From the IMG/VR virus record IMGVR_UViG_3300042317_001497: 64,000 nucleotides of DNA; one strand, written 5' to 3'. The translations under genes were made by a program, and so were the position numbers. Of the stretch, positions 1 to 64,000 are shown piece by piece. Within the stretch, counting starts at the first letter, position 1, and each line of letters begins with the position of its first letter. Source of the DNA: a virus. The notes under the pieces are model-generated. The model was given only the letters and a program-made list of their open reading frames with translations. It did no database searches and had not been told where the DNA came from.

Positions 1-141
1 AATCAGAAAGTAAATTATACCTTATCAGATTTGAAAAACAGTGATACTCTAAAGAAATTGATTAAAGAAGTAAAAGAGCATAAAGTTAAGGTTGACGAGC
101 AGTAAAATATGGAGATAAAGAATAATTTTTAAAGTGTGATC

Positions 142-170
142 TTGACAAAAGCCGATAAGTACGATATGCT
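142..170 (+). promoter_or_regulatory. sigma70-like promoter with GCCGATA spacer motif
   Basis: TTGACA 142-147, GCCGATA 151-157, TATGCT 165-170 (17-bp spacer), GGAGA RBS before ATG 192. Confidence 0.8.
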
Positions 171-191
171 TGTACTACAAGGAGAACACTT

Positions 192-410
192 ATGAAACTT
201 GAAAAGTATACTAATCTTGTTGCCGACTATATTAGTGATGAGTATGATGGATTTAGTAAAGATGGTTTGATGACAGATGATGAAAAGTACGCTATTAAAA
301 ATATGCTACAAGCCCATTATGAATCTAAAGACAGCATAAATAATGCGGCTAATTATATCATGAACTATATTAAGCTGAACCGTCTGTGGATGAAAGAAAA
401 CTGTGAATAG
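192..410 (+). CDS. hypothetical protein
   Basis: 72-aa ORF with RBS, directly downstream of a promoter. Confidence 0.75.
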   Translation: MKLEKYTNLVADYISDEYDGFSKDGLMTDDEKYAIKNMLQAHYESKDSINNAANYIMNYIKLNRLWMKENCE

Positions 411-804
411 TTTGACTGGTTTAAATGTTCAAGCCCCGTGGAGCAATCTTTTAATAAATGGTCTTAAAACCGTTGAAACACGAACGTATCAGCTTCCAGA
501 CAAATATCATGGAGAACCATTAGCACTCATAGAAACTCCCGGCAAGAAAGGGAAGTTTAAAAGTCGCATTATTGGAATTATTACTTTTAGTCATTCTTTC
601 ACCTATCCCAACAAACAATCATGGATTGATGATTATCAAAGACACAAAGTAGAAGAAGACGATAAAGACTATGGATGGAATGACAATAAACCTAAATATG
701 GGTGGGTAGTATCAGACGTTATTAAGTTCGATAATCCGGTTGATCCGCCGACTAAAAAAGGAATAGTTTTTACTAACAATTGTTTAACAATGGAGACTAA
801 ATGA
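403..804 (+). CDS. ASCH/PUA-like domain protein
   Basis: LNVQAPWSNLLINGLKTVETR matches the ASCH signature (..QPWA.LI..G.K..E.R). Confidence 0.8.
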   Translation: MNSLTGLNVQAPWSNLLINGLKTVETRTYQLPDKYHGEPLALIETPGKKGKFKSRIIGIITFSHSFTYPNKQSWIDDYQRHKVEEDDKDYGWNDNKPKYGWVVSDVIKFDNPVDPPTKKGIVFTNNCLTMETK

Positions 805-1076
805 TGAAGAAGTTGATCTTGGTTTTTATTCTGGCCCTGTCTGGAGTTGCAAGCCATAATTTTTATGGTGCTGATATTGTTAGTATTAGTGATAGTGATA
901 TTGATAAGATTCTAAAAGCTAAAGATATTGTTAGGGCCATGGTTAATTATCCTGACACTCTAGTTTTCCATGAATTTCACACTCTTGTAAAGGGAAATAC
1001 TGTTACTCTTAAATTTACCTGTAAAAATGCTTTTGGTGTTCCAGAAACACATACGCTGGATATTAAGGTTAATTAA
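801..1076 (+). CDS. hypothetical protein with N-terminal signal peptide
   Basis: MMKKLILVFILALSGVA hydrophobic N-terminus; stop/start overlap. Confidence 0.65.
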   Translation: MMKKLILVFILALSGVASHNFYGADIVSISDSDIDKILKAKDIVRAMVNYPDTLVFHEFHTLVKGNTVTLKFTCKNAFGVPETHTLDIKVN

Positions 1077-1083
1077 TATTCTA

Positions 1084-1554
1084 ATGCGTAAAATAATGAA
1101 TAGGTTGTTTTATACTTGGGATAACTTTGACCATGATATTTTATATATCATCAGACAGTTGTATGCGGATAAGTGGATTCCAGACTATGTAGTGGGGGTT
1201 AAAAGGGGAGGATTAATTCCAGCCGTTAAGATTAGTCATACTTTAAATAAACCTCTAATTATGATGAGTTGTCAGCTTAGAGATAGTAATGATAATGAAG
1301 TTAGACTTTATGAAGTAGAAGAACTCTCTAAAGATCGTAATATCCTTATTGTGGATGATATATGTGATAGCGGAGGAACATTATCAAAAATCATCATAGA
1401 ATTTATAGCAAAAGGATTTGATGTTAATCATATAAAAACTTGCTCATTAATATTTAATAAGTCTCAGAGTTTTAAGATTGATTATAGAGCAAGAACTATA
1501 GATAGAGATATAGAGGATGGGTGGATTATATTCCCGTGGGAAAAGGATAATTAG
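1084..1554 (+). CDS. type I phosphoribosyltransferase
   Basis: VVGVKRGGLIPA and PRPP-binding ILIVDDICDSGGT; start probably 1084 or 1096 rather than 1027. Confidence 0.9.
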   Translation: MRKIMNRLFYTWDNFDHDILYIIRQLYADKWIPDYVVGVKRGGLIPAVKISHTLNKPLIMMSCQLRDSNDNEVRLYEVEELSKDRNILIVDDICDSGGTLSKIIIEFIAKGFDVNHIKTCSLIFNKSQSFKIDYRARTIDRDIEDGWIIFPWEKDN

Positions 1555-1556
1555 TT

Positions 1557-1751
1557 ATGAGAATTGACTCTCTAGACCTAACTAACGATATTATAGAGAT
1601 ACTATACAATCCGTCCCTAAAATATCGTCCTTTCCTATTACGTTTAACTAATTTTAGCAATGAAAGATACGAACTAAGGTTGAACAGAGAGCAACTCAAT
1701 GACTTATACAATTTTTTAGGAGACTATGTAAAGGAACATTATAATGAGTGA
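1557..1751 (+). CDS. hypothetical protein
   Basis: 64-aa ORF in a tightly packed run. Confidence 0.6.
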   Translation: MRIDSLDLTNDIIEILYNPSLKYRPFLLRLTNFSNERYELRLNREQLNDLYNFLGDYVKEHYNE

Positions 1752-1959
1752 TAGATTTAAACTGGAAGAACAAATACTAAATACTTCAAATTTTTCTGAT
1801 CAAATTAGATTAATATCAAAGAATATCTCCGATTATCAACTAGACAATGATCAGATTGTTAATGTTCTTGAGGGTTTAGCAATTTTAGTAGAACTTCATA
1901 CTAATGATCTTTTTGTTACTTTTAAACAAGCTTTTAATCTAGATGAGTATAAATCATGA
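1744..1959 (+). CDS. hypothetical protein
   Basis: 71-aa ORF overlapping both neighbours by a few nt. Confidence 0.65.
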   Translation: MSDRFKLEEQILNTSNFSDQIRLISKNISDYQLDNDQIVNVLEGLAILVELHTNDLFVTFKQAFNLDEYKS

Positions 1960-2243
1960 CTAATGATTGGCTTATAACTCTTTGTCAGCATATTACAGAA
2001 TTTGAATTTTATGTGGTATGTATTTTACTACTATCCTCATTAATAATTATTATTATTAGTCCAATACTAATGCTGTATTATGGTTTGAGCGGATTAACTA
2101 TCAAAATTAAACAACACAAGAAAAAATCAGCACAAAAAAGAATGGAAAGTTCTTTAGAAAATGGGAATAGAGATGCTTATATTATGCAACTAGAGCAGAT
2201 GGTATACTCAAAACCACTCAAGAAAAAGAAAAAGCACAAATGA
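1956..2243 (+). CDS. hypothetical membrane protein
   Basis: long hydrophobic stretch (VVCILLLSSLIIIIISPILMLYYG) followed by a basic tail. Confidence 0.65.
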   Translation: MTNDWLITLCQHITEFEFYVVCILLLSSLIIIIISPILMLYYGLSGLTIKIKQHKKKSAQKRMESSLENGNRDAYIMQLEQMVYSKPLKKKKKHK

Positions 2244-2845
2244 TAAAGATTATTGGCGATGTCCACGGTAAATACCAAAACTATCTTAATATAGTAAAGA
2301 ACCATGAATATACAATACAGCTTGGTGACTATGGCTTTAAGTACGAGAGTCTTAAAGACGTTGATCATACTAAACATCTAATTATTGGAGGTAATCATGA
2401 TAACTATGATATTTGCTATAACTATCCTCATTTTCTCTCAGATTATGGTTATACGGTTAATTTTAACGGAATAGATTTCTTCTATTATAGAGGTGCTTAT
2501 AGTGTTGATCGTCAACATAGAACTATTGGTATTGATTGGTGGCAAAATGAGCAAGTAACTATTGAATCTTTTATTGAGGCTAGAGAACTTTATCGTTCAA
2601 TCAAACCCGATATATTTTTATCTCATGACTGTCCAGATTTTATGGTTCGTGATTATATCGGGCCATATGCTAGAGTATATGAGAATATTACTAATTGGGC
2701 TTTGGGAGAATTGTATAAGATTCATCAGCCTAAATTGTGGATTCATGCTCATTATCATCAGTCAAAAACTACAGTTTATGAAAATACTAAATTTATCTGT
2801 TTGGATGAGTTAGAAATTTACTCTTTGGTTAAAGATGAGTATTGA
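2240..2845 (+). CDS. calcineurin-like metallophosphoesterase
   Basis: GDVHG, LGD, GGNHD, SHD, HAHYH motifs. Confidence 0.9.
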   Translation: MIKIIGDVHGKYQNYLNIVKNHEYTIQLGDYGFKYESLKDVDHTKHLIIGGNHDNYDICYNYPHFLSDYGYTVNFNGIDFFYYRGAYSVDRQHRTIGIDWWQNEQVTIESFIEARELYRSIKPDIFLSHDCPDFMVRDYIGPYARVYENITNWALGELYKIHQPKLWIHAHYHQSKTTVYENTKFICLDELEIYSLVKDEY

Positions 2846-2869
2846 CAAGTGCCGATAGCATGATAGAAT
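2842..2869 (+). promoter_or_regulatory. sigma70-like promoter with GCCGATA spacer motif
   Basis: TTGACA 2842-2847, GCCGATA 2851-2857, TAGAAT 2864-2869; no ORF until about 3106. Confidence 0.75.
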
Positions 2870-2874
2870 AAAAA

Positions 2875-2937
2875 TGTTGATGCCGAAAGGTTATGGTCGC
2901 GGGTATCCATTTAATCAACAGCCGTAAAGTTTCGGCA
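2875..2937 (+). ncRNA. candidate structured small RNA or leader
   Basis: TGTTGAT/ATCAACA stem, GCC-GAAA-GGT hairpin, ATGG/CCAT stem, alternative TGCCGAAA/TTTCGGCA pairing; starts at the expected TSS of the 2842 promoter. Confidence 0.45.
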
Positions 2938-3105
2938 GGGTTTCTATAAGATTGAAACGCTGTTTTTATTTCCTTTAGATAAATTTTCTTTTGCCCATAA
3001 TGGTTGCAAATTTGTATAATGAAAACAAATTTTTTACCGAATTGTATATAAATATTTTAGAGATTTTTGCTTGAGCATATATTTAAGTATTACGGAGATA
3101 GAATA

Positions 3106-3369
3106 ATGAGTTGGGAATATAGAGTAGTAAAAAAAGTAAATAAAATACCGGTTTTCTTAAAAAAGAACAATCCCGATGTTGGTGACTTTGATATTTTGTA
3201 TGAAATTCATGATGTATATTATGATAAAAATTTGGATAAACCAAGCATAGGAAGAATATCACTTCCTTTATCTGATACTGTTGAAGATTTACAATGGCGT
3301 TTGGAAAAAATGATTGAGGCTTGTAAAAAGCCAGTTATAGACTATAATACTGGAGAAGAACTGAATTAA
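3106..3369 (+). CDS. hypothetical phage protein
   Basis: MSWEYRVVKK...HDVYYD; ATG at 3106 with a GGAGA RBS. Confidence 0.7.
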   Translation: MSWEYRVVKKVNKIPVFLKKNNPDVGDFDILYEIHDVYYDKNLDKPSIGRISLPLSDTVEDLQWRLEKMIEACKKPVIDYNTGEELN

Positions 3370-3374
3370 CAGTC

Positions 3375-3473
3375 ACATTTGAGTTGATCACCAAATGTAA
3401 CGTCCTGTTGCTCTAATACTTGTATAGTTGAGATTCCTCACAAAAAGTATTAACCAACGATAATGGGGGCGTT
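3375..3473 (+). other. intergenic paired hairpins (one short, one rod-like of about 75 nt)
   Basis: ACATTTG/CAAATGT; AACGTCC/GGGCGTT, GTTG/CAAC, TAATACTT/AAGTATTA, GAG/CTC nested stems. Confidence 0.55.
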
Positions 3474-3504
3474 TTCGATACAAAGGAAAAAATGTGGAAA
3501 ACTT

Positions 3505-3687
3505 ATGAGTAACCAAAACACAATAGAAAAAGAACTATATGCTAGTGATCTGTCGTTAAAACAATTGTTACGAGAAGCAGAAGATTTGTGTTATGAACAT
3601 CATGTAGAATATGATGAGCGAAAAATTTTTGTAACTACAGATTATGGAAGTCATGTAATAATATTCTATAGGGAAAAAGATGAATAA
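3505..3687 (+). CDS. hypothetical protein
   Basis: likely start MSNQ at 3505 within ORF 3463..3687. Confidence 0.6.
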   Translation: MSNQNTIEKELYASDLSLKQLLREAEDLCYEHHVEYDERKIFVTTDYGSHVIIFYREKDE

Positions 3688-3898
3688 AACTTGGCAACAA
3701 AAACAGAAAGAAAGTATACAATCCGGCTATAGTCGAGCTAAAGAATTAGCAAAAGAAATATGGCTAGAGGGAGATCACGAAGGAACAGCTAATGATTTTT
3801 ACTATTTTCAGTGTGGATTTGTGGCGGGCTTAAATTATCAGAGACTAAAAGCTTTAGATAAACTTAATGAACTTGATCAAGAGTTGGGATTAGAATAA
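3680..3898 (+). CDS. hypothetical protein
   Basis: 72 aa; ends in LNELDQELGL, a tail shared with ORF 4039 (ISDLDQELGS). Confidence 0.65.
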   Translation: MNKTWQQKQKESIQSGYSRAKELAKEIWLEGDHEGTANDFYYFQCGFVAGLNYQRLKALDKLNELDQELGLE

Positions 3899-3901
3899 AT
3901 A

Positions 3902-4042
3902 ATGACTAATACAAATTCTGAACATCAAGAAAATTTACCAGATAGTAAAATTCCTTGGTGGGATAATCACTATGAGGATGTTTATAGTGAAGACCCTGAA
4001 GATGGATACCCTTATGATATGGGAAGCAAGGTGCAGGAATGA
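3902..4042 (+). CDS. small acidic hypothetical protein (46 aa, not in track)
   Basis: ATG 3902 to TGA 4042, fills the gap and overlaps the next ATG. Confidence 0.55.
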   Translation: MTNTNSEHQENLPDSKIPWWDNHYEDVYSEDPEDGYPYDMGSKVQE

Positions 4043-4425
4043 CCAATAGAGAAAAACTACTACAAATCCGTAAACTGCTTAAAGAAGCATACGATCATTA
4101 TTTTCAGAATGATCCCGATCCATCATGTAAAAGTGCAGAAGGACAAATGAGTGTTTATTTCGGAAACTATTGGGAAGATGGTGATGATCTAGTAATTAGA
4201 GCTATTGAAATATATAGCTATGTATTTGGGCCTACTAGACTTCATACTTTCAAAAGTGTTGATGAAGCTTTAGAAACTGTTAAGGGTTGGCATAAAGAAC
4301 AAATGAACATTGACTATGAATTAGAAGCTATAAAAGAAAAACATTACTGGGATGATTACTATAAAAAGTATCCAGAAAAAAGGCTAGAAATATCAGACCT
4401 TGATCAAGAATTGGGATCAGTATGA
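4039..4425 (+). CDS. hypothetical protein
   Basis: 128-aa ORF, ATGA overlap. Confidence 0.7.
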   Translation: MTNREKLLQIRKLLKEAYDHYFQNDPDPSCKSAEGQMSVYFGNYWEDGDDLVIRAIEIYSYVFGPTRLHTFKSVDEALETVKGWHKEQMNIDYELEAIKEKHYWDDYYKKYPEKRLEISDLDQELGSV

Positions 4426-4742
4426 CCCAATATCCAGACCTAGAAAAAGATCTACTAAATAGCGATATTATAAGGAGTAAATGCAAGGATAGTATTTATA
4501 GTCAGAATTTATATGCTGCCCTCTGTAATAATAGATTCTTTTATGAAGAACAAGAGTGGACTTGTAGCTGGAGATATTCTGGGGGAATAGTAGCAGAATT
4601 AGTAGATAAGAATGGAAACTATTTAGATTACTATTGTAGTGGAATATATTCAGAAGAAAAGAATGGCTATGTTAGCGAGGGAGTAGTTACAGAAGTTATA
4701 AGAAATGATTTATTAAATTTAGGTTGGAGAGTTAAGCCTTGA
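4422..4742 (+). CDS. conserved-looking phage hypothetical protein
   Basis: YSQNLYAALCNN...WTCSWRYSGGIVA...YLDYYCSG. Confidence 0.75.
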   Translation: MTQYPDLEKDLLNSDIIRSKCKDSIYSQNLYAALCNNRFFYEEQEWTCSWRYSGGIVAELVDKNGNYLDYYCSGIYSEEKNGYVSEGVVTEVIRNDLLNLGWRVKP

Positions 4743-5293
4743 TATATTTTACATCTGATACTCATTTTGGACACTACAATATTATAAAGCATTGTAATCG
4801 TCCGTTTCTTAATGCTCATATTATGGATCAAATTATGTTTGATGCTATAAATGAACTTGTTGGACACGATGATACACTTTATATTCTTGGAGATTTTTGT
4901 TTTAGGGGCAAAAAACCTATAGATTATAGACTTCGTATAAACTGCCGCGATGTTCACCTTATATTTGGCAATCACGATAAAAGAACAGACTATTATCCAG
5001 ACGATAAGACTGTTGATATGAATGGGTTTACGTCTATTCAGGATGTTAAAGAAATAATATATTGTAATCAAAGAATATATCTAAGTCATTATCCTCATAG
5101 ATCGTGGCCCGCTAGTCATAAAGGGAGTTATATGCTGTATGGTCATGTTCATTCTAGATTAGATTATGAAGATAAAACGTCTAATAGATTAACTCTTGAT
5201 GTTGGAGTTGACAATACCACAAACTATGGTAAAATGTTTGGACAGCCGTGGAGTTTTAAAGAACTTCAAAAACTATTCAACAGCAAAACATGA
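4739..5293 (+). CDS. calcineurin-like metallophosphoesterase
   Basis: FTSDTHFGH, LGDF, GNHD, SHYP, YGHVH, DVGVD motifs; TTG start. Confidence 0.9.
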   Translation: MIYFTSDTHFGHYNIIKHCNRPFLNAHIMDQIMFDAINELVGHDDTLYILGDFCFRGKKPIDYRLRINCRDVHLIFGNHDKRTDYYPDDKTVDMNGFTSIQDVKEIIYCNQRIYLSHYPHRSWPASHKGSYMLYGHVHSRLDYEDKTSNRLTLDVGVDNTTNYGKMFGQPWSFKELQKLFNSKT

Positions 5294-5577
5294 AAACATA
5301 TAAAAAGAAAACGGTAAAAGCAGTAGATAAAATCCTGTGCGATGCTTGTGGAAAAGATTGCACAATTACCGAACCAGTAAGTGACCATGAATATGCTGAA
5401 TTAACTGCTACATGGGGATATTTTTCCCAACAAGATGGTATGCAGTACGATATTCATTTGTGTGAAACTTGTTTTAATGAAGTGCTAGGTTTTATTAAGG
5501 AAAAAAGAAGGAAGATTCTTGGCCCTTTTAACTACCCTTATGAAACAGATCCCCTAGAAGGGACTCAATATTTATGA
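5290..5577 (+). CDS. hypothetical zinc-binding protein
   Basis: CDAC and CETC pairs. Confidence 0.65.
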   Translation: MKTYKKKTVKAVDKILCDACGKDCTITEPVSDHEYAELTATWGYFSQQDGMQYDIHLCETCFNEVLGFIKEKRRKILGPFNYPYETDPLEGTQYL

Positions 5578-5804
5578 CATTTGAAGATTGGATGAATGAG
5601 ATAGATTATGTAAAAACAGGCCACAAAAGATCTGATACTATCTATAGCGAAACTGTTTCTTATGCTCCAGAATATGTAATGGATCATTGGATGCTTATAA
5701 AAAAATGGCTTAAAACAGCTTATATTTGTGGGAAAATAGATGGTAGCAAACATAATATGGACGTTATAGCAGAACTGCAAAACAGATTAAAAGGACATTT
5801 ATGA
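5574..5804 (+). CDS. hypothetical protein
   Basis: MTFEDW...IKKWLKTAY, similar to ORF 20735 (MTFDQW...IIKWLKAAY). Confidence 0.65.
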   Translation: MTFEDWMNEIDYVKTGHKRSDTIYSETVSYAPEYVMDHWMLIKKWLKTAYICGKIDGSKHNMDVIAELQNRLKGHL

Positions 5805-5850
5805 GTTTACTAGAAGGTTTTAGTAGTCTATTTAATTAGATATTTCCATC

Positions 5851-6072
5851 ATGAAAGTTACATTTGAATTAGTTTTGCCAGAAGATCAGCATGAATATGA
5901 TGTAATGAATCAAGCAAATAAAATGCAATCATGCTTGTGGGACTTTAGTCAACAACTAAGATCATGGCGTAAATATAACAATAATTTTACAAATGCTAGT
6001 GATGCTCTAGAAAAAATCACAACAGAGTTTCATAGATTGCTTAATAATCACGGAGTAAATATTGATCTATAA
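5851..6072 (+). CDS. hypothetical protein
   Basis: MKVTFELVLPEDQHEY, typical small phage ORF. Confidence 0.7.
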   Translation: MKVTFELVLPEDQHEYDVMNQANKMQSCLWDFSQQLRSWRKYNNNFTNASDALEKITTEFHRLLNNHGVNIDL

Positions 6073-6803
6073 TGTTCAAACTTAATAAAAGAAGTCGTTT
6101 CAATTATTGGAGTTGTTCCAAATTTGCCGACTGGATTAGAGGCATTGAAAAACCCTATGCTCTTGGATGGGATGAATGGGGAGTTTGGAGAAAAGAATCA
6201 AAACAAAAACACCCGTTTAGATACTGGGTTGCTGAAAAACTGTTAAATTTTTTGCAGGATATTGTGAATCTACCTATGGATATTTATCATACCATAGAAG
6301 TATACATTCGCAATCGTTATATAGATAAAATGCACTATCTTAGAACAGGACTAAAGCCGGGACAATATTACGATCTTGATTATAGAATACTTCACGGTCT
6401 TTTTAATGAGTTGACAATTTATGTGGAGAGTGAACTGGCTCATCTTAGTAAATGGAAATCTGAGAAGAAATATAAATTTATCGGCGGCAGATGTGCGGAG
6501 GCAGGATTGGATTACCTAAACTGGGCAGGTCAACTAAAGATGAACGAAGATTATGGAATTAATCCTGACCATAAAGACTATAACAAACCTACCGCCCAAG
6601 CAATATCATCTCAAAAAGTATTAGAGCTTTACAACTGGTGGAAGAATAGAGACTATAGAACTGATCCAGACTCTGTGTTTACCAAAGAAAAAGATGGTAA
6701 AAGCTACTATAAAAAAATAGCCAAGATCATGGATGATTACGATAAAGAAGATACAAAAATGTTGATTGAATTAATTAAAATTCGTGGGAGTTTATGGTCA
6801 TGA
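6072..6803 (+). CDS. conserved phage hypothetical protein
   Basis: 243 aa, Trp-rich, ends LIELIKIRGSLW. Confidence 0.75.
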   Translation: MFKLNKRSRFNYWSCSKFADWIRGIEKPYALGWDEWGVWRKESKQKHPFRYWVAEKLLNFLQDIVNLPMDIYHTIEVYIRNRYIDKMHYLRTGLKPGQYYDLDYRILHGLFNELTIYVESELAHLSKWKSEKKYKFIGGRCAEAGLDYLNWAGQLKMNEDYGINPDHKDYNKPTAQAISSQKVLELYNWWKNRDYRTDPDSVFTKEKDGKSYYKKIAKIMDDYDKEDTKMLIELIKIRGSLWS

Positions 6804-7159
6804 GATTAGATCAAGCAATGAAGCTTAATATTGGAGACAAGGTGGTAAATTGTTTTATAGATGAGCTTATTATATCAAAAATAGATAATAGCTACCCTGG
6901 AAGGAACGATCCAAAACCACCAGTTTTTATTGCATTAGATACTAGACTACAAAAACATTATTTATGGTTTGATGAAATTTATCATCCAGACCTAGCTGAT
7001 ATTTGCGATGAAGAAAAAAGTTTCATTCTGTGGGCTAAAGATAATAGAGAATTTGTCGGAGAAAATTTTAGATTACTAAAGACAGTTTATATGCAGGGTT
7101 TTGCTATGGGATTTGAATCTAAAAAGAAAATGACCCATGAAGAGACTATGCAAAAATGA
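6794..7159 (+). CDS. hypothetical protein
   Basis: 121-aa ORF in the operon. Confidence 0.65.
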   Translation: MVMRLDQAMKLNIGDKVVNCFIDELIISKIDNSYPGRNDPKPPVFIALDTRLQKHYLWFDEIYHPDLADICDEEKSFILWAKDNREFVGENFRLLKTVYMQGFAMGFESKKKMTHEETMQK

Positions 7160-7410
7160 ATGAGCAAGATTATAAACTATTAATAAATATCTGTTATCAT
7201 TGTTTACGATCAAATAATCTTACAATACAACAAGTATCAGACATAGATCAAATTATAAGTAAATTACATGAGACTGTTTCTCAGATAAAAACAAAGGAAA
7301 ATATATGCTTTGGAAAGAAATCAAAAGCTGGTGCAAAACTAATGGATATAAAGCTGACAGATCCAAAACAGATAAAGAAAACTCATACATCTATAATTGG
7401 TCAAAAATAG
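7156..7410 (+). CDS. hypothetical protein
   Basis: 84 aa, ATGA coupling upstream but 106-nt overlap with the next ORF. Confidence 0.45.
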   Translation: MNEQDYKLLINICYHCLRSNNLTIQQVSDIDQIISKLHETVSQIKTKENICFGKKSKAGAKLMDIKLTDPKQIKKTHTSIIGQK

Positions 7411-7577
7411 ATGACGAATCAATAAACGGAACAACAACGAGTGTTAGTAAATTAGCGTTTGCTATATATAATCATATGACAAATAACGAACATATAACAT
7501 ATCAGTCAGGATATAAAATGCAACAGCTAGAAAAGGATATATCTCATGAAACAGAAGGATGGGGCAAATCGTTCTAA
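7305..7577 (+). CDS. hypothetical protein
   Basis: MLWKEIKSWCKTNGY; GGA RBS. Confidence 0.65.
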   Translation: MLWKEIKSWCKTNGYKADRSKTDKENSYIYNWSKIDDESINGTTTSVSKLAFAIYNHMTNNEHITYQSGYKMQQLEKDISHETEGWGKSF

Positions 7578-7719
7578 AATTCAATGTGTTACTATAACCC
7601 TGACCGGACTTGTTGCATCGGCTATTAATGGTATTATAGCTTATGTAGCTGTTTATTTTTTTAAGCCATTGTGGGAAAAAATAGTTAAGCTTTTTCTAGA
7701 TAAGAATAATGTACGTTAA
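7546..7719 (+). CDS. small membrane protein (57 aa, not in track)
   Basis: ATG 7546 to TAA 7719; hydrophobic LTGLVASAINGIIAYVAVYFF. Confidence 0.5.
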   Translation: MKQKDGANRSKIQCVTITLTGLVASAINGIIAYVAVYFFKPLWEKIVKLFLDKNNVR

Positions 7720-7945
7720 ATTTATATCTAAAGATAACGAATGGTTTGATAGTGGCACAGAGGTTTTTGATGCTACTGTTTGTGATTGGGGAAGAACCCT
7801 GAAAAGAATGACCAAAGAAAATTACGAAAATGTTTGGATTAAAGCGGGCCATATACTAGGACGAGGATTAAGAAATGGTTTTTGGGATGAGGAACTTTGT
7901 CCATTAGAAGAATTTGAAATACTATATACAGAGGATCAAATATGA
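7709..7945 (+). CDS. hypothetical protein
   Basis: MYVKFISKDNEWFDSGTE. Confidence 0.65.
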   Translation: MYVKFISKDNEWFDSGTEVFDATVCDWGRTLKRMTKENYENVWIKAGHILGRGLRNGFWDEELCPLEEFEILYTEDQI

Positions 7946-8574
7946 ATGTAAAACTAATCAGTGTAACTCCAGATGCAGAAAAATTAATAGCCTATTGTGC
8001 CAAGGTAAGCAACCCTAAAGGACAAGATAGCGACAACTATGCTAAATTACTAAAGTATTGCATAGAGCATCACCATTGGAGCATATTTGAAATGGCATTT
8101 CTAACTCTTGAGATTAACACTACAAGAGGAATTGCTGCTCAAATTCTACGACATAGATCGTTCACTTTTCAAGAATTCTCACAGAGATATGCTGATGCTT
8201 CATTGCTATCAGAAGAAATTCCAGTATTTGAATTACGTCGCCAAGATACTAAGAATAGACAAAATAGTATAGATGATATAGCCGATGAAACAAGAGTTAA
8301 ATGGAATACTAAAATTCGTGAGCATTTTGCTAAAAGCAAAGCTCTTTATGATGGTATGATAGCTGATGGAATAGCTAAAGAATGTGCTAGATTCATACTA
8401 CCATTAGCAACCCCAACCAAACTTTATATGAGTGGCAGCATACGGTCATGGACCCACTATATTAATCTAAGGTCTGCTCATGGAACTCAAAAAGAACATA
8501 TGGATATTGCTAATGAAGCTAAAGAAATTTTTAAAACTCAATTCCCTATTATATCGGAGGCTTTAGAATGGTAG
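7942..8574 (+). CDS. thyX: flavin-dependent thymidylate synthase ThyX
   Basis: HWSIFE, LRHRSFTFQEFSQRYA (RHRX7S signature), ARFILP. Confidence 0.97.
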   Translation: MNVKLISVTPDAEKLIAYCAKVSNPKGQDSDNYAKLLKYCIEHHHWSIFEMAFLTLEINTTRGIAAQILRHRSFTFQEFSQRYADASLLSEEIPVFELRRQDTKNRQNSIDDIADETRVKWNTKIREHFAKSKALYDGMIADGIAKECARFILPLATPTKLYMSGSIRSWTHYINLRSAHGTQKEHMDIANEAKEIFKTQFPIISEALEW

Positions 8575-8765
8575 AAAAAGAATTCATTGTAACTGGACAA
8601 CTTAAAGAGACAAATGGAACAGACAAACAGATGTTAATTTTACATCGTTCTTTTTTTACTTCATCCAAAGAAGAAGCTATCAAAAACTTTCATACTTATT
8701 TTGAACCGGAACTAAAAGTAATTAAGATTTTTTCTGTGGTAGACGATAAAGGAATTTTAGTATAA
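8568..8765 (+). CDS. hypothetical protein
   Basis: 65-aa ORF coupled to thyX. Confidence 0.6.
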   Translation: MVEKEFIVTGQLKETNGTDKQMLILHRSFFTSSKEEAIKNFHTYFEPELKVIKIFSVVDDKGILV

Positions 8766-9397
8766 TGGATACCAAATTAGACTTCACTCTAAAAGTAGTA
8801 AAAGAATTACTATCTCATCAGTTTTCTGTCAAGCTATTAAATGTGGACAACATTGATGGTTATGGTGGATGGTTTGGAACAGATGAAGGTGAAGAAGAAT
8901 TTGTGGTCGCTATGAAACATCATATGGGTTTTGAAATTTTGATTCATGAGTATTGTCATTTTTTACAGTGGAAACATGATCGTAAATTATGGGATAAGAG
9001 TATATTGACCTATGATATTCTATTTGATTGGATTAGTTTCCCGTCACTAAAATACTCAGAAGATATTAAAGATTGTGAATATACAAATGAACAATTAGAT
9101 CAGAGTTTACATGATATTCTAGAAATAGAACATGATTGTGAAAAAAGAGTTCTAAAATTAGTAGCAAATAATCCTATAGAAAATTTTGATACCGACAAAT
9201 ATATCCGGGCAGTTAATGCTTATTTATGGAGTTATCATCTAAATAGAGAATTAAGGAAAAGGCCGGTTAGACCAATATATTCAGAAAGAGTTTTAACTGG
9301 TATGCCAAATACTTTTAATAAATCTTTAGAGTATTATCTTGATTCCTCTAATTTAACCAACGATATGCGTTTAGCATTGTTGCAAGAATACGCATAA
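8765..9397 (+). CDS. HExxH (zincin-like) domain protein
   Basis: LIHEYCHFLQW followed by EHDCE. Confidence 0.6.
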   Translation: MDTKLDFTLKVVKELLSHQFSVKLLNVDNIDGYGGWFGTDEGEEEFVVAMKHHMGFEILIHEYCHFLQWKHDRKLWDKSILTYDILFDWISFPSLKYSEDIKDCEYTNEQLDQSLHDILEIEHDCEKRVLKLVANNPIENFDTDKYIRAVNAYLWSYHLNRELRKRPVRPIYSERVLTGMPNTFNKSLEYYLDSSNLTNDMRLALLQEYA

Positions 9398-9411
9398 AAA
9401 TTCAAGAACTG

Positions 9412-9440
9412 TTGACAACAACGCCGATAAGTGATATAAT
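9412..9440 (+). promoter_or_regulatory. sigma70-like promoter with GCCGATA spacer motif
   Basis: TTGACA 9412-9417, GCCGATA 9423-9429, TATAAT 9435-9440. Confidence 0.85.
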
Positions 9441-9458
9441 CAGCGAAACGGAGATTTT

Positions 9459-10382
9459 ATGAGTATCAGACCGGGGCTTTGTTGTATAAGTTTAACACTT
9501 CAAGAACGTGATCCTCCAGTTAAATTCCAGACAATGACATATAAGCGATTTTCTAGTTTGCCTAGAAACGAAGCACTGGAAATACTAGGTAACAGGATTC
9601 TTAATAATCTTGAAACTACTAATGAAACTATCAAATTTTGTGCTGAAAATAATTGGGTTTATCGTGTTAGTAGCGATATTTTCCCACTAATTACTTATGA
9701 TCAAGCGAATGTAAACCTAGAAGATTTGCCAAATTATGAAGATATTCAAGATGAGTTTGATAATATCTCACAAACTATTTCCTCTACTAATGTTCGGGTT
9801 TCTGCTCATCCTAGTGAATTTAATAGTTTGTCAAGCCTCAACGAAAAAGTTGTTGAAAAAACAATCACAGAACTTAATTTCTACAGCAGTTTCTTTGATA
9901 GAATTGGACTTCCAGCAGATACTAGATCGGCCATGAATTTTCATATCCATAACAATAATGGTACTAGAGAAGAAATATCCCACAGATTTTACAACAACTT
10001 TAAAAAGCTTGATGAAAACTGTCAAGCCCGCACTGTAATAGAAAATGATGACAAACTTAATTGTTGGAGTGTTAAAGAACTAGTAGATATTTTTCATCCA
10101 ATTACCCGTATACCTATTACTTTCGACTATTTGCATCACAAATGTCATCCAAATAATTTGACAGAATGTGAGGCGATTAATATGTGTTATGATACATGGC
10201 AAACTCGTCCACTTTTTCATTATAGTGAAAGTAGGCCCGGTAATAATCCAAGAGCCCATAATGATTATGCCGAAAACTATTTCGATAGTTATGGGTTAGA
10301 GTTTGACTGTGATTTTGAACTAAAAGCAAAATGTTTTGCTATTAAAAAATGGACCGATTCTTTTATTACTACAGGAGTTTAA
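9459..10382 (+). CDS. uvsE: UV damage endonuclease UvsE/UvdE
   Basis: YRVSSDIFP, RVSAHP, ENDD, ITFDYLHH, FHYSE, RAHND motifs. Confidence 0.92.
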   Translation: MSIRPGLCCISLTLQERDPPVKFQTMTYKRFSSLPRNEALEILGNRILNNLETTNETIKFCAENNWVYRVSSDIFPLITYDQANVNLEDLPNYEDIQDEFDNISQTISSTNVRVSAHPSEFNSLSSLNEKVVEKTITELNFYSSFFDRIGLPADTRSAMNFHIHNNNGTREEISHRFYNNFKKLDENCQARTVIENDDKLNCWSVKELVDIFHPITRIPITFDYLHHKCHPNNLTECEAINMCYDTWQTRPLFHYSESRPGNNPRAHNDYAENYFDSYGLEFDCDFELKAKCFAIKKWTDSFITTGV

Positions 10383-10384
10383 TT

Positions 10385-10531
10385 ATGCCCCAAGTTGGAA
10401 CTATTGTAATTAGTGACAGTGTTAATACTCAAGCTATGATTAACTTGATCAAAACAGATCCTAAGCTTACTATAGGTAAGGAACAGGTTACAGAAAATGG
10501 CGTTAGATACGTTCCAATAGAAAAGAACTAA
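10385..10531 (+). CDS. small hypothetical protein
   Basis: probable start MPQVG at 10385. Confidence 0.5.
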   Translation: MPQVGTIVISDSVNTQAMINLIKTDPKLTIGKEQVTENGVRYVPIEKN

Positions 10532-10532
10532 T

Positions 10533-10679
10533 ATGAGTGCATGGCTTATTATTTTTACTGGTTTTGTATACGCTTATGTTGCAATAGAACAGGGGTGTAA
10601 AGGTAATACTGGTATGCTTATAGCGTATACTGGTTATGCCTTTGCTAATATAGGATTATATCTATTAGCTTCTAAGTAA
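10533..10679 (+). CDS. small membrane protein (48 aa, not in track)
   Basis: MSAWLIIFTGFVYAYVAIEQ...GYAFANIGL. Confidence 0.7.
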   Translation: MSAWLIIFTGFVYAYVAIEQGCKGNTGMLIAYTGYAFANIGLYLLASK

Positions 10680-10689
10680 AAGGAAAGTT

Positions 10690-10869
10690 ATGAATAAACC
10701 TAATAAGCCTAATCCAAGACCATTAAATCCAGAATCTCCAAGATCTAAAAAGGTTAATGTTACTCCGTTACCTAAAATTCATCCAGAAGATGCTGATGAT
10801 ATTTATATCTTGGATGAAGTAAATAAAAAGCTGAATGAAATTTATAATGAAGATAATAAAGAAGGCTAA
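10690..10869 (+). CDS. small Pro-rich hypothetical protein (59 aa, not in track)
   Basis: AGGA RBS, ATG 10690 to TAA 10869. Confidence 0.55.
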   Translation: MNKPNKPNPRPLNPESPRSKKVNVTPLPKIHPEDADDIYILDEVNKKLNEIYNEDNKEG

Positions 10870-10886
10870 ATAGCAAGGAAGCTATT

Positions 10887-11126
10887 ATGAAATACGGAAA
10901 TTGTTTTACCGGAGCAGTTATGCTCTTGTGGACACAGAGAGATCATAAACCAAGACTAATATTAAGAACAAGACCGGGAACTATGGTTCCTCATTTTATG
11001 GTTAAAACAAACTCTGAAATTCACCATTATAAGGTGCATAAGGAAATTCTTCCTTGGCCTTTATGTTATTTCTTTTTTGAGGGAAGATTCCAAACTGTTC
11101 CAGATGCTATTGACGAATCCTTTTAG
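10887..11126 (+). CDS. hypothetical protein
   Basis: MKYGNC...PHF...FFEGRF. Confidence 0.65.
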   Translation: MKYGNCFTGAVMLLWTQRDHKPRLILRTRPGTMVPHFMVKTNSEIHHYKVHKEILPWPLCYFFFEGRFQTVPDAIDESF

Positions 11127-11137
11127 TGTGATATACT
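11110..11137 (+). promoter_or_regulatory. sigma70-like promoter
   Basis: TTGACG 11110-11115, 16 bp, TATACT 11132-11137. Confidence 0.6.
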
Positions 11138-11161
11138 AGAGTCTCACTAACAGAGAAGTTT

Positions 11162-11620
11162 ATGAAGATAATTCAAAAAACTATTAAGAAAGCATACAAT
11201 AGCTGGAATCCTTGTAAGGAAATTCGTTGCTATCATTTTGCCGCTGCCTTTGATGGTACTAAGCTTATAGGATTCACTCAAAATAATCCTATTAAAACTC
11301 ATACTGGTGCTTATAGAATAGGTGAAAATTTCAATCTTCCCAAATATAAGGAACATCCATTTTATCATGCTGAGTCTCATCTTGTATCTCAATTACTTGA
11401 TAGGTATAATTCCATTGATCCTAATTGGTCACTTGTTGTTATGCGAATTAACAGAAGAGGACTTGTACTAGGAAGTAAGCCTTGCGAGAATTGTAGTCAG
11501 CTTCTTAATGCTGTAGGATTAGATACTATTTATTATAGTACTGATGATGGAGATTTTACCAATAGTTTTGGAACTTTGATTGGAGTTGGCGGCTTGACAA
11601 TGCCGATGATGATGGTATAA
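11162..11620 (+). CDS. cytidine/dCMP deaminase-like zinc enzyme
   Basis: HAE ... SKPCENC catalytic zinc motif. Confidence 0.85.
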   Translation: MKIIQKTIKKAYNSWNPCKEIRCYHFAAAFDGTKLIGFTQNNPIKTHTGAYRIGENFNLPKYKEHPFYHAESHLVSQLLDRYNSIDPNWSLVVMRINRRGLVLGSKPCENCSQLLNAVGLDTIYYSTDDGDFTNSFGTLIGVGGLTMPMMMV

Positions 11621-11621
11621 T
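11594..11621 (+). promoter_or_regulatory. sigma70-like promoter with GCCGAT spacer motif
   Basis: TTGACA 11594-11599, GCCGAT 11602-11607, TATAAT 11616-11621; GGAGG RBS follows. Confidence 0.85.
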
Positions 11622-11640
11622 TCGTAAACGGAGGCTACCT

Positions 11641-11859
11641 ATGAATTGTATTTATTGCAAAAATTGCGTTGGTGTTGACCGTTACGAATTTCTTGTAGAA
11701 ACTGGTCGTAAAGTTATTTGCAAAGAATGTAGCGTCGAGGATCGTGCTGTGGGATTTATGGATTGGGGACATAAAACAGCACCAAGTTTAGTGATGGTTC
11801 CTAGTAACGCTAAAGAAACTATTCGTATTTTAGATAGAGCAAACAGGAGAAGCAGATGA
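11641..11859 (+). CDS. C4 zinc-finger protein (TraR/DksA-like finger)
   Basis: CIYC...RY......ICKEC spacing. Confidence 0.55.
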   Translation: MNCIYCKNCVGVDRYEFLVETGRKVICKECSVEDRAVGFMDWGHKTAPSLVMVPSNAKETIRILDRANRRSR

Positions 11860-12077
11860 ATAAAATGACTTGGCTTGATCTTTATACTTTTCTGAATGAA
11901 AAAGCTAATAGTGTTAAATCTATTGGTACTTTTGACTGGAATCGTCCCGTTTTGGTACACGATGCTGATACTGGTGATGAATTTATCTGCGATACATATT
12001 ATGTGACAGATAATCGTGGAGATGATAGGCTTGTGCTTATTACTAATATTGAAAAGATTTTTGAGGAGAATCGTTAA
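11856..12077 (+). CDS. hypothetical protein
   Basis: MTWLDLYTFL, ATGA coupled. Confidence 0.65.
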   Translation: MNKMTWLDLYTFLNEKANSVKSIGTFDWNRPVLVHDADTGDEFICDTYYVTDNRGDDRLVLITNIEKIFEENR

Positions 12078-12310
12078 TGGATTTTGAAATTGAGAGTTTG
12101 CTTTTTAAACAGGTAACGAAGCCCAAGTATTATTTGATGACTAAAATTAATAAATTGTGGGAAAATAGATACAGAGTTAATGTTTATATTCAAATAGAAG
12201 AAGAAGGTCTTGCAAAAAAACGTATTCATGATAGTTATTTTTGTCATTATGATCCCGGTAAGTTAACCATTATTCCAGAAAAGGATTATGCGTCCAAACT
12301 TACAGGATAA
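12077..12310 (+). CDS. conserved phage hypothetical protein
   Basis: WENRYRVNVY...IHDSYF. Confidence 0.7.
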   Translation: MDFEIESLLFKQVTKPKYYLMTKINKLWENRYRVNVYIQIEEEGLAKKRIHDSYFCHYDPGKLTIIPEKDYASKLTG

Positions 12311-12375
12311 TTTAAAAACCTCAAGTATATTTGGTGCTAGGTTTGAAAAATCCAGAATCGTCTAAAGAGTACCCC

Positions 12376-12403
12376 TTGACAACTCCGATAACTGTGTTAT
12401 ACT
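12376..12403 (+). promoter_or_regulatory. sigma70-like promoter with CCGATA spacer motif
   Basis: TTGACA 12376-12381, CCGATA 12385-12390, TATACT 12398-12403. Confidence 0.8.
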
Positions 12404-12439
12404 TAGAGCGTATCAACTACACTTCACAGGAGATTAAAG

Positions 12440-12853
12440 ATGGGACTTGGTAAGGGTAAAAAAGCTTGTCCAGATTGCGGAACTACAACTGGCCCAAGGG
12501 CATATTGTTGCAAAAAGTGCAATCATATTTTTATATTTAAGCCCAAGAGCAAAGAGGCTAAGAATACTAAGATCATTCAAAAGGTTGATTGGAAAACTCT
12601 GGTCAAGGGAGAGAGAATAAAGGTTGCTGGTGGACCGTACTATGTATCCAAGGGCGAATTTATTCCTATGGGATATAGAGGGCGTTTTGTTGTTGAGAGC
12701 GTAGACGATAAAGGTATTCGTGCTTATGGTCTTGACAAGTCCAGCGGCTTCTGTCATATTTATATGGGAAGGGATTTTCAAAATCCAGAAACAGGAGTTT
12801 GGAAAACAAAGCACAAACTGATGAAACTCAAACCTAAAACGGAGACTGTCTAA
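12440..12853 (+). CDS. zinc-ribbon hypothetical protein
   Basis: CPDCG...CKKCNH; AGGAG RBS. Confidence 0.7.
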   Translation: MGLGKGKKACPDCGTTTGPRAYCCKKCNHIFIFKPKSKEAKNTKIIQKVDWKTLVKGERIKVAGGPYYVSKGEFIPMGYRGRFVVESVDDKGIRAYGLDKSSGFCHIYMGRDFQNPETGVWKTKHKLMKLKPKTETV

Positions 12854-13143
12854 TGAGTCTTGAAGGAGGTTTTACTAAAACTCAAAAAGACCAATTAAAT
12901 AATCTGTTGGATCATAGAGATTCTATAGTCAATAATTTATATCATATAGAGAGAATTCTTAAAGTATATTTTCCAGAAGAGTTTGAATTAGCATATCAGC
13001 ATTGGATTCCACAGATTATTACTGCTCTTTATGAAGATGGTCGTTGGTTGCCTAGAGGAGATCAAACTATGCAAAAAACTTTGAATAGATTATTGGATAA
13101 AAGTAGTCAAAAAATAGATCAAACAGTTAAGAAATTTATTTAA
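12853..13143 (+). CDS. hypothetical protein
   Basis: 96-aa coupled ORF. Confidence 0.65.
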   Translation: MSLEGGFTKTQKDQLNNLLDHRDSIVNNLYHIERILKVYFPEEFELAYQHWIPQIITALYEDGRWLPRGDQTMQKTLNRLLDKSSQKIDQTVKKFI

Positions 13144-13158
13144 TTGGGGTATATTACT

Positions 13159-13572
13159 ATGAGTGAGATTTATTCTATTAGCGATTTGAACAGGTATGCT
13201 GAAAGTATTAGAAAAAATGCTGCTCTATCATTTACAGAATTTTATGATGAAAATCTTGATGATTTTATCAGCATAGTCCAAACTACCAATTTGATTAAAA
13301 GCAACTGTATCGGAGAGGATGAGGACGGCAACCTATTAATTGATGAAGATAGCTACAATAGAACTTTTGAAGAAGTCACAATGTGGCTATATAATGTTGG
13401 TTTGGCAAAACTAGCTGCTGAAGGCAGAGTAGAGTGTGCTTGGGATGATAAATTAAACGAAATGGTTTTCTGGATATCTTCTAGTGAATTAACATTAAAG
13501 ACCCAAGATGATGAACCACAACCACAACCAAAACGAAAAACTTCTAAAAGAAATAACAAGCCTAAAAGCTAA
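13159..13572 (+). CDS. hypothetical protein, paralogue of 28673..29104
   Basis: GLAKLAAEGRVECAWDDKLNEMVFW vs ILNKLVNNGLLESAFDEENNDFIFW. Confidence 0.7.
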   Translation: MSEIYSISDLNRYAESIRKNAALSFTEFYDENLDDFISIVQTTNLIKSNCIGEDEDGNLLIDEDSYNRTFEEVTMWLYNVGLAKLAAEGRVECAWDDKLNEMVFWISSSELTLKTQDDEPQPQPKRKTSKRNNKPKS

Positions 13573-13693
13573 ATTAGATGAATTAAAAGAGCGGTTTGAT
13601 TCTGACTATTGTAAGAAGTGTAGAGAAATAGAGACAGAGATTCAAGGATGCGAACAAGAAATTATGGATCTGAAAAATCTTTTTGTAACATGA
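13508..13693 (+). CDS. small coiled-coil hypothetical protein
   Basis: heptad pattern with CKKC; overlaps the previous ORF. Confidence 0.5.
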   Translation: MMNHNHNQNEKLLKEITSLKAKLDELKERFDSDYCKKCREIETEIQGCEQEIMDLKNLFVT

Positions 13694-13902
13694 TGGGGAA
13701 TTTGAGAGAGTGGTCGCTTAACCTTTCTTTCAAAAGGAGACTTTGTTATATCTCTGGTGAAAATCTATGGTTTAAAATAGCATATCGTGGCAGAAAGAAA
13801 GTTTGGAGTATTATAGATAATGGACGATCAATCAACGATGATATATGGATATCTCAAAAAGAATACTTCAATATGATAAGAAAAGGAAAGTTAAATGTGT
13901 AA
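13690..13902 (+). CDS. hypothetical protein
   Basis: probable start 13690; RRLCYISGENLWFK. Confidence 0.6.
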   Translation: MMGNLREWSLNLSFKRRLCYISGENLWFKIAYRGRKKVWSIIDNGRSINDDIWISQKEYFNMIRKGKLNV

Positions 13903-14098
13903 TAGACCACTATGGAAATTAAGTTTTTTTGTTTTGCTCTTTGGATCATTGTTACTGTCTCTTGGTTATAATTTACATTTGATTAATTGTGTTAACAAGC
14001 TAGAGAATTCACTACAGAATAATCATTGGATTACTGATCAAGAATATAGTGAAATAAAAAAAGAGCTTTTGAGACTCGAAAAGGTTAAATACGAATAA
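13895..14098 (+). CDS. small membrane-anchored protein
   Basis: N-terminal hydrophobic helix. Confidence 0.6.
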   Translation: MCNRPLWKLSFFVLLFGSLLLSLGYNLHLINCVNKLENSLQNNHWITDQEYSEIKKELLRLEKVKYE

Positions 14099-14107
14099 TT
14101 TTATATG

Positions 14108-14460
14108 GGGGGCGTAACGGTATCGACTGGATATGGAAAATTATATTAGCAAGTAGTAGTTGATCTGGTGGCTACTTTAAAACCAGATTAAACGCTTAAC
14201 TGGCGTAAATCAGTTAGCCCTTGCTGCTTAATTAAATAGCAGCAACAATCTTAGGAAGCGATAAAGGTAGCGTCCAAAAGATTGTCGTAAAATCCTTTGG
14301 CTCCTGTTAGTGGTGACGGTTAACAGGCTAAGATGTGTCACTAGGATTGATGAATGTTTTTTATTCTTTAGTCATATCCAAAATTTTATGAATAAAATAA
14401 ACTTGTAGAAGATGTAATTAGAAATATCGCAGCAAATGGGTTCGACTCCCATCGCCTCCA
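14108..14460 (+). ncRNA. ssrA: tmRNA (transfer-messenger RNA)
   Basis: 5' GGGGGCGTAACGGTATCGAC; acceptor stem GGGGGCG/CGCCTCC with G3-U70; T-arm ATGGG-TTCGACT-CCCAT; tag ORF 14202-14231 encodes (A)GVNQLALAA*; CCA not encoded. Confidence 0.95.
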
Positions 14461-14482
14461 CTGTTTAAGAAGAGAAAAAGCT

Positions 14483-15049
14483 ATGCAACATATACATAAT
14501 AATATCCCAGGCTGGTTTAATTTTATTGATTTTTACAATTATATTATTGATAATATTCCAAACGATTTTCTCTTTGTAGAAGTAGGAGTATGGCAAGGCA
14601 AAAGTCTTTCTTATTTTGTTGTAGAGAGCATTAATAGGAATAAGTTTGGTAAAACCTATGCTGTTGATCATTGGCTAGGGAGTATGGAGCATCAAAAAGG
14701 TTCTTGGGCTTATGATTCTGTTTTGGATACAGAAGATGCCTTATATAGTAGTTATTTGCAACATACCAACCAAATTCAGCAGCACATAACTAATCTAAGA
14801 AAAACTTCATTAGAAGCTGCTTCTTTATTTAAAGATCAAAGTATAGATGCTATCTTTATAGATGCAAGCCATGATTATGATAATGTTTGTCAAGATATTA
14901 ATTGTTGGTTTCCTAAAATAAAAACTGGAGGGATAATATCTGGTCATGATTATGACTGGCCCGAGGTTAGTAGGGCTGTTAATGATTGTGCTAAAAAATA
15001 TAATCTAAATATTAGACAACATGATACTTCATGGGAATACTATAAATAA
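14483..15049 (+). CDS. class I SAM-dependent methyltransferase (Methyltransf_24-like)
   Basis: VEVGVWQGKS, AVDHW, IFIDASHDY, GGIISGHDY. Confidence 0.88.
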   Translation: MQHIHNNIPGWFNFIDFYNYIIDNIPNDFLFVEVGVWQGKSLSYFVVESINRNKFGKTYAVDHWLGSMEHQKGSWAYDSVLDTEDALYSSYLQHTNQIQQHITNLRKTSLEAASLFKDQSIDAIFIDASHDYDNVCQDINCWFPKIKTGGIISGHDYDWPEVSRAVNDCAKKYNLNIRQHDTSWEYYK

Positions 15050-15056
15050 CCCTATT

Positions 15057-15398
15057 ATGAGAAAAATTTGTTCATATTGTGGAAAAAGAAAAAACAAGGG
15101 AAGTTTCCCTAAGCACAGTATGTATAAAGATAATCTGGATACTAGATGTAAAAAGTGCGTAAAGAAACACTCCAAGGTAAGAAGTGGTCTTCATAAAATA
15201 GCACCACCTAGACCAGAGTTTTGTGAGTGTTGTAAAAAAATACCTATTAAATGGGTATTAGATCACGATCATGGTAATGATAGTTTTAGGGGTTGGGTCT
15301 GTGATCGTTGTAATACCGGTATAGGAAAATTAGGAGATAATTTACAAGGAATTGTTAATGCTATGAACTATTTTCTTTCAAGGCCCAAAGATAAATGA
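15057..15398 (+). CDS. recombination endonuclease VII-like nuclease
   Basis: CECC...LDHDH...FRGWVCDRCNTGIG; N-terminal CSYC/CKKC finger; probable start 15057. Confidence 0.85.
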   Translation: MRKICSYCGKRKNKGSFPKHSMYKDNLDTRCKKCVKKHSKVRSGLHKIAPPRPEFCECCKKIPIKWVLDHDHGNDSFRGWVCDRCNTGIGKLGDNLQGIVNAMNYFLSRPKDK

Positions 15399-15610
15399 GA
15401 AAAATAATTAAACAACATCTAATAGAAAATCATATGACTTATTATCAGCATTTAAAATTTGCTATTTTCTATGGACTTGTTTGTTTGGTTGCTGGTTTAT
15501 GTCTAATAGTTCATGCTATATTCCCTTGTTGGTTTCAAACTTCTGGAAGCGATCTGGTACAATATATGGCGATTGTGTTCAAGAAACGGCAAAGATTAGA
15601 CGATACTTGA
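15395..15610 (+). CDS. small membrane protein (DUF6356-like)
   Basis: HLIENHMTYYQHLKFA...HAIFP. Confidence 0.7.
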   Translation: MRKIIKQHLIENHMTYYQHLKFAIFYGLVCLVAGLCLIVHAIFPCWFQTSGSDLVQYMAIVFKKRQRLDDT

Positions 15611-15635
15611 CAAGAGGGTTGTGTTGTGATATGAT
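15607..15635 (+). promoter_or_regulatory. sigma70-like promoter of the ligase gene
   Basis: TTGACA 15607-15612, 17 bp, TATGAT 15630-15635; lacks GCCGAT. Confidence 0.65.
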
Positions 15636-15659
15636 GTTGGAACACACAGGAGAAAAAAG

Positions 15660-16973
15660 ATGATTCACGATTTTGATTATGTTTGGGGAATGGTTCGTGA
15701 TCTTAGAGCTACCAGCAGTACTATTGATAAGCAGGGTATTATTGAGGACTATTGTAATCATAGCAGTGCCGCTGCTAGTTTTACGAAGAATATTCTGTTG
15801 TATACCTATCATCCGTTGTGGCAATACAATGTCACTAGCGACAATCTCAAGAAGAAGAATCATCTTGTAGCCAGAAAGAATGAATATAAAAACTTCTTTG
15901 ATCTTCTTGATGCTCTTAAAAGCAGACAGATTACCGGGCATGATGCTATATCTGCTGTTAATAGTTTTATTGAACATTATTCAGAATACGAGGAACTGAT
16001 TCATTGTATTATTGACAAGGACTTGAAAACCCGTGCTGGGGATAAGATTATAAATAAAGCAATCTCAGATCATATTCCGGAGTTTAGTGTGGCTCTTGCT
16101 GATAAATACGAGCCTAAAATTGTTGACTGGAAGGATGGATGGTATGTTAGCAGAAAGATTGACGGTGCTAGATGTATTGCTATTGTTGATGCTAATGGTG
16201 ATACTACCTTCTATTCCCGCACGGGAAAGGAATTTGATACTCTTGCTATCGTTAGGGGCGGTATTAAGGCTCTTGGTATTACTAATGTAGTATTGGATGG
16301 TGAGCTTTGCCTTGTAGATGATGAGGGCAATGAAGATTTTCAAGGAGTTATGAAACAACTTAAAAAGAAAGATCATACTATTCCTAATCCATCTTTTAAG
16401 ATTTTTGATATGATTAGTCACGATGAATTCTATAGCAAGAAAGGCGAGAAGAATCGTCCTTATTCTATTCGTTTGGCAAATTTGACAGAGATTATGACTA
16501 AGAATGAATGTCCATGTCTCACCCTCCTTGAACAAGAATTGATTCATAATGATGAGCATTTTCAAGAGTGGGTTAAAGAAGCCTCCGATTATGGTTGGGA
16601 AGGAGTTATGCTACGAGCAGACGAACCATATAAAGGTAAGCGATCCAAAGACCTACTCAAAGTTAAAAAGTTTTTTGATGATGAGTATGAAGTAGTTGAT
16701 ACTGAAATGGGTCCATTCCGATATGTTCTTAATGGAAAAGAGCATGAGGAAACCATGTTAAGTTGTGTAACCATTAAGCATAAAAATTATGATGTTAGAG
16801 TAGGGTCTGGCTTTACTATTGAGCAGCGTCAAGACTTTTATAAGCATCCAAAAAAGATTCTTGGGAAAATCATAACTGTCCAGTATTTTGCTGAGAGCAA
16901 CAACCAAGAGGGTGGGATTAGTTTGAGATTTCCTACTTTTAAAATATTACATGGTGAGTCTAGGGTGGTATAA
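15660..16973 (+). CDS. ATP-dependent DNA ligase
   Basis: adenylation motif SRKIDGARC, LDGEL, FKIFD, WEGVMLR, LLKVK, OB-fold VGSGF and LRFP. Confidence 0.95.
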   Translation: MIHDFDYVWGMVRDLRATSSTIDKQGIIEDYCNHSSAAASFTKNILLYTYHPLWQYNVTSDNLKKKNHLVARKNEYKNFFDLLDALKSRQITGHDAISAVNSFIEHYSEYEELIHCIIDKDLKTRAGDKIINKAISDHIPEFSVALADKYEPKIVDWKDGWYVSRKIDGARCIAIVDANGDTTFYSRTGKEFDTLAIVRGGIKALGITNVVLDGELCLVDDEGNEDFQGVMKQLKKKDHTIPNPSFKIFDMISHDEFYSKKGEKNRPYSIRLANLTEIMTKNECPCLTLLEQELIHNDEHFQEWVKEASDYGWEGVMLRADEPYKGKRSKDLLKVKKFFDDEYEVVDTEMGPFRYVLNGKEHEETMLSCVTIKHKNYDVRVGSGFTIEQRQDFYKHPKKILGKIITVQYFAESNNQEGGISLRFPTFKILHGESRVV

Positions 16974-17260
16974 TGAAATATCGTCCTACTAAATCTAGAA
17001 GATGGGCAGATCAACGTAGAAATCGTAGAATTATCCAAGAATATGGTTTGCAGGAGGCCAAAAGAGTTGGTGCTTTGGATTCCACAAAAGAGCAAAAAAA
17101 GAAAGAAAAAGACATAAAGAAACAATTAAAGATACAAAAAAAACAACAAATTCAATCAGCAAAATCTAAAACAGGACATATGGTTGGCGAGAATTATGCT
17201 AAAGAACTATCTAAATTTATAGAAGATGGGGGCGATCCAAATTCCTGTCCTTTTGATTAG
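16973..17260 (+). CDS. basic hypothetical protein
   Basis: 95 aa, Lys/Arg-rich. Confidence 0.6.
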   Translation: MKYRPTKSRRWADQRRNRRIIQEYGLQEAKRVGALDSTKEQKKKEKDIKKQLKIQKKQQIQSAKSKTGHMVGENYAKELSKFIEDGGDPNSCPFD

Positions 17261-17328
17261 AGCTAATTAATAATGATTATAGAGATAATTAATCTTCTTT
17301 AAAAAACTGGAAATAATAGAGAAATATA

Positions 17329-17886
17329 ATGAATAGAATTCAATTTTTAAAAAATGTTGCTAAACAATTACCGGAAAACCCTATTTGTATAGAAATAGGA
17401 GTTTATGATGGATTTTTTGCACAAAAAATATATGAAATTCTAAACCCAACAAAATTATACTTAGTAGATCCTTGGGAAGTTAGTAGTGATAAAAATACTG
17501 ATCAAAAAACATATAGTGGACCATTATCTCATTTAAATACAGCATATAGTACAAATAATGAATACTTAAAAGTATCTCAATTATTTAAACAACACATAAT
17601 TGATGAAAAAATAATCTTAAAAAAGGGATTTTCTTATGATGTTGTAAATGATTTTTCAGATCAATATTTTGATTTTATTTATATTGATGCTACTCATATA
17701 TATGAATGTGTCAAAGCTGATTTGAATATGTATTTTCCAAAATTAAAAAAGACAGGATTAATATGTGGACACGATTATATTAATCATCCTAGTTTTAGTG
17801 TTATTCCAGCAGTTGATGAATTTGTCAAACAAAATAACAGTAGAATAATTTTTCTCTCAAACGAGGGAGATTTTGCAATTCAATAA
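17329..17886 (+). CDS. class I SAM-dependent methyltransferase (Methyltransf_24-like)
   Basis: IEIGVYDG, LVDPW, FIYIDATHIY, LICGHDY. Confidence 0.88.
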   Translation: MNRIQFLKNVAKQLPENPICIEIGVYDGFFAQKIYEILNPTKLYLVDPWEVSSDKNTDQKTYSGPLSHLNTAYSTNNEYLKVSQLFKQHIIDEKIILKKGFSYDVVNDFSDQYFDFIYIDATHIYECVKADLNMYFPKLKKTGLICGHDYINHPSFSVIPAVDEFVKQNNSRIIFLSNEGDFAIQ

Positions 17887-17948
17887 TATATTGAAACTAT
17901 ATTGCAATGAGGTTTTCAAAAATTGGATAAAACCTAAAGTAGCGTGGC

Positions 17949-17977
17949 TTGACAAGCCGATAACACTAATGTAGAAT
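17949..17977 (+). promoter_or_regulatory. sigma70-like promoter with GCCGATA spacer motif
   Basis: TTGACA 17949-17954, GCCGATA 17956-17962, TAGAAT 17972-17977. Confidence 0.85.
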
Positions 17978-18014
17978 CGTAGCATACCTGTTGGAAACAC
18001 TTTTTGGAGATACT

Positions 18015-18713
18015 ATGAGCGAAACAGTGCTTGAGAAGAAACCTGTTGTAATGAGTACGTCTAAGGCTGACGAGTTTTTTAAGAACTTTCCTAAAGATAA
18101 GGTAGTGTCCTATAAGGACTATTGGGAAAGCGTTCGTCCACAAAATAATGACGATATTTTCCGCCGCTACCTCTTTGCCTATTGCAGCGTTCATACTACT
18201 TGGCAGGGTAATGTTAAGGGTTATAACGCTATCAAGAATTTTAGCGAATGGGTAGATAGCAAAGAAATTCTTTTGGAAAAACTCCACAAGAGCGGAGTCG
18301 GGCTGCACAATAATCGTACTAATTATATCTGGGATTTCAGTACCAAGTTTTGGGCCAATCCTAAAGATTTTTATCTCACCACTAAGAAGTATCACGTTAA
18401 GAAGCGAGACAGTATTCTAAATAAGATTAGCGGTATTGGTTTGGCTAAGATTAGCTTTGCTCTGGAAATGATTCATCCTAATGAGGCTAGGATTTTGTGT
18501 GGAGATATTCACCAGTTGAGACTTTACGATGTGGAGTCTCTGAAATATAATAAGAGCAAAGCAGGATCAACTATTTATAAAAAGATGGAGCGTCACTGGA
18601 TGATTAACTGTGGCAAATTGAAAGTCCCATCTTATGTAGCAAGGTCGATCTATTGGGATGCTCTTCAAAAGAAAGAAGATAGCCGTTACTGGAGTTATGT
18701 TCTGGAGAATTAA
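18015..18713 (+). CDS. helix-hairpin-helix DNA glycosylase-like protein
   Basis: HhH motif ISGIGLAKISF and downstream GDIH (OGG2/endonuclease III-like layout); ATG 18015 with GGAGA RBS. Confidence 0.65.
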   Translation: MSETVLEKKPVVMSTSKADEFFKNFPKDKVVSYKDYWESVRPQNNDDIFRRYLFAYCSVHTTWQGNVKGYNAIKNFSEWVDSKEILLEKLHKSGVGLHNNRTNYIWDFSTKFWANPKDFYLTTKKYHVKKRDSILNKISGIGLAKISFALEMIHPNEARILCGDIHQLRLYDVESLKYNKSKAGSTIYKKMERHWMINCGKLKVPSYVARSIYWDALQKKEDSRYWSYVLEN

Positions 18714-18715
18714 GA

Positions 18716-18841
18716 ATGTCTAATGGAAAAGGTTCAAAAAGACGAGTTAGTTTAGTCTCTCAAGATACTTGGAACAAAAATTACGAAAGAATTTTTAGAA
18801 AGAAGAAGCATGGGAAGCGTAACAAATCTAAAAGAAAATAA
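18716..18841 (+). CDS. small basic protein (41 aa, not in track)
   Basis: MSNGKGSKRR...WNKNYERIF, a common small phage ORF pattern. Confidence 0.6.
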   Translation: MSNGKGSKRRVSLVSQDTWNKNYERIFRKKKHGKRNKSKRK

Positions 18842-19094
18842 GACTATTTTTATTCCTTGTGGTTGTAGAAGTGAAATTTTAGTTATTGAATATGATCATG
18901 AAATTGGGGCTGCTGATTTTGCTATTTATGAAAATCTAACATCCTATAAACACAAGATGTCATTTTGGCAGCGTTTAAGGTATTGTTACCAAGTTTTAGT
19001 TCATAAAAAGCCTTATGCTGATCAAATATTCTTAGATAATAAACAACTTTTGGATTTAAAAAACTTTTTGTACAGACTTAATCTAAATTTATAA
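18810..19094 (+). CDS. hypothetical protein
   Basis: IPCGCRSE...SFWQRLRY. Confidence 0.7.
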   Translation: MGSVTNLKENKTIFIPCGCRSEILVIEYDHEIGAADFAIYENLTSYKHKMSFWQRLRYCYQVLVHKKPYADQIFLDNKQLLDLKNFLYRLNLNL

Positions 19095-19134
19095 TGGTGT
19101 ATATTTTGTTAGCCATTTACCACAGGAGGTTACT

Positions 19135-19350
19135 ATGGTAGTCAAGAGTATGAACAGTTATGTTGCTGATGAACTTGCTAATAAAGTTAAACATCTACAG
19201 CTTGCTCTAGACCAAGCAAAAAATATCATAAGTATGCTTGAAACTGAAAATGATAGACTAAAAGACGTTCTTAATGGCCTAACGTCAGAAAATAACGAAG
19301 GTTATATGCTTCACAGTGAGGCTTTTAATGAGCCGGTGTACTCAGTCTAA
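19135..19350 (+). CDS. coiled-coil hypothetical protein
   Basis: AGGAGG RBS, heptad repeats. Confidence 0.7.
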   Translation: MVVKSMNSYVADELANKVKHLQLALDQAKNIISMLETENDRLKDVLNGLTSENNEGYMLHSEAFNEPVYSV

Positions 19351-19615
19351 TAAGGGTAAAAATACCAGAATAATCACACAAATAGGCGAAAAAGAATATT
19401 TGGTAGAAGGAGAAAGCGAGTGGGCTAGATTTGGTTGTCAAAACGATCCTTCTGTTATAACTTCAGCTAATCTAGATGGTGGTCCGTTTTTATTGGTTGG
19501 AGATTCTTTTTTGGGTAAAGGACAAATTAAATCAATACAAAATATTGAGAGTAATAGAGATGGATATTTAATAATTAAAATTACTCTGCACTCCCCAAAA
19601 GAAAATAATACTTAA
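19316..19615 (+). CDS. hypothetical protein
   Basis: 99-aa ORF. Confidence 0.55.
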   Translation: MRLLMSRCTQSNKGKNTRIITQIGEKEYLVEGESEWARFGCQNDPSVITSANLDGGPFLLVGDSFLGKGQIKSIQNIESNRDGYLIIKITLHSPKENNT

Positions 19616-19629
19616 TAAAGGATTTACTT

Positions 19630-19815
19630 ATGAGCAAGTTTCATAAAAGCAATAAAAACAGAACCTTTTTAGGGGTTTGTGGTGGCTTGTCTGAATCCAC
19701 CGGAATAGATGTATCTTTGATTAGGATTGGTTTTATTTTAGGAACTATTTTTAGCGGTAGTATTCTGTTATGGATTTATCTATTATTGGCACTGGTGCTA
19801 CCAACTGAGGACTGA
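19630..19815 (+). CDS. pspC: PspC-domain membrane protein
   Basis: NRTFLGVCGGLSESTGIDVSLIRI...YLLLALVLP is the PspC signature. Confidence 0.88.
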   Translation: MSKFHKSNKNRTFLGVCGGLSESTGIDVSLIRIGFILGTIFSGSILLWIYLLLALVLPTED

Positions 19816-19945
19816 TCGACAATAGACTCTAATCTAGCTTATAGGACAGACTTTAAAAATTGAGAGAGCGGTTGCCTTGTTCTGTTCTTTTAAAAAAGAT
19901 TTGCGAATAATTCTGACAGAACCGAAAAAAAATCAAGGATACCCA

Positions 19946-19974
19946 TTGACAATGCCGATAAGGTGTTGTACAAT
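19946..19974 (+). promoter_or_regulatory. sigma70-like promoter with GCCGATA spacer motif
   Basis: TTGACA 19946-19951, GCCGATA 19954-19960, TACAAT 19969-19974. Confidence 0.85.
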
Positions 19975-20054
19975 CAAAAAGACAACGAGAGGTAATATCA
20001 ATCATGCGATTGAGCCTCAAGTTGAAAGATTGGATAGGAATTTGGAGGTTTATT

Positions 20055-20339
20055 ATGACTGAAGTTACTACTACTGCTGATAAGCAGACCCGTGTTCGTT
20101 GTTCTGATGAGCAGTTTCTTGAGGCAGTTTTTTCTAGCAAGACCTATGCTGAGATTGCGTCAAAGACTGGTCAGAAGATTGCTAGTACGATGGCACGATA
20201 TGCTCGTACAAAGGCGGCTCTGTCTAAGAAGGGTGTTGAACTTCCCGCTATGGAGCGTCAGAAGCCTGTTAAGACGGTTGATAATGTTGAGGCTATGGCA
20301 GACATTGTTCGTCGCCTCAAGGCTCATACTAACGGCTGA
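20055..20339 (+). CDS. hypothetical HTH-like DNA-binding protein
   Basis: GGAGG RBS before ATG 20055; KTYAEIASKTG HTH-like segment. Confidence 0.65.
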   Translation: MTEVTTTADKQTRVRCSDEQFLEAVFSSKTYAEIASKTGQKIASTMARYARTKAALSKKGVELPAMERQKPVKTVDNVEAMADIVRRLKAHTNG

Positions 20340-20357
20340 GTTTAGTTTAAGCCAAAT

Positions 20358-20441
20358 GCTTCCAACTACATCACTCATAAATATTGTTAGAGACAACATA
20401 GACAAAATCTAACTAATTGTTATGATATGTAGTTCGGAAGT
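20358..20441 (+). other. 84-nt rod-like hairpin immediately upstream of the tRNA
   Basis: CTTCC-AACTACAT/ATGTAGTT-C-GGAAG, TCATAA/TTATGA, GTTAGA/TCTAAC. Confidence 0.6.
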
Positions 20442-20446
20442 GTTAT

Positions 20447-20721
20447 GGGAGCATAGCCCAATTAGGCAGAGGCAATGGACTTTTTTCGTTAAATTGAGTG
20501 CTTAAAGAGAAATTTTTAAAGTAGAACCTGTCAAATTCGGTGAAGGCTTAACTGCTAATACCGAGCCAAGCATAGTAATATGAAGGTGTAGAGACTTGAC
20601 GGCAGGAACCTAAAGTGAAAACTATGGTTAAGGTAAAGTCCAGACTACAAACAGTAATGGTAACGAAAGTTATAGTAGTACGAAAATCCATACAGTGAGG
20701 GTTCGATCCCCTCTGCTCCTA
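20447..20721 (+). tRNA. trnL: tRNA-Leu(UAA) split by a group I intron (exons 20447-20482 and 20683-20721)
   Basis: acceptor GGGAGCA/TGCTCCT + A73; D-arm GCC..GGC; joined anticodon arm ATGGA-CT TAA AA-TCCAT; T-arm GAGGG-TTCGATC-CCCTC; no encoded CCA. Confidence 0.9.
20483..20682 (+). mobile_element. self-splicing group I intron (IC3-like), 200 nt, no ORF
   Basis: IGS GAGT pairs exon ACTT with U-G at the splice site; P3 CCTGTC/GGCAGG; P4 TTCGGT/ACCGAG; P7 GAGACTT/AAGTCC; P9 TAAC-GAAA-GTTA; terminal G at 20682. Confidence 0.9.
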
Positions 20722-20734
20722 CTGAAAGAAATTT

Positions 20735-20932
20735 ATGACATTCGACCAATGGATCAATCAAAACGAAGGATTCGGCCCAAGAATTGAGCGAATGTTGGAC
20801 GATGTAAAAGTTGCAGTTGAACAAGAAAAAACAGACGATATAATTAAGTGGCTGAAAGCTGCTTATATTATGGGTCATGAACAAGGATATGATGCTGGAT
20901 ATTATGATTGTTCTGATGAAGAAGATCTCTAA
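20735..20932 (+). CDS. hypothetical protein
   Basis: MTFDQW...WLKAAY, related to ORF 5574. Confidence 0.65.
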   Translation: MTFDQWINQNEGFGPRIERMLDDVKVAVEQEKTDDIIKWLKAAYIMGHEQGYDAGYYDCSDEEDL

Positions 20933-20946
20933 ATAAAAGGAAAACT

Positions 20947-21162
20947 ATGAGCAAAAATGTTCTAGAATTATATAAGATTGGGAGCAAGGTTAAGCTGGCA
21001 GATGATGTTTATGGTACAATTGTTAGTATTAATATTCATGGAGATAATAATATTACATATGAGTGTGGATGGTGGAATAGTCGCTCATACTCAACCCACT
21101 CTTTTGCTCCAAACGAAATAGAAGTTACAATTAGTGATAAAACAAGAATAGGTTTTGTATGA
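20947..21162 (+). CDS. hypothetical protein (SH3-like, YodC-like)
   Basis: YKIGSKVKL...YECGWW...RIGF. Confidence 0.6.
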   Translation: MSKNVLELYKIGSKVKLADDVYGTIVSINIHGDNNITYECGWWNSRSYSTHSFAPNEIEVTISDKTRIGFV

Positions 21163-21446
21163 TGATGCCTTCTGATAACGAAAAGAATTCTAATCCTTTG
21201 GATACTCTTATTGATTTTGCTTGGTCAAGTGGTGCTGATATTTTTTGGGTTAATAATGCTAAGGATGAACTTAAAAAACTCAAAAAAGAACTAGAGTGTT
21301 ATAGAAAGTCTTTTGAGACTCCAGTTGCTTGGGCTAAAACTAATAAGCATAATGATTTATTTGATTTGCGAATTCAGAATAATCCTTATATAAATCAAGA
21401 TATTGTTGTTCCATTATATAGGAAATCTCATGATAGCCAAAAATAG
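21159..21446 (+). CDS. hypothetical protein
   Basis: 95-aa coupled ORF. Confidence 0.6.
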   Translation: MMMPSDNEKNSNPLDTLIDFAWSSGADIFWVNNAKDELKKLKKELECYRKSFETPVAWAKTNKHNDLFDLRIQNNPYINQDIVVPLYRKSHDSQK

Positions 21447-21756
21447 ATTTTATCAAGGATATTGTTTGAATACTGGCAATAATTCATCTCACCTTAGACT
21501 TTATAAAATTGAGACAGAAAGGGAGATTAGTGACTATGAAGGTGGTACTGTTATTGAGAGTATTAAAAGCGTAGAAGATTATTGGGACGATACTGAAACT
21601 GTTGGTGAGCCGTTCTATACAATTTATGGTTCGTTCAAAATTGATTTTGTACAATCTTCATTAAAAATCGCTAGTACAGATTCTTTGCAAGAAGCGATAA
21701 GCTTAGTCGAACATCTTTCTGGAAATAAAATTTCTGAAAATTATTATAATGGCTAA
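21430..21756 (+). CDS. hypothetical protein
   Basis: probable start MIAKN at 21430. Confidence 0.6.
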   Translation: MIAKNRFYQGYCLNTGNNSSHLRLYKIETEREISDYEGGTVIESIKSVEDYWDDTETVGEPFYTIYGSFKIDFVQSSLKIASTDSLQEAISLVEHLSGNKISENYYNG

Positions 21757-22267
21757 CTACCTAATTGATAATGACTCTTGGTTTAAAGAGGGAGGATATG
21801 CTCAATTATATCCAATATTAAATTATGATAACTTAGCTTTTAAAGAATTTCCATCCAAGAAAAAAGCCGACTATGCTAGAAAAATTCAGTATGAATTATC
21901 TATATTTGATTTGGCCCCCAAGGTAATAAGTAAAACTATAAAATTAGAATACGCTAAATCTATAGAAGGATATATTCCCGAACAAAGCGAATGGGGATAT
22001 ATTACTGAACTAGCACAACACGGGACGGTATCTAGTGTACGAATACAGAACCTAGTTAATAAGATTTTTTTAAAAACTAGACTAAAATTCTGGGATTGTC
22101 ATTATTCAAATATCGGATATATTAAAAGACGAGGGAAGTCTAAAGTAGTTTGCATTGATACTGGGAAAGAAAGTTTTGATGGTCGTGCAAATGCTTGGGG
22201 AAATCCCGATCCCGGCCCAAAATGTAGTTATTGTTTTAAATATGAATGTAATTGTATAGACTTATAA
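21749..22267 (+). CDS. minimal protein kinase-like fold protein
   Basis: EGGYA Gly-loop, LAFKE, catalytic-loop-like WDCHYSNIG, CIDTG. Confidence 0.65.
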   Translation: MANYLIDNDSWFKEGGYAQLYPILNYDNLAFKEFPSKKKADYARKIQYELSIFDLAPKVISKTIKLEYAKSIEGYIPEQSEWGYITELAQHGTVSSVRIQNLVNKIFLKTRLKFWDCHYSNIGYIKRRGKSKVVCIDTGKESFDGRANAWGNPDPGPKCSYCFKYECNCIDL

Positions 22268-22279
22268 TAGGAAAAAAAT

Positions 22280-22594
22280 ATGCCATATATTAATGAAGAC
22301 GAAAGACTTGAACTAAATAGTGCAATAGAGGTTTTGTCTAATGTTATACTAAATAGCAAAACTAATCTGAATAATCCTCGTGATTTTAGCCGGTATCTTG
22401 GGCGAATAAACTATTGTTTTTCTCGCATCATAATGAATGTAATGGGGGACGTATCTTATAGCAAGATTGCTATGGCTACTGGTGTATTAGAGAATATTAA
22501 GCAAGAACTGTATCGCAGGGTGGCTGGAGATTATGAGGATAAGAAGATTGCTGAAAATGGAGATATAAAAGAGTACAAAAATTTAAATTTTTAA
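22280..22594 (+). CDS. conserved phage protein (DUF6899-like)
   Basis: MPYI...G.INY...ELYRRVAGDYEDKKIAENGD. Confidence 0.75.
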   Translation: MPYINEDERLELNSAIEVLSNVILNSKTNLNNPRDFSRYLGRINYCFSRIIMNVMGDVSYSKIAMATGVLENIKQELYRRVAGDYEDKKIAENGDIKEYKNLNF

Positions 22595-22604
22595 GGATGA
22601 TATA

Positions 22605-22934
22605 ATGTCAAAAAATATAGATGATGTAATAAAAGAAGTAATGAAAAGTAATAAAGAAATTCATAGAGTAGACAATAAACTATCAAAAGACATAGATACT
22701 ACCCATAGAGAAATACAATCACTAAAGAAAGAAGTAAAACTAGTATCTGCAAAAATAGACTCTGTACTAGAAATACTTAATACATTAACTATATTTATAG
22801 AAGATGCAGAACAAATAATAGACGACGAAGATATTGATGAAGAATATTCTTCTAATGAGGGATGGATACCAGAAGTAAATAATTGGGAAGATAAAAATAC
22901 CGATGATGAAGACGAAGAAGATGAGATTCAGTAA
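22605..22934 (+). CDS. coiled-coil protein with an acidic tail
   Basis: heptads followed by a D/E-rich C-terminus. Confidence 0.65.
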   Translation: MSKNIDDVIKEVMKSNKEIHRVDNKLSKDIDTTHREIQSLKKEVKLVSAKIDSVLEILNTLTIFIEDAEQIIDDEDIDEEYSSNEGWIPEVNNWEDKNTDDEDEEDEIQ

Positions 22935-23185
22935 TGGCTAGTTTGGCTCTGATAGTAACAATAATCTTTTTTTCTGTGATAATTATAGGACCATTAAGTT
23001 ACATCTTATCTTTATTTAATTGGATGCCAAGGTTTTTTGTGTGGATCATGGGATTGCTCTGCATACTTGTTGGATGTATGACGTTTACTTTGCCTGTGGT
23101 CTTTTTAAAAGTTTTGGGTCTGATAGACATAGCCATAGGCTTTAAAATAATATCAGACAGACAACAAAAGAAAACTGATGCTTGA
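22934..23185 (+). CDS. multi-pass membrane protein
   Basis: three hydrophobic segments. Confidence 0.65.
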   Translation: MASLALIVTIIFFSVIIIGPLSYILSLFNWMPRFFVWIMGLLCILVGCMTFTLPVVFLKVLGLIDIAIGFKIISDRQQKKTDA

Positions 23186-23210
23186 CAAGAGGTTTTGCCG
23201 ATGGTATACT
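23182..23210 (+). promoter_or_regulatory. sigma70-like promoter with GCCGAT spacer motif (rIIA)
   Basis: TTGACA 23182-23187, GCCGAT 23197-23202, TATACT 23205-23210. Confidence 0.85.
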
Positions 23211-23248
23211 CTAGCCATCACAGGGAACGATAACACTTTTGGAGAAAA

Positions 23249-25939
23249 ATGATGAAGTTGGCAGATAGGACGATTGAGACTCACAGCGTTGGTGTTACGA
23301 GCAAGAATCAGTTTAATATTGCTCAAACAAGCAAAATGTTTAAAATCCTTTCAGATTCTCTTTATTCTGACAAGGTTATGGCTGCAATTCGTGAGCTTTC
23401 AACTAATGCTTATGATAGCCACATTTCTGCTGGTAATAAGAATCCTTTTAAGGTAACTCTGCCCACCGCTGCTAATCCAACTTTTATGGTTAGAGATTAC
23501 GGTACTGGTCTTAGTCAGGATGATATGGAGGACTTGTATACAACCTATGGAGCGTCCAACAAGAATGATAGCAATGATTTTGTTGGTTGTCTTGGTCTAG
23601 GGTCTAAGAGTCCGTTTGCTTATACCAAGAGTTTTACGACCGCATCTTATTATAATGGTAAGAAATATACTTATATTGCGGCGATTGATGAGAGTGGTGT
23701 TCCTACCCTCAATCTTTTTAATACTTCTAATACATCTGAGCCTAATGGTCTTGAGATTAGTTTTGCTGTTAAGCAGCATGACTTCCAAGAATTTACAGAT
23801 AAGGCTAAGAGAATCTTCCATTATTTCCGTATGAAACCTATTATTGAGGGTGGTATTGGTGTTAATCTTCAAGACCACAAGTACAGTAATACTAACATCG
23901 TTATTAGTGGTGACGGGTGGAGAGTTTGCCGACTGAATAATGATACTCAATACTATCCTAATAGTTATCATCGTATTGATAGTGGTGTTGTAGCTATCAT
24001 GGGTAATATTGCGTATCCTGTTCAGACCGCACAGATTGTGGGTCAAGAAAAGGAAGAGATGCCTGATCATATTCAGAAGTGGAATAGAGCTTTCCAGAAA
24101 GCAGATATTGATAGCTGGAAGAGTTTTGTTAGTGAGATTATCAACTCCGGTCTTTATCTTGAGTTGGATTTTAATATCGGTCAACTTGAGATGGACGTAA
24201 GCCGGGAAGGATTGCAGTATACTAAAGATGTGATCAAGACCCTTCGTAAAAAGACTCAAGAAATTTATATTGAGATGAAGGAAGAATTCTCCAAGAAAAT
24301 TCAAACTTCTAAAACTAAAGTAGAAGCCATTACTTCATACTATACCATGAACGAACTGGCTGGAGGATGGGGAGTTGGTGCATCTTGGACCGATCCCAAG
24401 GGCAAAGATCATCCCATCAATTCTGGTAACGATCTGGAATATAAAATTCCGGCTGGCAAGAGTCTGTATGTTTTTAATTACAAGACTGCTGGGTTTCGTT
24501 CTCGTCGCATGGTTGCTCTGACTGATAAGATTCATCACGAAACTCTTACTGGTAAAGGTTATAGTTATTGGAATAACCAGAAAAAGAAAGGTCAGATGAG
24601 TTTCTTTGTGTGTGACGTTAAGGGTGAAGAGACTGCTAAGAAAATTATTACAAAATATTGTAATACAAATGATTGCTTTGCATACCTCTTGATTGATACT
24701 AAGGATCATACAAAAAGCGGAGAAGGTTTTGATCAACTGATTGAAGATGTTGGGGCTGAAAATCTACTCAAGGTTTCAGACTACAAACATCTGACGCAAA
24801 GTTCTGGACCAAGAAAGTCTTACAATAGAAATTCTAATGGTAGCGTTAGCGATCAAGACGTATTCTTTATTCATGGTTATGATAAGGATAGCAAGCAGAT
24901 TACCAATCCTTACAACGACGCTACTTGTCTGAGAATTCTTTCAGAAGAACAACTGGAAGATTTTCTGGAACAAGATGAGATCGTCTATGTTCCTATGCTT
25001 CGCTATAAGACTGAACCTGCGTCTGGCTATCCACAGATTAATGATATCTCTATTACTCTTAGAGATGAAACGCTCAAGAGTATAGTCAAGGACTTGGTTG
25101 GAGATAGTAAGGTTTATGCTATCAAAACAGCTTTTGCTAAAAAGCTTGAGAAAGACGGATACAATCTTGTTAACTTCAATGACTTTTTGAAGAGACAGCT
25201 TAAAGTTGTAGCAGAAAAACATTTTAAGAATCTTGCTTCTATCAACAAGCTTGTTGAATATTGTAAGAAGGACTATGCAGAAGATGAGAAGTACACGGGA
25301 GGGGGTTATAGATATTATAACCATGGAACAACAGATAAGCAGTTTATGTTTCATATTCTGAATATCTTTGGTCTAGATTATGATAGGTTTATTGGCAACA
25401 AGACTCTTGTAGATTGTTTGAACAAGACTATGCTAACAGAGTTCTTTGCTAATACTGTTCATATGAGTCCTTTTAATATTAGTAAGTTTAAGCAAACAGA
25501 ATATCTATCTCATATCTCTAAGCTTATGAAAGAAATTGGCATTGAAGATGTTGACGGTAAGGAGATTCGTAATGCTAATTTGGCCTACAATACCTTGACT
25601 CGCATGATCTCCAACTCTTTGTACTCTGGAGATAATAGTACAAAAGCAGAGGGTTATCTCAAGATTATTCGTGGGACTTCTACTCAAGATATTAAGACAT
25701 GGAAGATCTCTGAGATTAGGGAAAAGATCAAAACTGAGGTAGATAAGAATCCTATGCTGAAACTTATTATGGGGAATCATCAAGTATCTGGTAATCTGAC
25801 AGAACTAAAGCCTAGTCAGAATCCTATTCTTGAGGATCGTCACTCATACTATGGAAATTCTGCTAAGGATTGGATCCATCAGATGAGTCAGGAGAATATT
25901 GATCTGTTAAAGATTCAGTTGAGCAGTTTGATAAAGTAG
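23249..25939 (+). CDS. rIIA: rIIA-like protein (N-terminal GHKL/HSP90-like ATPase)
   Basis: FKILSDSLYSDK, AIRELSTNAYDSH, VRDYGTGL, GCLGLGSKSPFAY, SREGLQY; followed by rIIB. Confidence 0.9.
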   Translation: MMKLADRTIETHSVGVTSKNQFNIAQTSKMFKILSDSLYSDKVMAAIRELSTNAYDSHISAGNKNPFKVTLPTAANPTFMVRDYGTGLSQDDMEDLYTTYGASNKNDSNDFVGCLGLGSKSPFAYTKSFTTASYYNGKKYTYIAAIDESGVPTLNLFNTSNTSEPNGLEISFAVKQHDFQEFTDKAKRIFHYFRMKPIIEGGIGVNLQDHKYSNTNIVISGDGWRVCRLNNDTQYYPNSYHRIDSGVVAIMGNIAYPVQTAQIVGQEKEEMPDHIQKWNRAFQKADIDSWKSFVSEIINSGLYLELDFNIGQLEMDVSREGLQYTKDVIKTLRKKTQEIYIEMKEEFSKKIQTSKTKVEAITSYYTMNELAGGWGVGASWTDPKGKDHPINSGNDLEYKIPAGKSLYVFNYKTAGFRSRRMVALTDKIHHETLTGKGYSYWNNQKKKGQMSFFVCDVKGEETAKKIITKYCNTNDCFAYLLIDTKDHTKSGEGFDQLIEDVGAENLLKVSDYKHLTQSSGPRKSYNRNSNGSVSDQDVFFIHGYDKDSKQITNPYNDATCLRILSEEQLEDFLEQDEIVYVPMLRYKTEPASGYPQINDISITLRDETLKSIVKDLVGDSKVYAIKTAFAKKLEKDGYNLVNFNDFLKRQLKVVAEKHFKNLASINKLVEYCKKDYAEDEKYTGGGYRYYNHGTTDKQFMFHILNIFGLDYDRFIGNKTLVDCLNKTMLTEFFANTVHMSPFNISKFKQTEYLSHISKLMKEIGIEDVDGKEIRNANLAYNTLTRMISNSLYSGDNSTKAEGYLKIIRGTSTQDIKTWKISEIREKIKTEVDKNPMLKLIMGNHQVSGNLTELKPSQNPILEDRHSYYGNSAKDWIHQMSQENIDLLKIQLSSLIK

Positions 25940-25960
25940 TCAGAAATTGTTCAAGACCCC

Positions 25961-25988
25961 TTGACAAGCTTGCCGATTAGTGTAAAAT
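25961..25988 (+). promoter_or_regulatory. sigma70-like promoter with GCCGAT spacer motif (rIIB)
   Basis: TTGACA 25961-25966, GCCGAT 25972-25977, TAAAAT 25983-25988. Confidence 0.8.
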
Positions 25989-26033
25989 GACAGTATCACA
26001 GGTATCGAAACTTTAATTTTTAGGAGTTGGATT

Positions 26034-26906
26034 ATGGCTGTTCCGTTTATGTTTGTGGATGGTAATTTGACACTGGTTCTAAATAACCAGAGTTATCAGG
26101 TGTTGCCGGATCATATCAACTATAAGTTGATTCTGGAAAAACTTCCCTCTGCTACAGCAGAGGAACTGTTGGAGGTTGTTGATGTTCAAAAAGCCGTTGC
26201 TACTTTTAGTGATGGTCTTGTGGAGATCAAGAATGGTCAGGTCACTTATGAAGGTGAGCCTGTTCATGGATCAATTAGCAAAAGAATTCTAGAGTTTATG
26301 AGCAAGGGACTACCGTTCCAACCGCTCGTTAATTTCCTGAATAATATTATGGAAAATCCCAGTATGCAGAGTCAAAAGGAACTTTATGATTTCCTTGAAC
26401 ATGAGCATCTGCCAATTACTGAGGATGGTCACTTTCTGGCTTATAAGGCAGTAAGGAGTGATTATAAGGATAAGTATCGTGGGGTTTTTGATAATCGCGT
26501 TGGTCAGATTTGCACTATGCAAAGAGCAAAGGTTGATGATAATCGTGCTAGGGGCTGTTCTGATGGGCTTCATGCTGGTGCATTGAACTACGTTGCTGGT
26601 TATGGCAGCCTAGAATCTGGTGATAGGATTGTGATTGTTAAGATTAATCCGAAAGATGTTGTGAGTGTTCCAAGCGATTGCAACTGCGAAAAGCTTCGCA
26701 CATGCCGATATGAAGTTGTTGGAGAATATGAGGGTGAACTTCTAAAGCCCCTGTATTCTGCTGATTTTAGTCAGGATGACTATGAGGATGAGGACGAAGA
26801 TTATACCAATGAAGAAGGGTATTGGGATCAGTTTGATGAGGATGAGGAAGAGGAAGAATATGAAGAAGATGATCTTGATGAGGATGATTGGAATAATCAG
26901 TACTAA
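26034..26906 (+). CDS. rIIB: rIIB-like protein with an acidic C-terminal tail
   Basis: ITEDGHFLAYKAV, CSDGLHAG, VKINPKDVVSVP, KLRTCRYEVV. Confidence 0.9.
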   Translation: MAVPFMFVDGNLTLVLNNQSYQVLPDHINYKLILEKLPSATAEELLEVVDVQKAVATFSDGLVEIKNGQVTYEGEPVHGSISKRILEFMSKGLPFQPLVNFLNNIMENPSMQSQKELYDFLEHEHLPITEDGHFLAYKAVRSDYKDKYRGVFDNRVGQICTMQRAKVDDNRARGCSDGLHAGALNYVAGYGSLESGDRIVIVKINPKDVVSVPSDCNCEKLRTCRYEVVGEYEGELLKPLYSADFSQDDYEDEDEDYTNEEGYWDQFDEDEEEEEYEEDDLDEDDWNNQY

Positions 26907-26917
26907 GAGATAGTCAA

Positions 26918-27001
26918 AAGGTGGAGTCTGGTGACTAAAGATATTAGCCTCTAGCTATAAAGCATACGCTAATTGAGAGGGTTCGATTCCCTCCCACATT
27001 T
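26918..27001 (+). ncRNA. tRNA-like structured element (non-canonical)
   Basis: perfect T-arm GAGGG-TTCGATT-CCCTC, acceptor-like AAGGTGG/CCACATT (one mismatch), AGTC/GACT hairpin, ATTAGC/GCTAAT stem in place of an anticodon arm. Confidence 0.45.
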
Positions 27002-27082
27002 TTAGAGATATTGCTTTTGATAGTAGTGTTTGCTATCCCAATATCAAAATATTTGGTGGGAAGTAGTAAAAGAGGAAAACAA

Positions 27083-28222
27083 ATGTTTAGCGATACTTTG
27101 GCTTTTAATCCGTTCGATAAGAATCACAGTGCAATTGGAACAAGAGATCAAATTACTTTGCGAAATAAGTTTTTTGATTCTTTTGGTGGTCAGCAGATTT
27201 TCTGTTACAACGGTGATCCTCGTAAGAAGATCAGTAGTATGAATCATACAGATCATCTTACAACTGTTGCTATTGCCAACGATAGTCAAGGTGCTGATGC
27301 TTACTTCTATGTTAATGGTGGACGTAAGCAGTATGCTATTAGTAGAATTCGTGCTTGTTTTGTCGATATGGATGCTGGTCGAGATGATCAAGGTCGTTAT
27401 TTTAAGCCCAGTATCGTTATGCAGAAGAAAAAGGAATTCTTGGATCAGATCAATAACTTTCCAGTAAAGCCAAGCTGGGTTGTTGATACTCGTAATGGCT
27501 ATCAATGCTATTGGATTCTAAACCAAAACAATACGAATCCTCACAAGACTTACTGGAATGGTATCCAGAAGAAACTTGTAAACCATTTTGGTGGTGATGC
27601 CAGAGCTATTAAAATCAATCAGATTTATAGGATCCCTTATACTTGGTGGAGGAAGGGTTGGGAAGGAAAGCAGCCTTATTTTACCAGTATTTTATCGGGA
27701 TCAACTGGTAATTGGGTTAATATTGAACAGCTTAAAGAGGCTCTTGATGGAGTGTCTGCTGTTGTTAATGTTGTTGCAAATAAGACTAGCGACGAATGGT
27801 TTAAAGAATATGCTAAGGCTTATAAGAGGTCTGACGTTACTGGAGTTCCAGTATCGTTTAATGTTGCAACAAACATTCAGAATCAGATGAAAGCTTTGAG
27901 TCCTGAGACATATACAAATAGCACAGAAAATATCAAACCGATTTATGGGTATGCTAGTGGTAGTGTCTTTCAAAAAGCTTATGGTGATCCCATGCCAGTA
28001 TCTCCTGCGACTGAGGACGATACAGATGCTCTCCAGACGCTTCCAAATGATGCTGGTGACGAGGATATAAGTCTCGACGGTCAGCAGATCAAACTTTTAA
28101 AAACGGTGGTGGAGTTCCTAAATCAAGTGAGTACCCCGCTATATTTTAGCGGAAACAGATTCCTATCCGGTGCTGCTAAAGAACTAGCTAATGAACTTAG
28201 TGATAAGTTTTGTATAGGATAA
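27083..28222 (+). CDS. RepB-like DNA primase (AEP superfamily) domain protein
   Basis: FVDMD, PSWVVDTRNGYQCYW, GGD...IYRIP; GAGG RBS before ATG 27083. Confidence 0.75.
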   Translation: MFSDTLAFNPFDKNHSAIGTRDQITLRNKFFDSFGGQQIFCYNGDPRKKISSMNHTDHLTTVAIANDSQGADAYFYVNGGRKQYAISRIRACFVDMDAGRDDQGRYFKPSIVMQKKKEFLDQINNFPVKPSWVVDTRNGYQCYWILNQNNTNPHKTYWNGIQKKLVNHFGGDARAIKINQIYRIPYTWWRKGWEGKQPYFTSILSGSTGNWVNIEQLKEALDGVSAVVNVVANKTSDEWFKEYAKAYKRSDVTGVPVSFNVATNIQNQMKALSPETYTNSTENIKPIYGYASGSVFQKAYGDPMPVSPATEDDTDALQTLPNDAGDEDISLDGQQIKLLKTVVEFLNQVSTPLYFSGNRFLSGAAKELANELSDKFCIG

Positions 28223-28224
28223 AA

Positions 28225-28662
28225 ATGAACGAAGAACATGATGACAACTATGATGATAGTCATGACTATGATGATAGTCAGGATAATTTAGAGAACAAGT
28301 ATAAACATTACTTTAAGTTTGATCCAGAAGCATGGGACTCTTGGGGTAAAATGTTACAAGACGCTCTAAATGATATAGTTGAAAGTTCTCCAAATGTATG
28401 GTATGTTGGTGGTTTCGGCATCCCGCCTGCCTCTGGTTTTCCAAGCAAGTCGATTCCTGTGAATAGTTACTTCTCCAATACTGGCAAGGGTAATTCCTTC
28501 CAGTATTTGGGGAATAACTATGATAATGTTAAAGTATGGAAGAAAAAATATTTTATACACGATAAGACTCAACACGATTATATTAATCATATAGTCTCTA
28601 ATTCTGTATATTTTTTAAAACAACCACACTACTACAAAGGAATGTTTGATATTTTAAATTAA
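28225..28662 (+). CDS. hypothetical protein
   Basis: acidic N-terminus, probable start 28225. Confidence 0.65.
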   Translation: MNEEHDDNYDDSHDYDDSQDNLENKYKHYFKFDPEAWDSWGKMLQDALNDIVESSPNVWYVGGFGIPPASGFPSKSIPVNSYFSNTGKGNSFQYLGNNYDNVKVWKKKYFIHDKTQHDYINHIVSNSVYFLKQPHYYKGMFDILN

Positions 28663-28672
28663 CATTATACAT

Positions 28673-29104
28673 ATGGAAAACAAAGAATGGTATATTATAA
28701 GAAATTTGCCAGAATTTATAGACCATGCTAGAAGATTGGTGTTTAAGTTTTTTGGTCAAGTTAATGAGGACTCAAATGATAGCTTAACAGCAATGTTATC
28801 TTCATTATCTATGGACGAAGAAAAAGAACTAGATTCTACTCTTTCTTTTGCCGAATGTGAAAATATTGCAAAACAATTTTTGAAGAAAAAAAATAATAAA
28901 AAAACCAAGACTATATCATATTATATTAATGATAGTATCTTAATGAAGATGTTGGAGTCGTTCAATAATAGAATGATTAGCAATATACTAAATAAGCTTG
29001 TTAATAACGGTCTATTGGAAAGTGCTTTTGATGAAGAAAACAATGATTTTATTTTTTGGGTAAAAGATGATGAAAACAAAAAAGAAACTCCAGAAACCGA
29101 TTGA
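28673..29104 (+). CDS. hypothetical protein, paralogue of 13159..13572
   Basis: shared N-terminal Y.I..L...R pattern and C-terminal KL..G..E.A(F/W)D...FW. Confidence 0.7.
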   Translation: MENKEWYIIRNLPEFIDHARRLVFKFFGQVNEDSNDSLTAMLSSLSMDEEKELDSTLSFAECENIAKQFLKKKNNKKTKTISYYINDSILMKMLESFNNRMISNILNKLVNNGLLESAFDEENNDFIFWVKDDENKKETPETD

Positions 29105-29459
29105 TCAAGAGATTAATCTTAAATATAGATGTTCTCAGTGTAACCAAGACCATTGGTTATCTTGGAGACAAGCTGCTACTATTAACTTTAAGGTAGTCTG
29201 CGACTGTGGAGAAGTTTTTAAAGTTAAAAGAGTAACAGACTTTAAAATCAATTATCTTAAAAAAGTACTAGCAATAGAGCCACCTAAAGAACACCATAAA
29301 ATCTCGAATGATCTTTTAGAAAAAGCTACTAAACTATTAATAGGATATGGATTTACTAAGATAGAAGCTATTGAATTAGTAAATAAATCTTATGAAGAAA
29401 ATAGGGTCGATGATTATGTTATTTTGGTTAAACAAACTTTGGAGTCCATCAGGAATTAA
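29067..29459 (+). CDS. zinc ribbon fused to a RuvA domain III-like module
   Basis: CSQC...CDC ribbon; C-terminal ATKLLIGYGFTKIEAIELVNKS..DYVILVKQTL resembles the RuvA C-terminal domain; directly upstream of ruvB. Confidence 0.7.
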   Translation: MMKTKKKLQKPIDQEINLKYRCSQCNQDHWLSWRQAATINFKVVCDCGEVFKVKRVTDFKINYLKKVLAIEPPKEHHKISNDLLEKATKLLIGYGFTKIEAIELVNKSYEENRVDDYVILVKQTLESIRN

Positions 29460-29461
29460 TT

Positions 29462-30364
29462 ATGTCAAATAATATTATGCGTCCTTCTAGATTAAATGAT
29501 ATTGTGGGTCAGTCAGATGTAGTAACCAGATTGCAGATTCTGGTGCATGGGTGTTTAAACTCTGAGAGTGTGATGCCTCACGTTTTAATAGACGGTCCCC
29601 CAGGCTTAGGAAAGACCACTATCGCTAGTTCTATTGCTAACGAACTTGGTGTTAATCTATATACAGCCAATGCTGCGAATATTCGTAGTGTTAAAAATAT
29701 TATTCCTTATCTAATGGGCATAGCTCCAAGGTCTGTATTATTTATTGATGAGATTCATAGACTTCCAAAAATTGTAGAAGAATTTTTATATCCAGTAATG
29801 GAGGATTTTGTTCTGAATATATCTGTAGAAGATCAGCCAGAAAAAATAGATTTGCCTCTTTTTTGTATAGTGGGTGCGACTACTAGCGGAGGAAGTCTAA
29901 GTCAGCCTTTCTATGATAGGTTTATTATTAAAGAACATCTATCTTTTTATTCTCCAGATGAACTAGCTAAACTAGCAGGGTCGAACTCTAGAAAGCTTGG
30001 ACTAACAATATCAGATGACCATCTATTAGAGATAGCTAAAAGAAGCAAGGGAACTCCTCGTATATTAAATGCAAGGCTACAATGGTATAAAAGCTATGTT
30101 TCTTTCTATAAAGATAAAGATATATCGGATATAAATGAAATTTTTAGTAGTCAGGGTATTGATCATAGAGGTCTAGATGTGTATGATAGGTTATATTTAG
30201 AGATTTTGCAAAAGTCTAAAGGCAATCCTATGGGATTAAAGGCAATATCCTCTTTAACCGGGATTGCTATTGATACTATAGAAAATAGTATTGAGCCTTT
30301 CTTAGTAAGAGAAGGTTATGTTAGTAGAACCCCAAAGGGTAGAACAATCGGAAACAGATTATGA
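29462..30364 (+). CDS. ruvB: Holliday junction branch-migration ATPase RuvB
   Basis: RPSRLNDIVGQ, GPPGLGKT, LFIDEIHRL, VGATT, KGTPR, IEPFL..RTPKGR. Confidence 0.95.
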   Translation: MSNNIMRPSRLNDIVGQSDVVTRLQILVHGCLNSESVMPHVLIDGPPGLGKTTIASSIANELGVNLYTANAANIRSVKNIIPYLMGIAPRSVLFIDEIHRLPKIVEEFLYPVMEDFVLNISVEDQPEKIDLPLFCIVGATTSGGSLSQPFYDRFIIKEHLSFYSPDELAKLAGSNSRKLGLTISDDHLLEIAKRSKGTPRILNARLQWYKSYVSFYKDKDISDINEIFSSQGIDHRGLDVYDRLYLEILQKSKGNPMGLKAISSLTGIAIDTIENSIEPFLVREGYVSRTPKGRTIGNRL

Positions 30365-30681
30365 CAATAGATATAAATACTAACATATATACTATAGTAT
30401 TATTTTCAAGCACACTCCTAGTAATAGGGGTGTGTTTGTTTTTTATAGGCTATCTAATAGGTCAAAAACGAAATGAGAGTGGTGTATTAAATAGTAGGCC
30501 AAAAAGCTTTTTTGATCAAAATAAAAATATAGTTAATTCTATATCTATAGATGATAAAAAATATGTAGGAGATATAAAAACTTCTGGATTAGAAAGAAAA
30601 TATAATAGTCTGGGGGATACCAAGACCTCTCAAGAAAATATATCGTCTTCTATAGATAAATTAAAAAATATGAAAGGATAA
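30361..30681 (+). CDS. single-pass membrane protein
   Basis: N-terminal TM helix and a soluble tail; translationally coupled to the actin-like gene. Confidence 0.7.
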   Translation: MTIDINTNIYTIVLFSSTLLVIGVCLFFIGYLIGQKRNESGVLNSRPKSFFDQNKNIVNSISIDDKKYVGDIKTSGLERKYNSLGDTKTSQENISSSIDKLKNMKG

Positions 30682-30684
30682 ATT

Positions 30685-31692
30685 ATGTCAACAGTAGGTT
30701 TAGATGTTGGTACAAGTTTTATTGTTCTATCCAAGGAAACCAATAATAGCATTGAATATAAAGAATTCAGGGATGCTTTTTATATTATTAAACCAACAAC
30801 TCCTGTGGCAACAAAAATGATTGAGAAAGGGTTGGCTGGTAAAGTTTTTATTAAAGATGAAGATGGATCATTTATTCTTTTAGGCAAAGACGCTATAGAA
30901 AAAGCTATAGAAAGAAATGATACAGCAAAAAGGCCCATGTATAAAGGTGTTGTATCGTCTAAAGAAAAAGATGCTAAAAGAATATTAGCTTTTATATTAC
31001 AAGAAGTAGTCGGACAATCTGATAGGCCCGGTGAAAAACTAGTATTTTGTGTACCTGCTCAACCAGTAGATCAAGAGGATGAAGATTTTGATGTTGGATA
31101 TCATGAAGATGTAGTTAAAACCATACTCAGTGAAGTAGGGTATGATGCTAAATCTATTAATGAAGCAGAAGCTTTATGTTATGCTGAATTAGAAAATGAA
31201 GACTATACAGGTATCGGTGTTAGCTGCGGAGCCGGTATGACAAATGTTTGTGTTATGTTAAACGGTGAGCCTACAGTGGTTTTTAGCACAACCAAAAGTG
31301 GTGACTGGATTGATCGTATGAGCGCCGTAGCGACCGGAGAACCGGATAGTGTTGTTCAGGCAGAGAAAGAGGCAGGTGGTTTTAAAATCGGGGAACATAG
31401 CGATAATCCTGTTTTAGCTGCTGTATCCTCATATTATGAAAGATTAATAGACTATACAACTAAACAATTATCTTTTGCTTTAACAAATCATAAGTCTCTA
31501 CCGAAATTTAAAAACCCATTAACTATTGTTGTAGCCGGGGGAACATCACAAGCAGATGGTTATATAGAAATTTTTACTAAAAAATTAATAGAAAATAATT
31601 TTCCATTACCGATCAAAGTAGTCAAGCAATCATCAGACCCCTTACACTCAGTAGCCAAAGGCTGTTTAATAGCAGCTAAAGTATTGCTATGA
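30685..31692 (+). CDS. actin-like ATPase (ASKHA: MreB/FtsA/ParM-like)
   Basis: phosphate-1 VGLDVGTS, connect-1 INEAEA, phosphate-2 GVSCGAGMT, adenosine VVAGGTS, connect-2 SVAKG. Confidence 0.85.
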   Translation: MSTVGLDVGTSFIVLSKETNNSIEYKEFRDAFYIIKPTTPVATKMIEKGLAGKVFIKDEDGSFILLGKDAIEKAIERNDTAKRPMYKGVVSSKEKDAKRILAFILQEVVGQSDRPGEKLVFCVPAQPVDQEDEDFDVGYHEDVVKTILSEVGYDAKSINEAEALCYAELENEDYTGIGVSCGAGMTNVCVMLNGEPTVVFSTTKSGDWIDRMSAVATGEPDSVVQAEKEAGGFKIGEHSDNPVLAAVSSYYERLIDYTTKQLSFALTNHKSLPKFKNPLTIVVAGGTSQADGYIEIFTKKLIENNFPLPIKVVKQSSDPLHSVAKGCLIAAKVLL

Positions 31693-31997
31693 TTTTCAAT
31701 TTATTTAAAAAAATAAGATATGCAACAAGATCTCCTAAATGGAATTCGGTAAGAAAAAAACATCTTGAAAATAACCCTAAATGTGCAGCTTGTGGAAAAG
31801 ATAAAAAACTAGAAGTACATCATATTAAACCGGTACATAAGTATCCAGATCTAGAACTTGATCCATCAAATCTTATGACTTTGTGTGCTGATCCATGTCA
31901 TCTAGTATTTGGTCATTTAATGGACTTCAAAAGCTGGAATATATTTGTTATAGAAGATACTGAGGTGTATAGTACTAGGATAGTATCAAGACCCTAA
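31689..31997 (+). CDS. HNH endonuclease
   Basis: CAACG...LEVHHIKP...NLMTLC..CHLVFGH. Confidence 0.85.
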   Translation: MIFNLFKKIRYATRSPKWNSVRKKHLENNPKCAACGKDKKLEVHHIKPVHKYPDLELDPSNLMTLCADPCHLVFGHLMDFKSWNIFVIEDTEVYSTRIVSRP

Positions 31998-32029
31998 ATA
32001 ACTCATTGCTTTCATTGGAGGGCATATAA

Positions 32030-32788
32030 ATGAGATATCTTTTAGTATTAATAATAGCTTTTTTTTGTTTATTATCTTGCCCTCTTTCTATAGCTGGTAC
32101 TATAGATCCTGATACTCCAGATGAAAAATATGTCGAATTTGGTAACCAATTCCCATTTGTTTTAAAGCTATGCGGAAAATATGCAGATGGGGGTCTTTTT
32201 TGCGCTTCTTGCGTTGTTATAGACCCTCATTGGATTTTAACGGCTGCTCATGTAGTCAATGGATATAGTATTTGCTATGTTCATAAAAATGAAGAAATAG
32301 TCTTTATAGATAAAATTATTATACATGATAGCTATGAAGTATCTAGTTTTGGTCGTGATGATATTGCTTTAGGATACCTTAAAAAAGATATAAAATTAGA
32401 ATTCTATCCCTCTTTATATAATGAAAATGATGAAGAGGGTAAAACTTGTACTATCAGTGGATTTGGTTTAACCGGAACATTCAATACTGGAATTAAATTT
32501 TCAGATAATAGGAGAAGAGCCGGATCTAATATAGTTGATAAGATAGATAGAAATTTATTGGTCTGTACTCCGTCTTATAGAAAAGATAAAATAACCGCTT
32601 TAGAATTTCTTATAGGGAGTGGAGATAGTGGGGGTGGTCTTTTTATAGGAAATAAATTAGCTGGTATTAACTCGTGTATTATGTCTGAAGATAAAAAAAC
32701 AGATTCTAGTTATAGTGACGAGTCAGGACATACAAGAATTAGTGTATATACTGACTGGATAAAGTCAAATATGATTGTAGAGAAATAA
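32030..32788 (+). CDS. trypsin-like (S1) serine protease with signal peptide
   Basis: LTAAHV, DDIAL, GDSGGG triad motifs; hydrophobic N-terminus. Confidence 0.92.
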   Translation: MRYLLVLIIAFFCLLSCPLSIAGTIDPDTPDEKYVEFGNQFPFVLKLCGKYADGGLFCASCVVIDPHWILTAAHVVNGYSICYVHKNEEIVFIDKIIIHDSYEVSSFGRDDIALGYLKKDIKLEFYPSLYNENDEEGKTCTISGFGLTGTFNTGIKFSDNRRRAGSNIVDKIDRNLLVCTPSYRKDKITALEFLIGSGDSGGGLFIGNKLAGINSCIMSEDKKTDSSYSDESGHTRISVYTDWIKSNMIVEK

Positions 32789-33702
32789 TGAAAAGAAAAA
32801 ATAATATTAAATTATTGCCATATATTAGAGAAGATATTTATGGGTCGGTTGATAAAGAACAACATTATGGTTGGGAAATTAATAAATTTGATATTAGGAA
32901 TCAATGGAATTATTCAACTGGTAGGGGTGTGGTGGTAGCTGTTATAGATACTGGATGCGATTTTAATCATATTGATATTAAAGACAATATAATACAAGGA
33001 AAAAACTTTGTTGAGATTAATAAAGATCCTATGGATTTTAATGGACATGGAACCCATGTGGCCGGAACCATAGCCGCAATAAATAATGGTAAAGGAATAG
33101 TTGGTGTTGCTCCAGAATCAAAGATAATGCCAGTCAAAGCTTTGGATAATAGTGGGTCTGGTAGCTCAGATAATATAGTCAAAGCTATTATCTGGTCAGC
33201 AGATAATAAAGCTGATATTATTACTATGTCTTTGGGTAGTCCAGTCCCATCTAAAGCTATTGAAAATGCAATTAACTATGCAGCATCAAAAGGTACTATT
33301 ATTTTTTGTGCGGCTGGTAATGCAGGGGAAGCTACTGATGTTATGTATCCTGCAAAATTTAATAATACTATAGCTATCGGAGCAATAGACGAGAATCTAA
33401 ATAGAACTAGTTTTACATGTAGTGGGGATACATTAGATTTTTTAGCGCCAGGACATAATATTATTAGTTGTGTACCAAATAATGGATATGCCTCTATGAG
33501 TGGAACGAGTATGAGTAATCCATTTGCTGTTGGTTGTGCTTCTCTATTATTGAGTTATAACAAAAAAATCAAGAAATATGAATTAAATAATACTAAAAAT
33601 TATATAGATATATTTAAATCTAAATCCAAACCACTAGCAAATCCCAAATACTCTGGTATTCATAGATATGAAGGATATGGTATTATGTATCCTATTTTTT
33701 AG
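32788..33702 (+). CDS. subtilisin-like (S8) serine protease
   Basis: VAVIDTG, HGTHVAG, AAGN, SGTSMS motifs. Confidence 0.95.
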   Translation: MKRKNNIKLLPYIREDIYGSVDKEQHYGWEINKFDIRNQWNYSTGRGVVVAVIDTGCDFNHIDIKDNIIQGKNFVEINKDPMDFNGHGTHVAGTIAAINNGKGIVGVAPESKIMPVKALDNSGSGSSDNIVKAIIWSADNKADIITMSLGSPVPSKAIENAINYAASKGTIIFCAAGNAGEATDVMYPAKFNNTIAIGAIDENLNRTSFTCSGDTLDFLAPGHNIISCVPNNGYASMSGTSMSNPFAVGCASLLLSYNKKIKKYELNNTKNYIDIFKSKSKPLANPKYSGIHRYEGYGIMYPIF

Positions 33703-35087
33703 TTAATCCACTCTACTTCTGTTCCGAAAGATTTAATCTGTTCTGTTATGTTAGTGGCTTCTTTTTTATATTGCGACATATGAAGACCGTGCCATTCTAT
33801 CCATATCTTTTTTATGTTGCTGCTCCATTTATTTTTTAATAATACAGATTTTAATACTTCATACTCTGACCATTCAATATCTATTTTTAGATATATATTT
33901 TGAGAACCGTCAAACATACTAAGTAAATCTGTTATATCTATAGATTCTACTATTTCTGAGGAGAAATAATCTGTATATCCCTTGCCTTCGCAGGTCTCCT
34001 CTAATAAAGACCCCTGATTTTTACCATCTTCACCATGCATATTAAATATTACCCTGCCAGTTCTTTTCCATATTGCTTTTTTATATAAATATATATTTAA
34101 ATGATTTAGTTGTTCCACAAATAATTTTGTATTAACCTTGGGATTAGGTTCGAAACAGTAAATATCCCAGCTCTCATCAATATTTAATCTGTCTATAAAT
34201 TTTCTTAAACCTTGACACTCATGTGTACCAAGATCTATAAAGATATTTTTAGTATCGTTTCTATTTTGAAATAAGTTACTGCTATCCTCTTTAAAGATTT
34301 TGAAATATGTTCTCCAATCACATTTAATTAAATTATATTGAGATTTCTTTTTTAAATAAGTAATGTCTAGAATTTTTTCATCGCTACCTATAAACTTTTG
34401 GTCTATGCACTGTTCTATAGTCTCATGAAATTCTTTGGCAAAAGAGTCAATAATATTTGAAGGTACAAAAAATGCTGTTCCTTGTATGAACCTTATTTGT
34501 GATAGAGCGTGGTATTCGTTATTTGGTATTATAATATTTTTACTATGACTGAAAAAAGTAATATTAGCATTATTTAATTCATTAACTTTAGAGAGAGAAG
34601 GCCATGTTTGCCTACTGTATTCTGATATATTATTTCTTAATCCCCCAGCATCGGCCCATATTAGTAAATCATTATCAAAATAATTTTTGTGATGAGCATC
34701 CTGTAAAAAACTTAATTTATTAAACATAATAATATTATACAGAGGCTTGCTCATTTCTGGTACAAATCTATCTGTTTTAGATACAAAGTCATCAGAAAAC
34801 ATTAATGAATTAAGCTTTTTATAATATTTTTGATAGCATTCAAGTTCTTCTAGTGGAATAGTGATTAACTTAGTCCGATCAAAAGAAGGGTCAAATTCTT
34901 TTCTAAAATTTTCTATTTTATTTTTAAATTTTTCTTCAGTATATATAACTATATTAGCATCTAAAGATAGTGTATTTTTCATCCAGAATAAATAAGTATT
35001 ATATGCTAAATTATAAGCATCCCATGAATCTCTGCCAATATCATATAAAGCAGTTATTATTACTGGATTTTTTATAACCATTCCCAT
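33699..35087 (-). CDS. HtrL/YibB (WlaTC)-like glycosyltransferase fused to an FkbM-like methyltransferase
   Basis: ITALYDIGR, KLSFL, WADAG N-terminal part; C-terminal FIDLG, YCFEPN, LKIDIEWSE. Confidence 0.75.
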   Translation of the reverse strand: MGMVIKNPVIITALYDIGRDSWDAYNLAYNTYLFWMKNTLSLDANIVIYTEEKFKNKIENFRKEFDPSFDRTKLITIPLEELECYQKYYKKLNSLMFSDDFVSKTDRFVPEMSKPLYNIIMFNKLSFLQDAHHKNYFDNDLLIWADAGGLRNNISEYSRQTWPSLSKVNELNNANITFFSHSKNIIIPNNEYHALSQIRFIQGTAFFVPSNIIDSFAKEFHETIEQCIDQKFIGSDEKILDITYLKKKSQYNLIKCDWRTYFKIFKEDSSNLFQNRNDTKNIFIDLGTHECQGLRKFIDRLNIDESWDIYCFEPNPKVNTKLFVEQLNHLNIYLYKKAIWKRTGRVIFNMHGEDGKNQGSLLEETCEGKGYTDYFSSEIVESIDITDLLSMFDGSQNIYLKIDIEWSEYEVLKSVLLKNKWSSNIKKIWIEWHGLHMSQYKKEATNITEQIKSFGTEVEWIN

Positions 35088-35851
35088 GTGAACTGAATTC
35101 CTTTATGAAGAAGCTGGCAGTCTATGTTTTTATCTATAAAATAATTATTAAACTCATCCTTCATAGAGGATACTGTGAATCCTGCTGATGCAAGAGATGT
35201 TGGAACAAAACCTTCTGAATAACCGTAAAAATTGTTATTATTTAAATCTAGTAAATATTTCATAGCACGATTAGAAAATCTAACTATAGGAAAGAAAGAT
35301 CCAATATGAATATCTATGCTTTTGAAATTATCTCCTGGTCCTGGACACATATGTAACCAATTTCCATGTGATCCAGACATTCTATTATTAATAACACTAA
35401 TCCTAGGGAGGTTGGTATAATTTTCTTTTTTAAAAGCTTGTATAGCTATAAAGTCATCATTATACTCGTTGTACTCATTTAAAAAATCTTTCAGATTACC
35501 TGTAAAATCCACATCGTCATCAAAAAACCAGTAATAGTCATAATTAGGATTACTAATATAGAATACTAGCATTCTGAAATGAGCATAAAAGTATTTAGGA
35601 TTTTGATGATTCCCCCATCTATGTTTCAGATTAATAGGTCTATTAAAATTATATTTATTAAAATCATCATTGTTATATAAACAAATTTGAGAATCATATT
35701 TATTATGTATAGTATTTTTGTCTATATTATTTTGATTATCAAATAATACAAAAAAATTTTTTCCAAAATGAGATGAGAATTTTTTGATTAAAGTATTTCC
35801 ATCTCCATGAAAAGTTCTGTCATATGAACTCATAACTATAGGATTATTCAT
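35072..35851 (-). CDS. putative GT-A glycosyltransferase
   Basis: YDYYWFFDDDV DxD motif; cassette context. Confidence 0.6.
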   Translation of the reverse strand: MNNPIVMSSYDRTFHGDGNTLIKKFSSHFGKNFFVLFDNQNNIDKNTIHNKYDSQICLYNNDDFNKYNFNRPINLKHRWGNHQNPKYFYAHFRMLVFYISNPNYDYYWFFDDDVDFTGNLKDFLNEYNEYNDDFIAIQAFKKENYTNLPRISVINNRMSGSHGNWLHMCPGPGDNFKSIDIHIGSFFPIVRFSNRAMKYLLDLNNNNFYGYSEGFVPTSLASAGFTVSSMKDEFNNYFIDKNIDCQLLHKGIQFTWEWL

Positions 35852-36659
35852 ATAATACCGTTTTTAGTGTTTGATGCCATTCAGGAATTCTATTAAATTG
35901 ATGTACTATATCATATATATCATTATTTTTTGATATAACTACCCTATTTTTTATTTTAGGTATACCATATTTTATATTATTTCTAAAACCCCAAGCATCA
36001 AAAAAAGAGGTAGGACCAGCAACAGCACAATGCATAGCCCACGCATCATCAAGAGTAAATATTTTTAATTTAGGAATTTCATTATTATATACCATAACAA
36101 TCAAAGCTGCTTGATCTTTAATATCATGATTATTATTACTATTTTCACATAGTTCAAACATTCTTTTATATAGATTAATTAATGATAGTCTTTTTCCTGC
36201 TATTACTCCAGAATTAATAACCTCATAATTTTTACATTTGTTAATTTCTTGCGGAAATAATTTATTGATATTGTCATAATTCCAAGGCTCATGACAAATA
36301 TCTAAACCTTCTCCTGATACAAAGATATCAAAATTATTAGTATCTAATTTAGAAAAAGGATCTGATTGGAAAATAACGTCAAATACATCAGTAGATAATA
36401 ATATATCATAATTACATTCTGTTAAGTAATTATGTATATAGTATAATCGTTTATGATTAATTTGATGAGTATAATCTACATTATAATATTTACAAATAAT
36501 ATTTAGATCATTACAAAAATTTATATCTTCGTTGGTGGCATTAGCAACCAATAAAACTATATCATGATCACAAAACTTTTTAAAACTCTTTATCCATAGA
36601 TCTATTTTTTCTTTATGTACAATAACATTGTTACAAAAGCCTATCAAAGCTTTTTTCAT
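35844..36659 (-). CDS. putative GT-A glycosyltransferase
   Basis: LSTDVFDVIFQSDPF, INSGVIAG, DQAAL, IVHQFNR. Confidence 0.7.
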   Translation of the reverse strand: MKKALIGFCNNVIVHKEKIDLWIKSFKKFCDHDIVLLVANATNEDINFCNDLNIICKYYNVDYTHQINHKRLYYIHNYLTECNYDILLSTDVFDVIFQSDPFSKLDTNNFDIFVSGEGLDICHEPWNYDNINKLFPQEINKCKNYEVINSGVIAGKRLSLINLYKRMFELCENSNNNHDIKDQAALIVMVYNNEIPKLKIFTLDDAWAMHCAVAGPTSFFDAWGFRNNIKYGIPKIKNRVVISKNNDIYDIVHQFNRIPEWHQTLKTVLYE

Positions 36660-37909
36660 AGAGAACCCTCTATTTTATCACACCAGCCCAGCGATTTACT
36701 GTGAGGCCAAACTACCCATTTAGATGGTCTCTTATCTGTTTGGAAAGTCCTCCATATTTTACAATAATTATCAGGATCATTCTTCATTCTTAATATTTCA
36801 CCTTCATCACAATCCTGTCTATATAAATCTGTATCATTAGAGTCTTTAAAAACTACACACCAGAAGTCATAATCATTATGAGGAACACTAGAATAAGACA
36901 CATCTATACAGTGTTTGAATATTTTACTCAAAGATCTATCAAAATCTTCATCAGAAGCATCACATAATGGGTCTGGAGGAGCTTTATGGTCTAACACATT
37001 TTGTGTAACACTTCTTCTAGAAAAACTCAATCCTGAATATTTTTCATATTCTCTTAATGTACGAACAGATCCAAATCCATAAATACCAAAATCAATATCT
37101 TGTTTTTCATCGTCCATACCAAAAAGAATTCTATTCCTTCTGTGGCTTTCTTCGTTTCTTTTGTGCCAAACTTTATCGTCATCCCATTGTTTAGTTCGTC
37201 CTTTTCTGGTATATTCATGCCAACAGACTATTTTATGTGGATGAAATAGATCATATCCATGTGTGAATGCTCTAGCTGCTATACTTATTTCTTCTCCATG
37301 AAAATAATAATTAGGATCATGCTGCACTTCTTTAGAAAATTCACCTATAGAAAAAGCAAAATGAGCGCTATAGAATCGAGCTTTAAGAGGATTTGTAGAA
37401 TCATCCCAACTATCGAATGATGCAGGTAGAAAAAATACGGCCCCTTCTGGAATAAACCTGTCAAAATTCATTTTCCAAGGAATAGTAACTCTTTCTTGTG
37501 GGTCATTTTCCGGATTAAAACTAGGTATATATGAAGTTATAAGAGGTTTTTCATGTCCCTTTAACTGTAATGATAATAACATTTCTATTAAAATTTCATC
37601 CCAACCTTCTACGAATCTGTGATGAGAATCTAATTGCAGAGTATATTTTTCTCCATCATAAAGCTGCTGAACTTTATTCCTAGCCCAACAAACACCCTTT
37701 GATTCTCTATAGTCAATATCTAAAATTCTAAATCTATTATCATTATTAAATTCTTCTAATGTGTCCCATTCGTCTTCCGTGTTATGTTGCCAAGCTATGC
37801 CTATCCTTAGATTTTCGGGGTATTTGCATTTGGCTACGCAATCTTTTAGAGTTGATAGTAATTGGGGGTCTCTGTAAGACGCGATCTGTATAAAGATTGT
37901 GTTAGACAT
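36656..37909 (-). CDS. GT60-like (Skp1/GNT1-type) alpha-GlcNAc transferase
   Basis: IFIQIASYRD, GVCWAR, YTLQLDSHHRF..WD, FHGEEIS.AAR..T.G.D, WHEY. Confidence 0.85.
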   Translation of the reverse strand: MSNTIFIQIASYRDPQLLSTLKDCVAKCKYPENLRIGIAWQHNTEDEWDTLEEFNNDNRFRILDIDYRESKGVCWARNKVQQLYDGEKYTLQLDSHHRFVEGWDEILIEMLLSLQLKGHEKPLITSYIPSFNPENDPQERVTIPWKMNFDRFIPEGAVFFLPASFDSWDDSTNPLKARFYSAHFAFSIGEFSKEVQHDPNYYFHGEEISIAARAFTHGYDLFHPHKIVCWHEYTRKGRTKQWDDDKVWHKRNEESHRRNRILFGMDDEKQDIDFGIYGFGSVRTLREYEKYSGLSFSRRSVTQNVLDHKAPPDPLCDASDEDFDRSLSKIFKHCIDVSYSSVPHNDYDFWCVVFKDSNDTDLYRQDCDEGEILRMKNDPDNYCKIWRTFQTDKRPSKWVVWPHSKSLGWCDKIEGSL

Positions 37910-38036
37910 AGAAATAGCCTTTTAATGAATAGTAATATCACCAGAGCTGCATAATATTAGTGTATTCTAGGCGATAGTCAATGCGATATTTTTTTATTTT
38001 TTACTTGACATTTGAAAAAAAAAGAGTAACATAACG

Positions 38037-38258
38037 ATGTATCAAAACAACAACAAAGCTATGAAACACAAAGACAACGAAGATTCTGATAGTCGCAAAG
38101 ATTTTCGCAGAGAAAATATAAAAAAGAAGAAAATTCTAGACAAATCTGATCAAGATTCTTTTGATATTAAAAGCAAAAAGAATAGTGAGATAAAAAAGAG
38201 AAAAGAAGAGATAGACGAAGAGGAATGGAAGGACTGGGAAAGGTTCTATAATAGATAG
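38037..38258 (+). CDS. charged hypothetical protein
   Basis: K/D/E-rich, preceded by a TTGACA box near 38005. Confidence 0.6.
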   Translation: MYQNNNKAMKHKDNEDSDSRKDFRRENIKKKKILDKSDQDSFDIKSKKNSEIKKRKEEIDEEEWKDWERFYNR

Positions 38259-38266
38259 TTTATTTT

Positions 38267-38500
38267 ATGTCTAAATATTTAGAAGAACTAGGAACTGGTG
38301 ATAGTTTTAGTATAGAAAATGATATCTATATTTTAACATCAGACTTTAAAAACAACGGAGATAGAATGGCCATTAATGTCAGAACAGGTCTGATTAGATG
38401 GCTAAAAGAAGCCCAGATTGTTGAGATAATTGATTTGTATCTGACATCAGATGGGAATTTTACTCCATTAAAAATTAGAGAGAAAAATGATACTTATTAA
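38267..38500 (+). CDS. hypothetical protein
   Basis: YLEELGTGDSF...LTSDF. Confidence 0.65.
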   Translation: MSKYLEELGTGDSFSIENDIYILTSDFKNNGDRMAINVRTGLIRWLKEAQIVEIIDLYLTSDGNFTPLKIREKNDTY

Positions 38501-38723
38501 AATACAAACTTTTATAAAATCTTTACTATTTCATATTTGGTCAGGTATGCCTAAATCTACAACCGAAACCATTAGAAAAAGATATATTATATGTTTACAG
38601 TGCGAAAAATATAATTCGATAAAATCAGAGTGCGGAGTTTGTGGTTGCTATATAAGCAATAAAAAAAGATTTATTAATAAATTAGCTTGGGCAGATCAAA
38701 GATGTCCGCTAAACAAATGGTAG
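38487..38723 (+). CDS. Cys-rich small protein (DUF6171-like)
   Basis: RYIICLQCE..CGVCGC...RCPLNKW. Confidence 0.65.
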   Translation: MILIKIQTFIKSLLFHIWSGMPKSTTETIRKRYIICLQCEKYNSIKSECGVCGCYISNKKRFINKLAWADQRCPLNKW

Positions 38724-38747
38724 TATCTTAGACATAGAGGGTATTAT

Positions 38748-39308
38748 ATGGTTTCTGTATATAAAAAATCTATAAGTAGTTATATATTATCAAAAAATAA
38801 TTTATTTGATTCTATTAAAAAAAGAGTAGAAGCAGAACATACTGGGTCTACAGTAATAGTTCCTCATGTTTGTAATAACATAGATTTATTTGGGGCAGGT
38901 TTCGCATCAGCGGTTGCTCAAGAATATCCTTCAGTTAAACAAGATTATCATCTTTTAGGTAAAAGTTTTCTAAGAAATAGTCTTGGACATTCTCAGTTTA
39001 TCAAAGTATATGAAGAAAAAAAATATAAACATAAAATCTATTTTGTTAATATGATAGCACAAAATGGAGTTAAAAATCCTAACAACTCTAGGCCATTAAA
39101 TTATGCTGCCTTGGCTAGTTGTATGTTAAAAATATCTCATTTTATCAATCAAAATACCGGTTTCTCGAATAAGAGCGAACAGGTAGAAATTCATGCACCT
39201 AAATTTGGTAGTGGTTTGTCCGGAGGTAATTGGAATTTTATAAGCGATCTTATAGAAGATGTTTGGTCTAAATACATGGTATATATTTATGAGTATAACA
39301 AAAAATAA
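38748..39308 (+). CDS. macro-domain protein (TARG1/Poa1-like)
   Basis: HVCNN..FGAGFA..V, NMIAQ, PKFGSGLSGGNW. Confidence 0.85.
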   Translation: MVSVYKKSISSYILSKNNLFDSIKKRVEAEHTGSTVIVPHVCNNIDLFGAGFASAVAQEYPSVKQDYHLLGKSFLRNSLGHSQFIKVYEEKKYKHKIYFVNMIAQNGVKNPNNSRPLNYAALASCMLKISHFINQNTGFSNKSEQVEIHAPKFGSGLSGGNWNFISDLIEDVWSKYMVYIYEYNKK

Positions 39309-39582
39309 AGAATTTATTAATTGGATAGTACAAAGAATGAAACATAAATATAAAGAAGATACTATTATTATTAATAGTCTAAATTATATTAATGAAAATT
39401 TTATTTTTGTACCTAAAAAAATTAGTTTAGAATTTGTAGACAAAATTTGCAGTAAACACTATCCTGATTTTAATCTCGAAAAATGTGATGATTTAAATTT
39501 TGGATTTGATGAATCCGAAAGGATGAGATTAAGAAATTTCGTACTAGATATTATATCTTCTGCTTCGGATATAGAGCTTTAA
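39289..39582 (+). CDS. hypothetical protein
   Basis: probable start 39289. Confidence 0.55.
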   Translation: MSITKNKEFINWIVQRMKHKYKEDTIIINSLNYINENFIFVPKKISLEFVDKICSKHYPDFNLEKCDDLNFGFDESERMRLRNFVLDIISSASDIEL

Positions 39583-39585
39583 ATA

Positions 39586-40539
39586 ATGAACAATTCTCTT
39601 ATAGAAGATATAATAAATACACAATTCCAGCATTTAAAAAAGTATAATACATTAGACGTTAATATGCTTGGTAAAGAAGATATTTTATTAAGCGTAGAAG
39701 ATAACAGTTTTCGTATTCAAGCTAATCAAGAACTAAATCACGGATTGTCTTATAGGCTAGAAATACTACTACCATATTTTGCTAACTTTATTTCAATATA
39801 TAAGCCGTTGAATTTCAAAATTATATTAGGCTTGGGGGACATAGTTAATAAAGAATATAACACTGATATTCCGGTAATTTGTTTATCTAAAGAAAAACAT
39901 ATTAATGGGATACTTATTCCCAATATAGATTTTTTTACAGGCTTGGTCAAAGTCTATCTCGATGAATCATCTGGAGACACGGAATATTCTAGTAAAAAAA
40001 ATGAGTCTTTATTTATAGGCTCATCAACTGGTAATTTTGAAAATAATATCAGAGCTCAATATTGTATAAAATGTTTAAATAAAAATAATCATCATGGATA
40101 TATTAATAATTTATGTCAAAATACTAGAGAATTATGGTCTAATAAATACCCTAGTATAGAACAAACTATTCATGATAGTATGTCTATTAAAAATCAATTA
40201 CAATATAAACTCCTAATTAATATAGATGGAAACACATGTTGTTGGAGCAGGCTTTACTGGCAAATGAATTCTAATTCGGTTCCTATTTATATTAATAGAA
40301 ATACAAATGATATTCAGTTTTTTGATTATTACGACCACTCGAATGGTTTTATTAGTTGTTCTTTTGATGAAGCATTCGATATTATGGATCAATTATTAAC
40401 CACAGAGAATAATAAAATTATTGATGAAATAAATATAAAAGGTAAAGAAGATTGTCAAAAAATGTTCACAGACTATACAAAAAGCCCCAAAGTATTCCTA
40501 CAAAATGTTATTAATAACATATTACAAAAATTTTTATGA
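39586..40539 (+). CDS. GT90/CAP10-like glycosyltransferase
   Basis: LFIGSSTG, YKLLINIDGNTCCWSRLYWQM. Confidence 0.7.
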   Translation: MNNSLIEDIINTQFQHLKKYNTLDVNMLGKEDILLSVEDNSFRIQANQELNHGLSYRLEILLPYFANFISIYKPLNFKIILGLGDIVNKEYNTDIPVICLSKEKHINGILIPNIDFFTGLVKVYLDESSGDTEYSSKKNESLFIGSSTGNFENNIRAQYCIKCLNKNNHHGYINNLCQNTRELWSNKYPSIEQTIHDSMSIKNQLQYKLLINIDGNTCCWSRLYWQMNSNSVPIYINRNTNDIQFFDYYDHSNGFISCSFDEAFDIMDQLLTTENNKIIDEINIKGKEDCQKMFTDYTKSPKVFLQNVINNILQKFL

Positions 40540-40937
40540 ACTCTCATCAAGAAATTATAAATCAATTACAAATAATTGCTAACGAAATAGATAATAATAA
40601 ACACCAAAGAATATTATTTTGCTTACCTGAAAGTGCTGGTGATATTTTCTTATCTACTAGTTTATTAAGTAGTTTATCGCAAGCTTATCCTAATTTTAAT
40701 ATATATTTTGCTTGCAAACCCGAATATAAAAATATTCTAAAAAATAATCCTTATATATATAAAACTATATCTTATTTACCTATTATGGAAAATCAAGCAT
40801 ATATGGAAGGCAGCGGAGAATGGAAAGGATTATTTGATATATCTATTATGGTTTCAATTTTAACACAAAGACATATAGCATATCTACACAATGGCATAGG
40901 CAAAATAATGTTTAATTTAAAAGGGAATAATTTCTAA
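40536..40937 (+). CDS. GT9 (heptosyltransferase-like) N-terminal half
   Basis: SAGDIFLSTSLLSSL...ILKNNPYI. Confidence 0.7.
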   Translation: MNSHQEIINQLQIIANEIDNNKHQRILFCLPESAGDIFLSTSLLSSLSQAYPNFNIYFACKPEYKNILKNNPYIYKTISYLPIMENQAYMEGSGEWKGLFDISIMVSILTQRHIAYLHNGIGKIMFNLKGNNF

Positions 40938-41482
40938 TGCATTTAATAGAAACTTATGCTATAGTATCTGGTTGTCAAATAAATAAACCATTTATCCACG
41001 AAGAACCTCTAGAGCTGCCTACAAAAAAATATATCACTTTTCATACATATAATCCTAAAGGAGCCGGAAGACAATATAGATCTTGGGATAAAGTTATAAA
41101 TCTACTTAGACAAAATGCCAAATTTGATTATGAACTTATCCAGATAGGTGGTATTTCTGACCATAGACAAAATATCAATATTTCATATCTTGGTAAAACC
41201 ACATATAATTCTCTGGCCTATCTTATCAAACACTCGTCTATGCATGTTGGTTTTGATAGCTTACCTGTTCACCTAGCTTCACACTATCAGAAGAAAATAG
41301 TCTCTATATATGCCCATTATGCCAACAATAGTAAGCCGTATTTCTCTAAAAATAAAGATATTACTATTATAGAACCAGATTTTAGTAAAGTTAAACCTAC
41401 TTTCGCACATGAAGATCCATTTGATTTAATTAATACTATACCTCCAGAAAAGATATACAGTAGCATCATAAATCTTATTTAA
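40937..41482 (+). CDS. GT9 C-terminal half
   Basis: SWDKVI, IQIG, LAYLIKHSSMHVGFDSLPVHLA. Confidence 0.75.
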   Translation: MHLIETYAIVSGCQINKPFIHEEPLELPTKKYITFHTYNPKGAGRQYRSWDKVINLLRQNAKFDYELIQIGGISDHRQNINISYLGKTTYNSLAYLIKHSSMHVGFDSLPVHLASHYQKKIVSIYAHYANNSKPYFSKNKDITIIEPDFSKVKPTFAHEDPFDLINTIPPEKIYSSIINLI

Positions 41483-41484
41483 AT

Positions 41485-42114
41485 ATGAACTATTATTGTC
41501 TTCACCACTCCCCTGCTACAGAAAGAAAAAAATATCTTATAGATTTATTTAATGAACAAAAAATATCTGTAAAATGGATAGAAGATTATTTGCCAGAAAG
41601 CTATGAGGTTATTAATTATCCGACTGTAGAATGTGAACACGCCGCAGACAAAACTGGAAAACTAAATAAACAAGAAATTTCTCTATGCTTAAAACACGTT
41701 AAAGCTTTAGAAGAAATAATAAAGATTAATAACTATGGAGTAATTTTTGAAGACGATATCTCAAATCCTGATTTTTTGTTAAAAGAATTATTACCAATAT
41801 TCTTAGAAAAATTTGAGAATATCAAAGGAGATATATTATGGATAGGTTCTATTGACACTTTACATATAGTACCTGATGATACACTAGATATAGTCGTTCA
41901 TTCTTCATCAGAAACTAAATCAAGAGCGTCCCATTGTTATGTTATACATTCAGATATTTGTAAAAAAGTTCTAAACTATTATAGAGATATCAAAGCCCCA
42001 TCAGATTGGCAATGGAATTATACAATAGATAATTTTCAATTAAAAAGTTGTTGGAGTTATCCTCATATATTACAAAGATCCGAGCAAGGCTCTATTAAAT
42101 CTTTGCTAAGATAG
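41485..42114 (+). CDS. GT25-like glycosyltransferase
   Basis: ERKK, EISLCLKH, VIFEDD, SHCYVI. Confidence 0.75.
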   Translation: MNYYCLHHSPATERKKYLIDLFNEQKISVKWIEDYLPESYEVINYPTVECEHAADKTGKLNKQEISLCLKHVKALEEIIKINNYGVIFEDDISNPDFLLKELLPIFLEKFENIKGDILWIGSIDTLHIVPDDTLDIVVHSSSETKSRASHCYVIHSDICKKVLNYYRDIKAPSDWQWNYTIDNFQLKSCWSYPHILQRSEQGSIKSLLR

Positions 42115-42134
42115 CCTACGATTGTACAATGGCC

Positions 42135-42163
42135 TTGACCCGAACACTTCTCTGTGCTATAGT
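42135..42163 (+). promoter_or_regulatory. sigma70-like promoter
   Basis: TTGACC 42135-42140, 17 bp, TATAGT 42158-42163. Confidence 0.6.
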
Positions 42164-42205
42164 ATGTAGATACGCACACAATAATATAAAAATAACGAGG
42201 AACGA

Positions 42206-42760
42206 ATGTTTGGAGTGGAGAAATCTGACCATCTTGGAGGATATATTTGCGGAGGAGATATTAATACTTCTGCTACTGAGATATGGGACCAGATGATAGA
42301 TAGTGGAATAAAATCATTACTGGACATAGGATGCGGAGAGGGACATTCTACTAAATATTTTTATAACAAAGGAATTGATGTTTTAGGTATTGAGGGTGGA
42401 CAAAACGCTATTAATAACAGTCCAATCAAAGATAAAATTATTTTACATGATTATACAAAAGGTCCATTTATTCCAGAAAAAAAATTTGACGCTATATGGT
42501 GTTGTGAGTTTGTTGAGCATGTATATGAAGAGTTTATAGAAAATTTTCTATCTACATTTGATTATACTAATACCATATATATGACCCATGCTACTCCTGG
42601 ACAGGGAGGATATCATCATGTAAATGAACAACCACAAGAATATTGGATCCATCATATTTGTAAAAGAGGTTTTATATATGATAAAAATTTATCTCTATAT
42701 CTGAGAAGTATTACCAAGGCAAAATGGGTTAAGAACACTTTACTGGTTTTTAAAAAATAA
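42206..42760 (+). CDS. class I SAM-dependent methyltransferase
   Basis: LLDIGCGEG, CCEFVEH, GYHHVNEQ. Confidence 0.85.
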   Translation: MFGVEKSDHLGGYICGGDINTSATEIWDQMIDSGIKSLLDIGCGEGHSTKYFYNKGIDVLGIEGGQNAINNSPIKDKIILHDYTKGPFIPEKKFDAIWCCEFVEHVYEEFIENFLSTFDYTNTIYMTHATPGQGGYHHVNEQPQEYWIHHICKRGFIYDKNLSLYLRSITKAKWVKNTLLVFKK

Positions 42761-42931
42761 TATGAATGATTTTAATTATATTTTAGCTTTTTGTTTTTGT
42801 ATTTCAATTTTTCTTGGAGTTTATACTGCCGTTAAGAATGAGTATAATCTTTCTAAACATCCAGAAAAAGGAGTAAGACCCTCCAGAAATCTTTTTACTT
42901 TTTTGTTCATTGATAGGTTTTAATAAAATAT

Positions 42932-43462
42932 ATGCAGAGACTTAGGAATCAACGAGTTTATTTAGCTGGTGCTATGGATAGAGTACCAGATAGAGGCACA
43001 ACATGGAGGGATAATATAACTCCATTTTTAGAAGAAATGGGTATTATAGTATTCAATCCTATTACCAAGCCTACATCAACAGGTCTAGAAGACCAAGACT
43101 CTCATAATGTCAAGGTAAAACTAAAACAGCAAGAGAGATACGAAGAACTATCAGAAATGATGAAAGTTATTCGTAGAGTAGATTTAAGACTTGTTGATAT
43201 TAGTGATTTTTTAATAGTTAATCTCAATTTAGATATACATCCTTGTGGTACATACGAAGAAATTTTTACTGCTAATAGATGCAAAAAACCTATTCTTATA
43301 CATATGGAACAAGGGAAAAATAATGCTCCTGATTGGATTTTTGGAACCGTTCCTCACCAGATGATTTTTTCAAGATGGGACGATCTAAAATCATACCTTA
43401 TACACATAAACAAAGACGAAAATATTGAATCTTACAAAAGATGGCAATTTTTTAACGTTTAG
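42932..43462 (+). CDS. nucleoside 2-deoxyribosyltransferase-like protein
   Basis: VYLAGAM, VFNP, DLRLVDISD, CGTYEE. Confidence 0.8.
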   Translation: MQRLRNQRVYLAGAMDRVPDRGTTWRDNITPFLEEMGIIVFNPITKPTSTGLEDQDSHNVKVKLKQQERYEELSEMMKVIRRVDLRLVDISDFLIVNLNLDIHPCGTYEEIFTANRCKKPILIHMEQGKNNAPDWIFGTVPHQMIFSRWDDLKSYLIHINKDENIESYKRWQFFNV

Positions 43463-43469
43463 AGAATTA

Positions 43470-43670
43470 ATGCCAAAATATTATGTAAAATCTGGACAAA
43501 TAAAATATATTATACAAAGAGAGAACCACTATACAGCAATAGTTGATGGACTTAAATTATACTCAGGTAAAGGACTTTTAACTAGTATAAAAATTTGTAT
43601 AAGTGAGTCTGGATGGAATAAAAATTTTACATGCTATGATACAGATACTTTTCTAAAAGAAATACTATGA
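43470..43670 (+). CDS. hypothetical protein
   Basis: probable start MPKYYV at 43470. Confidence 0.55.
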   Translation: MPKYYVKSGQIKYIIQRENHYTAIVDGLKLYSGKGLLTSIKICISESGWNKNFTCYDTDTFLKEIL

Positions 43671-44122
43671 ATCTTGAGCACAAAACAAGACCTGACGATC
43701 CCAGGAAATTAAATTATATTCAGACCAGTTCTATTATAGTTGGGGATTCTAAGATTCATGGTAGAGGAGTTTTTGCCACCGAAAATATTGGTAAAAATGA
43801 GCTTATAGAAAGATGTCCATTAATATTAATGGAATATCGGTCTAAATATCAATTAGATCCTCAAATTTTTAATTACATGTATGCTCAACCTCCCTGTTCA
43901 TGTAAAGATTGTCAGACTCACGGATTTTTATTACATATGGCGCTAGGATACGGTATGCTATACAACCATCAAGATAAACCAAATGCTATGTGGAAATTTA
44001 ATTATAGTCAGTTATTAGCGGACGTTATTTGTGTTGAGGATATAAATAAAGGTGAAGAAATTTTTGTAAGCTATGGTAATCAGTATTTTAATGATAAAAC
44101 CAAAATTAATTTAATCAAATAA
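43667..44122 (+). CDS. SET domain protein (lysine methyltransferase-like)
   Basis: IHGRGVFATENI, YNHQDKPN, GEEIFVSYG. Confidence 0.9.
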   Translation: MNLEHKTRPDDPRKLNYIQTSSIIVGDSKIHGRGVFATENIGKNELIERCPLILMEYRSKYQLDPQIFNYMYAQPPCSCKDCQTHGFLLHMALGYGMLYNHQDKPNAMWKFNYSQLLADVICVEDINKGEEIFVSYGNQYFNDKTKINLIK

Positions 44123-44137
44123 AAAGGTAGTTGAATA

Positions 44138-45205
44138 ATGCAAAAAATTATAACTGATATTAAGCTGAATTTTGATGATTTGTTAATTAGACCCAAAAGA
44201 TCTAATTTGTCTAGTAGATCAGAGGTTGATATTACTAGAGAATTTCATTTTTTACATTCTCCAAGAAAAATTACAACAATTCCAATTGTAGTAGCCAATA
44301 TGGATACTACGGGTACTTTTAGCATGTCTGATGTTGTTTGTTCAGAAAAAGGCATGGTTGCTCTGCATAAGCACTACTCGACTCAACAACTAATTCAATA
44401 CTATTCTGACTCCAATAAAATTAATAAAGATTTGGTATTTTATTCTACTGGCACCACAGTATCCGATATTGAAAAATTAACATATGTTTTTAATTCTTTG
44501 AGGGATAATCGACAAGAATTACCCAATGTTTGTGTAGATGTAGCTAATGGATATAGTGAAAAATTTGTTAAAACAGTGGCACACATTAGAAAACTGTATC
44601 CCGATATTATTATTATGGCTGGTAATGTAGTAACCCCAGAAATGGTAGAAGAATTATTATTGCATGGCAAAATAGATATAGTAAAAATAGGAATAGGACC
44701 AGGATCTGTTTGTACCACAAGACTTAAAACAGGAATAGGTTATCCCCAAGCTTCTGCTATCATGGAATGTTCTGATGCGGCACACGGATTAAGTGGTCAT
44801 GTTTGTGCCGATGGAGGATGTAAGACTGTCGGAGATATTGCTAAGGCTTTTGGTTGCAATGCCGATTTTGTAATGTGCGGAGGATTTTTTGCTGGAACTG
44901 ATGAATGCGAAGGAGAATGGCAATATGATATAGAACAAAATAAAATATCATTAAAATTTTATGGAATGAGCTCCAAAGAAGCTATGCATAAACATCATAA
45001 TGGAGTTGCTCACTATAGAACAAGTGAAGGTAAGTGTGTAAGCGTACCATATAAGGGGCCTGTGATAGAAATCCTGCAAGATATTTTTGGAGGACTAAGA
45101 AGCGCTTGCACATATATCGGAGCTTCTAAAATTAAAGATTTTGGTAAAAAAACAACATTTATACTAGTCAACGACACCCATAATAGAATATATGAAAAAT
45201 CTTAA
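44138..45205 (+). CDS. guaC: GMP reductase
   Basis: ANMDTTG, DVANGY, KIGIGPGSVCTTR, ADGG, FYGMSS, SEGK, LRSACTY. Confidence 0.95.
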   Translation: MQKIITDIKLNFDDLLIRPKRSNLSSRSEVDITREFHFLHSPRKITTIPIVVANMDTTGTFSMSDVVCSEKGMVALHKHYSTQQLIQYYSDSNKINKDLVFYSTGTTVSDIEKLTYVFNSLRDNRQELPNVCVDVANGYSEKFVKTVAHIRKLYPDIIIMAGNVVTPEMVEELLLHGKIDIVKIGIGPGSVCTTRLKTGIGYPQASAIMECSDAAHGLSGHVCADGGCKTVGDIAKAFGCNADFVMCGGFFAGTDECEGEWQYDIEQNKISLKFYGMSSKEAMHKHHNGVAHYRTSEGKCVSVPYKGPVIEILQDIFGGLRSACTYIGASKIKDFGKKTTFILVNDTHNRIYEKS

Positions 45206-46241
45206 TATAAATTGTCCAATCAATCAAACAGGATACGGTATAGCATCTTTGAATATACTCAAAGAATTAAATAAAAAATATAACGTATCATATTTCCCTA
45301 TTGGAGAACCCGGAGTAACCAATCAGCTAGATTTCGATATAATTAAAAATGTATATGAAAAACAGCAATCATTCGATATTCATGCTCCATTATTAAAAAT
45401 TTGGCATCAATTTGATTTGGCTAGTCATATTGGCAAAGGATCATATTATGCTTATCCATTTTTTGAGCTGGATACTTTTAATAATATAGAAAAAAAACAT
45501 ATGAGCATACCAGATACTCTCTTTGTATCTAGCAAATGGGCGCAGTCTATAATATACAAAAATGGTATCAAAACCCCGACCAGTGTTGTTCCATTGGGTG
45601 TTGATACTGATGTTTTTAAACCAAAACCTAAAATAAATAATAATTATATTTTTCTAACCATAGGAAAATGGGAAATTAGAAAAAGTCATGATATTTTACC
45701 ACAAATTTTTAAACAAGCTTTCCCGAACGAAAAAGACGTAGAACTATGGATTCTTGCGTCAGAAAATACTAATAGTTACTCTAATAGTGAAGAGATAGCT
45801 AAGTGGAAAAAATTATATTATTATCCTAATATAAAAGTAATACCGGGAGTAAATACTCATATAGATATTGCAGATATAATATCTCAAAGTGATTGTGGAT
45901 TATATATCAGCAGAGCAGAGGGATGGAATATGGAGCTTCTTGAAACTATGGCGATGAATAAACCCGCTATAGCTACAAATTATTCTGCACATACTGAATT
46001 CTGTAATAGTGATAATTGCTATCTTATTGATATTGACAGCACAGAAGAAGCATACGACGGAAAAGCTTTTCAAGGACAAGGAAATTGGGCTAAAATAGAA
46101 AAAAAACAAATAGATCAAACTATAGATTATATGAGACATGTCTACAAAAACAGAATTAGTACTAATGAAAATGGCTTAAAAACGGCTCAAATATATTCTT
46201 GGAAAAACTCAGCCGATATAATTTCAGGGTGTATAAATTAA
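45192..46241 (+). CDS. GT4 family glycosyltransferase
   Basis: TGYG, VPLGVD, RKSHD, SRAEGWNM.LLE.MA. Confidence 0.85.
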   Translation: MKNLNINCPINQTGYGIASLNILKELNKKYNVSYFPIGEPGVTNQLDFDIIKNVYEKQQSFDIHAPLLKIWHQFDLASHIGKGSYYAYPFFELDTFNNIEKKHMSIPDTLFVSSKWAQSIIYKNGIKTPTSVVPLGVDTDVFKPKPKINNNYIFLTIGKWEIRKSHDILPQIFKQAFPNEKDVELWILASENTNSYSNSEEIAKWKKLYYYPNIKVIPGVNTHIDIADIISQSDCGLYISRAEGWNMELLETMAMNKPAIATNYSAHTEFCNSDNCYLIDIDSTEEAYDGKAFQGQGNWAKIEKKQIDQTIDYMRHVYKNRISTNENGLKTAQIYSWKNSADIISGCIN

Positions 46242-46260
46242 TATCAAGGAGATACTATTT

Positions 46261-46818
46261 ATGCCAATTCCAAAACCAGAAAAAAATGAAGATAGTCAAA
46301 AATTTGTTTCCCGTTGTATGGGAGATGATGTGATGAAGAAGGATTATCCGGACAACAAACAAAGAGTGGCTGTTTGTCTTGGTCAAACAAAAAAAACAAA
46401 AGGCTCAATATTTGATCAATTTTTAGAAACTCTAGGATTTTTAGTGTCTTTAGATTGTGAAGAATGTGGAGAAACGGAAGAATTAACACTATCAAATCTA
46501 TTTATCCCAAATGACCAAGACTATATCGATGTTGGAGAAGAGACTGAAGACCATGACGTTTCTCATATCACAGCATCAGAATACCAAGGAAGAAAAGTAA
46601 CGCTTAACAAACCATTCAGAACTCCAGACGGTCCAAAAAAGTTTGCTGTTTATGTAAAAAACGACAGCGGAAAAGTTGTTATTGTGAGGTTTGGGGATCC
46701 TAATATGGAAATAAAAAAAGATATTCCAGCCCGTAGAAAAAGTTTTAGAGCAAGAATGAGATGTGATAATCCTGGTCCCAAATATAAAGCCCGATATTGG
46801 GCTTGTAAGTCATGGTGA
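46261..46818 (+). CDS. two-domain phage protein (DUF6321-like C-terminus)
   Basis: MPIPKP...FVSRCM N-terminus; KVTLNKPFR..KKFAVYV..VRFGD..RRKSFRAR..ARYWAC. Confidence 0.7.
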   Translation: MPIPKPEKNEDSQKFVSRCMGDDVMKKDYPDNKQRVAVCLGQTKKTKGSIFDQFLETLGFLVSLDCEECGETEELTLSNLFIPNDQDYIDVGEETEDHDVSHITASEYQGRKVTLNKPFRTPDGPKKFAVYVKNDSGKVVIVRFGDPNMEIKKDIPARRKSFRARMRCDNPGPKYKARYWACKSW

Positions 46819-47390
46819 ATAAAATGATTAAACCAATTTCTGAACTATTAGAAGCACAAGAAGAAAAAGTAAAACCAATGAATACAGAACCAACACAAGA
46901 ATCCGTAGCGCAAAGTGTAGAAGGATACACTAATGAAAATGTTATTGAATTACTCAAAAAATCTTTGAATATTCACTGGCAACAAACTACAGTATTATCG
47001 GCTCAAGCTGTACATCTAGAAAGATGGGGCTATAAAAAACTAGCAGAAGTTATTAAAGCAGATGCCGAAGAAGAACATAAACACGCTATGATTAATCTTC
47101 AAAGATTAGAGTTTTTTGATGCTGATCATCAACCTTTAATAGTTAGTCCTCCATCATGGAGTCGTCACGATATGCTAGGATTAATTCAATATAATCTAAA
47201 TTCTGTTAAAGAAGCTTCGGCAGCAGAAAGAGCAACAATAGTAGCAGCCAGAGCTGTCGGAGACGAACTAACTGCTAATATTATGATTCCTCTGTTGCAA
47301 GGAAGTGAGGATGGCATTGTATTGTATGAAGGTTATCTCAAACTTATAGAACAAATGGGCTTAGATAACTTCTTAAGTATTCAAGTATGA
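46812..47390 (+). CDS. ferritin/bacterioferritin-like protein
   Basis: four-helix pattern with EEEHKHA, EASAAE and late SEDG carboxylates. Confidence 0.7.
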   Translation: MVNKMIKPISELLEAQEEKVKPMNTEPTQESVAQSVEGYTNENVIELLKKSLNIHWQQTTVLSAQAVHLERWGYKKLAEVIKADAEEEHKHAMINLQRLEFFDADHQPLIVSPPSWSRHDMLGLIQYNLNSVKEASAAERATIVAARAVGDELTANIMIPLLQGSEDGIVLYEGYLKLIEQMGLDNFLSIQV

Positions 47391-48031
47391 TAAACTTAAA
47401 TGCTCTATTAAAATATAAAAAAATAGAGAATCTAGGTTATGATAGTGTTTATACAGAACAACCTGTTCCTGACATTGTGGATTTTAACTGGAAAGAGATA
47501 ATTCCTCCTCCTCCAGCCAATACTAGTAAAAAAACATTGGAAGAATTAAAAGTAGTATATAATGCTTCTATTAGTAGGAACAAAACTGATATAGAAATAG
47601 TATATAATATAGATCAAAATTTAGATGATATATTTATTGATTTGCTTGATAAATATAATATAAATTATCCTGTTGATAAAATTAATGAGTTTTATACAAT
47701 CATAGAGCCTATATTATTGAATATCAAAGGATTATGGAACAGACCAAGACCAGCACAACTAGCCCCATATTATGATTTGAATATAGACGTGTTAGTAACA
47801 AACACGCATCATACCGCTTCGTATCCTTCTGGACATACGGTGTATAGTAAATTAGTAGCTTTAATACTTAAAGAAATGTATCCTTCAATAAAAACTAGCC
47901 AACTTGAAGATTTAGTATACGAAACAGCTAAAGCAAGAGTTTTACAAGGGGTACATTATCCTTCGGATAATAAAGCATCAATAATATTATCAACATTTTT
48001 ATTTAATAAACTAAAAGAGAAAATACTATGA
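47387..48031 (+). CDS. PAP2/haloperoxidase superfamily phosphatase
   Basis: K..WNRPRP, SYPSGH, RVLQGVHYPSD. Confidence 0.9.
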   Translation: MINLNALLKYKKIENLGYDSVYTEQPVPDIVDFNWKEIIPPPPANTSKKTLEELKVVYNASISRNKTDIEIVYNIDQNLDDIFIDLLDKYNINYPVDKINEFYTIIEPILLNIKGLWNRPRPAQLAPYYDLNIDVLVTNTHHTASYPSGHTVYSKLVALILKEMYPSIKTSQLEDLVYETAKARVLQGVHYPSDNKASIILSTFLFNKLKEKIL

Positions 48032-48450
48032 ACAGATCATATGATATACTAGACTCTATCCAGAAAACCCTATCGGAACAAGACATCAAAGAATACAAAC
48101 AGGATTTCTATGATATGAGTATAGGCTCGTTAAGAGCTATTATGAAACATAGTCAGGACATTCTCGAAGCTCTTGAGAACCCATCGGTAAAAGAAAACTT
48201 GACAGAGAGCTGGTTACAGGGTAAAATTGCTATTACAGAGGATTATATGAGAACCATTCATGATTTTGTCATGTACGTCTCTGATTCTGACGATATATCA
48301 GAAGGATCATCAAAACCCGGTCTTTGGGAAAATATTCGAAAGAAAAAAGAAAAGGAAGGAAAAAAATATAAGCCCGCCAAGCCCGGAGATAAGGATAGAC
48401 CAGATCCTGAAGCATGGAAAAAATTAACAAAAGATAGCAAAAAGTCTTAG
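48028..48450 (+). CDS. hypothetical phage protein
   Basis: WLQGKI...KPGLWENIRKK motif common in large phages. Confidence 0.7.
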   Translation: MNRSYDILDSIQKTLSEQDIKEYKQDFYDMSIGSLRAIMKHSQDILEALENPSVKENLTESWLQGKIAITEDYMRTIHDFVMYVSDSDDISEGSSKPGLWENIRKKKEKEGKKYKPAKPGDKDRPDPEAWKKLTKDSKKS

Positions 48451-48506
48451 TAGTTGTTCTATCGGGACGTTTTGAGATCGTACTAATTATTTAATAAGGA
48501 CTAACA

Positions 48507-49097
48507 ATGGAAAAAAGGTTTGATTCTCTGCCTACATATATAGCATTGGCAAAAAAGACAATATCTAAATTTGCCCCGAAATTCTATAATGGACTTTCTA
48601 CAGAAATGTTAAAAAATGAAGAAGCAATATCGGATGTTGCTACTTCTCTTATGTATGCAGATTGGAGATACGATAGCGATAGATCGGGTAAAACAGGACT
48701 AAAGAAAACCTTATACTCTTATAGAAATCAGTGTGCTATTTGGGCTATAAAAACCTATATCACTACAAGATATAAGAAGAAAAAGAATTTTAGTCTTGAT
48801 TACAATAATGATAACGATCAAACATTAAGTGAAATGTTAGAAGATACTAGTGCCGAGTCTCCTTTAGATTTTTTGATAGAAAAAGAAAGACTAGCAAATC
48901 TAGAACAAACTATCAAAGATTTGTTAGATAATGATAGCTTATCAGTAAAACAAAAAACACAAATTAGAATGTACTATTTTGAAGATAAAACACTATCGGA
49001 AATAGGTAAGGAGTTTGGTATTTCTCGGGAAGCAGTTAGACAAAATATAAAGAGAGGGCTGGATCTTATAAAAGCTTATGATAAATGCAGTTCTTAA
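48507..49097 (+). CDS. RNA polymerase sigma70-family factor
   Basis: region-4 HTH KTLSEIGKEFGISREAVRQ; divergent region 2 (TYIALAKKTI..YRNQCAIWAI). Confidence 0.8.
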   Translation: MEKRFDSLPTYIALAKKTISKFAPKFYNGLSTEMLKNEEAISDVATSLMYADWRYDSDRSGKTGLKKTLYSYRNQCAIWAIKTYITTRYKKKKNFSLDYNNDNDQTLSEMLEDTSAESPLDFLIEKERLANLEQTIKDLLDNDSLSVKQKTQIRMYYFEDKTLSEIGKEFGISREAVRQNIKRGLDLIKAYDKCSS

Positions 49098-49425
49098 TTT
49101 ATATATCTTAATTTTCAATCAAGAAACATCTAAATATGATATATTATCAATAGATAAAAAACAAATATCTGTTCCTAATATCCTACTAGATGATAAAACT
49201 AATATAAATGATGAATTATCTAATTTGTTTATAAAATATGTAGATTTATCCTCTGATTATGTGGTATTTAAAATTTCTGATGCTGAGATTATTGGAAATA
49301 AATTACATATAGTTTACTATTGCGTTCCTCCTTTCAACACAAAGATTAAAAACTCTTTTCTTTTACCCTATTATCCAAATGAAATTATTTTTACAAATCT
49401 ACAAAAAATTATTAAACTTCTTTAA
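49078..49425 (+). CDS. hypothetical protein
   Basis: 115-aa ORF. Confidence 0.6.
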   Translation: MINAVLNLYILIFNQETSKYDILSIDKKQISVPNILLDDKTNINDELSNLFIKYVDLSSDYVVFKISDAEIIGNKLHIVYYCVPPFNTKIKNSFLLPYYPNEIIFTNLQKIIKLL

Positions 49426-49807
49426 TATCAATGATGGGTATAAAAAACCAAAAGAATCTAATGATATAGAAGCTTACACTGGCAGTATCACTTTTCATCT
49501 TACCGATAAACAAGATATAGATGTGTTGTGTAAATTACCAGATATTAGTAGTCAATCGCTGGATGAGATGACTTTAACCGCAGAAAAATATGCAGAATTT
49601 TTATGTTATATTAACGACGGTTCTTTAACAGATAATATTTTTGGCCTCTTAAAAAAGAATGCTAAAAAAACCAAGGATGAAAAAGATCAATTATTTATTG
49701 ATAATATTCTATTTTTCTGGGAAATAATACATAAAGAAAATCAAAAGAAGGCCATTAAAAAGATTAGTGGCCAACCAATGATTCGTCCAACAGAAGTTTT
49801 TAAATAA
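49379..49807 (+). CDS. hypothetical protein
   Basis: 142-aa ORF. Confidence 0.65.
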   Translation: MKLFLQIYKKLLNFFNINDGYKKPKESNDIEAYTGSITFHLTDKQDIDVLCKLPDISSQSLDEMTLTAEKYAEFLCYINDGSLTDNIFGLLKKNAKKTKDEKDQLFIDNILFFWEIIHKENQKKAIKKISGQPMIRPTEVFK

Positions 49808-49838
49808 GATGCTTGTTTCTGTGGATTTGATCTTTTTT

Positions 49839-49875
49839 GGACTTACTATAACCCTAGTAAGATCCATTTTCTCTT
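49839..49875 (+). terminator. possible intrinsic terminator
   Basis: GGA-CTTACTA/TAGTAAG-A-TCC hairpin followed by a T-rich run. Confidence 0.4.
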
Positions 49876-49889
49876 TTATATAAAAAAAT

Positions 49890-50327
49890 ATGACAAATCT
49901 CATAATATGGCAAAAATGGACAGACCCCTTTGGTATAGATGATATAGATAGTTTATTATCAGACAATACTAAAGAGTTTGAAGAAAATACAAATGAAGAA
50001 GGAGAACTAATAGACCATAGCCAAGAGCCACTTCTGCTTAATAAAAAGAATATAAAAGTAATAGCAACACCAATGGGAATTATACCTATAAATGAAAACA
50101 CAGCTAGCGGAAAGATTTTTAATTTTTGGCTTGGACATACAAATTTTGATATAACCAAACAAGTAGCATACTTAATAGAAAAAGCAGAAGGGGTAGAATC
50201 ATTAGATGTTTTTACTAGATATAGATTTAGAATATCTGTAGGCAAAGCTTTTGAAGATTCGGTTGTTATGAGAACCATAAATAGTAATGTATATGCTTAT
50301 CTAGAAGAAATAGAAAATACAATATGA
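49890..50327 (+). CDS. conserved phage hypothetical protein
   Basis: IIWQKWTDP...WLGHTNFDIT...GVE.L...RYRF. Confidence 0.7.
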   Translation: MTNLIIWQKWTDPFGIDDIDSLLSDNTKEFEENTNEEGELIDHSQEPLLLNKKNIKVIATPMGIIPINENTASGKIFNFWLGHTNFDITKQVAYLIEKAEGVESLDVFTRYRFRISVGKAFEDSVVMRTINSNVYAYLEEIENTI

Positions 50328-51004
50328 AAAACAATAATATAGAAGATTCAGAATTATACAATATACATAACTATAGTATTGATGTTCCAAATAGAGAAAT
50401 TTACCTGCATTCTTTTTTATCAGATAATGAGGAAGAAGGTGGAGTTGATTACAGGGTAGCAGTAAATTTTGAAAAAAATCTAAGATATCTAAATCTTCTC
50501 TCTTTAGATCCTATCTTAGTACATATGCATTTACCCGGAGGACACTGGGAAGATTGTTTAGGAATGTATGATGCTATGAAAATATCCAAAGCAAAAGTTA
50601 TTATTTTGGCTTATGCTAAAGCAGAATCTTCTAGTAGCGTTTTACTACAAGGGGCGGACTTAAGAATATTAATGTCTAATACAAATGTATTGATACATTA
50701 TGGTTCTTTTAGTATTAATGAAGAACATTCTAAAGCTGCTGCCAGTGGCATCCAATGGAACGAGAGAGAATGTGATAAGATGATTAATATGTTTACAGAT
50801 AGGTGTATGAATAGTAGTATAGCCAAAGAAAAAAATTGGAAAAAAATGATGGCAAAAAAACATATAGTTTCTCAATTGGCGAATAAGTGTGATTGGATAT
50901 TAACAGCAGAAGAAGCAGTACATTACGGTTTTGCAGATGGTATTTTGGGTACTAAAAAATTTCCAAATATAGATTACTTAAAAACATACATCAAAAGAAA
51001 ATAG
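50324..51004 (+). CDS. clpP: ClpP-like serine protease
   Basis: NREIYL, LPGG, AES (Ser), LIH (His), CDWILTAEEAVHYGFAD (Asp). Confidence 0.85.
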   Translation: MKNNNIEDSELYNIHNYSIDVPNREIYLHSFLSDNEEEGGVDYRVAVNFEKNLRYLNLLSLDPILVHMHLPGGHWEDCLGMYDAMKISKAKVIILAYAKAESSSSVLLQGADLRILMSNTNVLIHYGSFSINEEHSKAAASGIQWNERECDKMINMFTDRCMNSSIAKEKNWKKMMAKKHIVSQLANKCDWILTAEEAVHYGFADGILGTKKFPNIDYLKTYIKRK

Positions 51005-51019
51005 AAATATCATCTAGTT

Positions 51020-51670
51020 ATGCACATAGAATATGCTTGTTATGATTATTCGTTATCAGACGAAGAAATTAAGAATATTATAACTAAAGTTATCAAATAT
51101 AATATTGATACCATATCTACTTTTCATAACAACTTATATTTAATTAAAAATTTAATAGAAAAAAAAATTAATATATCTTGTCCTATAGATTATCCTTATG
51201 GCCAATCAGATATAAAGAGTAGAAATTTTTGTTTATCTCAAGCCATAAAAGCGGGGGCTTCCACCATAGATATGGTTGCTCCATCTAAATATATTGCTAA
51301 TAGAAAATATGATAAATTAAGAGAGGATATAAAAAATAATTTAGAAATATGTCAAACAAATAGTGTGGATTTAAGATATCTATTAGAATATAGAGTATTT
51401 AATCATGAAACACTGGCTAAAACTTGTCAAATTCTCAAATCTTTTGGGATTAATACTGTTATTCCTTCTACAGGACATTTAATTGATGATATAAATGATA
51501 ATATTATCGCTTCTAAATATTTGTCTTCTAAATCAGATATTTCGGTAATTTGTAGTGGTAATATTTGGACAGAAAAACAAATAGAGAATTTTAAGAATTC
51601 TGGAGTCTATGGTATTAGACTATATTATTTAGCCTCTTTAGAATTATTTGAGAAAAATAAGACTATTTAA
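51020..51670 (+). CDS. DeoC/DERA-like TIM barrel, catalytically degenerate
   Basis: PIDYPYG, GASTIDMV retained; KTSTG replaced by IPSTG and K.AGG by CSGN. Confidence 0.7.
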   Translation: MHIEYACYDYSLSDEEIKNIITKVIKYNIDTISTFHNNLYLIKNLIEKKINISCPIDYPYGQSDIKSRNFCLSQAIKAGASTIDMVAPSKYIANRKYDKLREDIKNNLEICQTNSVDLRYLLEYRVFNHETLAKTCQILKSFGINTVIPSTGHLIDDINDNIIASKYLSSKSDISVICSGNIWTEKQIENFKNSGVYGIRLYYLASLELFEKNKTI

Positions 51671-51727
51671 TCTCTTTGGGGTATAAATGTGTGACCAACA
51701 ACACTTTTATTCTACCAGGAGATTAAA

Positions 51728-52270
51728 ATGATAGTTTATTCAATTCAACAAAATGGTAGTAATACCACAGCAACTTCGACTAGAAACAATCGTGGTTCAG
51801 CTGTTATGGGCGCCAATTCTAGTTCTACAGTGCTAAGAAACAGACCATTCAATACTCAACCTGTTGGTGTTTTTAATAGTAAGCCAGCACTAAGCTCCAC
51901 AGTAGGTAATGCTAAATCATTAAGCGGTGGTGTTTTTGCTTATAATTCAAGTAAGCCTATCACTGTTTATGTTACAACCAGTCTAGCTACAGTAAGTAAA
52001 ACTGCTCTTAGCACACCAGCAAGTGTTCCTGCTTTAACTAAGAGTATTAATAGCATAGAGGCCATAACTACTAATAAAACAGCTACTGCTTTTAGAGCTG
52101 GTTTTAATTTGTTTACTGGTCAATACTCAGGTTCAGTTACTACTCAAACAGATAGTTTTGGTAATGATAATGCTGCTAGACCAACCAGATCAGTTCCTGG
52201 TCAATTGGTTTATATGATTGGTAATAAAGTTCCAACAACAAGTAATTACAAACCTAAAACAGCCGGCTGA
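51728..52270 (+). CDS. Ser/Thr/Asn-rich probable structural protein
   Basis: AGGAG RBS, small-residue composition, strong terminator downstream. Confidence 0.6.
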   Translation: MIVYSIQQNGSNTTATSTRNNRGSAVMGANSSSTVLRNRPFNTQPVGVFNSKPALSSTVGNAKSLSGGVFAYNSSKPITVYVTTSLATVSKTALSTPASVPALTKSINSIEAITTNKTATAFRAGFNLFTGQYSGSVTTQTDSFGNDNAARPTRSVPGQLVYMIGNKVPTTSNYKPKTAG

Positions 52271-52302
52271 TTACTAATTTTAATATCTAGTTTTAACGAC
52301 AT

Positions 52303-52344
52303 AATAAGCCAATGATACTTTGTGTGTCGTTGGCTTATTTTTTT
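52303..52344 (+). terminator. intrinsic terminator
   Basis: 16-bp stem AATAAGCCAATGATAC/GTGTCGTTGGCTTATT, 5-nt loop, T-tract. Confidence 0.85.
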
Positions 52345-52361
52345 AAAGAAAGATTTTACCT

Positions 52362-52682
52362 ATGGGAGAAACTATTATTCATTTCTGGGAAAATATAGCA
52401 ACAACGAGCATAGGGATAATAGTTACGATGCTGGGTTTTTGGGTAACTATAGGACGGAATATGGCAACAAAAGCAGAAGTTTTACATATGATAGAAACTT
52501 TATCTCCTTATCTACAAGATAGACAATTTATAATGGAAAGGTTGAATAATAATAAAGAAAATCAAATAGCTTTTGCTAATGCTTTACAAAGAAATACAGA
52601 AGTTATGAATGAATTAAAAATACAAATAGCTATGCTTGGAAAAACCTTGGAAACTTTGGAAAATAGGATAGAAAAAACTTAA
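52362..52682 (+). CDS. single-pass membrane protein with coiled coil
   Basis: TM segment IATTSIGIIVTMLGFWV then heptads. Confidence 0.65.
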   Translation: MGETIIHFWENIATTSIGIIVTMLGFWVTIGRNMATKAEVLHMIETLSPYLQDRQFIMERLNNNKENQIAFANALQRNTEVMNELKIQIAMLGKTLETLENRIEKT

Positions 52683-52697
52683 AATTAGGACGGTGAA

Positions 52698-55600
52698 ATG
52701 CCAACGCCAACACCAACGCCAACACCCACCAGCACCCCTACTGAATGTGTTTTGAATCCCCTTACACAAGGATTGCTACCTAGAATCTCTAGTGTATCAT
52801 GTTCTAATGATGGGACAAAAATTCTAATTGCAGCTGCAACAATCTATCAGCCAGCAATATCTTTGAGTAATGATGGTGGTTTATCATGGCAGGATAAATC
52901 TTTCTCAGAACTCACCTCTATTAATAGTTCTTGTATATCAAAAGATGGCAGTACTATTTTAGGTATATTTACTTCTTCCAATAATAGTAATTGGAAAATT
53001 TATACTTCTTTGGATTTAGGAGACTCTTGGGCTTTAAAAGTATCATTACCACCAGGCTATAGTCCAGCCTGTAATGAAGGTAAAAATTCATTATGCTCTT
53101 CTCATTATGGAAATAATTTATATTGTTTATTTCGAGAGAGTACTGTCAATTATACTAATTACATATTGTATCAAAGTAGAGATAGTGGTGAGACATGGAC
53201 TACAACAACTATTTTAGGTGGTGGTAGCGGTATTCCTAATAGCGATGTTGGTAGTATATGTTGTTCTGCTGATGGTAATAAACTATTAATAACTTCATAT
53301 AATAAAGTATTTATAGGCACTTATAATGGAACCAATTTTAATTGGATCAATATAACATTAAACGATGTTGACAATACTGAAAGATTACAAGGATGCTGTA
53401 TATCTGCTGATGGTAGTAAAATGATGGTTTCTATAAGAGAACGATTTAAGCTTGGTAATAATGATCGTGGATCTTATATAAGTATTAATAGCGGACTAAC
53501 ATGGACACCTATAACAAATAGTCCGGTACCATCTGCTTCAGAATTAGTCTGTTCTGATAATTTCGAAACAATATTTGGAGTATCAGCTATTTATACGGGA
53601 CTGGGTTATATTAGTAGAGATTATGGAAATACATTTTCTAGTATTTTGTTTATTACGAGTCCAATGTTTAATAGCGTATTTATATCTTCCGATATAACTG
53701 GTGCTCATATAATTTATTTAGGAGTGAATAATTATAATGATGGAAACTATGAGACAGGGAGAGGTATTTACAGAATAGATTGTGCAGAAACAACGCCAGG
53801 ACCGACTCCTATCAGAATCACATCTACACCCACAGCAAGTCCAACCCCAACCCCAACCCCAACTCCAACTCGAACTCCAACCGAGACTCCAACCGGGACT
53901 CCAACTCCAACCCCTACCAACACCCCAACTTCAACCCCAACCCAGACGCCAACAAATACCTCTAGCCCCAGACCCACTGGGCCGTTATGTAGAAAATCTT
54001 CGTATACAATAACATTGAATGATTTAACCTCGTGTAAATTATATAGTGTAAGTTTACAGGCTAGTTATGAAAATACTCAACTGGATATTTATCCTAATGT
54101 ATTATCTTTTAAAGCTTCTGCTAATACTCAAACTATACCAGTTATTGTAGACACTAATAATGTGGATGATGCATCATATTTTATACTAGAGACAACTCTT
54201 ACAGATAGTTCTTGCGATACTCCAAAGATTAGAAATGATGTTTTGTGGTACGAGGGATGCAATAAAACTCATCAACCAACAAGTACACAAACCCCAACGC
54301 CAACTCCTACGCCGTTTGGACCAACTCCTACGCCGTTTGGACCAACACCAACGCCGTTTGGACCAACACCAACTTCTTCGTCTGAAGGAAATGAAGAAAC
54401 AGTCCATCTATCTTTTTGTTGTCCAACCCCTCCACCAACACCAAGTTATCCTCCGTGTTGCGACTGGAACGGAGAAGGATTTATTAAAATTTCTACCATA
54501 GACTGTGATAAATTTATAGCATTAACTTTTACTAAAATTAGTAATTATGTATGGATTTCTAATAATAAAACAGTTTGTGGAGATGATATAGAATTAACAG
54601 TAGCTTGCGATCCAAATATCATATATAATGGTTTATTATCATGTTCATCTAAATGGAAAATAATTAATATGAATCTACCATGCGCTACTAATTTAAGATT
54701 AACTGGGATAACACAAGCTTGTGGTTGTAATTTAGCTCCTGTTTGGTCGTTTACTGCTGATGATATAAGCGATTGTAAGTGTTGTGGTCCTACACCCACA
54801 CCAACAAATACTTCTACTCCAACGCCCACTCCAACGCCAACCTCTACACCAACAGATACTCCTACTCCTACTCCTACCCAAACAAGAAGTCCAACTCCTA
54901 CTCAAACCAGAACCCCAACCCCAACCCCAACAATGAATATAACTTATGCAAACTTTGGTGGTTATGCTATTTGGGACGGCCTTCCTAATCTGACTAGTGT
55001 TGGTACTAACGGAGGTCCTAGCTTTTATGGTACTTATGATCAAAGCGGAAACGTTTTTAACTGGAATGATGCAGATGGAACTCTGTCGAGTCTAAGAGGT
55101 GCTCGTGGAGGATCTTATGGACAAGCTGAATACCAGATGACTGGATTTTATACAGCAAATAATGCTGGGGCAGTAGGTCCACCAACCAATTTTCACGCTT
55201 ATGAATATGGATTCCGTATAGCATCATCCGTATTAAACCCAGATGATCTGCCTAATTTTGTGATGGTTGGAGATATAAACAATCCCGCAGATAGTAGACC
55301 GGCACCATTAGGATGGCAAGAAGGAGTGAATACGGGCAGAGGTAGTGTGTCATACATTTATTCTATCAATAAATATTCTGTTACTAATAATGAATATGTT
55401 GAGTTTTTAAACTCCGTTGCGACAACCGATATTTATGGATTATATAATATATTTATGAGCAATGTAAGAGGAGGTATAGAGAGATCGGGTACGGATGGAA
55501 GTTATGTCTATACTACAAAAATAAATTATGGAAATAAACCGGTTTGCTTGGTGAGTTGGTTCGACTGTGCTAGATATTGTAATTGGCTGCATAATGGTAA

Positions 55601-55871
55601 ACCCTCTGGAAGTCAAAATAATAGCACTACTGAAGATGGAGCCTATACTCTAGACGGTAGAATTACCGGAGATGCTTTAGTCAAGAATTCCGGAGCAAAG
55701 TATCATATGCCCACAGAAGACGAGTGGTACAAAGCGGCATATTATACTTCTAACAAAAACGGAAGCGGTCCTGGGTACTGGACCTATGCTACTCAGAGTG
55801 ACGATATGCCATTAAGGGTGACAGCTAGTCTTGTAGGAGATGGTCCTTTTCCAACCCCAACTCCGGTATGA
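52698..55871 (+). CDS. modular surface/fibre protein: Asp-box propeller, PT linkers, 12-Cys domain, permuted FGE-sulfatase domain
   Basis: five SxDxGxTW-type boxes; long PT runs; CCDW domain; [17 protein letters not shown] preceding the [22 protein letters not shown] half. Confidence 0.8.
54300..54362 (+). repeat. 3 x 21-bp tandem repeat (PTPTPFG)
   Basis: CCAACTCCTACGCCGTTTGGA twice plus one variant. Confidence 0.85.
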
Positions 55872-55886
55872 TAGAGATGCTTTAAT

Positions 55887-58800
55887 ATGACTAAAATAAT
55901 ATCAATTTGTTGCCCAACACCTACTCCTCCCCCTCCCCCACCTCCTTGTTGTGATTGGGACGGCAAAGGTTTTATAGAATTAAATATAGACCAATGTAGT
56001 AAATTAATACCAATAACTTTTACTAAAATTAGTAATTATATATGGACTTTTAATGGTCCAATAGACTGTGGAGATAATTTAGAATTTACAATAGCTTGTG
56101 ATAACTCTATACCATATACAAATGCTTTTTCGTGTGAATTAAAATGGAGAATTATTAAATTAAAGTTTCCTTGCGCTCTTAATGCTATTCTTACAGGCAT
56201 ATCTGTAGCTTGTAATTGTAATATGGCTCCAGTATGGTCCTTTATGGCTACGGATAATATAGACTGCAAATGCTGCTCCATAACACCTACGCCAACACCA
56301 ACCCCAACGCCAACTCAGACTTCAACGCCAACTCAGACTTACACACCAACATCAACGCCCACCAGAACGCCCACTCCTACCCCAAGCCCAACAGAAACAC
56401 CAACTTCTACGCCAACCCCAACCCCAACTTCTACGCCAACAGAAACCCCAACACCAACTTCTACGCCGACCGAAACTCCAACGCCAACACCACCAAACTG
56501 TTGTGAATGGGACGGTAATGGTTGGCTTCGTTTCAATACAGAAAATTGTAATGGTTTAATGCCAATTACTTATACAAAAACTAATAATTATACATGGACA
56601 GCTAATGGAACATTAGATTGCGGAGATTCATATAATACTACTGTTACTTGTGACCCTAATATACTCTTTACTGGACCAGAATCTTGCGCTAGCAAATGGT
56701 CGTATGAACTCAGTATTGGATGTGTACCTGATCTAGTTATTACTGGTATAATAACAGACTGTTCATGTAATACTCCTCCTATTTGGGGTTTTACAGGTAA
56801 TCTTGAAGATTGTGATTGTTGTAAGAAATTTGATTGCGTAGAAGGATTAGCTGAGAATGGAGGAGGATGCTTTAAAATTCCAGATGGAGATTTGGATAAC
56901 TGTGACGATTGCGTTGAAAGATGGACATTGTGTAATCCAGAAACCGGTTCTGTATTTATAGGATTTAGTTCTGATACGTCTTTACCAACTAGTCAGCAAG
57001 ACTGTCCAACCCCAACGCCAACCCCAACGCCAACCCCAACAGAAACACCAACGCCAACCCCAACAGAAACACCAACGCCAACCCCAACAGAGACACCAAC
57101 GCCAACCCCAACAGAAACACCAACAGAGACACCAACGCCAACCCCAACAGAGACACCAACACCAACACCAACACCAACAGGCAATCTAAGAAACACTGGA
57201 TGTTTAGAAAATGGTATTCCTGGCAATTCTGCAGTAGGCTGCGCTGAAGCTTATGTGGACGATTCAGACACTGAACAATTATCACTATATCCAGAAAGCG
57301 GACCATGCGACCCAGAATGCGTAATAAGAAATACAGGCTGCGTTGCTCAAGGATTAAATAGTCTGGGAGAAGATGATACCGAGGTTTGTGAATCCCTATA
57401 CACAGTCGATAGCACAACCTATCCCGTGCTAGGCACATGCGAAGAAAATTCTACAAATTTAGGAGCATCAGAATGTAGCAAAATATACAATTGTGATAAT
57501 GCTTCTGGCAAAACATGGAGCAGATGGGGTTCGACTAGTTCGTATGCGGAAACTGAATATGGTTTCAGTGACGAAAATGCAGTTGATCAATGTGAACTGT
57601 ATTTCGCATGTTTTTATACAGCGGGGTGTACAGACTATGGATATAGGTTGAGCGGGGGATCTGCTTGGGAATCGGGTACTCCCGGCGAAGGTCAGGAGAC
57701 AGAAATATTGCCGGGAACATGTTCAACTGGATCACCGGCTGGTCCAAATTATGATGACCACTACGTGCCTGGTCCCCATACACTTTATTGTGTAAGCGAT
57801 AACTGGTGTAATAAGGCAACATTGATACCCGAAGAAGGCGAAACAAGTCCCGTCTATCAATACCTCACCCAGCTTGGATGCGTACAAGGATATCACCGTA
57901 TAATGCTCTGGCCGTCCTCTAGGGTGCCGCCAAACGGCGATCAGGCTGCTTTCGGCTCTTTTGGCCAAATAGGGTCTTACACTTCTGCAATAGAAAATTC
58001 GTGCGATGATGGCAAATGCAAATTAAGAAATACTGGATGTGTAGAAGCCGGATTGGTGCCGCATCCAACATTGATACGCAATGATGGTGTTGTTGTGCCG
58101 CCGAACGATGTGGCCGGTTGTGATGAAGCTTATATAGATGATTTAGACGCTGAAGGATTATCGGCATATCCCAATGTTGGCCCTTGCCCAACAGACTGCA
58201 ATAGCATTTGGAGTTGCGATCCAAGCACCGGACCGGTTTTCCTGAGATACAGCACTAGTCCGCCGGACAGTTCTTTGGATGAGTACACTGAAGATCAAAT
58301 AAACGACCCCGAAACGGGCTGCATACCACGAAACACCGGATGTGTTGCTGGGGGCGTAGAAGATCCCCTTAATCCCGGCGTGACTGTAGGATGCTACTCA
58401 AGATACAGCACGGATACAATAACTTATCCCGAAACAGATTCGTGCGACCCAGAATGTGTAATGAGAAGCACAGGATGTGTTCCTCAAGGATTAAATGGTC
58501 TGGGAGAAGACGATACTCAAGTTTGTACTTCTATGTATACCACTGATATTTCCAATTATCCGTTCCCAGGGGATTGCAATAGTTACTACAGCAATTACGG
58601 AGAATGCACAAAGATATACAATTGTGATAATGCTTCTGGCAAAACATGGAGCAGATGGGGACTTGCCAATTCTTATTCTGCTACGGAATATGACGGGAAT
58701 TCTCCTTCTTGTATTGAATTTTTTACCTGTAGCCCTTCTGGCTGTACTGATAATGGATACAAATTTTCGACCTTTATCCCCGATTATCAAATGGGATCAA

Positions 58801-60800
58801 CAACACTTCCGGGCAATTGTGCAGATGGGAACCCGTCTCCTCCAGGCGGCGCCGCTGGGTATAAATGTGAGCACATGTATTTCTGTTACCCAGGACAGCC
58901 TTGCTCAGACCAAGGTTACTATGTACTTTCCGGAGGAATTACAGGTACGAACCCCGATATTGCAATAGTAGGCTTTTGTTCTGATAATGCTTGTAATTTA
59001 AGAAATACCGGATGTTTAGAAAACGGCATTCCAGACAATCCTCAAATAGGTTGCGCACAAGCTTATATAGATGACTCAAATAGCGCCGGATTATTAACAT
59101 ATCCAGAAAGCGGACCATGCGACGAAGCCTGTTTAGATCGCTGGACAAACTGCGAAGTTGAAACCGGTTCTACTAATGTCGGATTTAGTACCAACACCAG
59201 TTTGCCGACTAGCCAAGTAGCTGACTGTGCTGATCGCTGGACAAATTGTGAAGTTGAGACAGGCTCTACTAACATTGGCTATAGTACCGATACGAGCTTG
59301 CCAACTAGTCAGCAAGACTGTCCAACCCCAACCCCAACAGAAACACCAACGCCAACCCCAACGCCAACACCCACAGAAACTCCAACGCCAACCCCAACGC
59401 CAACAGGTTCATTATTAATTAATCAAAATGATAGTATTATTATAGAACCAACACAGAATACTATTAATATTAGATATAGTGGAGGACCAGATACTACAGC
59501 TTCACTAAGTACCAACGATGTATTATTTTCTATTGGAGATATAGGTGGTAATTTTGTATTTGATATTGGAGGACCACAAGAATATACATTTACTACTATT
59601 AATGAAACTCACCAATTTGTAGCAAATGGAGTGATTTTTATCGTAACATACAAAGGAACTGGAAGTCAATTATTTGATATAGATTTTGTTTTTAATCCAA
59701 CAGCAACTCCAACTCCAACAGCAACTCCAACTCCAACACCATCTCTTAATTGGCAAACATTTGGCTCGTCATACTGGTCTGCCTATCAGTCTAGCATAAA
59801 CTCTACTATTAGCACAGCTGTTGTTAATGATACATTGTCTAATGCTAGCGGATCATATCCTGGCAATAATGCTTTTATAGGAGGAGTATTGCTATCAGAC
59901 GGAACAGTATTTAGCGTTCCATTCAATAGCACATCAGCCAGACTATATAATCCTACCACAGATACTACTTCTGTTCCTGCTGGTAGCTATCCTGGTAACG
60001 GAGCATACAACGGAGGAGTATTACTCTTAGACGGCACAGTATTTTGTATTCCAAGAGAATCTACTACAGCGCGTATTTATAATCCATCTACGGATACTAC
60101 AACTACTCCTAGCGGTTCCTATCCTGGTAGTACAGCATTTTTTGGAGGAGTACTATTACCAGACGGACGAGTATTTATTGTACCTAACAATAGCACAACT
60201 GCTAGAATTTACGACCCAGCAACAAACACACTATCAACACCAGTAGGAACATATGCTGGCAACGGAGCGTTTAGAGGAGCAGTATTACTACCAGACGGAC
60301 GAGTATTCTTAGTTCCTAGCGTTAGTACCAGCGCCAGAATTTATGACCCAGTAACCAACACACTAACTACTCCTAGCGGTTCATATCCTGGAGGAAACGC
60401 TTTCCGTAGTGCAGTATTATTAGCTGATGGAACAGTATTTTGCATACCATCTAATAGTACAACTTCTCGCATATACAACCCTGTTACTGATACAGTATCT
60501 ACTCCAAACGGATCATATGCTGGCAACAGCGCATTTAACGGAGGAGTTTTGCTACCTAATGGTAAAGTATACTGCATACCATATAACAGTACCACCGCTA
60601 GAGTTTATGATCCAGTAACTAACACGTTAGCGACCCCATCCGGTACAAATTCTGGAATAAATATTTTTGCTGGCGGTGTGGTCATGTTTAACGGTAAAGT
60701 TTTCCATGTTCCAAATTCTAGCACCATAGCTAAATTATACGGAGGTAATAACGGATTTGATCCCAATATTAGTTTATCGTCATATTATAACAAATATTAA
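55887..60800 (+). CDS. giant (1637 aa) modular surface/fibre protein
   Basis: two 12-Cys domains, PT/TE linkers, repeated RNTGC and [17 protein letters not shown] modules, C-terminal 7 x 44-aa propeller. Confidence 0.8.
57005..57178 (+). repeat. tandem PT/PTET-coding repeats
   Basis: repeated CCAACGCCAACCCCAACAGA(A/G)ACA units. Confidence 0.85.
59880..60745 (+). repeat. seven 132-bp (44-aa) beta-propeller blade repeats
   Basis: [29 protein letters not shown]..PxGSYxG unit; starts at 59880 and 60012. Confidence 0.85.
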
Positions 60801-60879
60801 TCTTCTCTATAATAGGCTAAATTATACATTGGTGTATCATAATATATCCTGATATTCTCATTATTATAGGAGCATATTT

Positions 60880-61101
60880 ATGTCTCGTCCTTTTACTGAT
60901 ATACAAAGAATAAATAGTAGTCAACCTATTAAAAATGGTTCAACTACCACTACTACATCATTTACCGGTAAATATAATACTTTAAATACTTATACAAAAA
61001 ATACCCCTACTATTAATACTATTTCTAGTAAATATGGAGATAGATTCTATAATGGTATATTTGTTGAATTAGTGGGCGACTCTTCAGTTATTGGAGGTTG
61101 A
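60880..61101 (+). CDS. hypothetical protein
   Basis: AGGAG RBS, 73 aa. Confidence 0.6.
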   Translation: MSRPFTDIQRINSSQPIKNGSTTTTTSFTGKYNTLNTYTKNTPTINTISSKYGDRFYNGIFVELVGDSSVIGG

Positions 61102-61673
61102 TCATGAGTATTAAAAGATTAAAAGATTTTCCATCAGCTAGTACTGGCGGCCTAAGTGATGATGATATTTTTCTTATGATGGATGATCCTTCTGGATCTG
61201 GTATTACACAAAAAGTTTCATTGTCAACATTATCAAGCGTATTAACAAATACATCTTTAGTAGCTGGATCAGGAATAGCTTTAACTTATAACAATAATAA
61301 TAATTCGTTATCTATTAATGCTACTGGTACAGCAGTAGGCGGAAGTGGTTCAACAACTGTTGTAGATTTATCATATTCATCAACAATAAATACTAATGCT
61401 AGTACTGGAGATATATTTGACGTAACTCTTACTGGAAATACTACACTAGCTAATCCTACTAATCCTGTTAATGGCAAAACATTGCGTTGGAGAATAACCC
61501 AAGATGGTACGGGGAATTGGGCAGTAACACTTGGAAACAAATTTAACATTCCAAGCACCGCCACCTCTCCGCTTCCGTTCAGTACGGCAGCAAACAAGAT
61601 GGACGTTTTAGCGGCCACATATCATTCTGGTCGAGATAAGTGGGATGTTGTTGCTTTTGTTCCTGGCTACTAA
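61098..61673 (+). CDS. tail fibre-like protein
   Basis: VTLTGNTTLANPTN..G...ITQDGTG..VT..STAANKMDVL C-terminal module typical of phage fibres. Confidence 0.65.
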   Translation: MIMSIKRLKDFPSASTGGLSDDDIFLMMDDPSGSGITQKVSLSTLSSVLTNTSLVAGSGIALTYNNNNNSLSINATGTAVGGSGSTTVVDLSYSSTINTNASTGDIFDVTLTGNTTLANPTNPVNGKTLRWRITQDGTGNWAVTLGNKFNIPSTATSPLPFSTAANKMDVLAATYHSGRDKWDVVAFVPGY

Positions 61674-61701
61674 TAATTTAATTTAAGGAGATATATTTAT
61701 T

Positions 61702-62010
61702 ATGAATCTTACAAATCCTATCACTATCACACCACCTCCAATTACTAAAAAAGATGGTAGTGTTAAAACTTTCAATCCTATAGTTTTAAATGAACTTGAT
61801 ATTACTATTATTGATAATAGTAAAAAGAAAAGAGTTGTTGTACAAATCCACCCGTGTCCTAGACCACTAGAGCTATGGACAAAAGAAACCTATGATAGTG
61901 TTGGTGATTATACTCAAAATCAAGTTGAAGCTAGAATTTTAGAACTTTTAGGAAACGATCCTAAAAATACACTAGAAAATTTATTTCTTCACTCTTTAAA
62001 GAAGAGCTAA
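61702..62010 (+). CDS. hypothetical protein (possible fibre chaperone)
   Basis: AGGAG RBS; lies between fibre-like genes. Confidence 0.6.
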   Translation: MNLTNPITITPPPITKKDGSVKTFNPIVLNELDITIIDNSKKKRVVVQIHPCPRPLELWTKETYDSVGDYTQNQVEARILELLGNDPKNTLENLFLHSLKKS

Positions 62011-62019
62011 TATAAAAAT

Positions 62020-64000
62020 ATGGCAAATTTATATTTCTATGGAACTAATGGTAACTGGGACACCTTATCTAACTGGAAAACAACAGACAGCCCCACTGGA
62101 ACAACAGCGTCTGCTCTACCAACGAGCAGTGATGATGTTTTTATAAGACGCACAATAATAAGTAATAGTGGATCAGATCCAACGGTTAATAGTTTTACAA
62201 GTACTGGAATAGGCCATGCGGTATTTAATAATTCAACTCAAATTACAATAACCAGTAATAATTTTTATTTTGGATCGGGTAGTTTAAATGCATTTTCGGC
62301 AGGATCTCTTACCACATTAAATGGAAATATTGATCTAGACGGAACTAACATGTCTAGTGCTAATAGAAAATTAACAATAAATGGAAATGTTACTGGCGGC
62401 AATGCTAAATTAGCGGGATCAATAGATATAAATGGAAATGCAACAATATCTGGAGTATATATTAGTTCTTCTCTTGGCAAAATACCTAAGATCGTAGGAG
62501 ATATAACGATAGCAGAAAGTATGTATAGCGTTGGAGAAAATCCTTTAGGCATATTTTCTGCTGATATTATTGGTAATGTTACGCTAAATAATGCAGACTG
62601 TATGGGCGCTATTATTTCGGGAAATTTAATTATAAATGGAAACTCTGTAACTTATAATCGGTATTTTAATAATCTTTATACTCATCCATTAGTAAGTGGT
62701 AATGTTGTTGTAAACTATCCGGCATTTGCATTTGTTGGGCAGTCCAATGGCACTATAGCTTATTCTGGTTATGCTAGTCCAAGAACCTTATATTATAATA
62801 ATGATTATAGTACTGAGTGGAATGATGTAGGTAATTGGTGGACCGATGCATCATATGAGACTGCTGCTAGTGGAATTCCAACGCCATTAGATACTGTTTA
62901 TATAGATGGTGATATATCTGGATCTAGTGTGATTGGTCAAGCATATAGTATTAATTTAACTAATACATCAGACAATAGTGATACAATATTATCCACTAAT
63001 AATATTAATTTATTTGATTTTTCATCCAATGTAGGATATCTGCTTGCAGATAATAATATAGTTTTATCAGACTCTAGTTATAATAATGGTTTTTATATAT
63101 ATGCTGATGCTATCTCTTACACAGATAACTCATTAAATCTTAATGTAGCATCTGGCGGCCCATCCAACATAACATATAATGGATTTACAGGATGGGATGC
63201 TGATTTAGGATATTATTTTATAGGAGGAGAATTAACATCTTTAGATAGTGAGGGATATGGCGATCATAACGAATTACACTATTCTAGTTACCCCACAACT
63301 TTTGAGGGGTGGGATAGTGGAAATAGCACATATTATTTTAGCGGCGTCGCAACTACGTTGAACAGCGACGGTAACGGATATTGGGTTGATACTTATTACC
63401 TTGGTGGCGTTGCTACTACGTTGAACAGCGACGGTAACGGATATTGGGTTGATACTTATTATCTTGGCGGCGTTGCGACTCCGCTGAATAGCGACGGTAA
63501 CGGTTGCTTGGACAATAAGATTTATACCGCTGGCAGCGTAACTTTTGATCCAGCCACAGACACAGGCTATAACACTTGCGACTCTACCTACTATGTAAGC
63601 GGCGTTGCTACTACGCTGGATAGCAGTGGCTACGGCGACTACGACGGCGTTCATTACTCGGCCTATCCAACAACGTTTGAAGGCGGAGACGCGCTTACAG
63701 GTAAATTTTATTCCGCCGGAATTGAGTTAACCGGTTTAGACGCCAGTGGCTACGGCGACTACGACGGCGTTCATTACTCGGCCTATCCAACAACGTTTGA
63801 AGGTTGGGATGCTGCGACCAGCACTTATTATTTTAGCGGCGTTGCTACTGCTCTGGATAGCAACGGTGATGGCTGCTTGGACAATAAGATTTATACCGCT
63901 GGCAGCGTAACTTTTGATCCAGCCACAGACACAGGCTATAACACTTGCGACTCTACCTACTATGTAAGCGGCGTTGCTACTACGCTGGATAGCAGTGGCT
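62020..64000 (+). CDS. large repetitive adhesin/fibre-like protein, 3' end beyond the window (absent from ORF track)
   Basis: translated by hand stop-free from ATG 62020 to 63360, and the same frame is open in the last 100 nt; two LY..W...NW..P...D.V.I modules; Gly/Asn-rich beta-helix-like region; YYxGGVATTL repeats. Confidence 0.85.
   Translation, partial: MANLYFYGTNGNWDTLSNWKTTDSPTGTTASALPTSSDDVFIRRTIISNSGSDPTVNSFTSTGIGHAVFNNSTQITITSNNFYFGSGSLNAFSAGSLTTLNGNIDLDGTNMSSANRKLTINGNVTGGNAKLAGSIDINGNATISGVYISSSLGKIPKIVGDITIAESMYSVGENPLGIFSADIIGNVTLNNADCMGAIISGNLIINGNSVTYNRYFNNLYTHPLVSGNVVVNYPAFAFVGQSNGTIAYSGYASPRTLYYNNDYSTEWNDVGNWWTDASYETAASGIPTPLDTVYIDGDISGSSVIGQAYSINLTNTSDNSDTILSTNNINLFDFSSNVGYLLADNNIVLSDSSYNNGFYIYADAISYTDNSLNLNVASGGPSNITYNGFTGWDADLGYYFIGGELTSLDSEGYGDHNELHYSSYPTTFEGWDSGNSTYYFSGVATTLNSDGNGYWVDTYYLGGVATTLNSDGNGYWVDTYYLGGVATPLNSDGNGCLDNKIYTAGSVTFDPATDTGYNTCDSTYYVSGVATTLDSSGYGDYDGVHYSAYPTTFEGGDALTGKFYSAGIELTGLDASGYGDYDGVHYSAYPTTFEGWDAATSTYYFSGVATALDSNGDGCLDNKIYTAGSVTFDPATDTGYNTCDSTYYVSGVATTLDSSG
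63340..63503 (+). repeat. about 3 x 63-bp tandem repeat (YYLGGVATTLNSDGNGYWVDT)
   Basis: AACAGCGACGG at 63361 and 63424, AATAGCGACGG at 63487. Confidence 0.85.
63505..64000 (+). repeat. identical direct repeats inside the CDS
   Basis: 63505-63631 = 63874-64000 (offset 369); 63624-63683 = 63744-63803 (offset 120). Confidence 0.85.

Follow-up and report, generated by a model that had tools for sequence, protein, structure and literature searches.

In giant viruses, as in the case of the capsid glycans of chloroviruses and the fibrils of mimiviruses, virion glycosylation is virus-encoded and host-independent, and involves several glycosyltransferases (GTs) and methyltransferases. Such glycan clusters are, however, those of eukaryotic viruses, and rely on initiating enzymes and linkages other than those considered here. 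To our knowledge, very few cases of phages glycosylating their own particles are known. The enzymes of virion glycosylation in the mycobacteriophages Che8 and Rita reportedly belong to GT families other than GT60. In these two phages, phage GTs decorate the phages' own structural proteins, with the major capsid proteins serving as targets (Freeman et al. 2023, cited in PMC11256854). Glycosylation of PBCV-1 is mentioned in the paper on phage XacN1 (Yoshikawa et al. 2018, PMC5852040), whose virions present Schiff-stained glycoprotein bands, with phage GTs being suggested as the makers (PMC5852040, Suppl. Fig. S4 legend).

In Dictyostelium and T. cruzi, mucin-type O-glycosylation begins with GlcNAc added by GT60 enzymes (PMC8724618, PMC6939170, PMC3769586), while Gnt1, a cytoplasmic member of the family, modifies Skp1 alone (PMC6939170). 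GT60 enzymes are retaining transferases that use UDP-GlcNAc to place alpha-GlcNAc on Thr or Hyp residues of polypeptides, hydroxyproline being the residue that Gnt1 modifies in Skp1. A DxH motif replacing the DxD motif of GT-A enzymes is a hallmark of families GT27 and GT60 (PMC7185993), with GT60 differing from GT27 in lacking a C-terminal ricin-like lectin domain (PMC8724618). Examination of a 64,000-nucleotide stretch of DNA (the window) from an uncultured, AT-rich jumbo phage revealed a member of family GT60, together with two giant proteins rich in Pro-Thr tracts.

The enzyme is encoded by the ORF at positions 36656-37909 (minus strand), in which an earlier reading, made from the sequence alone, had recognized GT60/GNT1 motifs. 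All three strings (IASYRD, LQLDSHHRF, and FHGEE..AR) are present in the translation, and the ORF belongs to the GT60 family, as assigned using Pfam family PF11397 ('GlcNAc') as a proxy for CAZy GT60. The ORF scores 251.2 bits on this profile, for which the cut-off is 21 (E 2.7e-74), with the best stretch covering profile positions 95-351 of 352, while phrog_24687 matches at E 2.3e-171. The DxH motif corresponds to D94-S95-H96, within LQLDSHHRF, and is kept in 32 of 32 aligned relatives. When the AlphaFold2 (AF2) model of the protein (pLDDT 90.4) was compared with known structures (VIA), ranks 1-29 were all occupied by GT27 polypeptide GalNAc-transferases (Z 18.3-21.0), as opposed to a Z of 16.2 at most for other GT-A families. 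Polypeptide GalNAc-transferases also came first in Foldseek (E 1e-9). The alignments to GT27 structures span about 260-315 residues, at a sequence identity of 12-18%, such that the phage enzyme, although sharing the DxH motif, is no member of GT27; a search of PDB sequences with the ORF returned no match. Relative to the protist GT60 enzymes, namely the Dictyostelium Golgi enzymes, the T. cruzi enzyme, and Gnt1, the phage protein is of the same Pfam family, contains the DxH motif, and presents a GT-A domain closest to GT27. It differs in being virus-encoded, in that it would act in the bacterial cytoplasm, and in carrying an additional beta-rich region of ~110 C-terminal residues (about 300 to 417) that lies beyond the Pfam model and beyond the point, near 307-332, where most structural alignments end. 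No signal peptide or membrane segment is evident in the translation, and the enzyme is predicted to be soluble and cytoplasmic, like Gnt1. Pfam, PHROG, motif, and model together point to a candidate initiating polypeptide HexNAc-transferase.

In a further departure from the protist systems, the phage gene shares a cassette with other GTs, among them HtrL-like ones, all on the minus strand (33699-36659). The ORF at 33699-35087 encodes a fusion of an HtrL/YibB-like GT domain (Pfam HtrL_YibB, E 8.4e-23) and an FkbM-family methyltransferase (Methyltransf_21, E 2.3e-6; NCBIfam fkbM_fam, E 1.5e-14, above cut-off). The product of 35072-35851, for which Pfam gave a sub-threshold match only, is GT-like and adopts a GT-A fold in its AF2 model (pLDDT 84.1), contains a DDD motif (residues 111-113) that is invariant in alignment A2, and best matches B3GNT2 and the GT domain of LH3 in Foldseek (E 3e-6). 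The third of the GT-like genes counted beside GT60 in the sequence-only reading, at 35844-36659, is a conserved partner ORF with aligned relatives (A3) that is weakly HtrL-like (HtrL_YibB, E 0.0085, under the cut-off) and a putative GT at most, its comparison with the HtrL fusion by hhalign being uninformative. In tblastn searches of 80 GT60 loci from IMG/VR, the fusion protein found matches in 39, and each of the other two in 11.

The six additional GT or methyltransferase genes of the same reading are likewise present as ORFs in a second cluster, on the plus strand (39586-46241), albeit with two of them being halves of one enzyme. The ORF at 39586-40539 is a GT90 (CAP10)-like lead only: no match was found in Pfam or NCBIfam, while in the ESM Atlas (score 0.97) 30 of 30 matches fell in GT90 clusters, the nearest of which are mostly from Nucleocytoviricota. 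It is followed by a GT9 (heptosyltransferase-like) enzyme (40536-41482) split into an N-terminal half (40536-40937), with a weak match to RfaQ positions 3-58 (E 7e-4), and a C-terminal half (40937-41482) matching Glyco_transf_9 (E 2.4e-7). Beyond these lie genes for a GT25-family enzyme (41485-42114; Glyco_transf_25, E 2.8e-7, above cut-off), a SAM-dependent methyltransferase (42206-42760; Methyltransf_11, E 7e-9), and a GT4 (GT-B, group 1) enzyme (45192-46241; Glyco_trans_1_4, E 6e-11).

The two giant proteins, candidate acceptors both, are likewise encoded on the plus strand. P0001 (52698-55871; 1057 aa) comprises a BNR/sortilin-like propeller region, one Cys-rich domain (residues 589-696), and a C-terminal FGE-sulfatase-like domain (Pfam, E 2.3e-13), connected by four Pro-Thr tracts totaling 149 residues (nt 52698-52748, 53820-53960, 54273-54377, and 54786-54935). 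P0002 (55887-60800; 1637 aa) contains two copies of the Cys-rich domain, further Cys-rich modules, and a C-terminal repeat region, with four Pro-Thr/PTET tracts totaling 191 residues (nt 56274-56501, 56997-57188, 59316-59414, and 59694-59747). The Cys-rich domain common to both is 56% identical (E 2e-36). The (PT)n and (PTET)n tracts originally remarked upon amount to eight dense, acceptor-type tracts of 17-76 residues each, and no other Pro-Thr tract was found among the ~109 ORFs of the window. Such Thr/Pro-rich, mucin-like tracts recall the T. cruzi mucins, as well as the dense Ser/Thr/Pro tracts on which GT27 enzymes act.

That the giant proteins are virion fibers, as first proposed, received no backing from their neighbors in the window, which are auxiliary (ClpP-like, deoC-like, sigma factor, ferritin, and PAP2) and include no recognizable structural module; what support there is comes from relatives, namely proteins of phages Cr-LKS4 and XacN1. 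In cultured phages, the C-terminus of P0002 weakly matches the end of Cr-LKS4 g13, which sits in the structural module of that phage, and a protein of one related phage, with no other matches being seen. As no relative of P0001 was found in cultured phages and the P0002 match is both weak and limited to the C-terminus, virion location is unproven. In the preferred reading, P0001 and P0002 are large, adhesin-like, and probably virion-borne proteins.

Because the Pro-Thr genes lie 15-23 kb from the GT60 gene, on the opposite strand, no substrate link of the type initially suggested emerges from the window on its own. By contrast, such a link finds support in relatives, both phages and bacterial contigs, in terms of adjacency and co-occurrence. 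In the 80 IMG/VR loci, a Pro-Thr-tract protein is encoded immediately upstream of GT60 in 17 of 79 cases, as compared to 0 of 78 immediately downstream and to a background of 93 of 1397 ORFs (binomial p 1.5e-5 for upstream adjacency). Robust Pro-Thr ORFs were found no more than 500 bp from GT60 in 19 of 83 cases in these loci (5.7% expected; p 1.5e-7) and in 12 of 25 cases in 78 GT60-containing bacterial/MAG contigs from many phyla (6.8% expected; p 2e-8). All 17 loci in which a Pro-Thr gene lies upstream fall in four of 24 GT60 clades (75% identity), and when one representative per clade was considered, upstream adjacency (3 of 24) was not significant (p 0.21). The Pro-Thr proteins adjoining GT60 contain domains of the adhesin type (RCC1 and DUF5122 propellers, Laminin_G_3, P_proprotein, and DUF285) and have nothing in common but the tracts. 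A reciprocal sample of 80 IMG/VR loci (73 contigs; 20 kb each) was chosen only for the presence of a (PT)5 DNA tract. Seven loci on six of the 73 contigs contain a GT60 homolog within 10 kb, including divergent ones (43%, 41%, and 28% identity), with GT60 not being found in the 20 kb covered for each of the other 67.

Co-occurrence of GT60 and Pro-Thr repeats, the comparison proposed at the outset, was measured as the number of PTPTPT DNA sites per genome, with GT60 status being taken from a search in which 4 of 50,697 phage records matched. The reversed pattern, counted as a control, was absent from every genome. Seven genomes with intact GT60 contain 1-31 sites (XacN1, 31; Xoo-sp13, 23; G005, 18; CM1, 11; G006 and G007, 4 each; and G008, 1), as opposed to 0-1 in nine phages without GT60 (Phosso and Seuss, 1 each; RsoM2USA, XbC2, Vibrio 2.275.O, 121Q, Serratia BF, PSTCR6, and Cr-LKS4, 0), although independent support amounts to two or three lineages rather than sixteen genomes. 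XacN1 represents the closest cultured homolog group, its GT60 protein (ORF334) being 47.8% identical to that of the window, with genes for HtrL-like and GT9 proteins nearby. Its 31 sites are spread over 13 genes, including the one for ORF325 (3313 aa), which is located next to genes of the baseplate wedge and has a match (E 6e-73) to a PHROG annotated 'virion structural protein'. XacN1 combines many Pro-Thr-tract genes with Schiff-positive virion glycoproteins, although, unlike the window phage, its genome is high-GC and its host is of a different phylum. In its text, the XacN1 paper (PMC5852040) names neither the family, the Pro-Thr tracts, nor the glycosylated proteins.

Taken together, these observations tip the balance slightly in favor of a phage that O-glycosylates the Pro-Thr linkers of its two giant proteins, probably on threonine. 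In such a pathway, the GT60 enzyme would transfer a HexNAc from a UDP-sugar to polypeptide, as do its protist relatives and GT27 enzymes, with threonine residues in the tracts of P0001 and P0002 being the presumed acceptors, modified in the host cytoplasm prior to lysis. The adjoining HtrL-like and GT-A enzymes would extend the glycan, possibly together with those of the second cluster (GT90-like, GT9, GT25, and GT4). Capping by the FkbM and SAM methyltransferases would then give a methylated glycan. As a predicted outcome, the linkers joining the binding domains of these adhesin-like proteins would be stiff, coated in sugar, and resistant to proteases. As in Che8 and Rita, GTs encoded by the phage would modify structural proteins of the same phage in the cytoplasm of the host, although the Pro-Thr linker logic is absent there. 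The Skp1-type hydroxyproline route is without support here, as no prolyl hydroxylase or 2OG oxygenase was detected in a Pfam scan of the window ORFs; elsewhere, a prolyl 4-hydroxylase was likewise absent from all of the 67 scanned (of 69) representatives of neighbor clusters present in at least four GT60 loci.

The main competing explanation is that the GTs remodel host surface glycans (LPS core, O-antigen, or capsule), for instance to block superinfection, with the Pro-Thr linkers being plain spacers. The GT9, GT25, GT4, and HtrL families are best known from lipopolysaccharide cores, and the presence of all four in the window, along with a PAP2 lipid phosphatase gene (47387-48031), is in line with this idea, as is the interpretation of jumbo phage GT clusters as modifiers of surface polysaccharides that stop rival attachment (Iyer et al. 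2021, PMC7824862). Surface remodeling, however, explains neither why Pro-Thr genes cluster so near GT60 (within 500 bp) in each of two independent collections nor the co-occurrence counts. Moreover, the structures nearest to the GT60 enzyme are polypeptide transferases, 4-5 Z units over any polysaccharide GT, and a flippase, polymerase, lipid-carrier priming transferase, and nucleotide-sugar pathway are absent from the window ORFs in the Pfam scan. Host-surface remodeling is considered unlikely.

The enzyme could instead modify something other than the Pro-Thr tracts, for instance one particular phage or host protein, as Gnt1 does Skp1 (PMC6939170), with its linkage to Pro-Thr genes arising because both reside in variable regions for structural or adhesin proteins. 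The distance between the two in the window, the single PTPTPT site of G008 despite its intact GT60, and the concentration of adjacency in few GT60 clades all fit such a scenario. Yet divergent GT60 lineages (28-43% identity) also have Pro-Thr neighbors, as do GT60 genes in bacterial contigs from several phyla, and the neighboring proteins are alike in their tracts alone. The prolyl hydroxylase required for a Skp1-type route is missing from the window. Modification of some other target is considered distinctly unlikely. Lastly, modification of phage DNA bases against restriction, as by the T4 glucosyltransferases, is highly improbable: despite DNA being the classical substrate of phage GTs (PMC5852040) and the nearby nucleotide-metabolism genes (deoxyribosyltransferase-like, GMP reductase-like, and dCMP deaminase-like), the window has a gene for ThyX but none for a base hydroxymethylase, the fold and motif of the GT60 enzyme fit polypeptide transferases, and Pro-Thr gene linkage has no place in such a scheme.

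Returning to O-glycosylation of Pro-Thr linkers, a literature search found no paper on a phage GT60 enzyme with this role. Were such modification to occur, it would account for the abundance of such linkers in large uncultured phages, would add glycan identity as a layer to host recognition and to protease and antibody resistance, and would widen the range of mucin-type O-glycosylation from eukaryotes to include bacterial viruses. The GT60 enzyme might also serve as a tool for placing sugars onto Pro-Thr tags in E. coli. More tentatively, and against the likelier outcome, many phage lineages, together with the bacteria that they infect or share genes with, could conduct true mucin-type O-glycosylation, in which a conserved GT60 initiator acting on Pro-Thr linkers is served by quickly exchanged extension and capping cassettes (HtrL-like, GT8, GT10, GT25, GT90-like, carbamoyl-, and methyltransferases) to yield a variable glycan coat on receptor-binding fibers. 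Prokaryotic viruses would then represent a large and so far unrecognized reservoir, and possibly a source, of GT60/GT27 polypeptide HexNAc-transferases, which have hitherto been studied in protists and animals.

Two minor observations were made in the course of these surveys. Of the contigs chosen for a (PT)5 tract, a further one contains a GT60 homolog beyond 10 kb, and another is the contig of L061. In the neighbor clusters of the GT60 loci, a HAD and nucleotidyl-transferase gene was seen in four related loci only.

The ORF at 36656-37909(-) had been assigned to family GT60 in a sequence-only reading. Indeed, all of the motif strings quoted for this ORF were present in the translation, and HMM searches bore out the assignment, with the protein matching PF11397 (E 2.7e-74) and phrog_24687 (E 2.3e-171). 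Upon alignment with 31 IMG/VR relatives (58-73% identity), residues D94-S95-H96 proved to be invariant; DxH in place of DxD is described as a hallmark of GT27 and GT60 (PMC7185993). An AlphaFold model built on the relatives' alignment was obtained with a mean pLDDT of 90.4, and when this model served as query in a Foldseek search, polypeptide GalNAc-transferases occupied the top rank (E 1e-9). In a second look using VIA, ranks 1-29 were all polypeptide GalNAc-transferases (Z 18.3-21.0; rmsd 3.6-4.0 Å, with one row at 5.3 Å; 258-315 aligned residues), with the next families, namely, B4GALNT1, chondroitin polymerase, and SpsA, reaching Z values of at most 16.2. Searches of PDB sequences with the protein alone and with a 32-sequence profile returned no meaningful match. 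About 110 C-terminal residues, comprising a beta-rich region, lie outside the Pfam model.

Examination of the approximately 109 ORFs of the window revealed Pro-Thr tracts in only two, these being the giant proteins in which such tracts had already been noticed, namely, P0001 (52698-55871(+), 1057 aa; four tracts, 149 residues) and P0002 (55887-60800(+), 1637 aa; four tracts, 191 residues). The tracts stand between folded modules, which in P0001 include a BNR/sortilin-like propeller region and an FGE-sulfatase-like domain. Common to both proteins is a Cys-rich domain of about 110 residues (CCDW...CKCC; 56% identity, E 2e-36) for which no Pfam match was found, with Pro-Thr-flanked copies encoded at 54462-54785(+) in P0001 and at 55953-56276(+) and 56499-56819(+) in P0002. 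Among cultured phages, no relatives of P0001 were found, and the matches of P0002 were weak, C-terminal, and limited to Cylindrospermopsis phages; in one of these phages, Cr-LKS4, a 1130-aa protein encoded within the structural module has an end similar to the C-terminal repeat region of P0002. No obvious signal peptide was seen in the first residues of either protein. The neighboring genes in the window are auxiliary, with no clear structural module. Assignment of 50324-52682 as prohead protease and scaffold, by which the giant genes would have been placed in a head module, was weakened, as the ORF at 50324 is ClpP-like and that at 51020 weakly deoC-like. P0001 and P0002 may serve as virion fibres in the window phage, although this is somewhat doubtful.

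Because the GT60 and Pro-Thr genes are 15-23 kb apart in the window, a link between the two was sought in relatives in four ways. IMG/VR contained 107 stretches encoding close GT60 relatives, from which 80 loci (±10 kb) were retained. Pro-Thr tracts were detected in 93 of the 1490 ORFs, spread over 50 of the 80 loci. The gene immediately upstream of GT60 encodes a Pro-Thr protein in 17/79 loci, usually on the same strand and across a gap of 35-115 bp, as compared to a background of 6.7% (binomial p 1.5e-5; 1.5e-4 when dereplicated at 85% identity), and the immediate downstream gene does so in 0/78. The upstream cases are, however, confined largely to four of 24 GT60 clades (75% identity), and the test fails when one representative per clade is considered (3/24, p 0.21). 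When robust Pro-Thr ORFs were counted, 19 of 83 lay within 500 bp of GT60 in these loci (5.7% expected). In an independent collection of 78 GT60 loci, obtained by scanning a single genome of each prokaryotic species with a profile and including Saprospiraceae, Cytophagaceae, Gemmatimonadaceae, Burkholderiaceae, Rhodocyclales, and Magnetococcales, 12 of 25 robust Pro-Thr ORFs lay within this distance (6.8% expected); some of this DNA may be of phage or prophage origin.

As a reciprocal test, 80 IMG/VR loci on 73 contigs were picked solely by a (PT)5 DNA pattern, among the matches listed. Within these matches, a GT60 homologue was encountered within 10 kb in seven loci, on six contigs, including lineages 43%, 41%, and 28% identical to the window enzyme, and the distance from tract to GT60 was about 2.5 kb or less in five of the six. 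A further contig of this set carries GT60 elsewhere, and one more is that from which locus L061 comes.

The numbers of PTPTPT DNA sites were next considered in 16 whole records in which GT60 is either intact or absent, with a reversed control pattern giving 0 sites in all 16. The seven records with intact GT60 contained 31 (Xanthomonas jumbo phage XacN1), 23 (Xoo-sp13), 11 (CM1), 18, 4, 4, and 1 sites, the last four values being those of the GT60-bearing records G005 to G008, respectively. By contrast, of the nine phages without GT60, Phosso and Seuss contained one site each, and RsoM2USA, XbC2 (also a Xanthomonas phage), Vibrio 2.275.O, 121Q, Serratia BF, PSTCR6, and Cr-LKS4 contained none. 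GT60 is rare in cultured phages (4/50,697 records), and since the GT60-bearing genomes represent two or three lineages, the comparison amounts to far fewer than sixteen independent observations. Left out of the count was G001, a 251-kb contig in which the GT60 reading (L050 10001-11244) passes between two frames, shifting at least twice, and which has a single PTPTPT site, as many as the control pattern gave. This gene could reflect a decayed system or an assembly error; although the former would fit a link between GT60 and the tracts, the latter possibility led us not to count G001 as evidence. The check proposed in the sequence-only reading, co-occurrence of GT60 and Pro-Thr genes in relatives, was borne out by adjacency in two collections and by the 1-31 versus 0-1 sites of whole records, although upstream adjacency was not significant with one representative per clade and the whole-record comparison concerns few lineages.

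Protist GT60 enzymes are reported to start mucin-type O-glycans by adding alpha-GlcNAc to Thr, as in T. cruzi and Dictyostelium, with the cytoplasmic target of such enzymes being hydroxyproline of Skp1 (PMC8724618, PMC6939170, PMC7185993, PMC3769586). As no prolyl hydroxylase was found in Pfam scans of the window ORFs, nor in 67 of the 69 representatives of recurrent GT60-neighbor clusters, Thr is the likelier acceptor here. Around GT60, 71 of the 80 IMG/VR loci contain a member of one BLAST-linked cluster, the representative of which matches HtrL_YibB, and the other neighbors vary (carbamoyltransferase, FkbM, GT4, GT8, GT10, GT7C-like, and HAD with nucleotidyl-transferase), a pattern that fits a conserved primer with changeable extension. 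GT60 would act on Thr as the conserved primer, with the swapped neighboring enzymes extending the glycan. On balance, GT60 is predicted, with modest confidence, to glycosylate the Pro-Thr tracts. The phage O-glycosylation first suggested from the sequence is partly supported, by adjacency, co-occurrence, and the polypeptide-transferase fold, with the virion-fibre status of P0001 and P0002 being a more conjectural part of it.

The inventory of glycosyltransferase and methyltransferase genes given in the sequence-only reading proved essentially right. Encoded on the same strand as GT60 are an HtrL/YibB domain fused to an FkbM methyltransferase (33699-35087(-)), a GT-A fold protein with an invariant DDD motif (35072-35851(-)), and an ORF (35844-36659(-)) that is weakly HtrL-like by Pfam, an unproven assignment for which hhalign of its family against the HtrL fusion gave an uninformative probability of 0.4. 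The plus-strand group comprises a GT90-like ORF (39586-40539(+)), an ESM Atlas lead, together with a GT9-like enzyme, GT25, a SAM methyltransferase, and GT4. What had been counted as two genes are halves of this one GT9-like enzyme (40536-40937(+) and 40937-41482(+)), with stop and start overlapping by one base; the enzyme may have two subunits, or the split may stem from a frameshift or from an error in sequencing. Both halves were found in one related locus. Conservation of the two-ORF arrangement in XacN1 was rejected, as ORF327 lacks similarity to the N half and the resemblance of ORF328 to the C half is only marginal. In ESM Atlas, the GT90-like ORF lies nearest to clusters that come mostly from Nucleocytoviricota, which hints at glycosylation genes common to giant viruses and jumbo phages.

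The LPS-type families among these enzymes (GT9, GT25, GT4, and HtrL/YibB), as well as the PAP2 gene at 47387-48031, would suit the main rival explanation, namely, that the glycosyltransferases remodel host surface glycans during infection, as argued for jumbo-phage glycosyltransferase clusters in general (PMC7824862). Such remodelling does not, however, fit the linkage of GT60 to Pro-Thr genes or the polypeptide-transferase fold of the GT60 ORF. Less likely are action of GT60 as a protein glycosyltransferase with a single target and glycosylation of DNA by the window enzymes.

For O-glycosylation of Pro-Thr tracts by GT60, XacN1 offers an experimental anchor. Its GT60 homologue, ORF334 (47.8% identity), is adjoined by carbamoyltransferase, HtrL-like, and GT9 genes. 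The 31 PTPTPT sites fall in 13 genes, including ORF232-237, large genes by the tail sheath, and ORF325 (3313 aa), which adjoins baseplate wedge genes and matches a 'virion structural protein' PHROG (E 6e-73). XacN1 virions are reported to show at least two Schiff-stained glycoprotein bands, and ORF328 and ORF334 were proposed as makers of these glycoproteins (Yoshikawa et al., PMC5852040). Phage-made virion glycoproteins were thus raised for XacN1, but that report names neither the GT60 family nor the Pro-Thr tracts. Searches of the literature on GT60 in phages revealed nothing on GT60 with Pro-Thr tracts; GT60 does figure among the CAZy hits of one sponge-virome preprint, and a search for PF11397 returned work on a brown alga alone. 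What would be new is the transfer of mucin-type initiation, a known process, into a phage.

ORF232-237 (positions 35049-44105 of L218, the XacN1 locus) are six consecutive paralogues, each with a Pro-Thr tract, and the run resembles an array of diversified fibres or adhesins. All three of the ORF232-237 genes scanned matched phrog_15511; such matches of Pro-Thr proteins were rejected as evidence of homology, as the alignments mostly cover the tracts themselves.

The window is AT-rich (G+C about 27-43% per 2-kb bin), with nearly all ORFs on the same strand. The presence of rIIA, rIIB, ATP-dependent DNA ligase, RuvB, sigma factor, ThyX, and ClpP-like protease genes, together with many small unassigned ORFs, points to a large tailed phage. 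The IMG/VR contigs with the closest GT60 homologues reach 334 kb, three being CheckV-complete at 197-238 kb; a jumbo phage is very probably the source of the window. ARAGORN called a tmRNA gene at 14108-14461(+) (tag peptide GVNQLALAA), and two Methyltransf_24 proteins are encoded at 14483-15049(+) (E 1e-20) and 17329-17886(+) (E 5e-15), distant from the glycosyltransferase clusters. Between the two glycosyltransferase groups are a nucleoside 2-deoxyribosyltransferase-like protein (42932-43462(+), below cut-off), a SET-domain protein (43667-44122(+), E 1.4e-13), and a GMP reductase/IMPDH-family protein (44138-45205(+), E 9e-68); just downstream of GT4, a ferritin-like gene (46812-47390(+)) overlaps the PAP2 lipid-phosphatase gene (47387-48031(+)). 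An ESM Atlas search with 62020-63999 gave uninformative values of 0.84-0.85 to unnamed clusters. Finally, an actin-fold protein (30685-31692(+); Pfam Volactin, PF25216, E 4.5e-62) is encoded in a run with RuvB, HNH endonuclease, trypsin-like protease, and S8 subtilase genes; tblastn detected it in 11 of the 80 related loci (median identity 81%).
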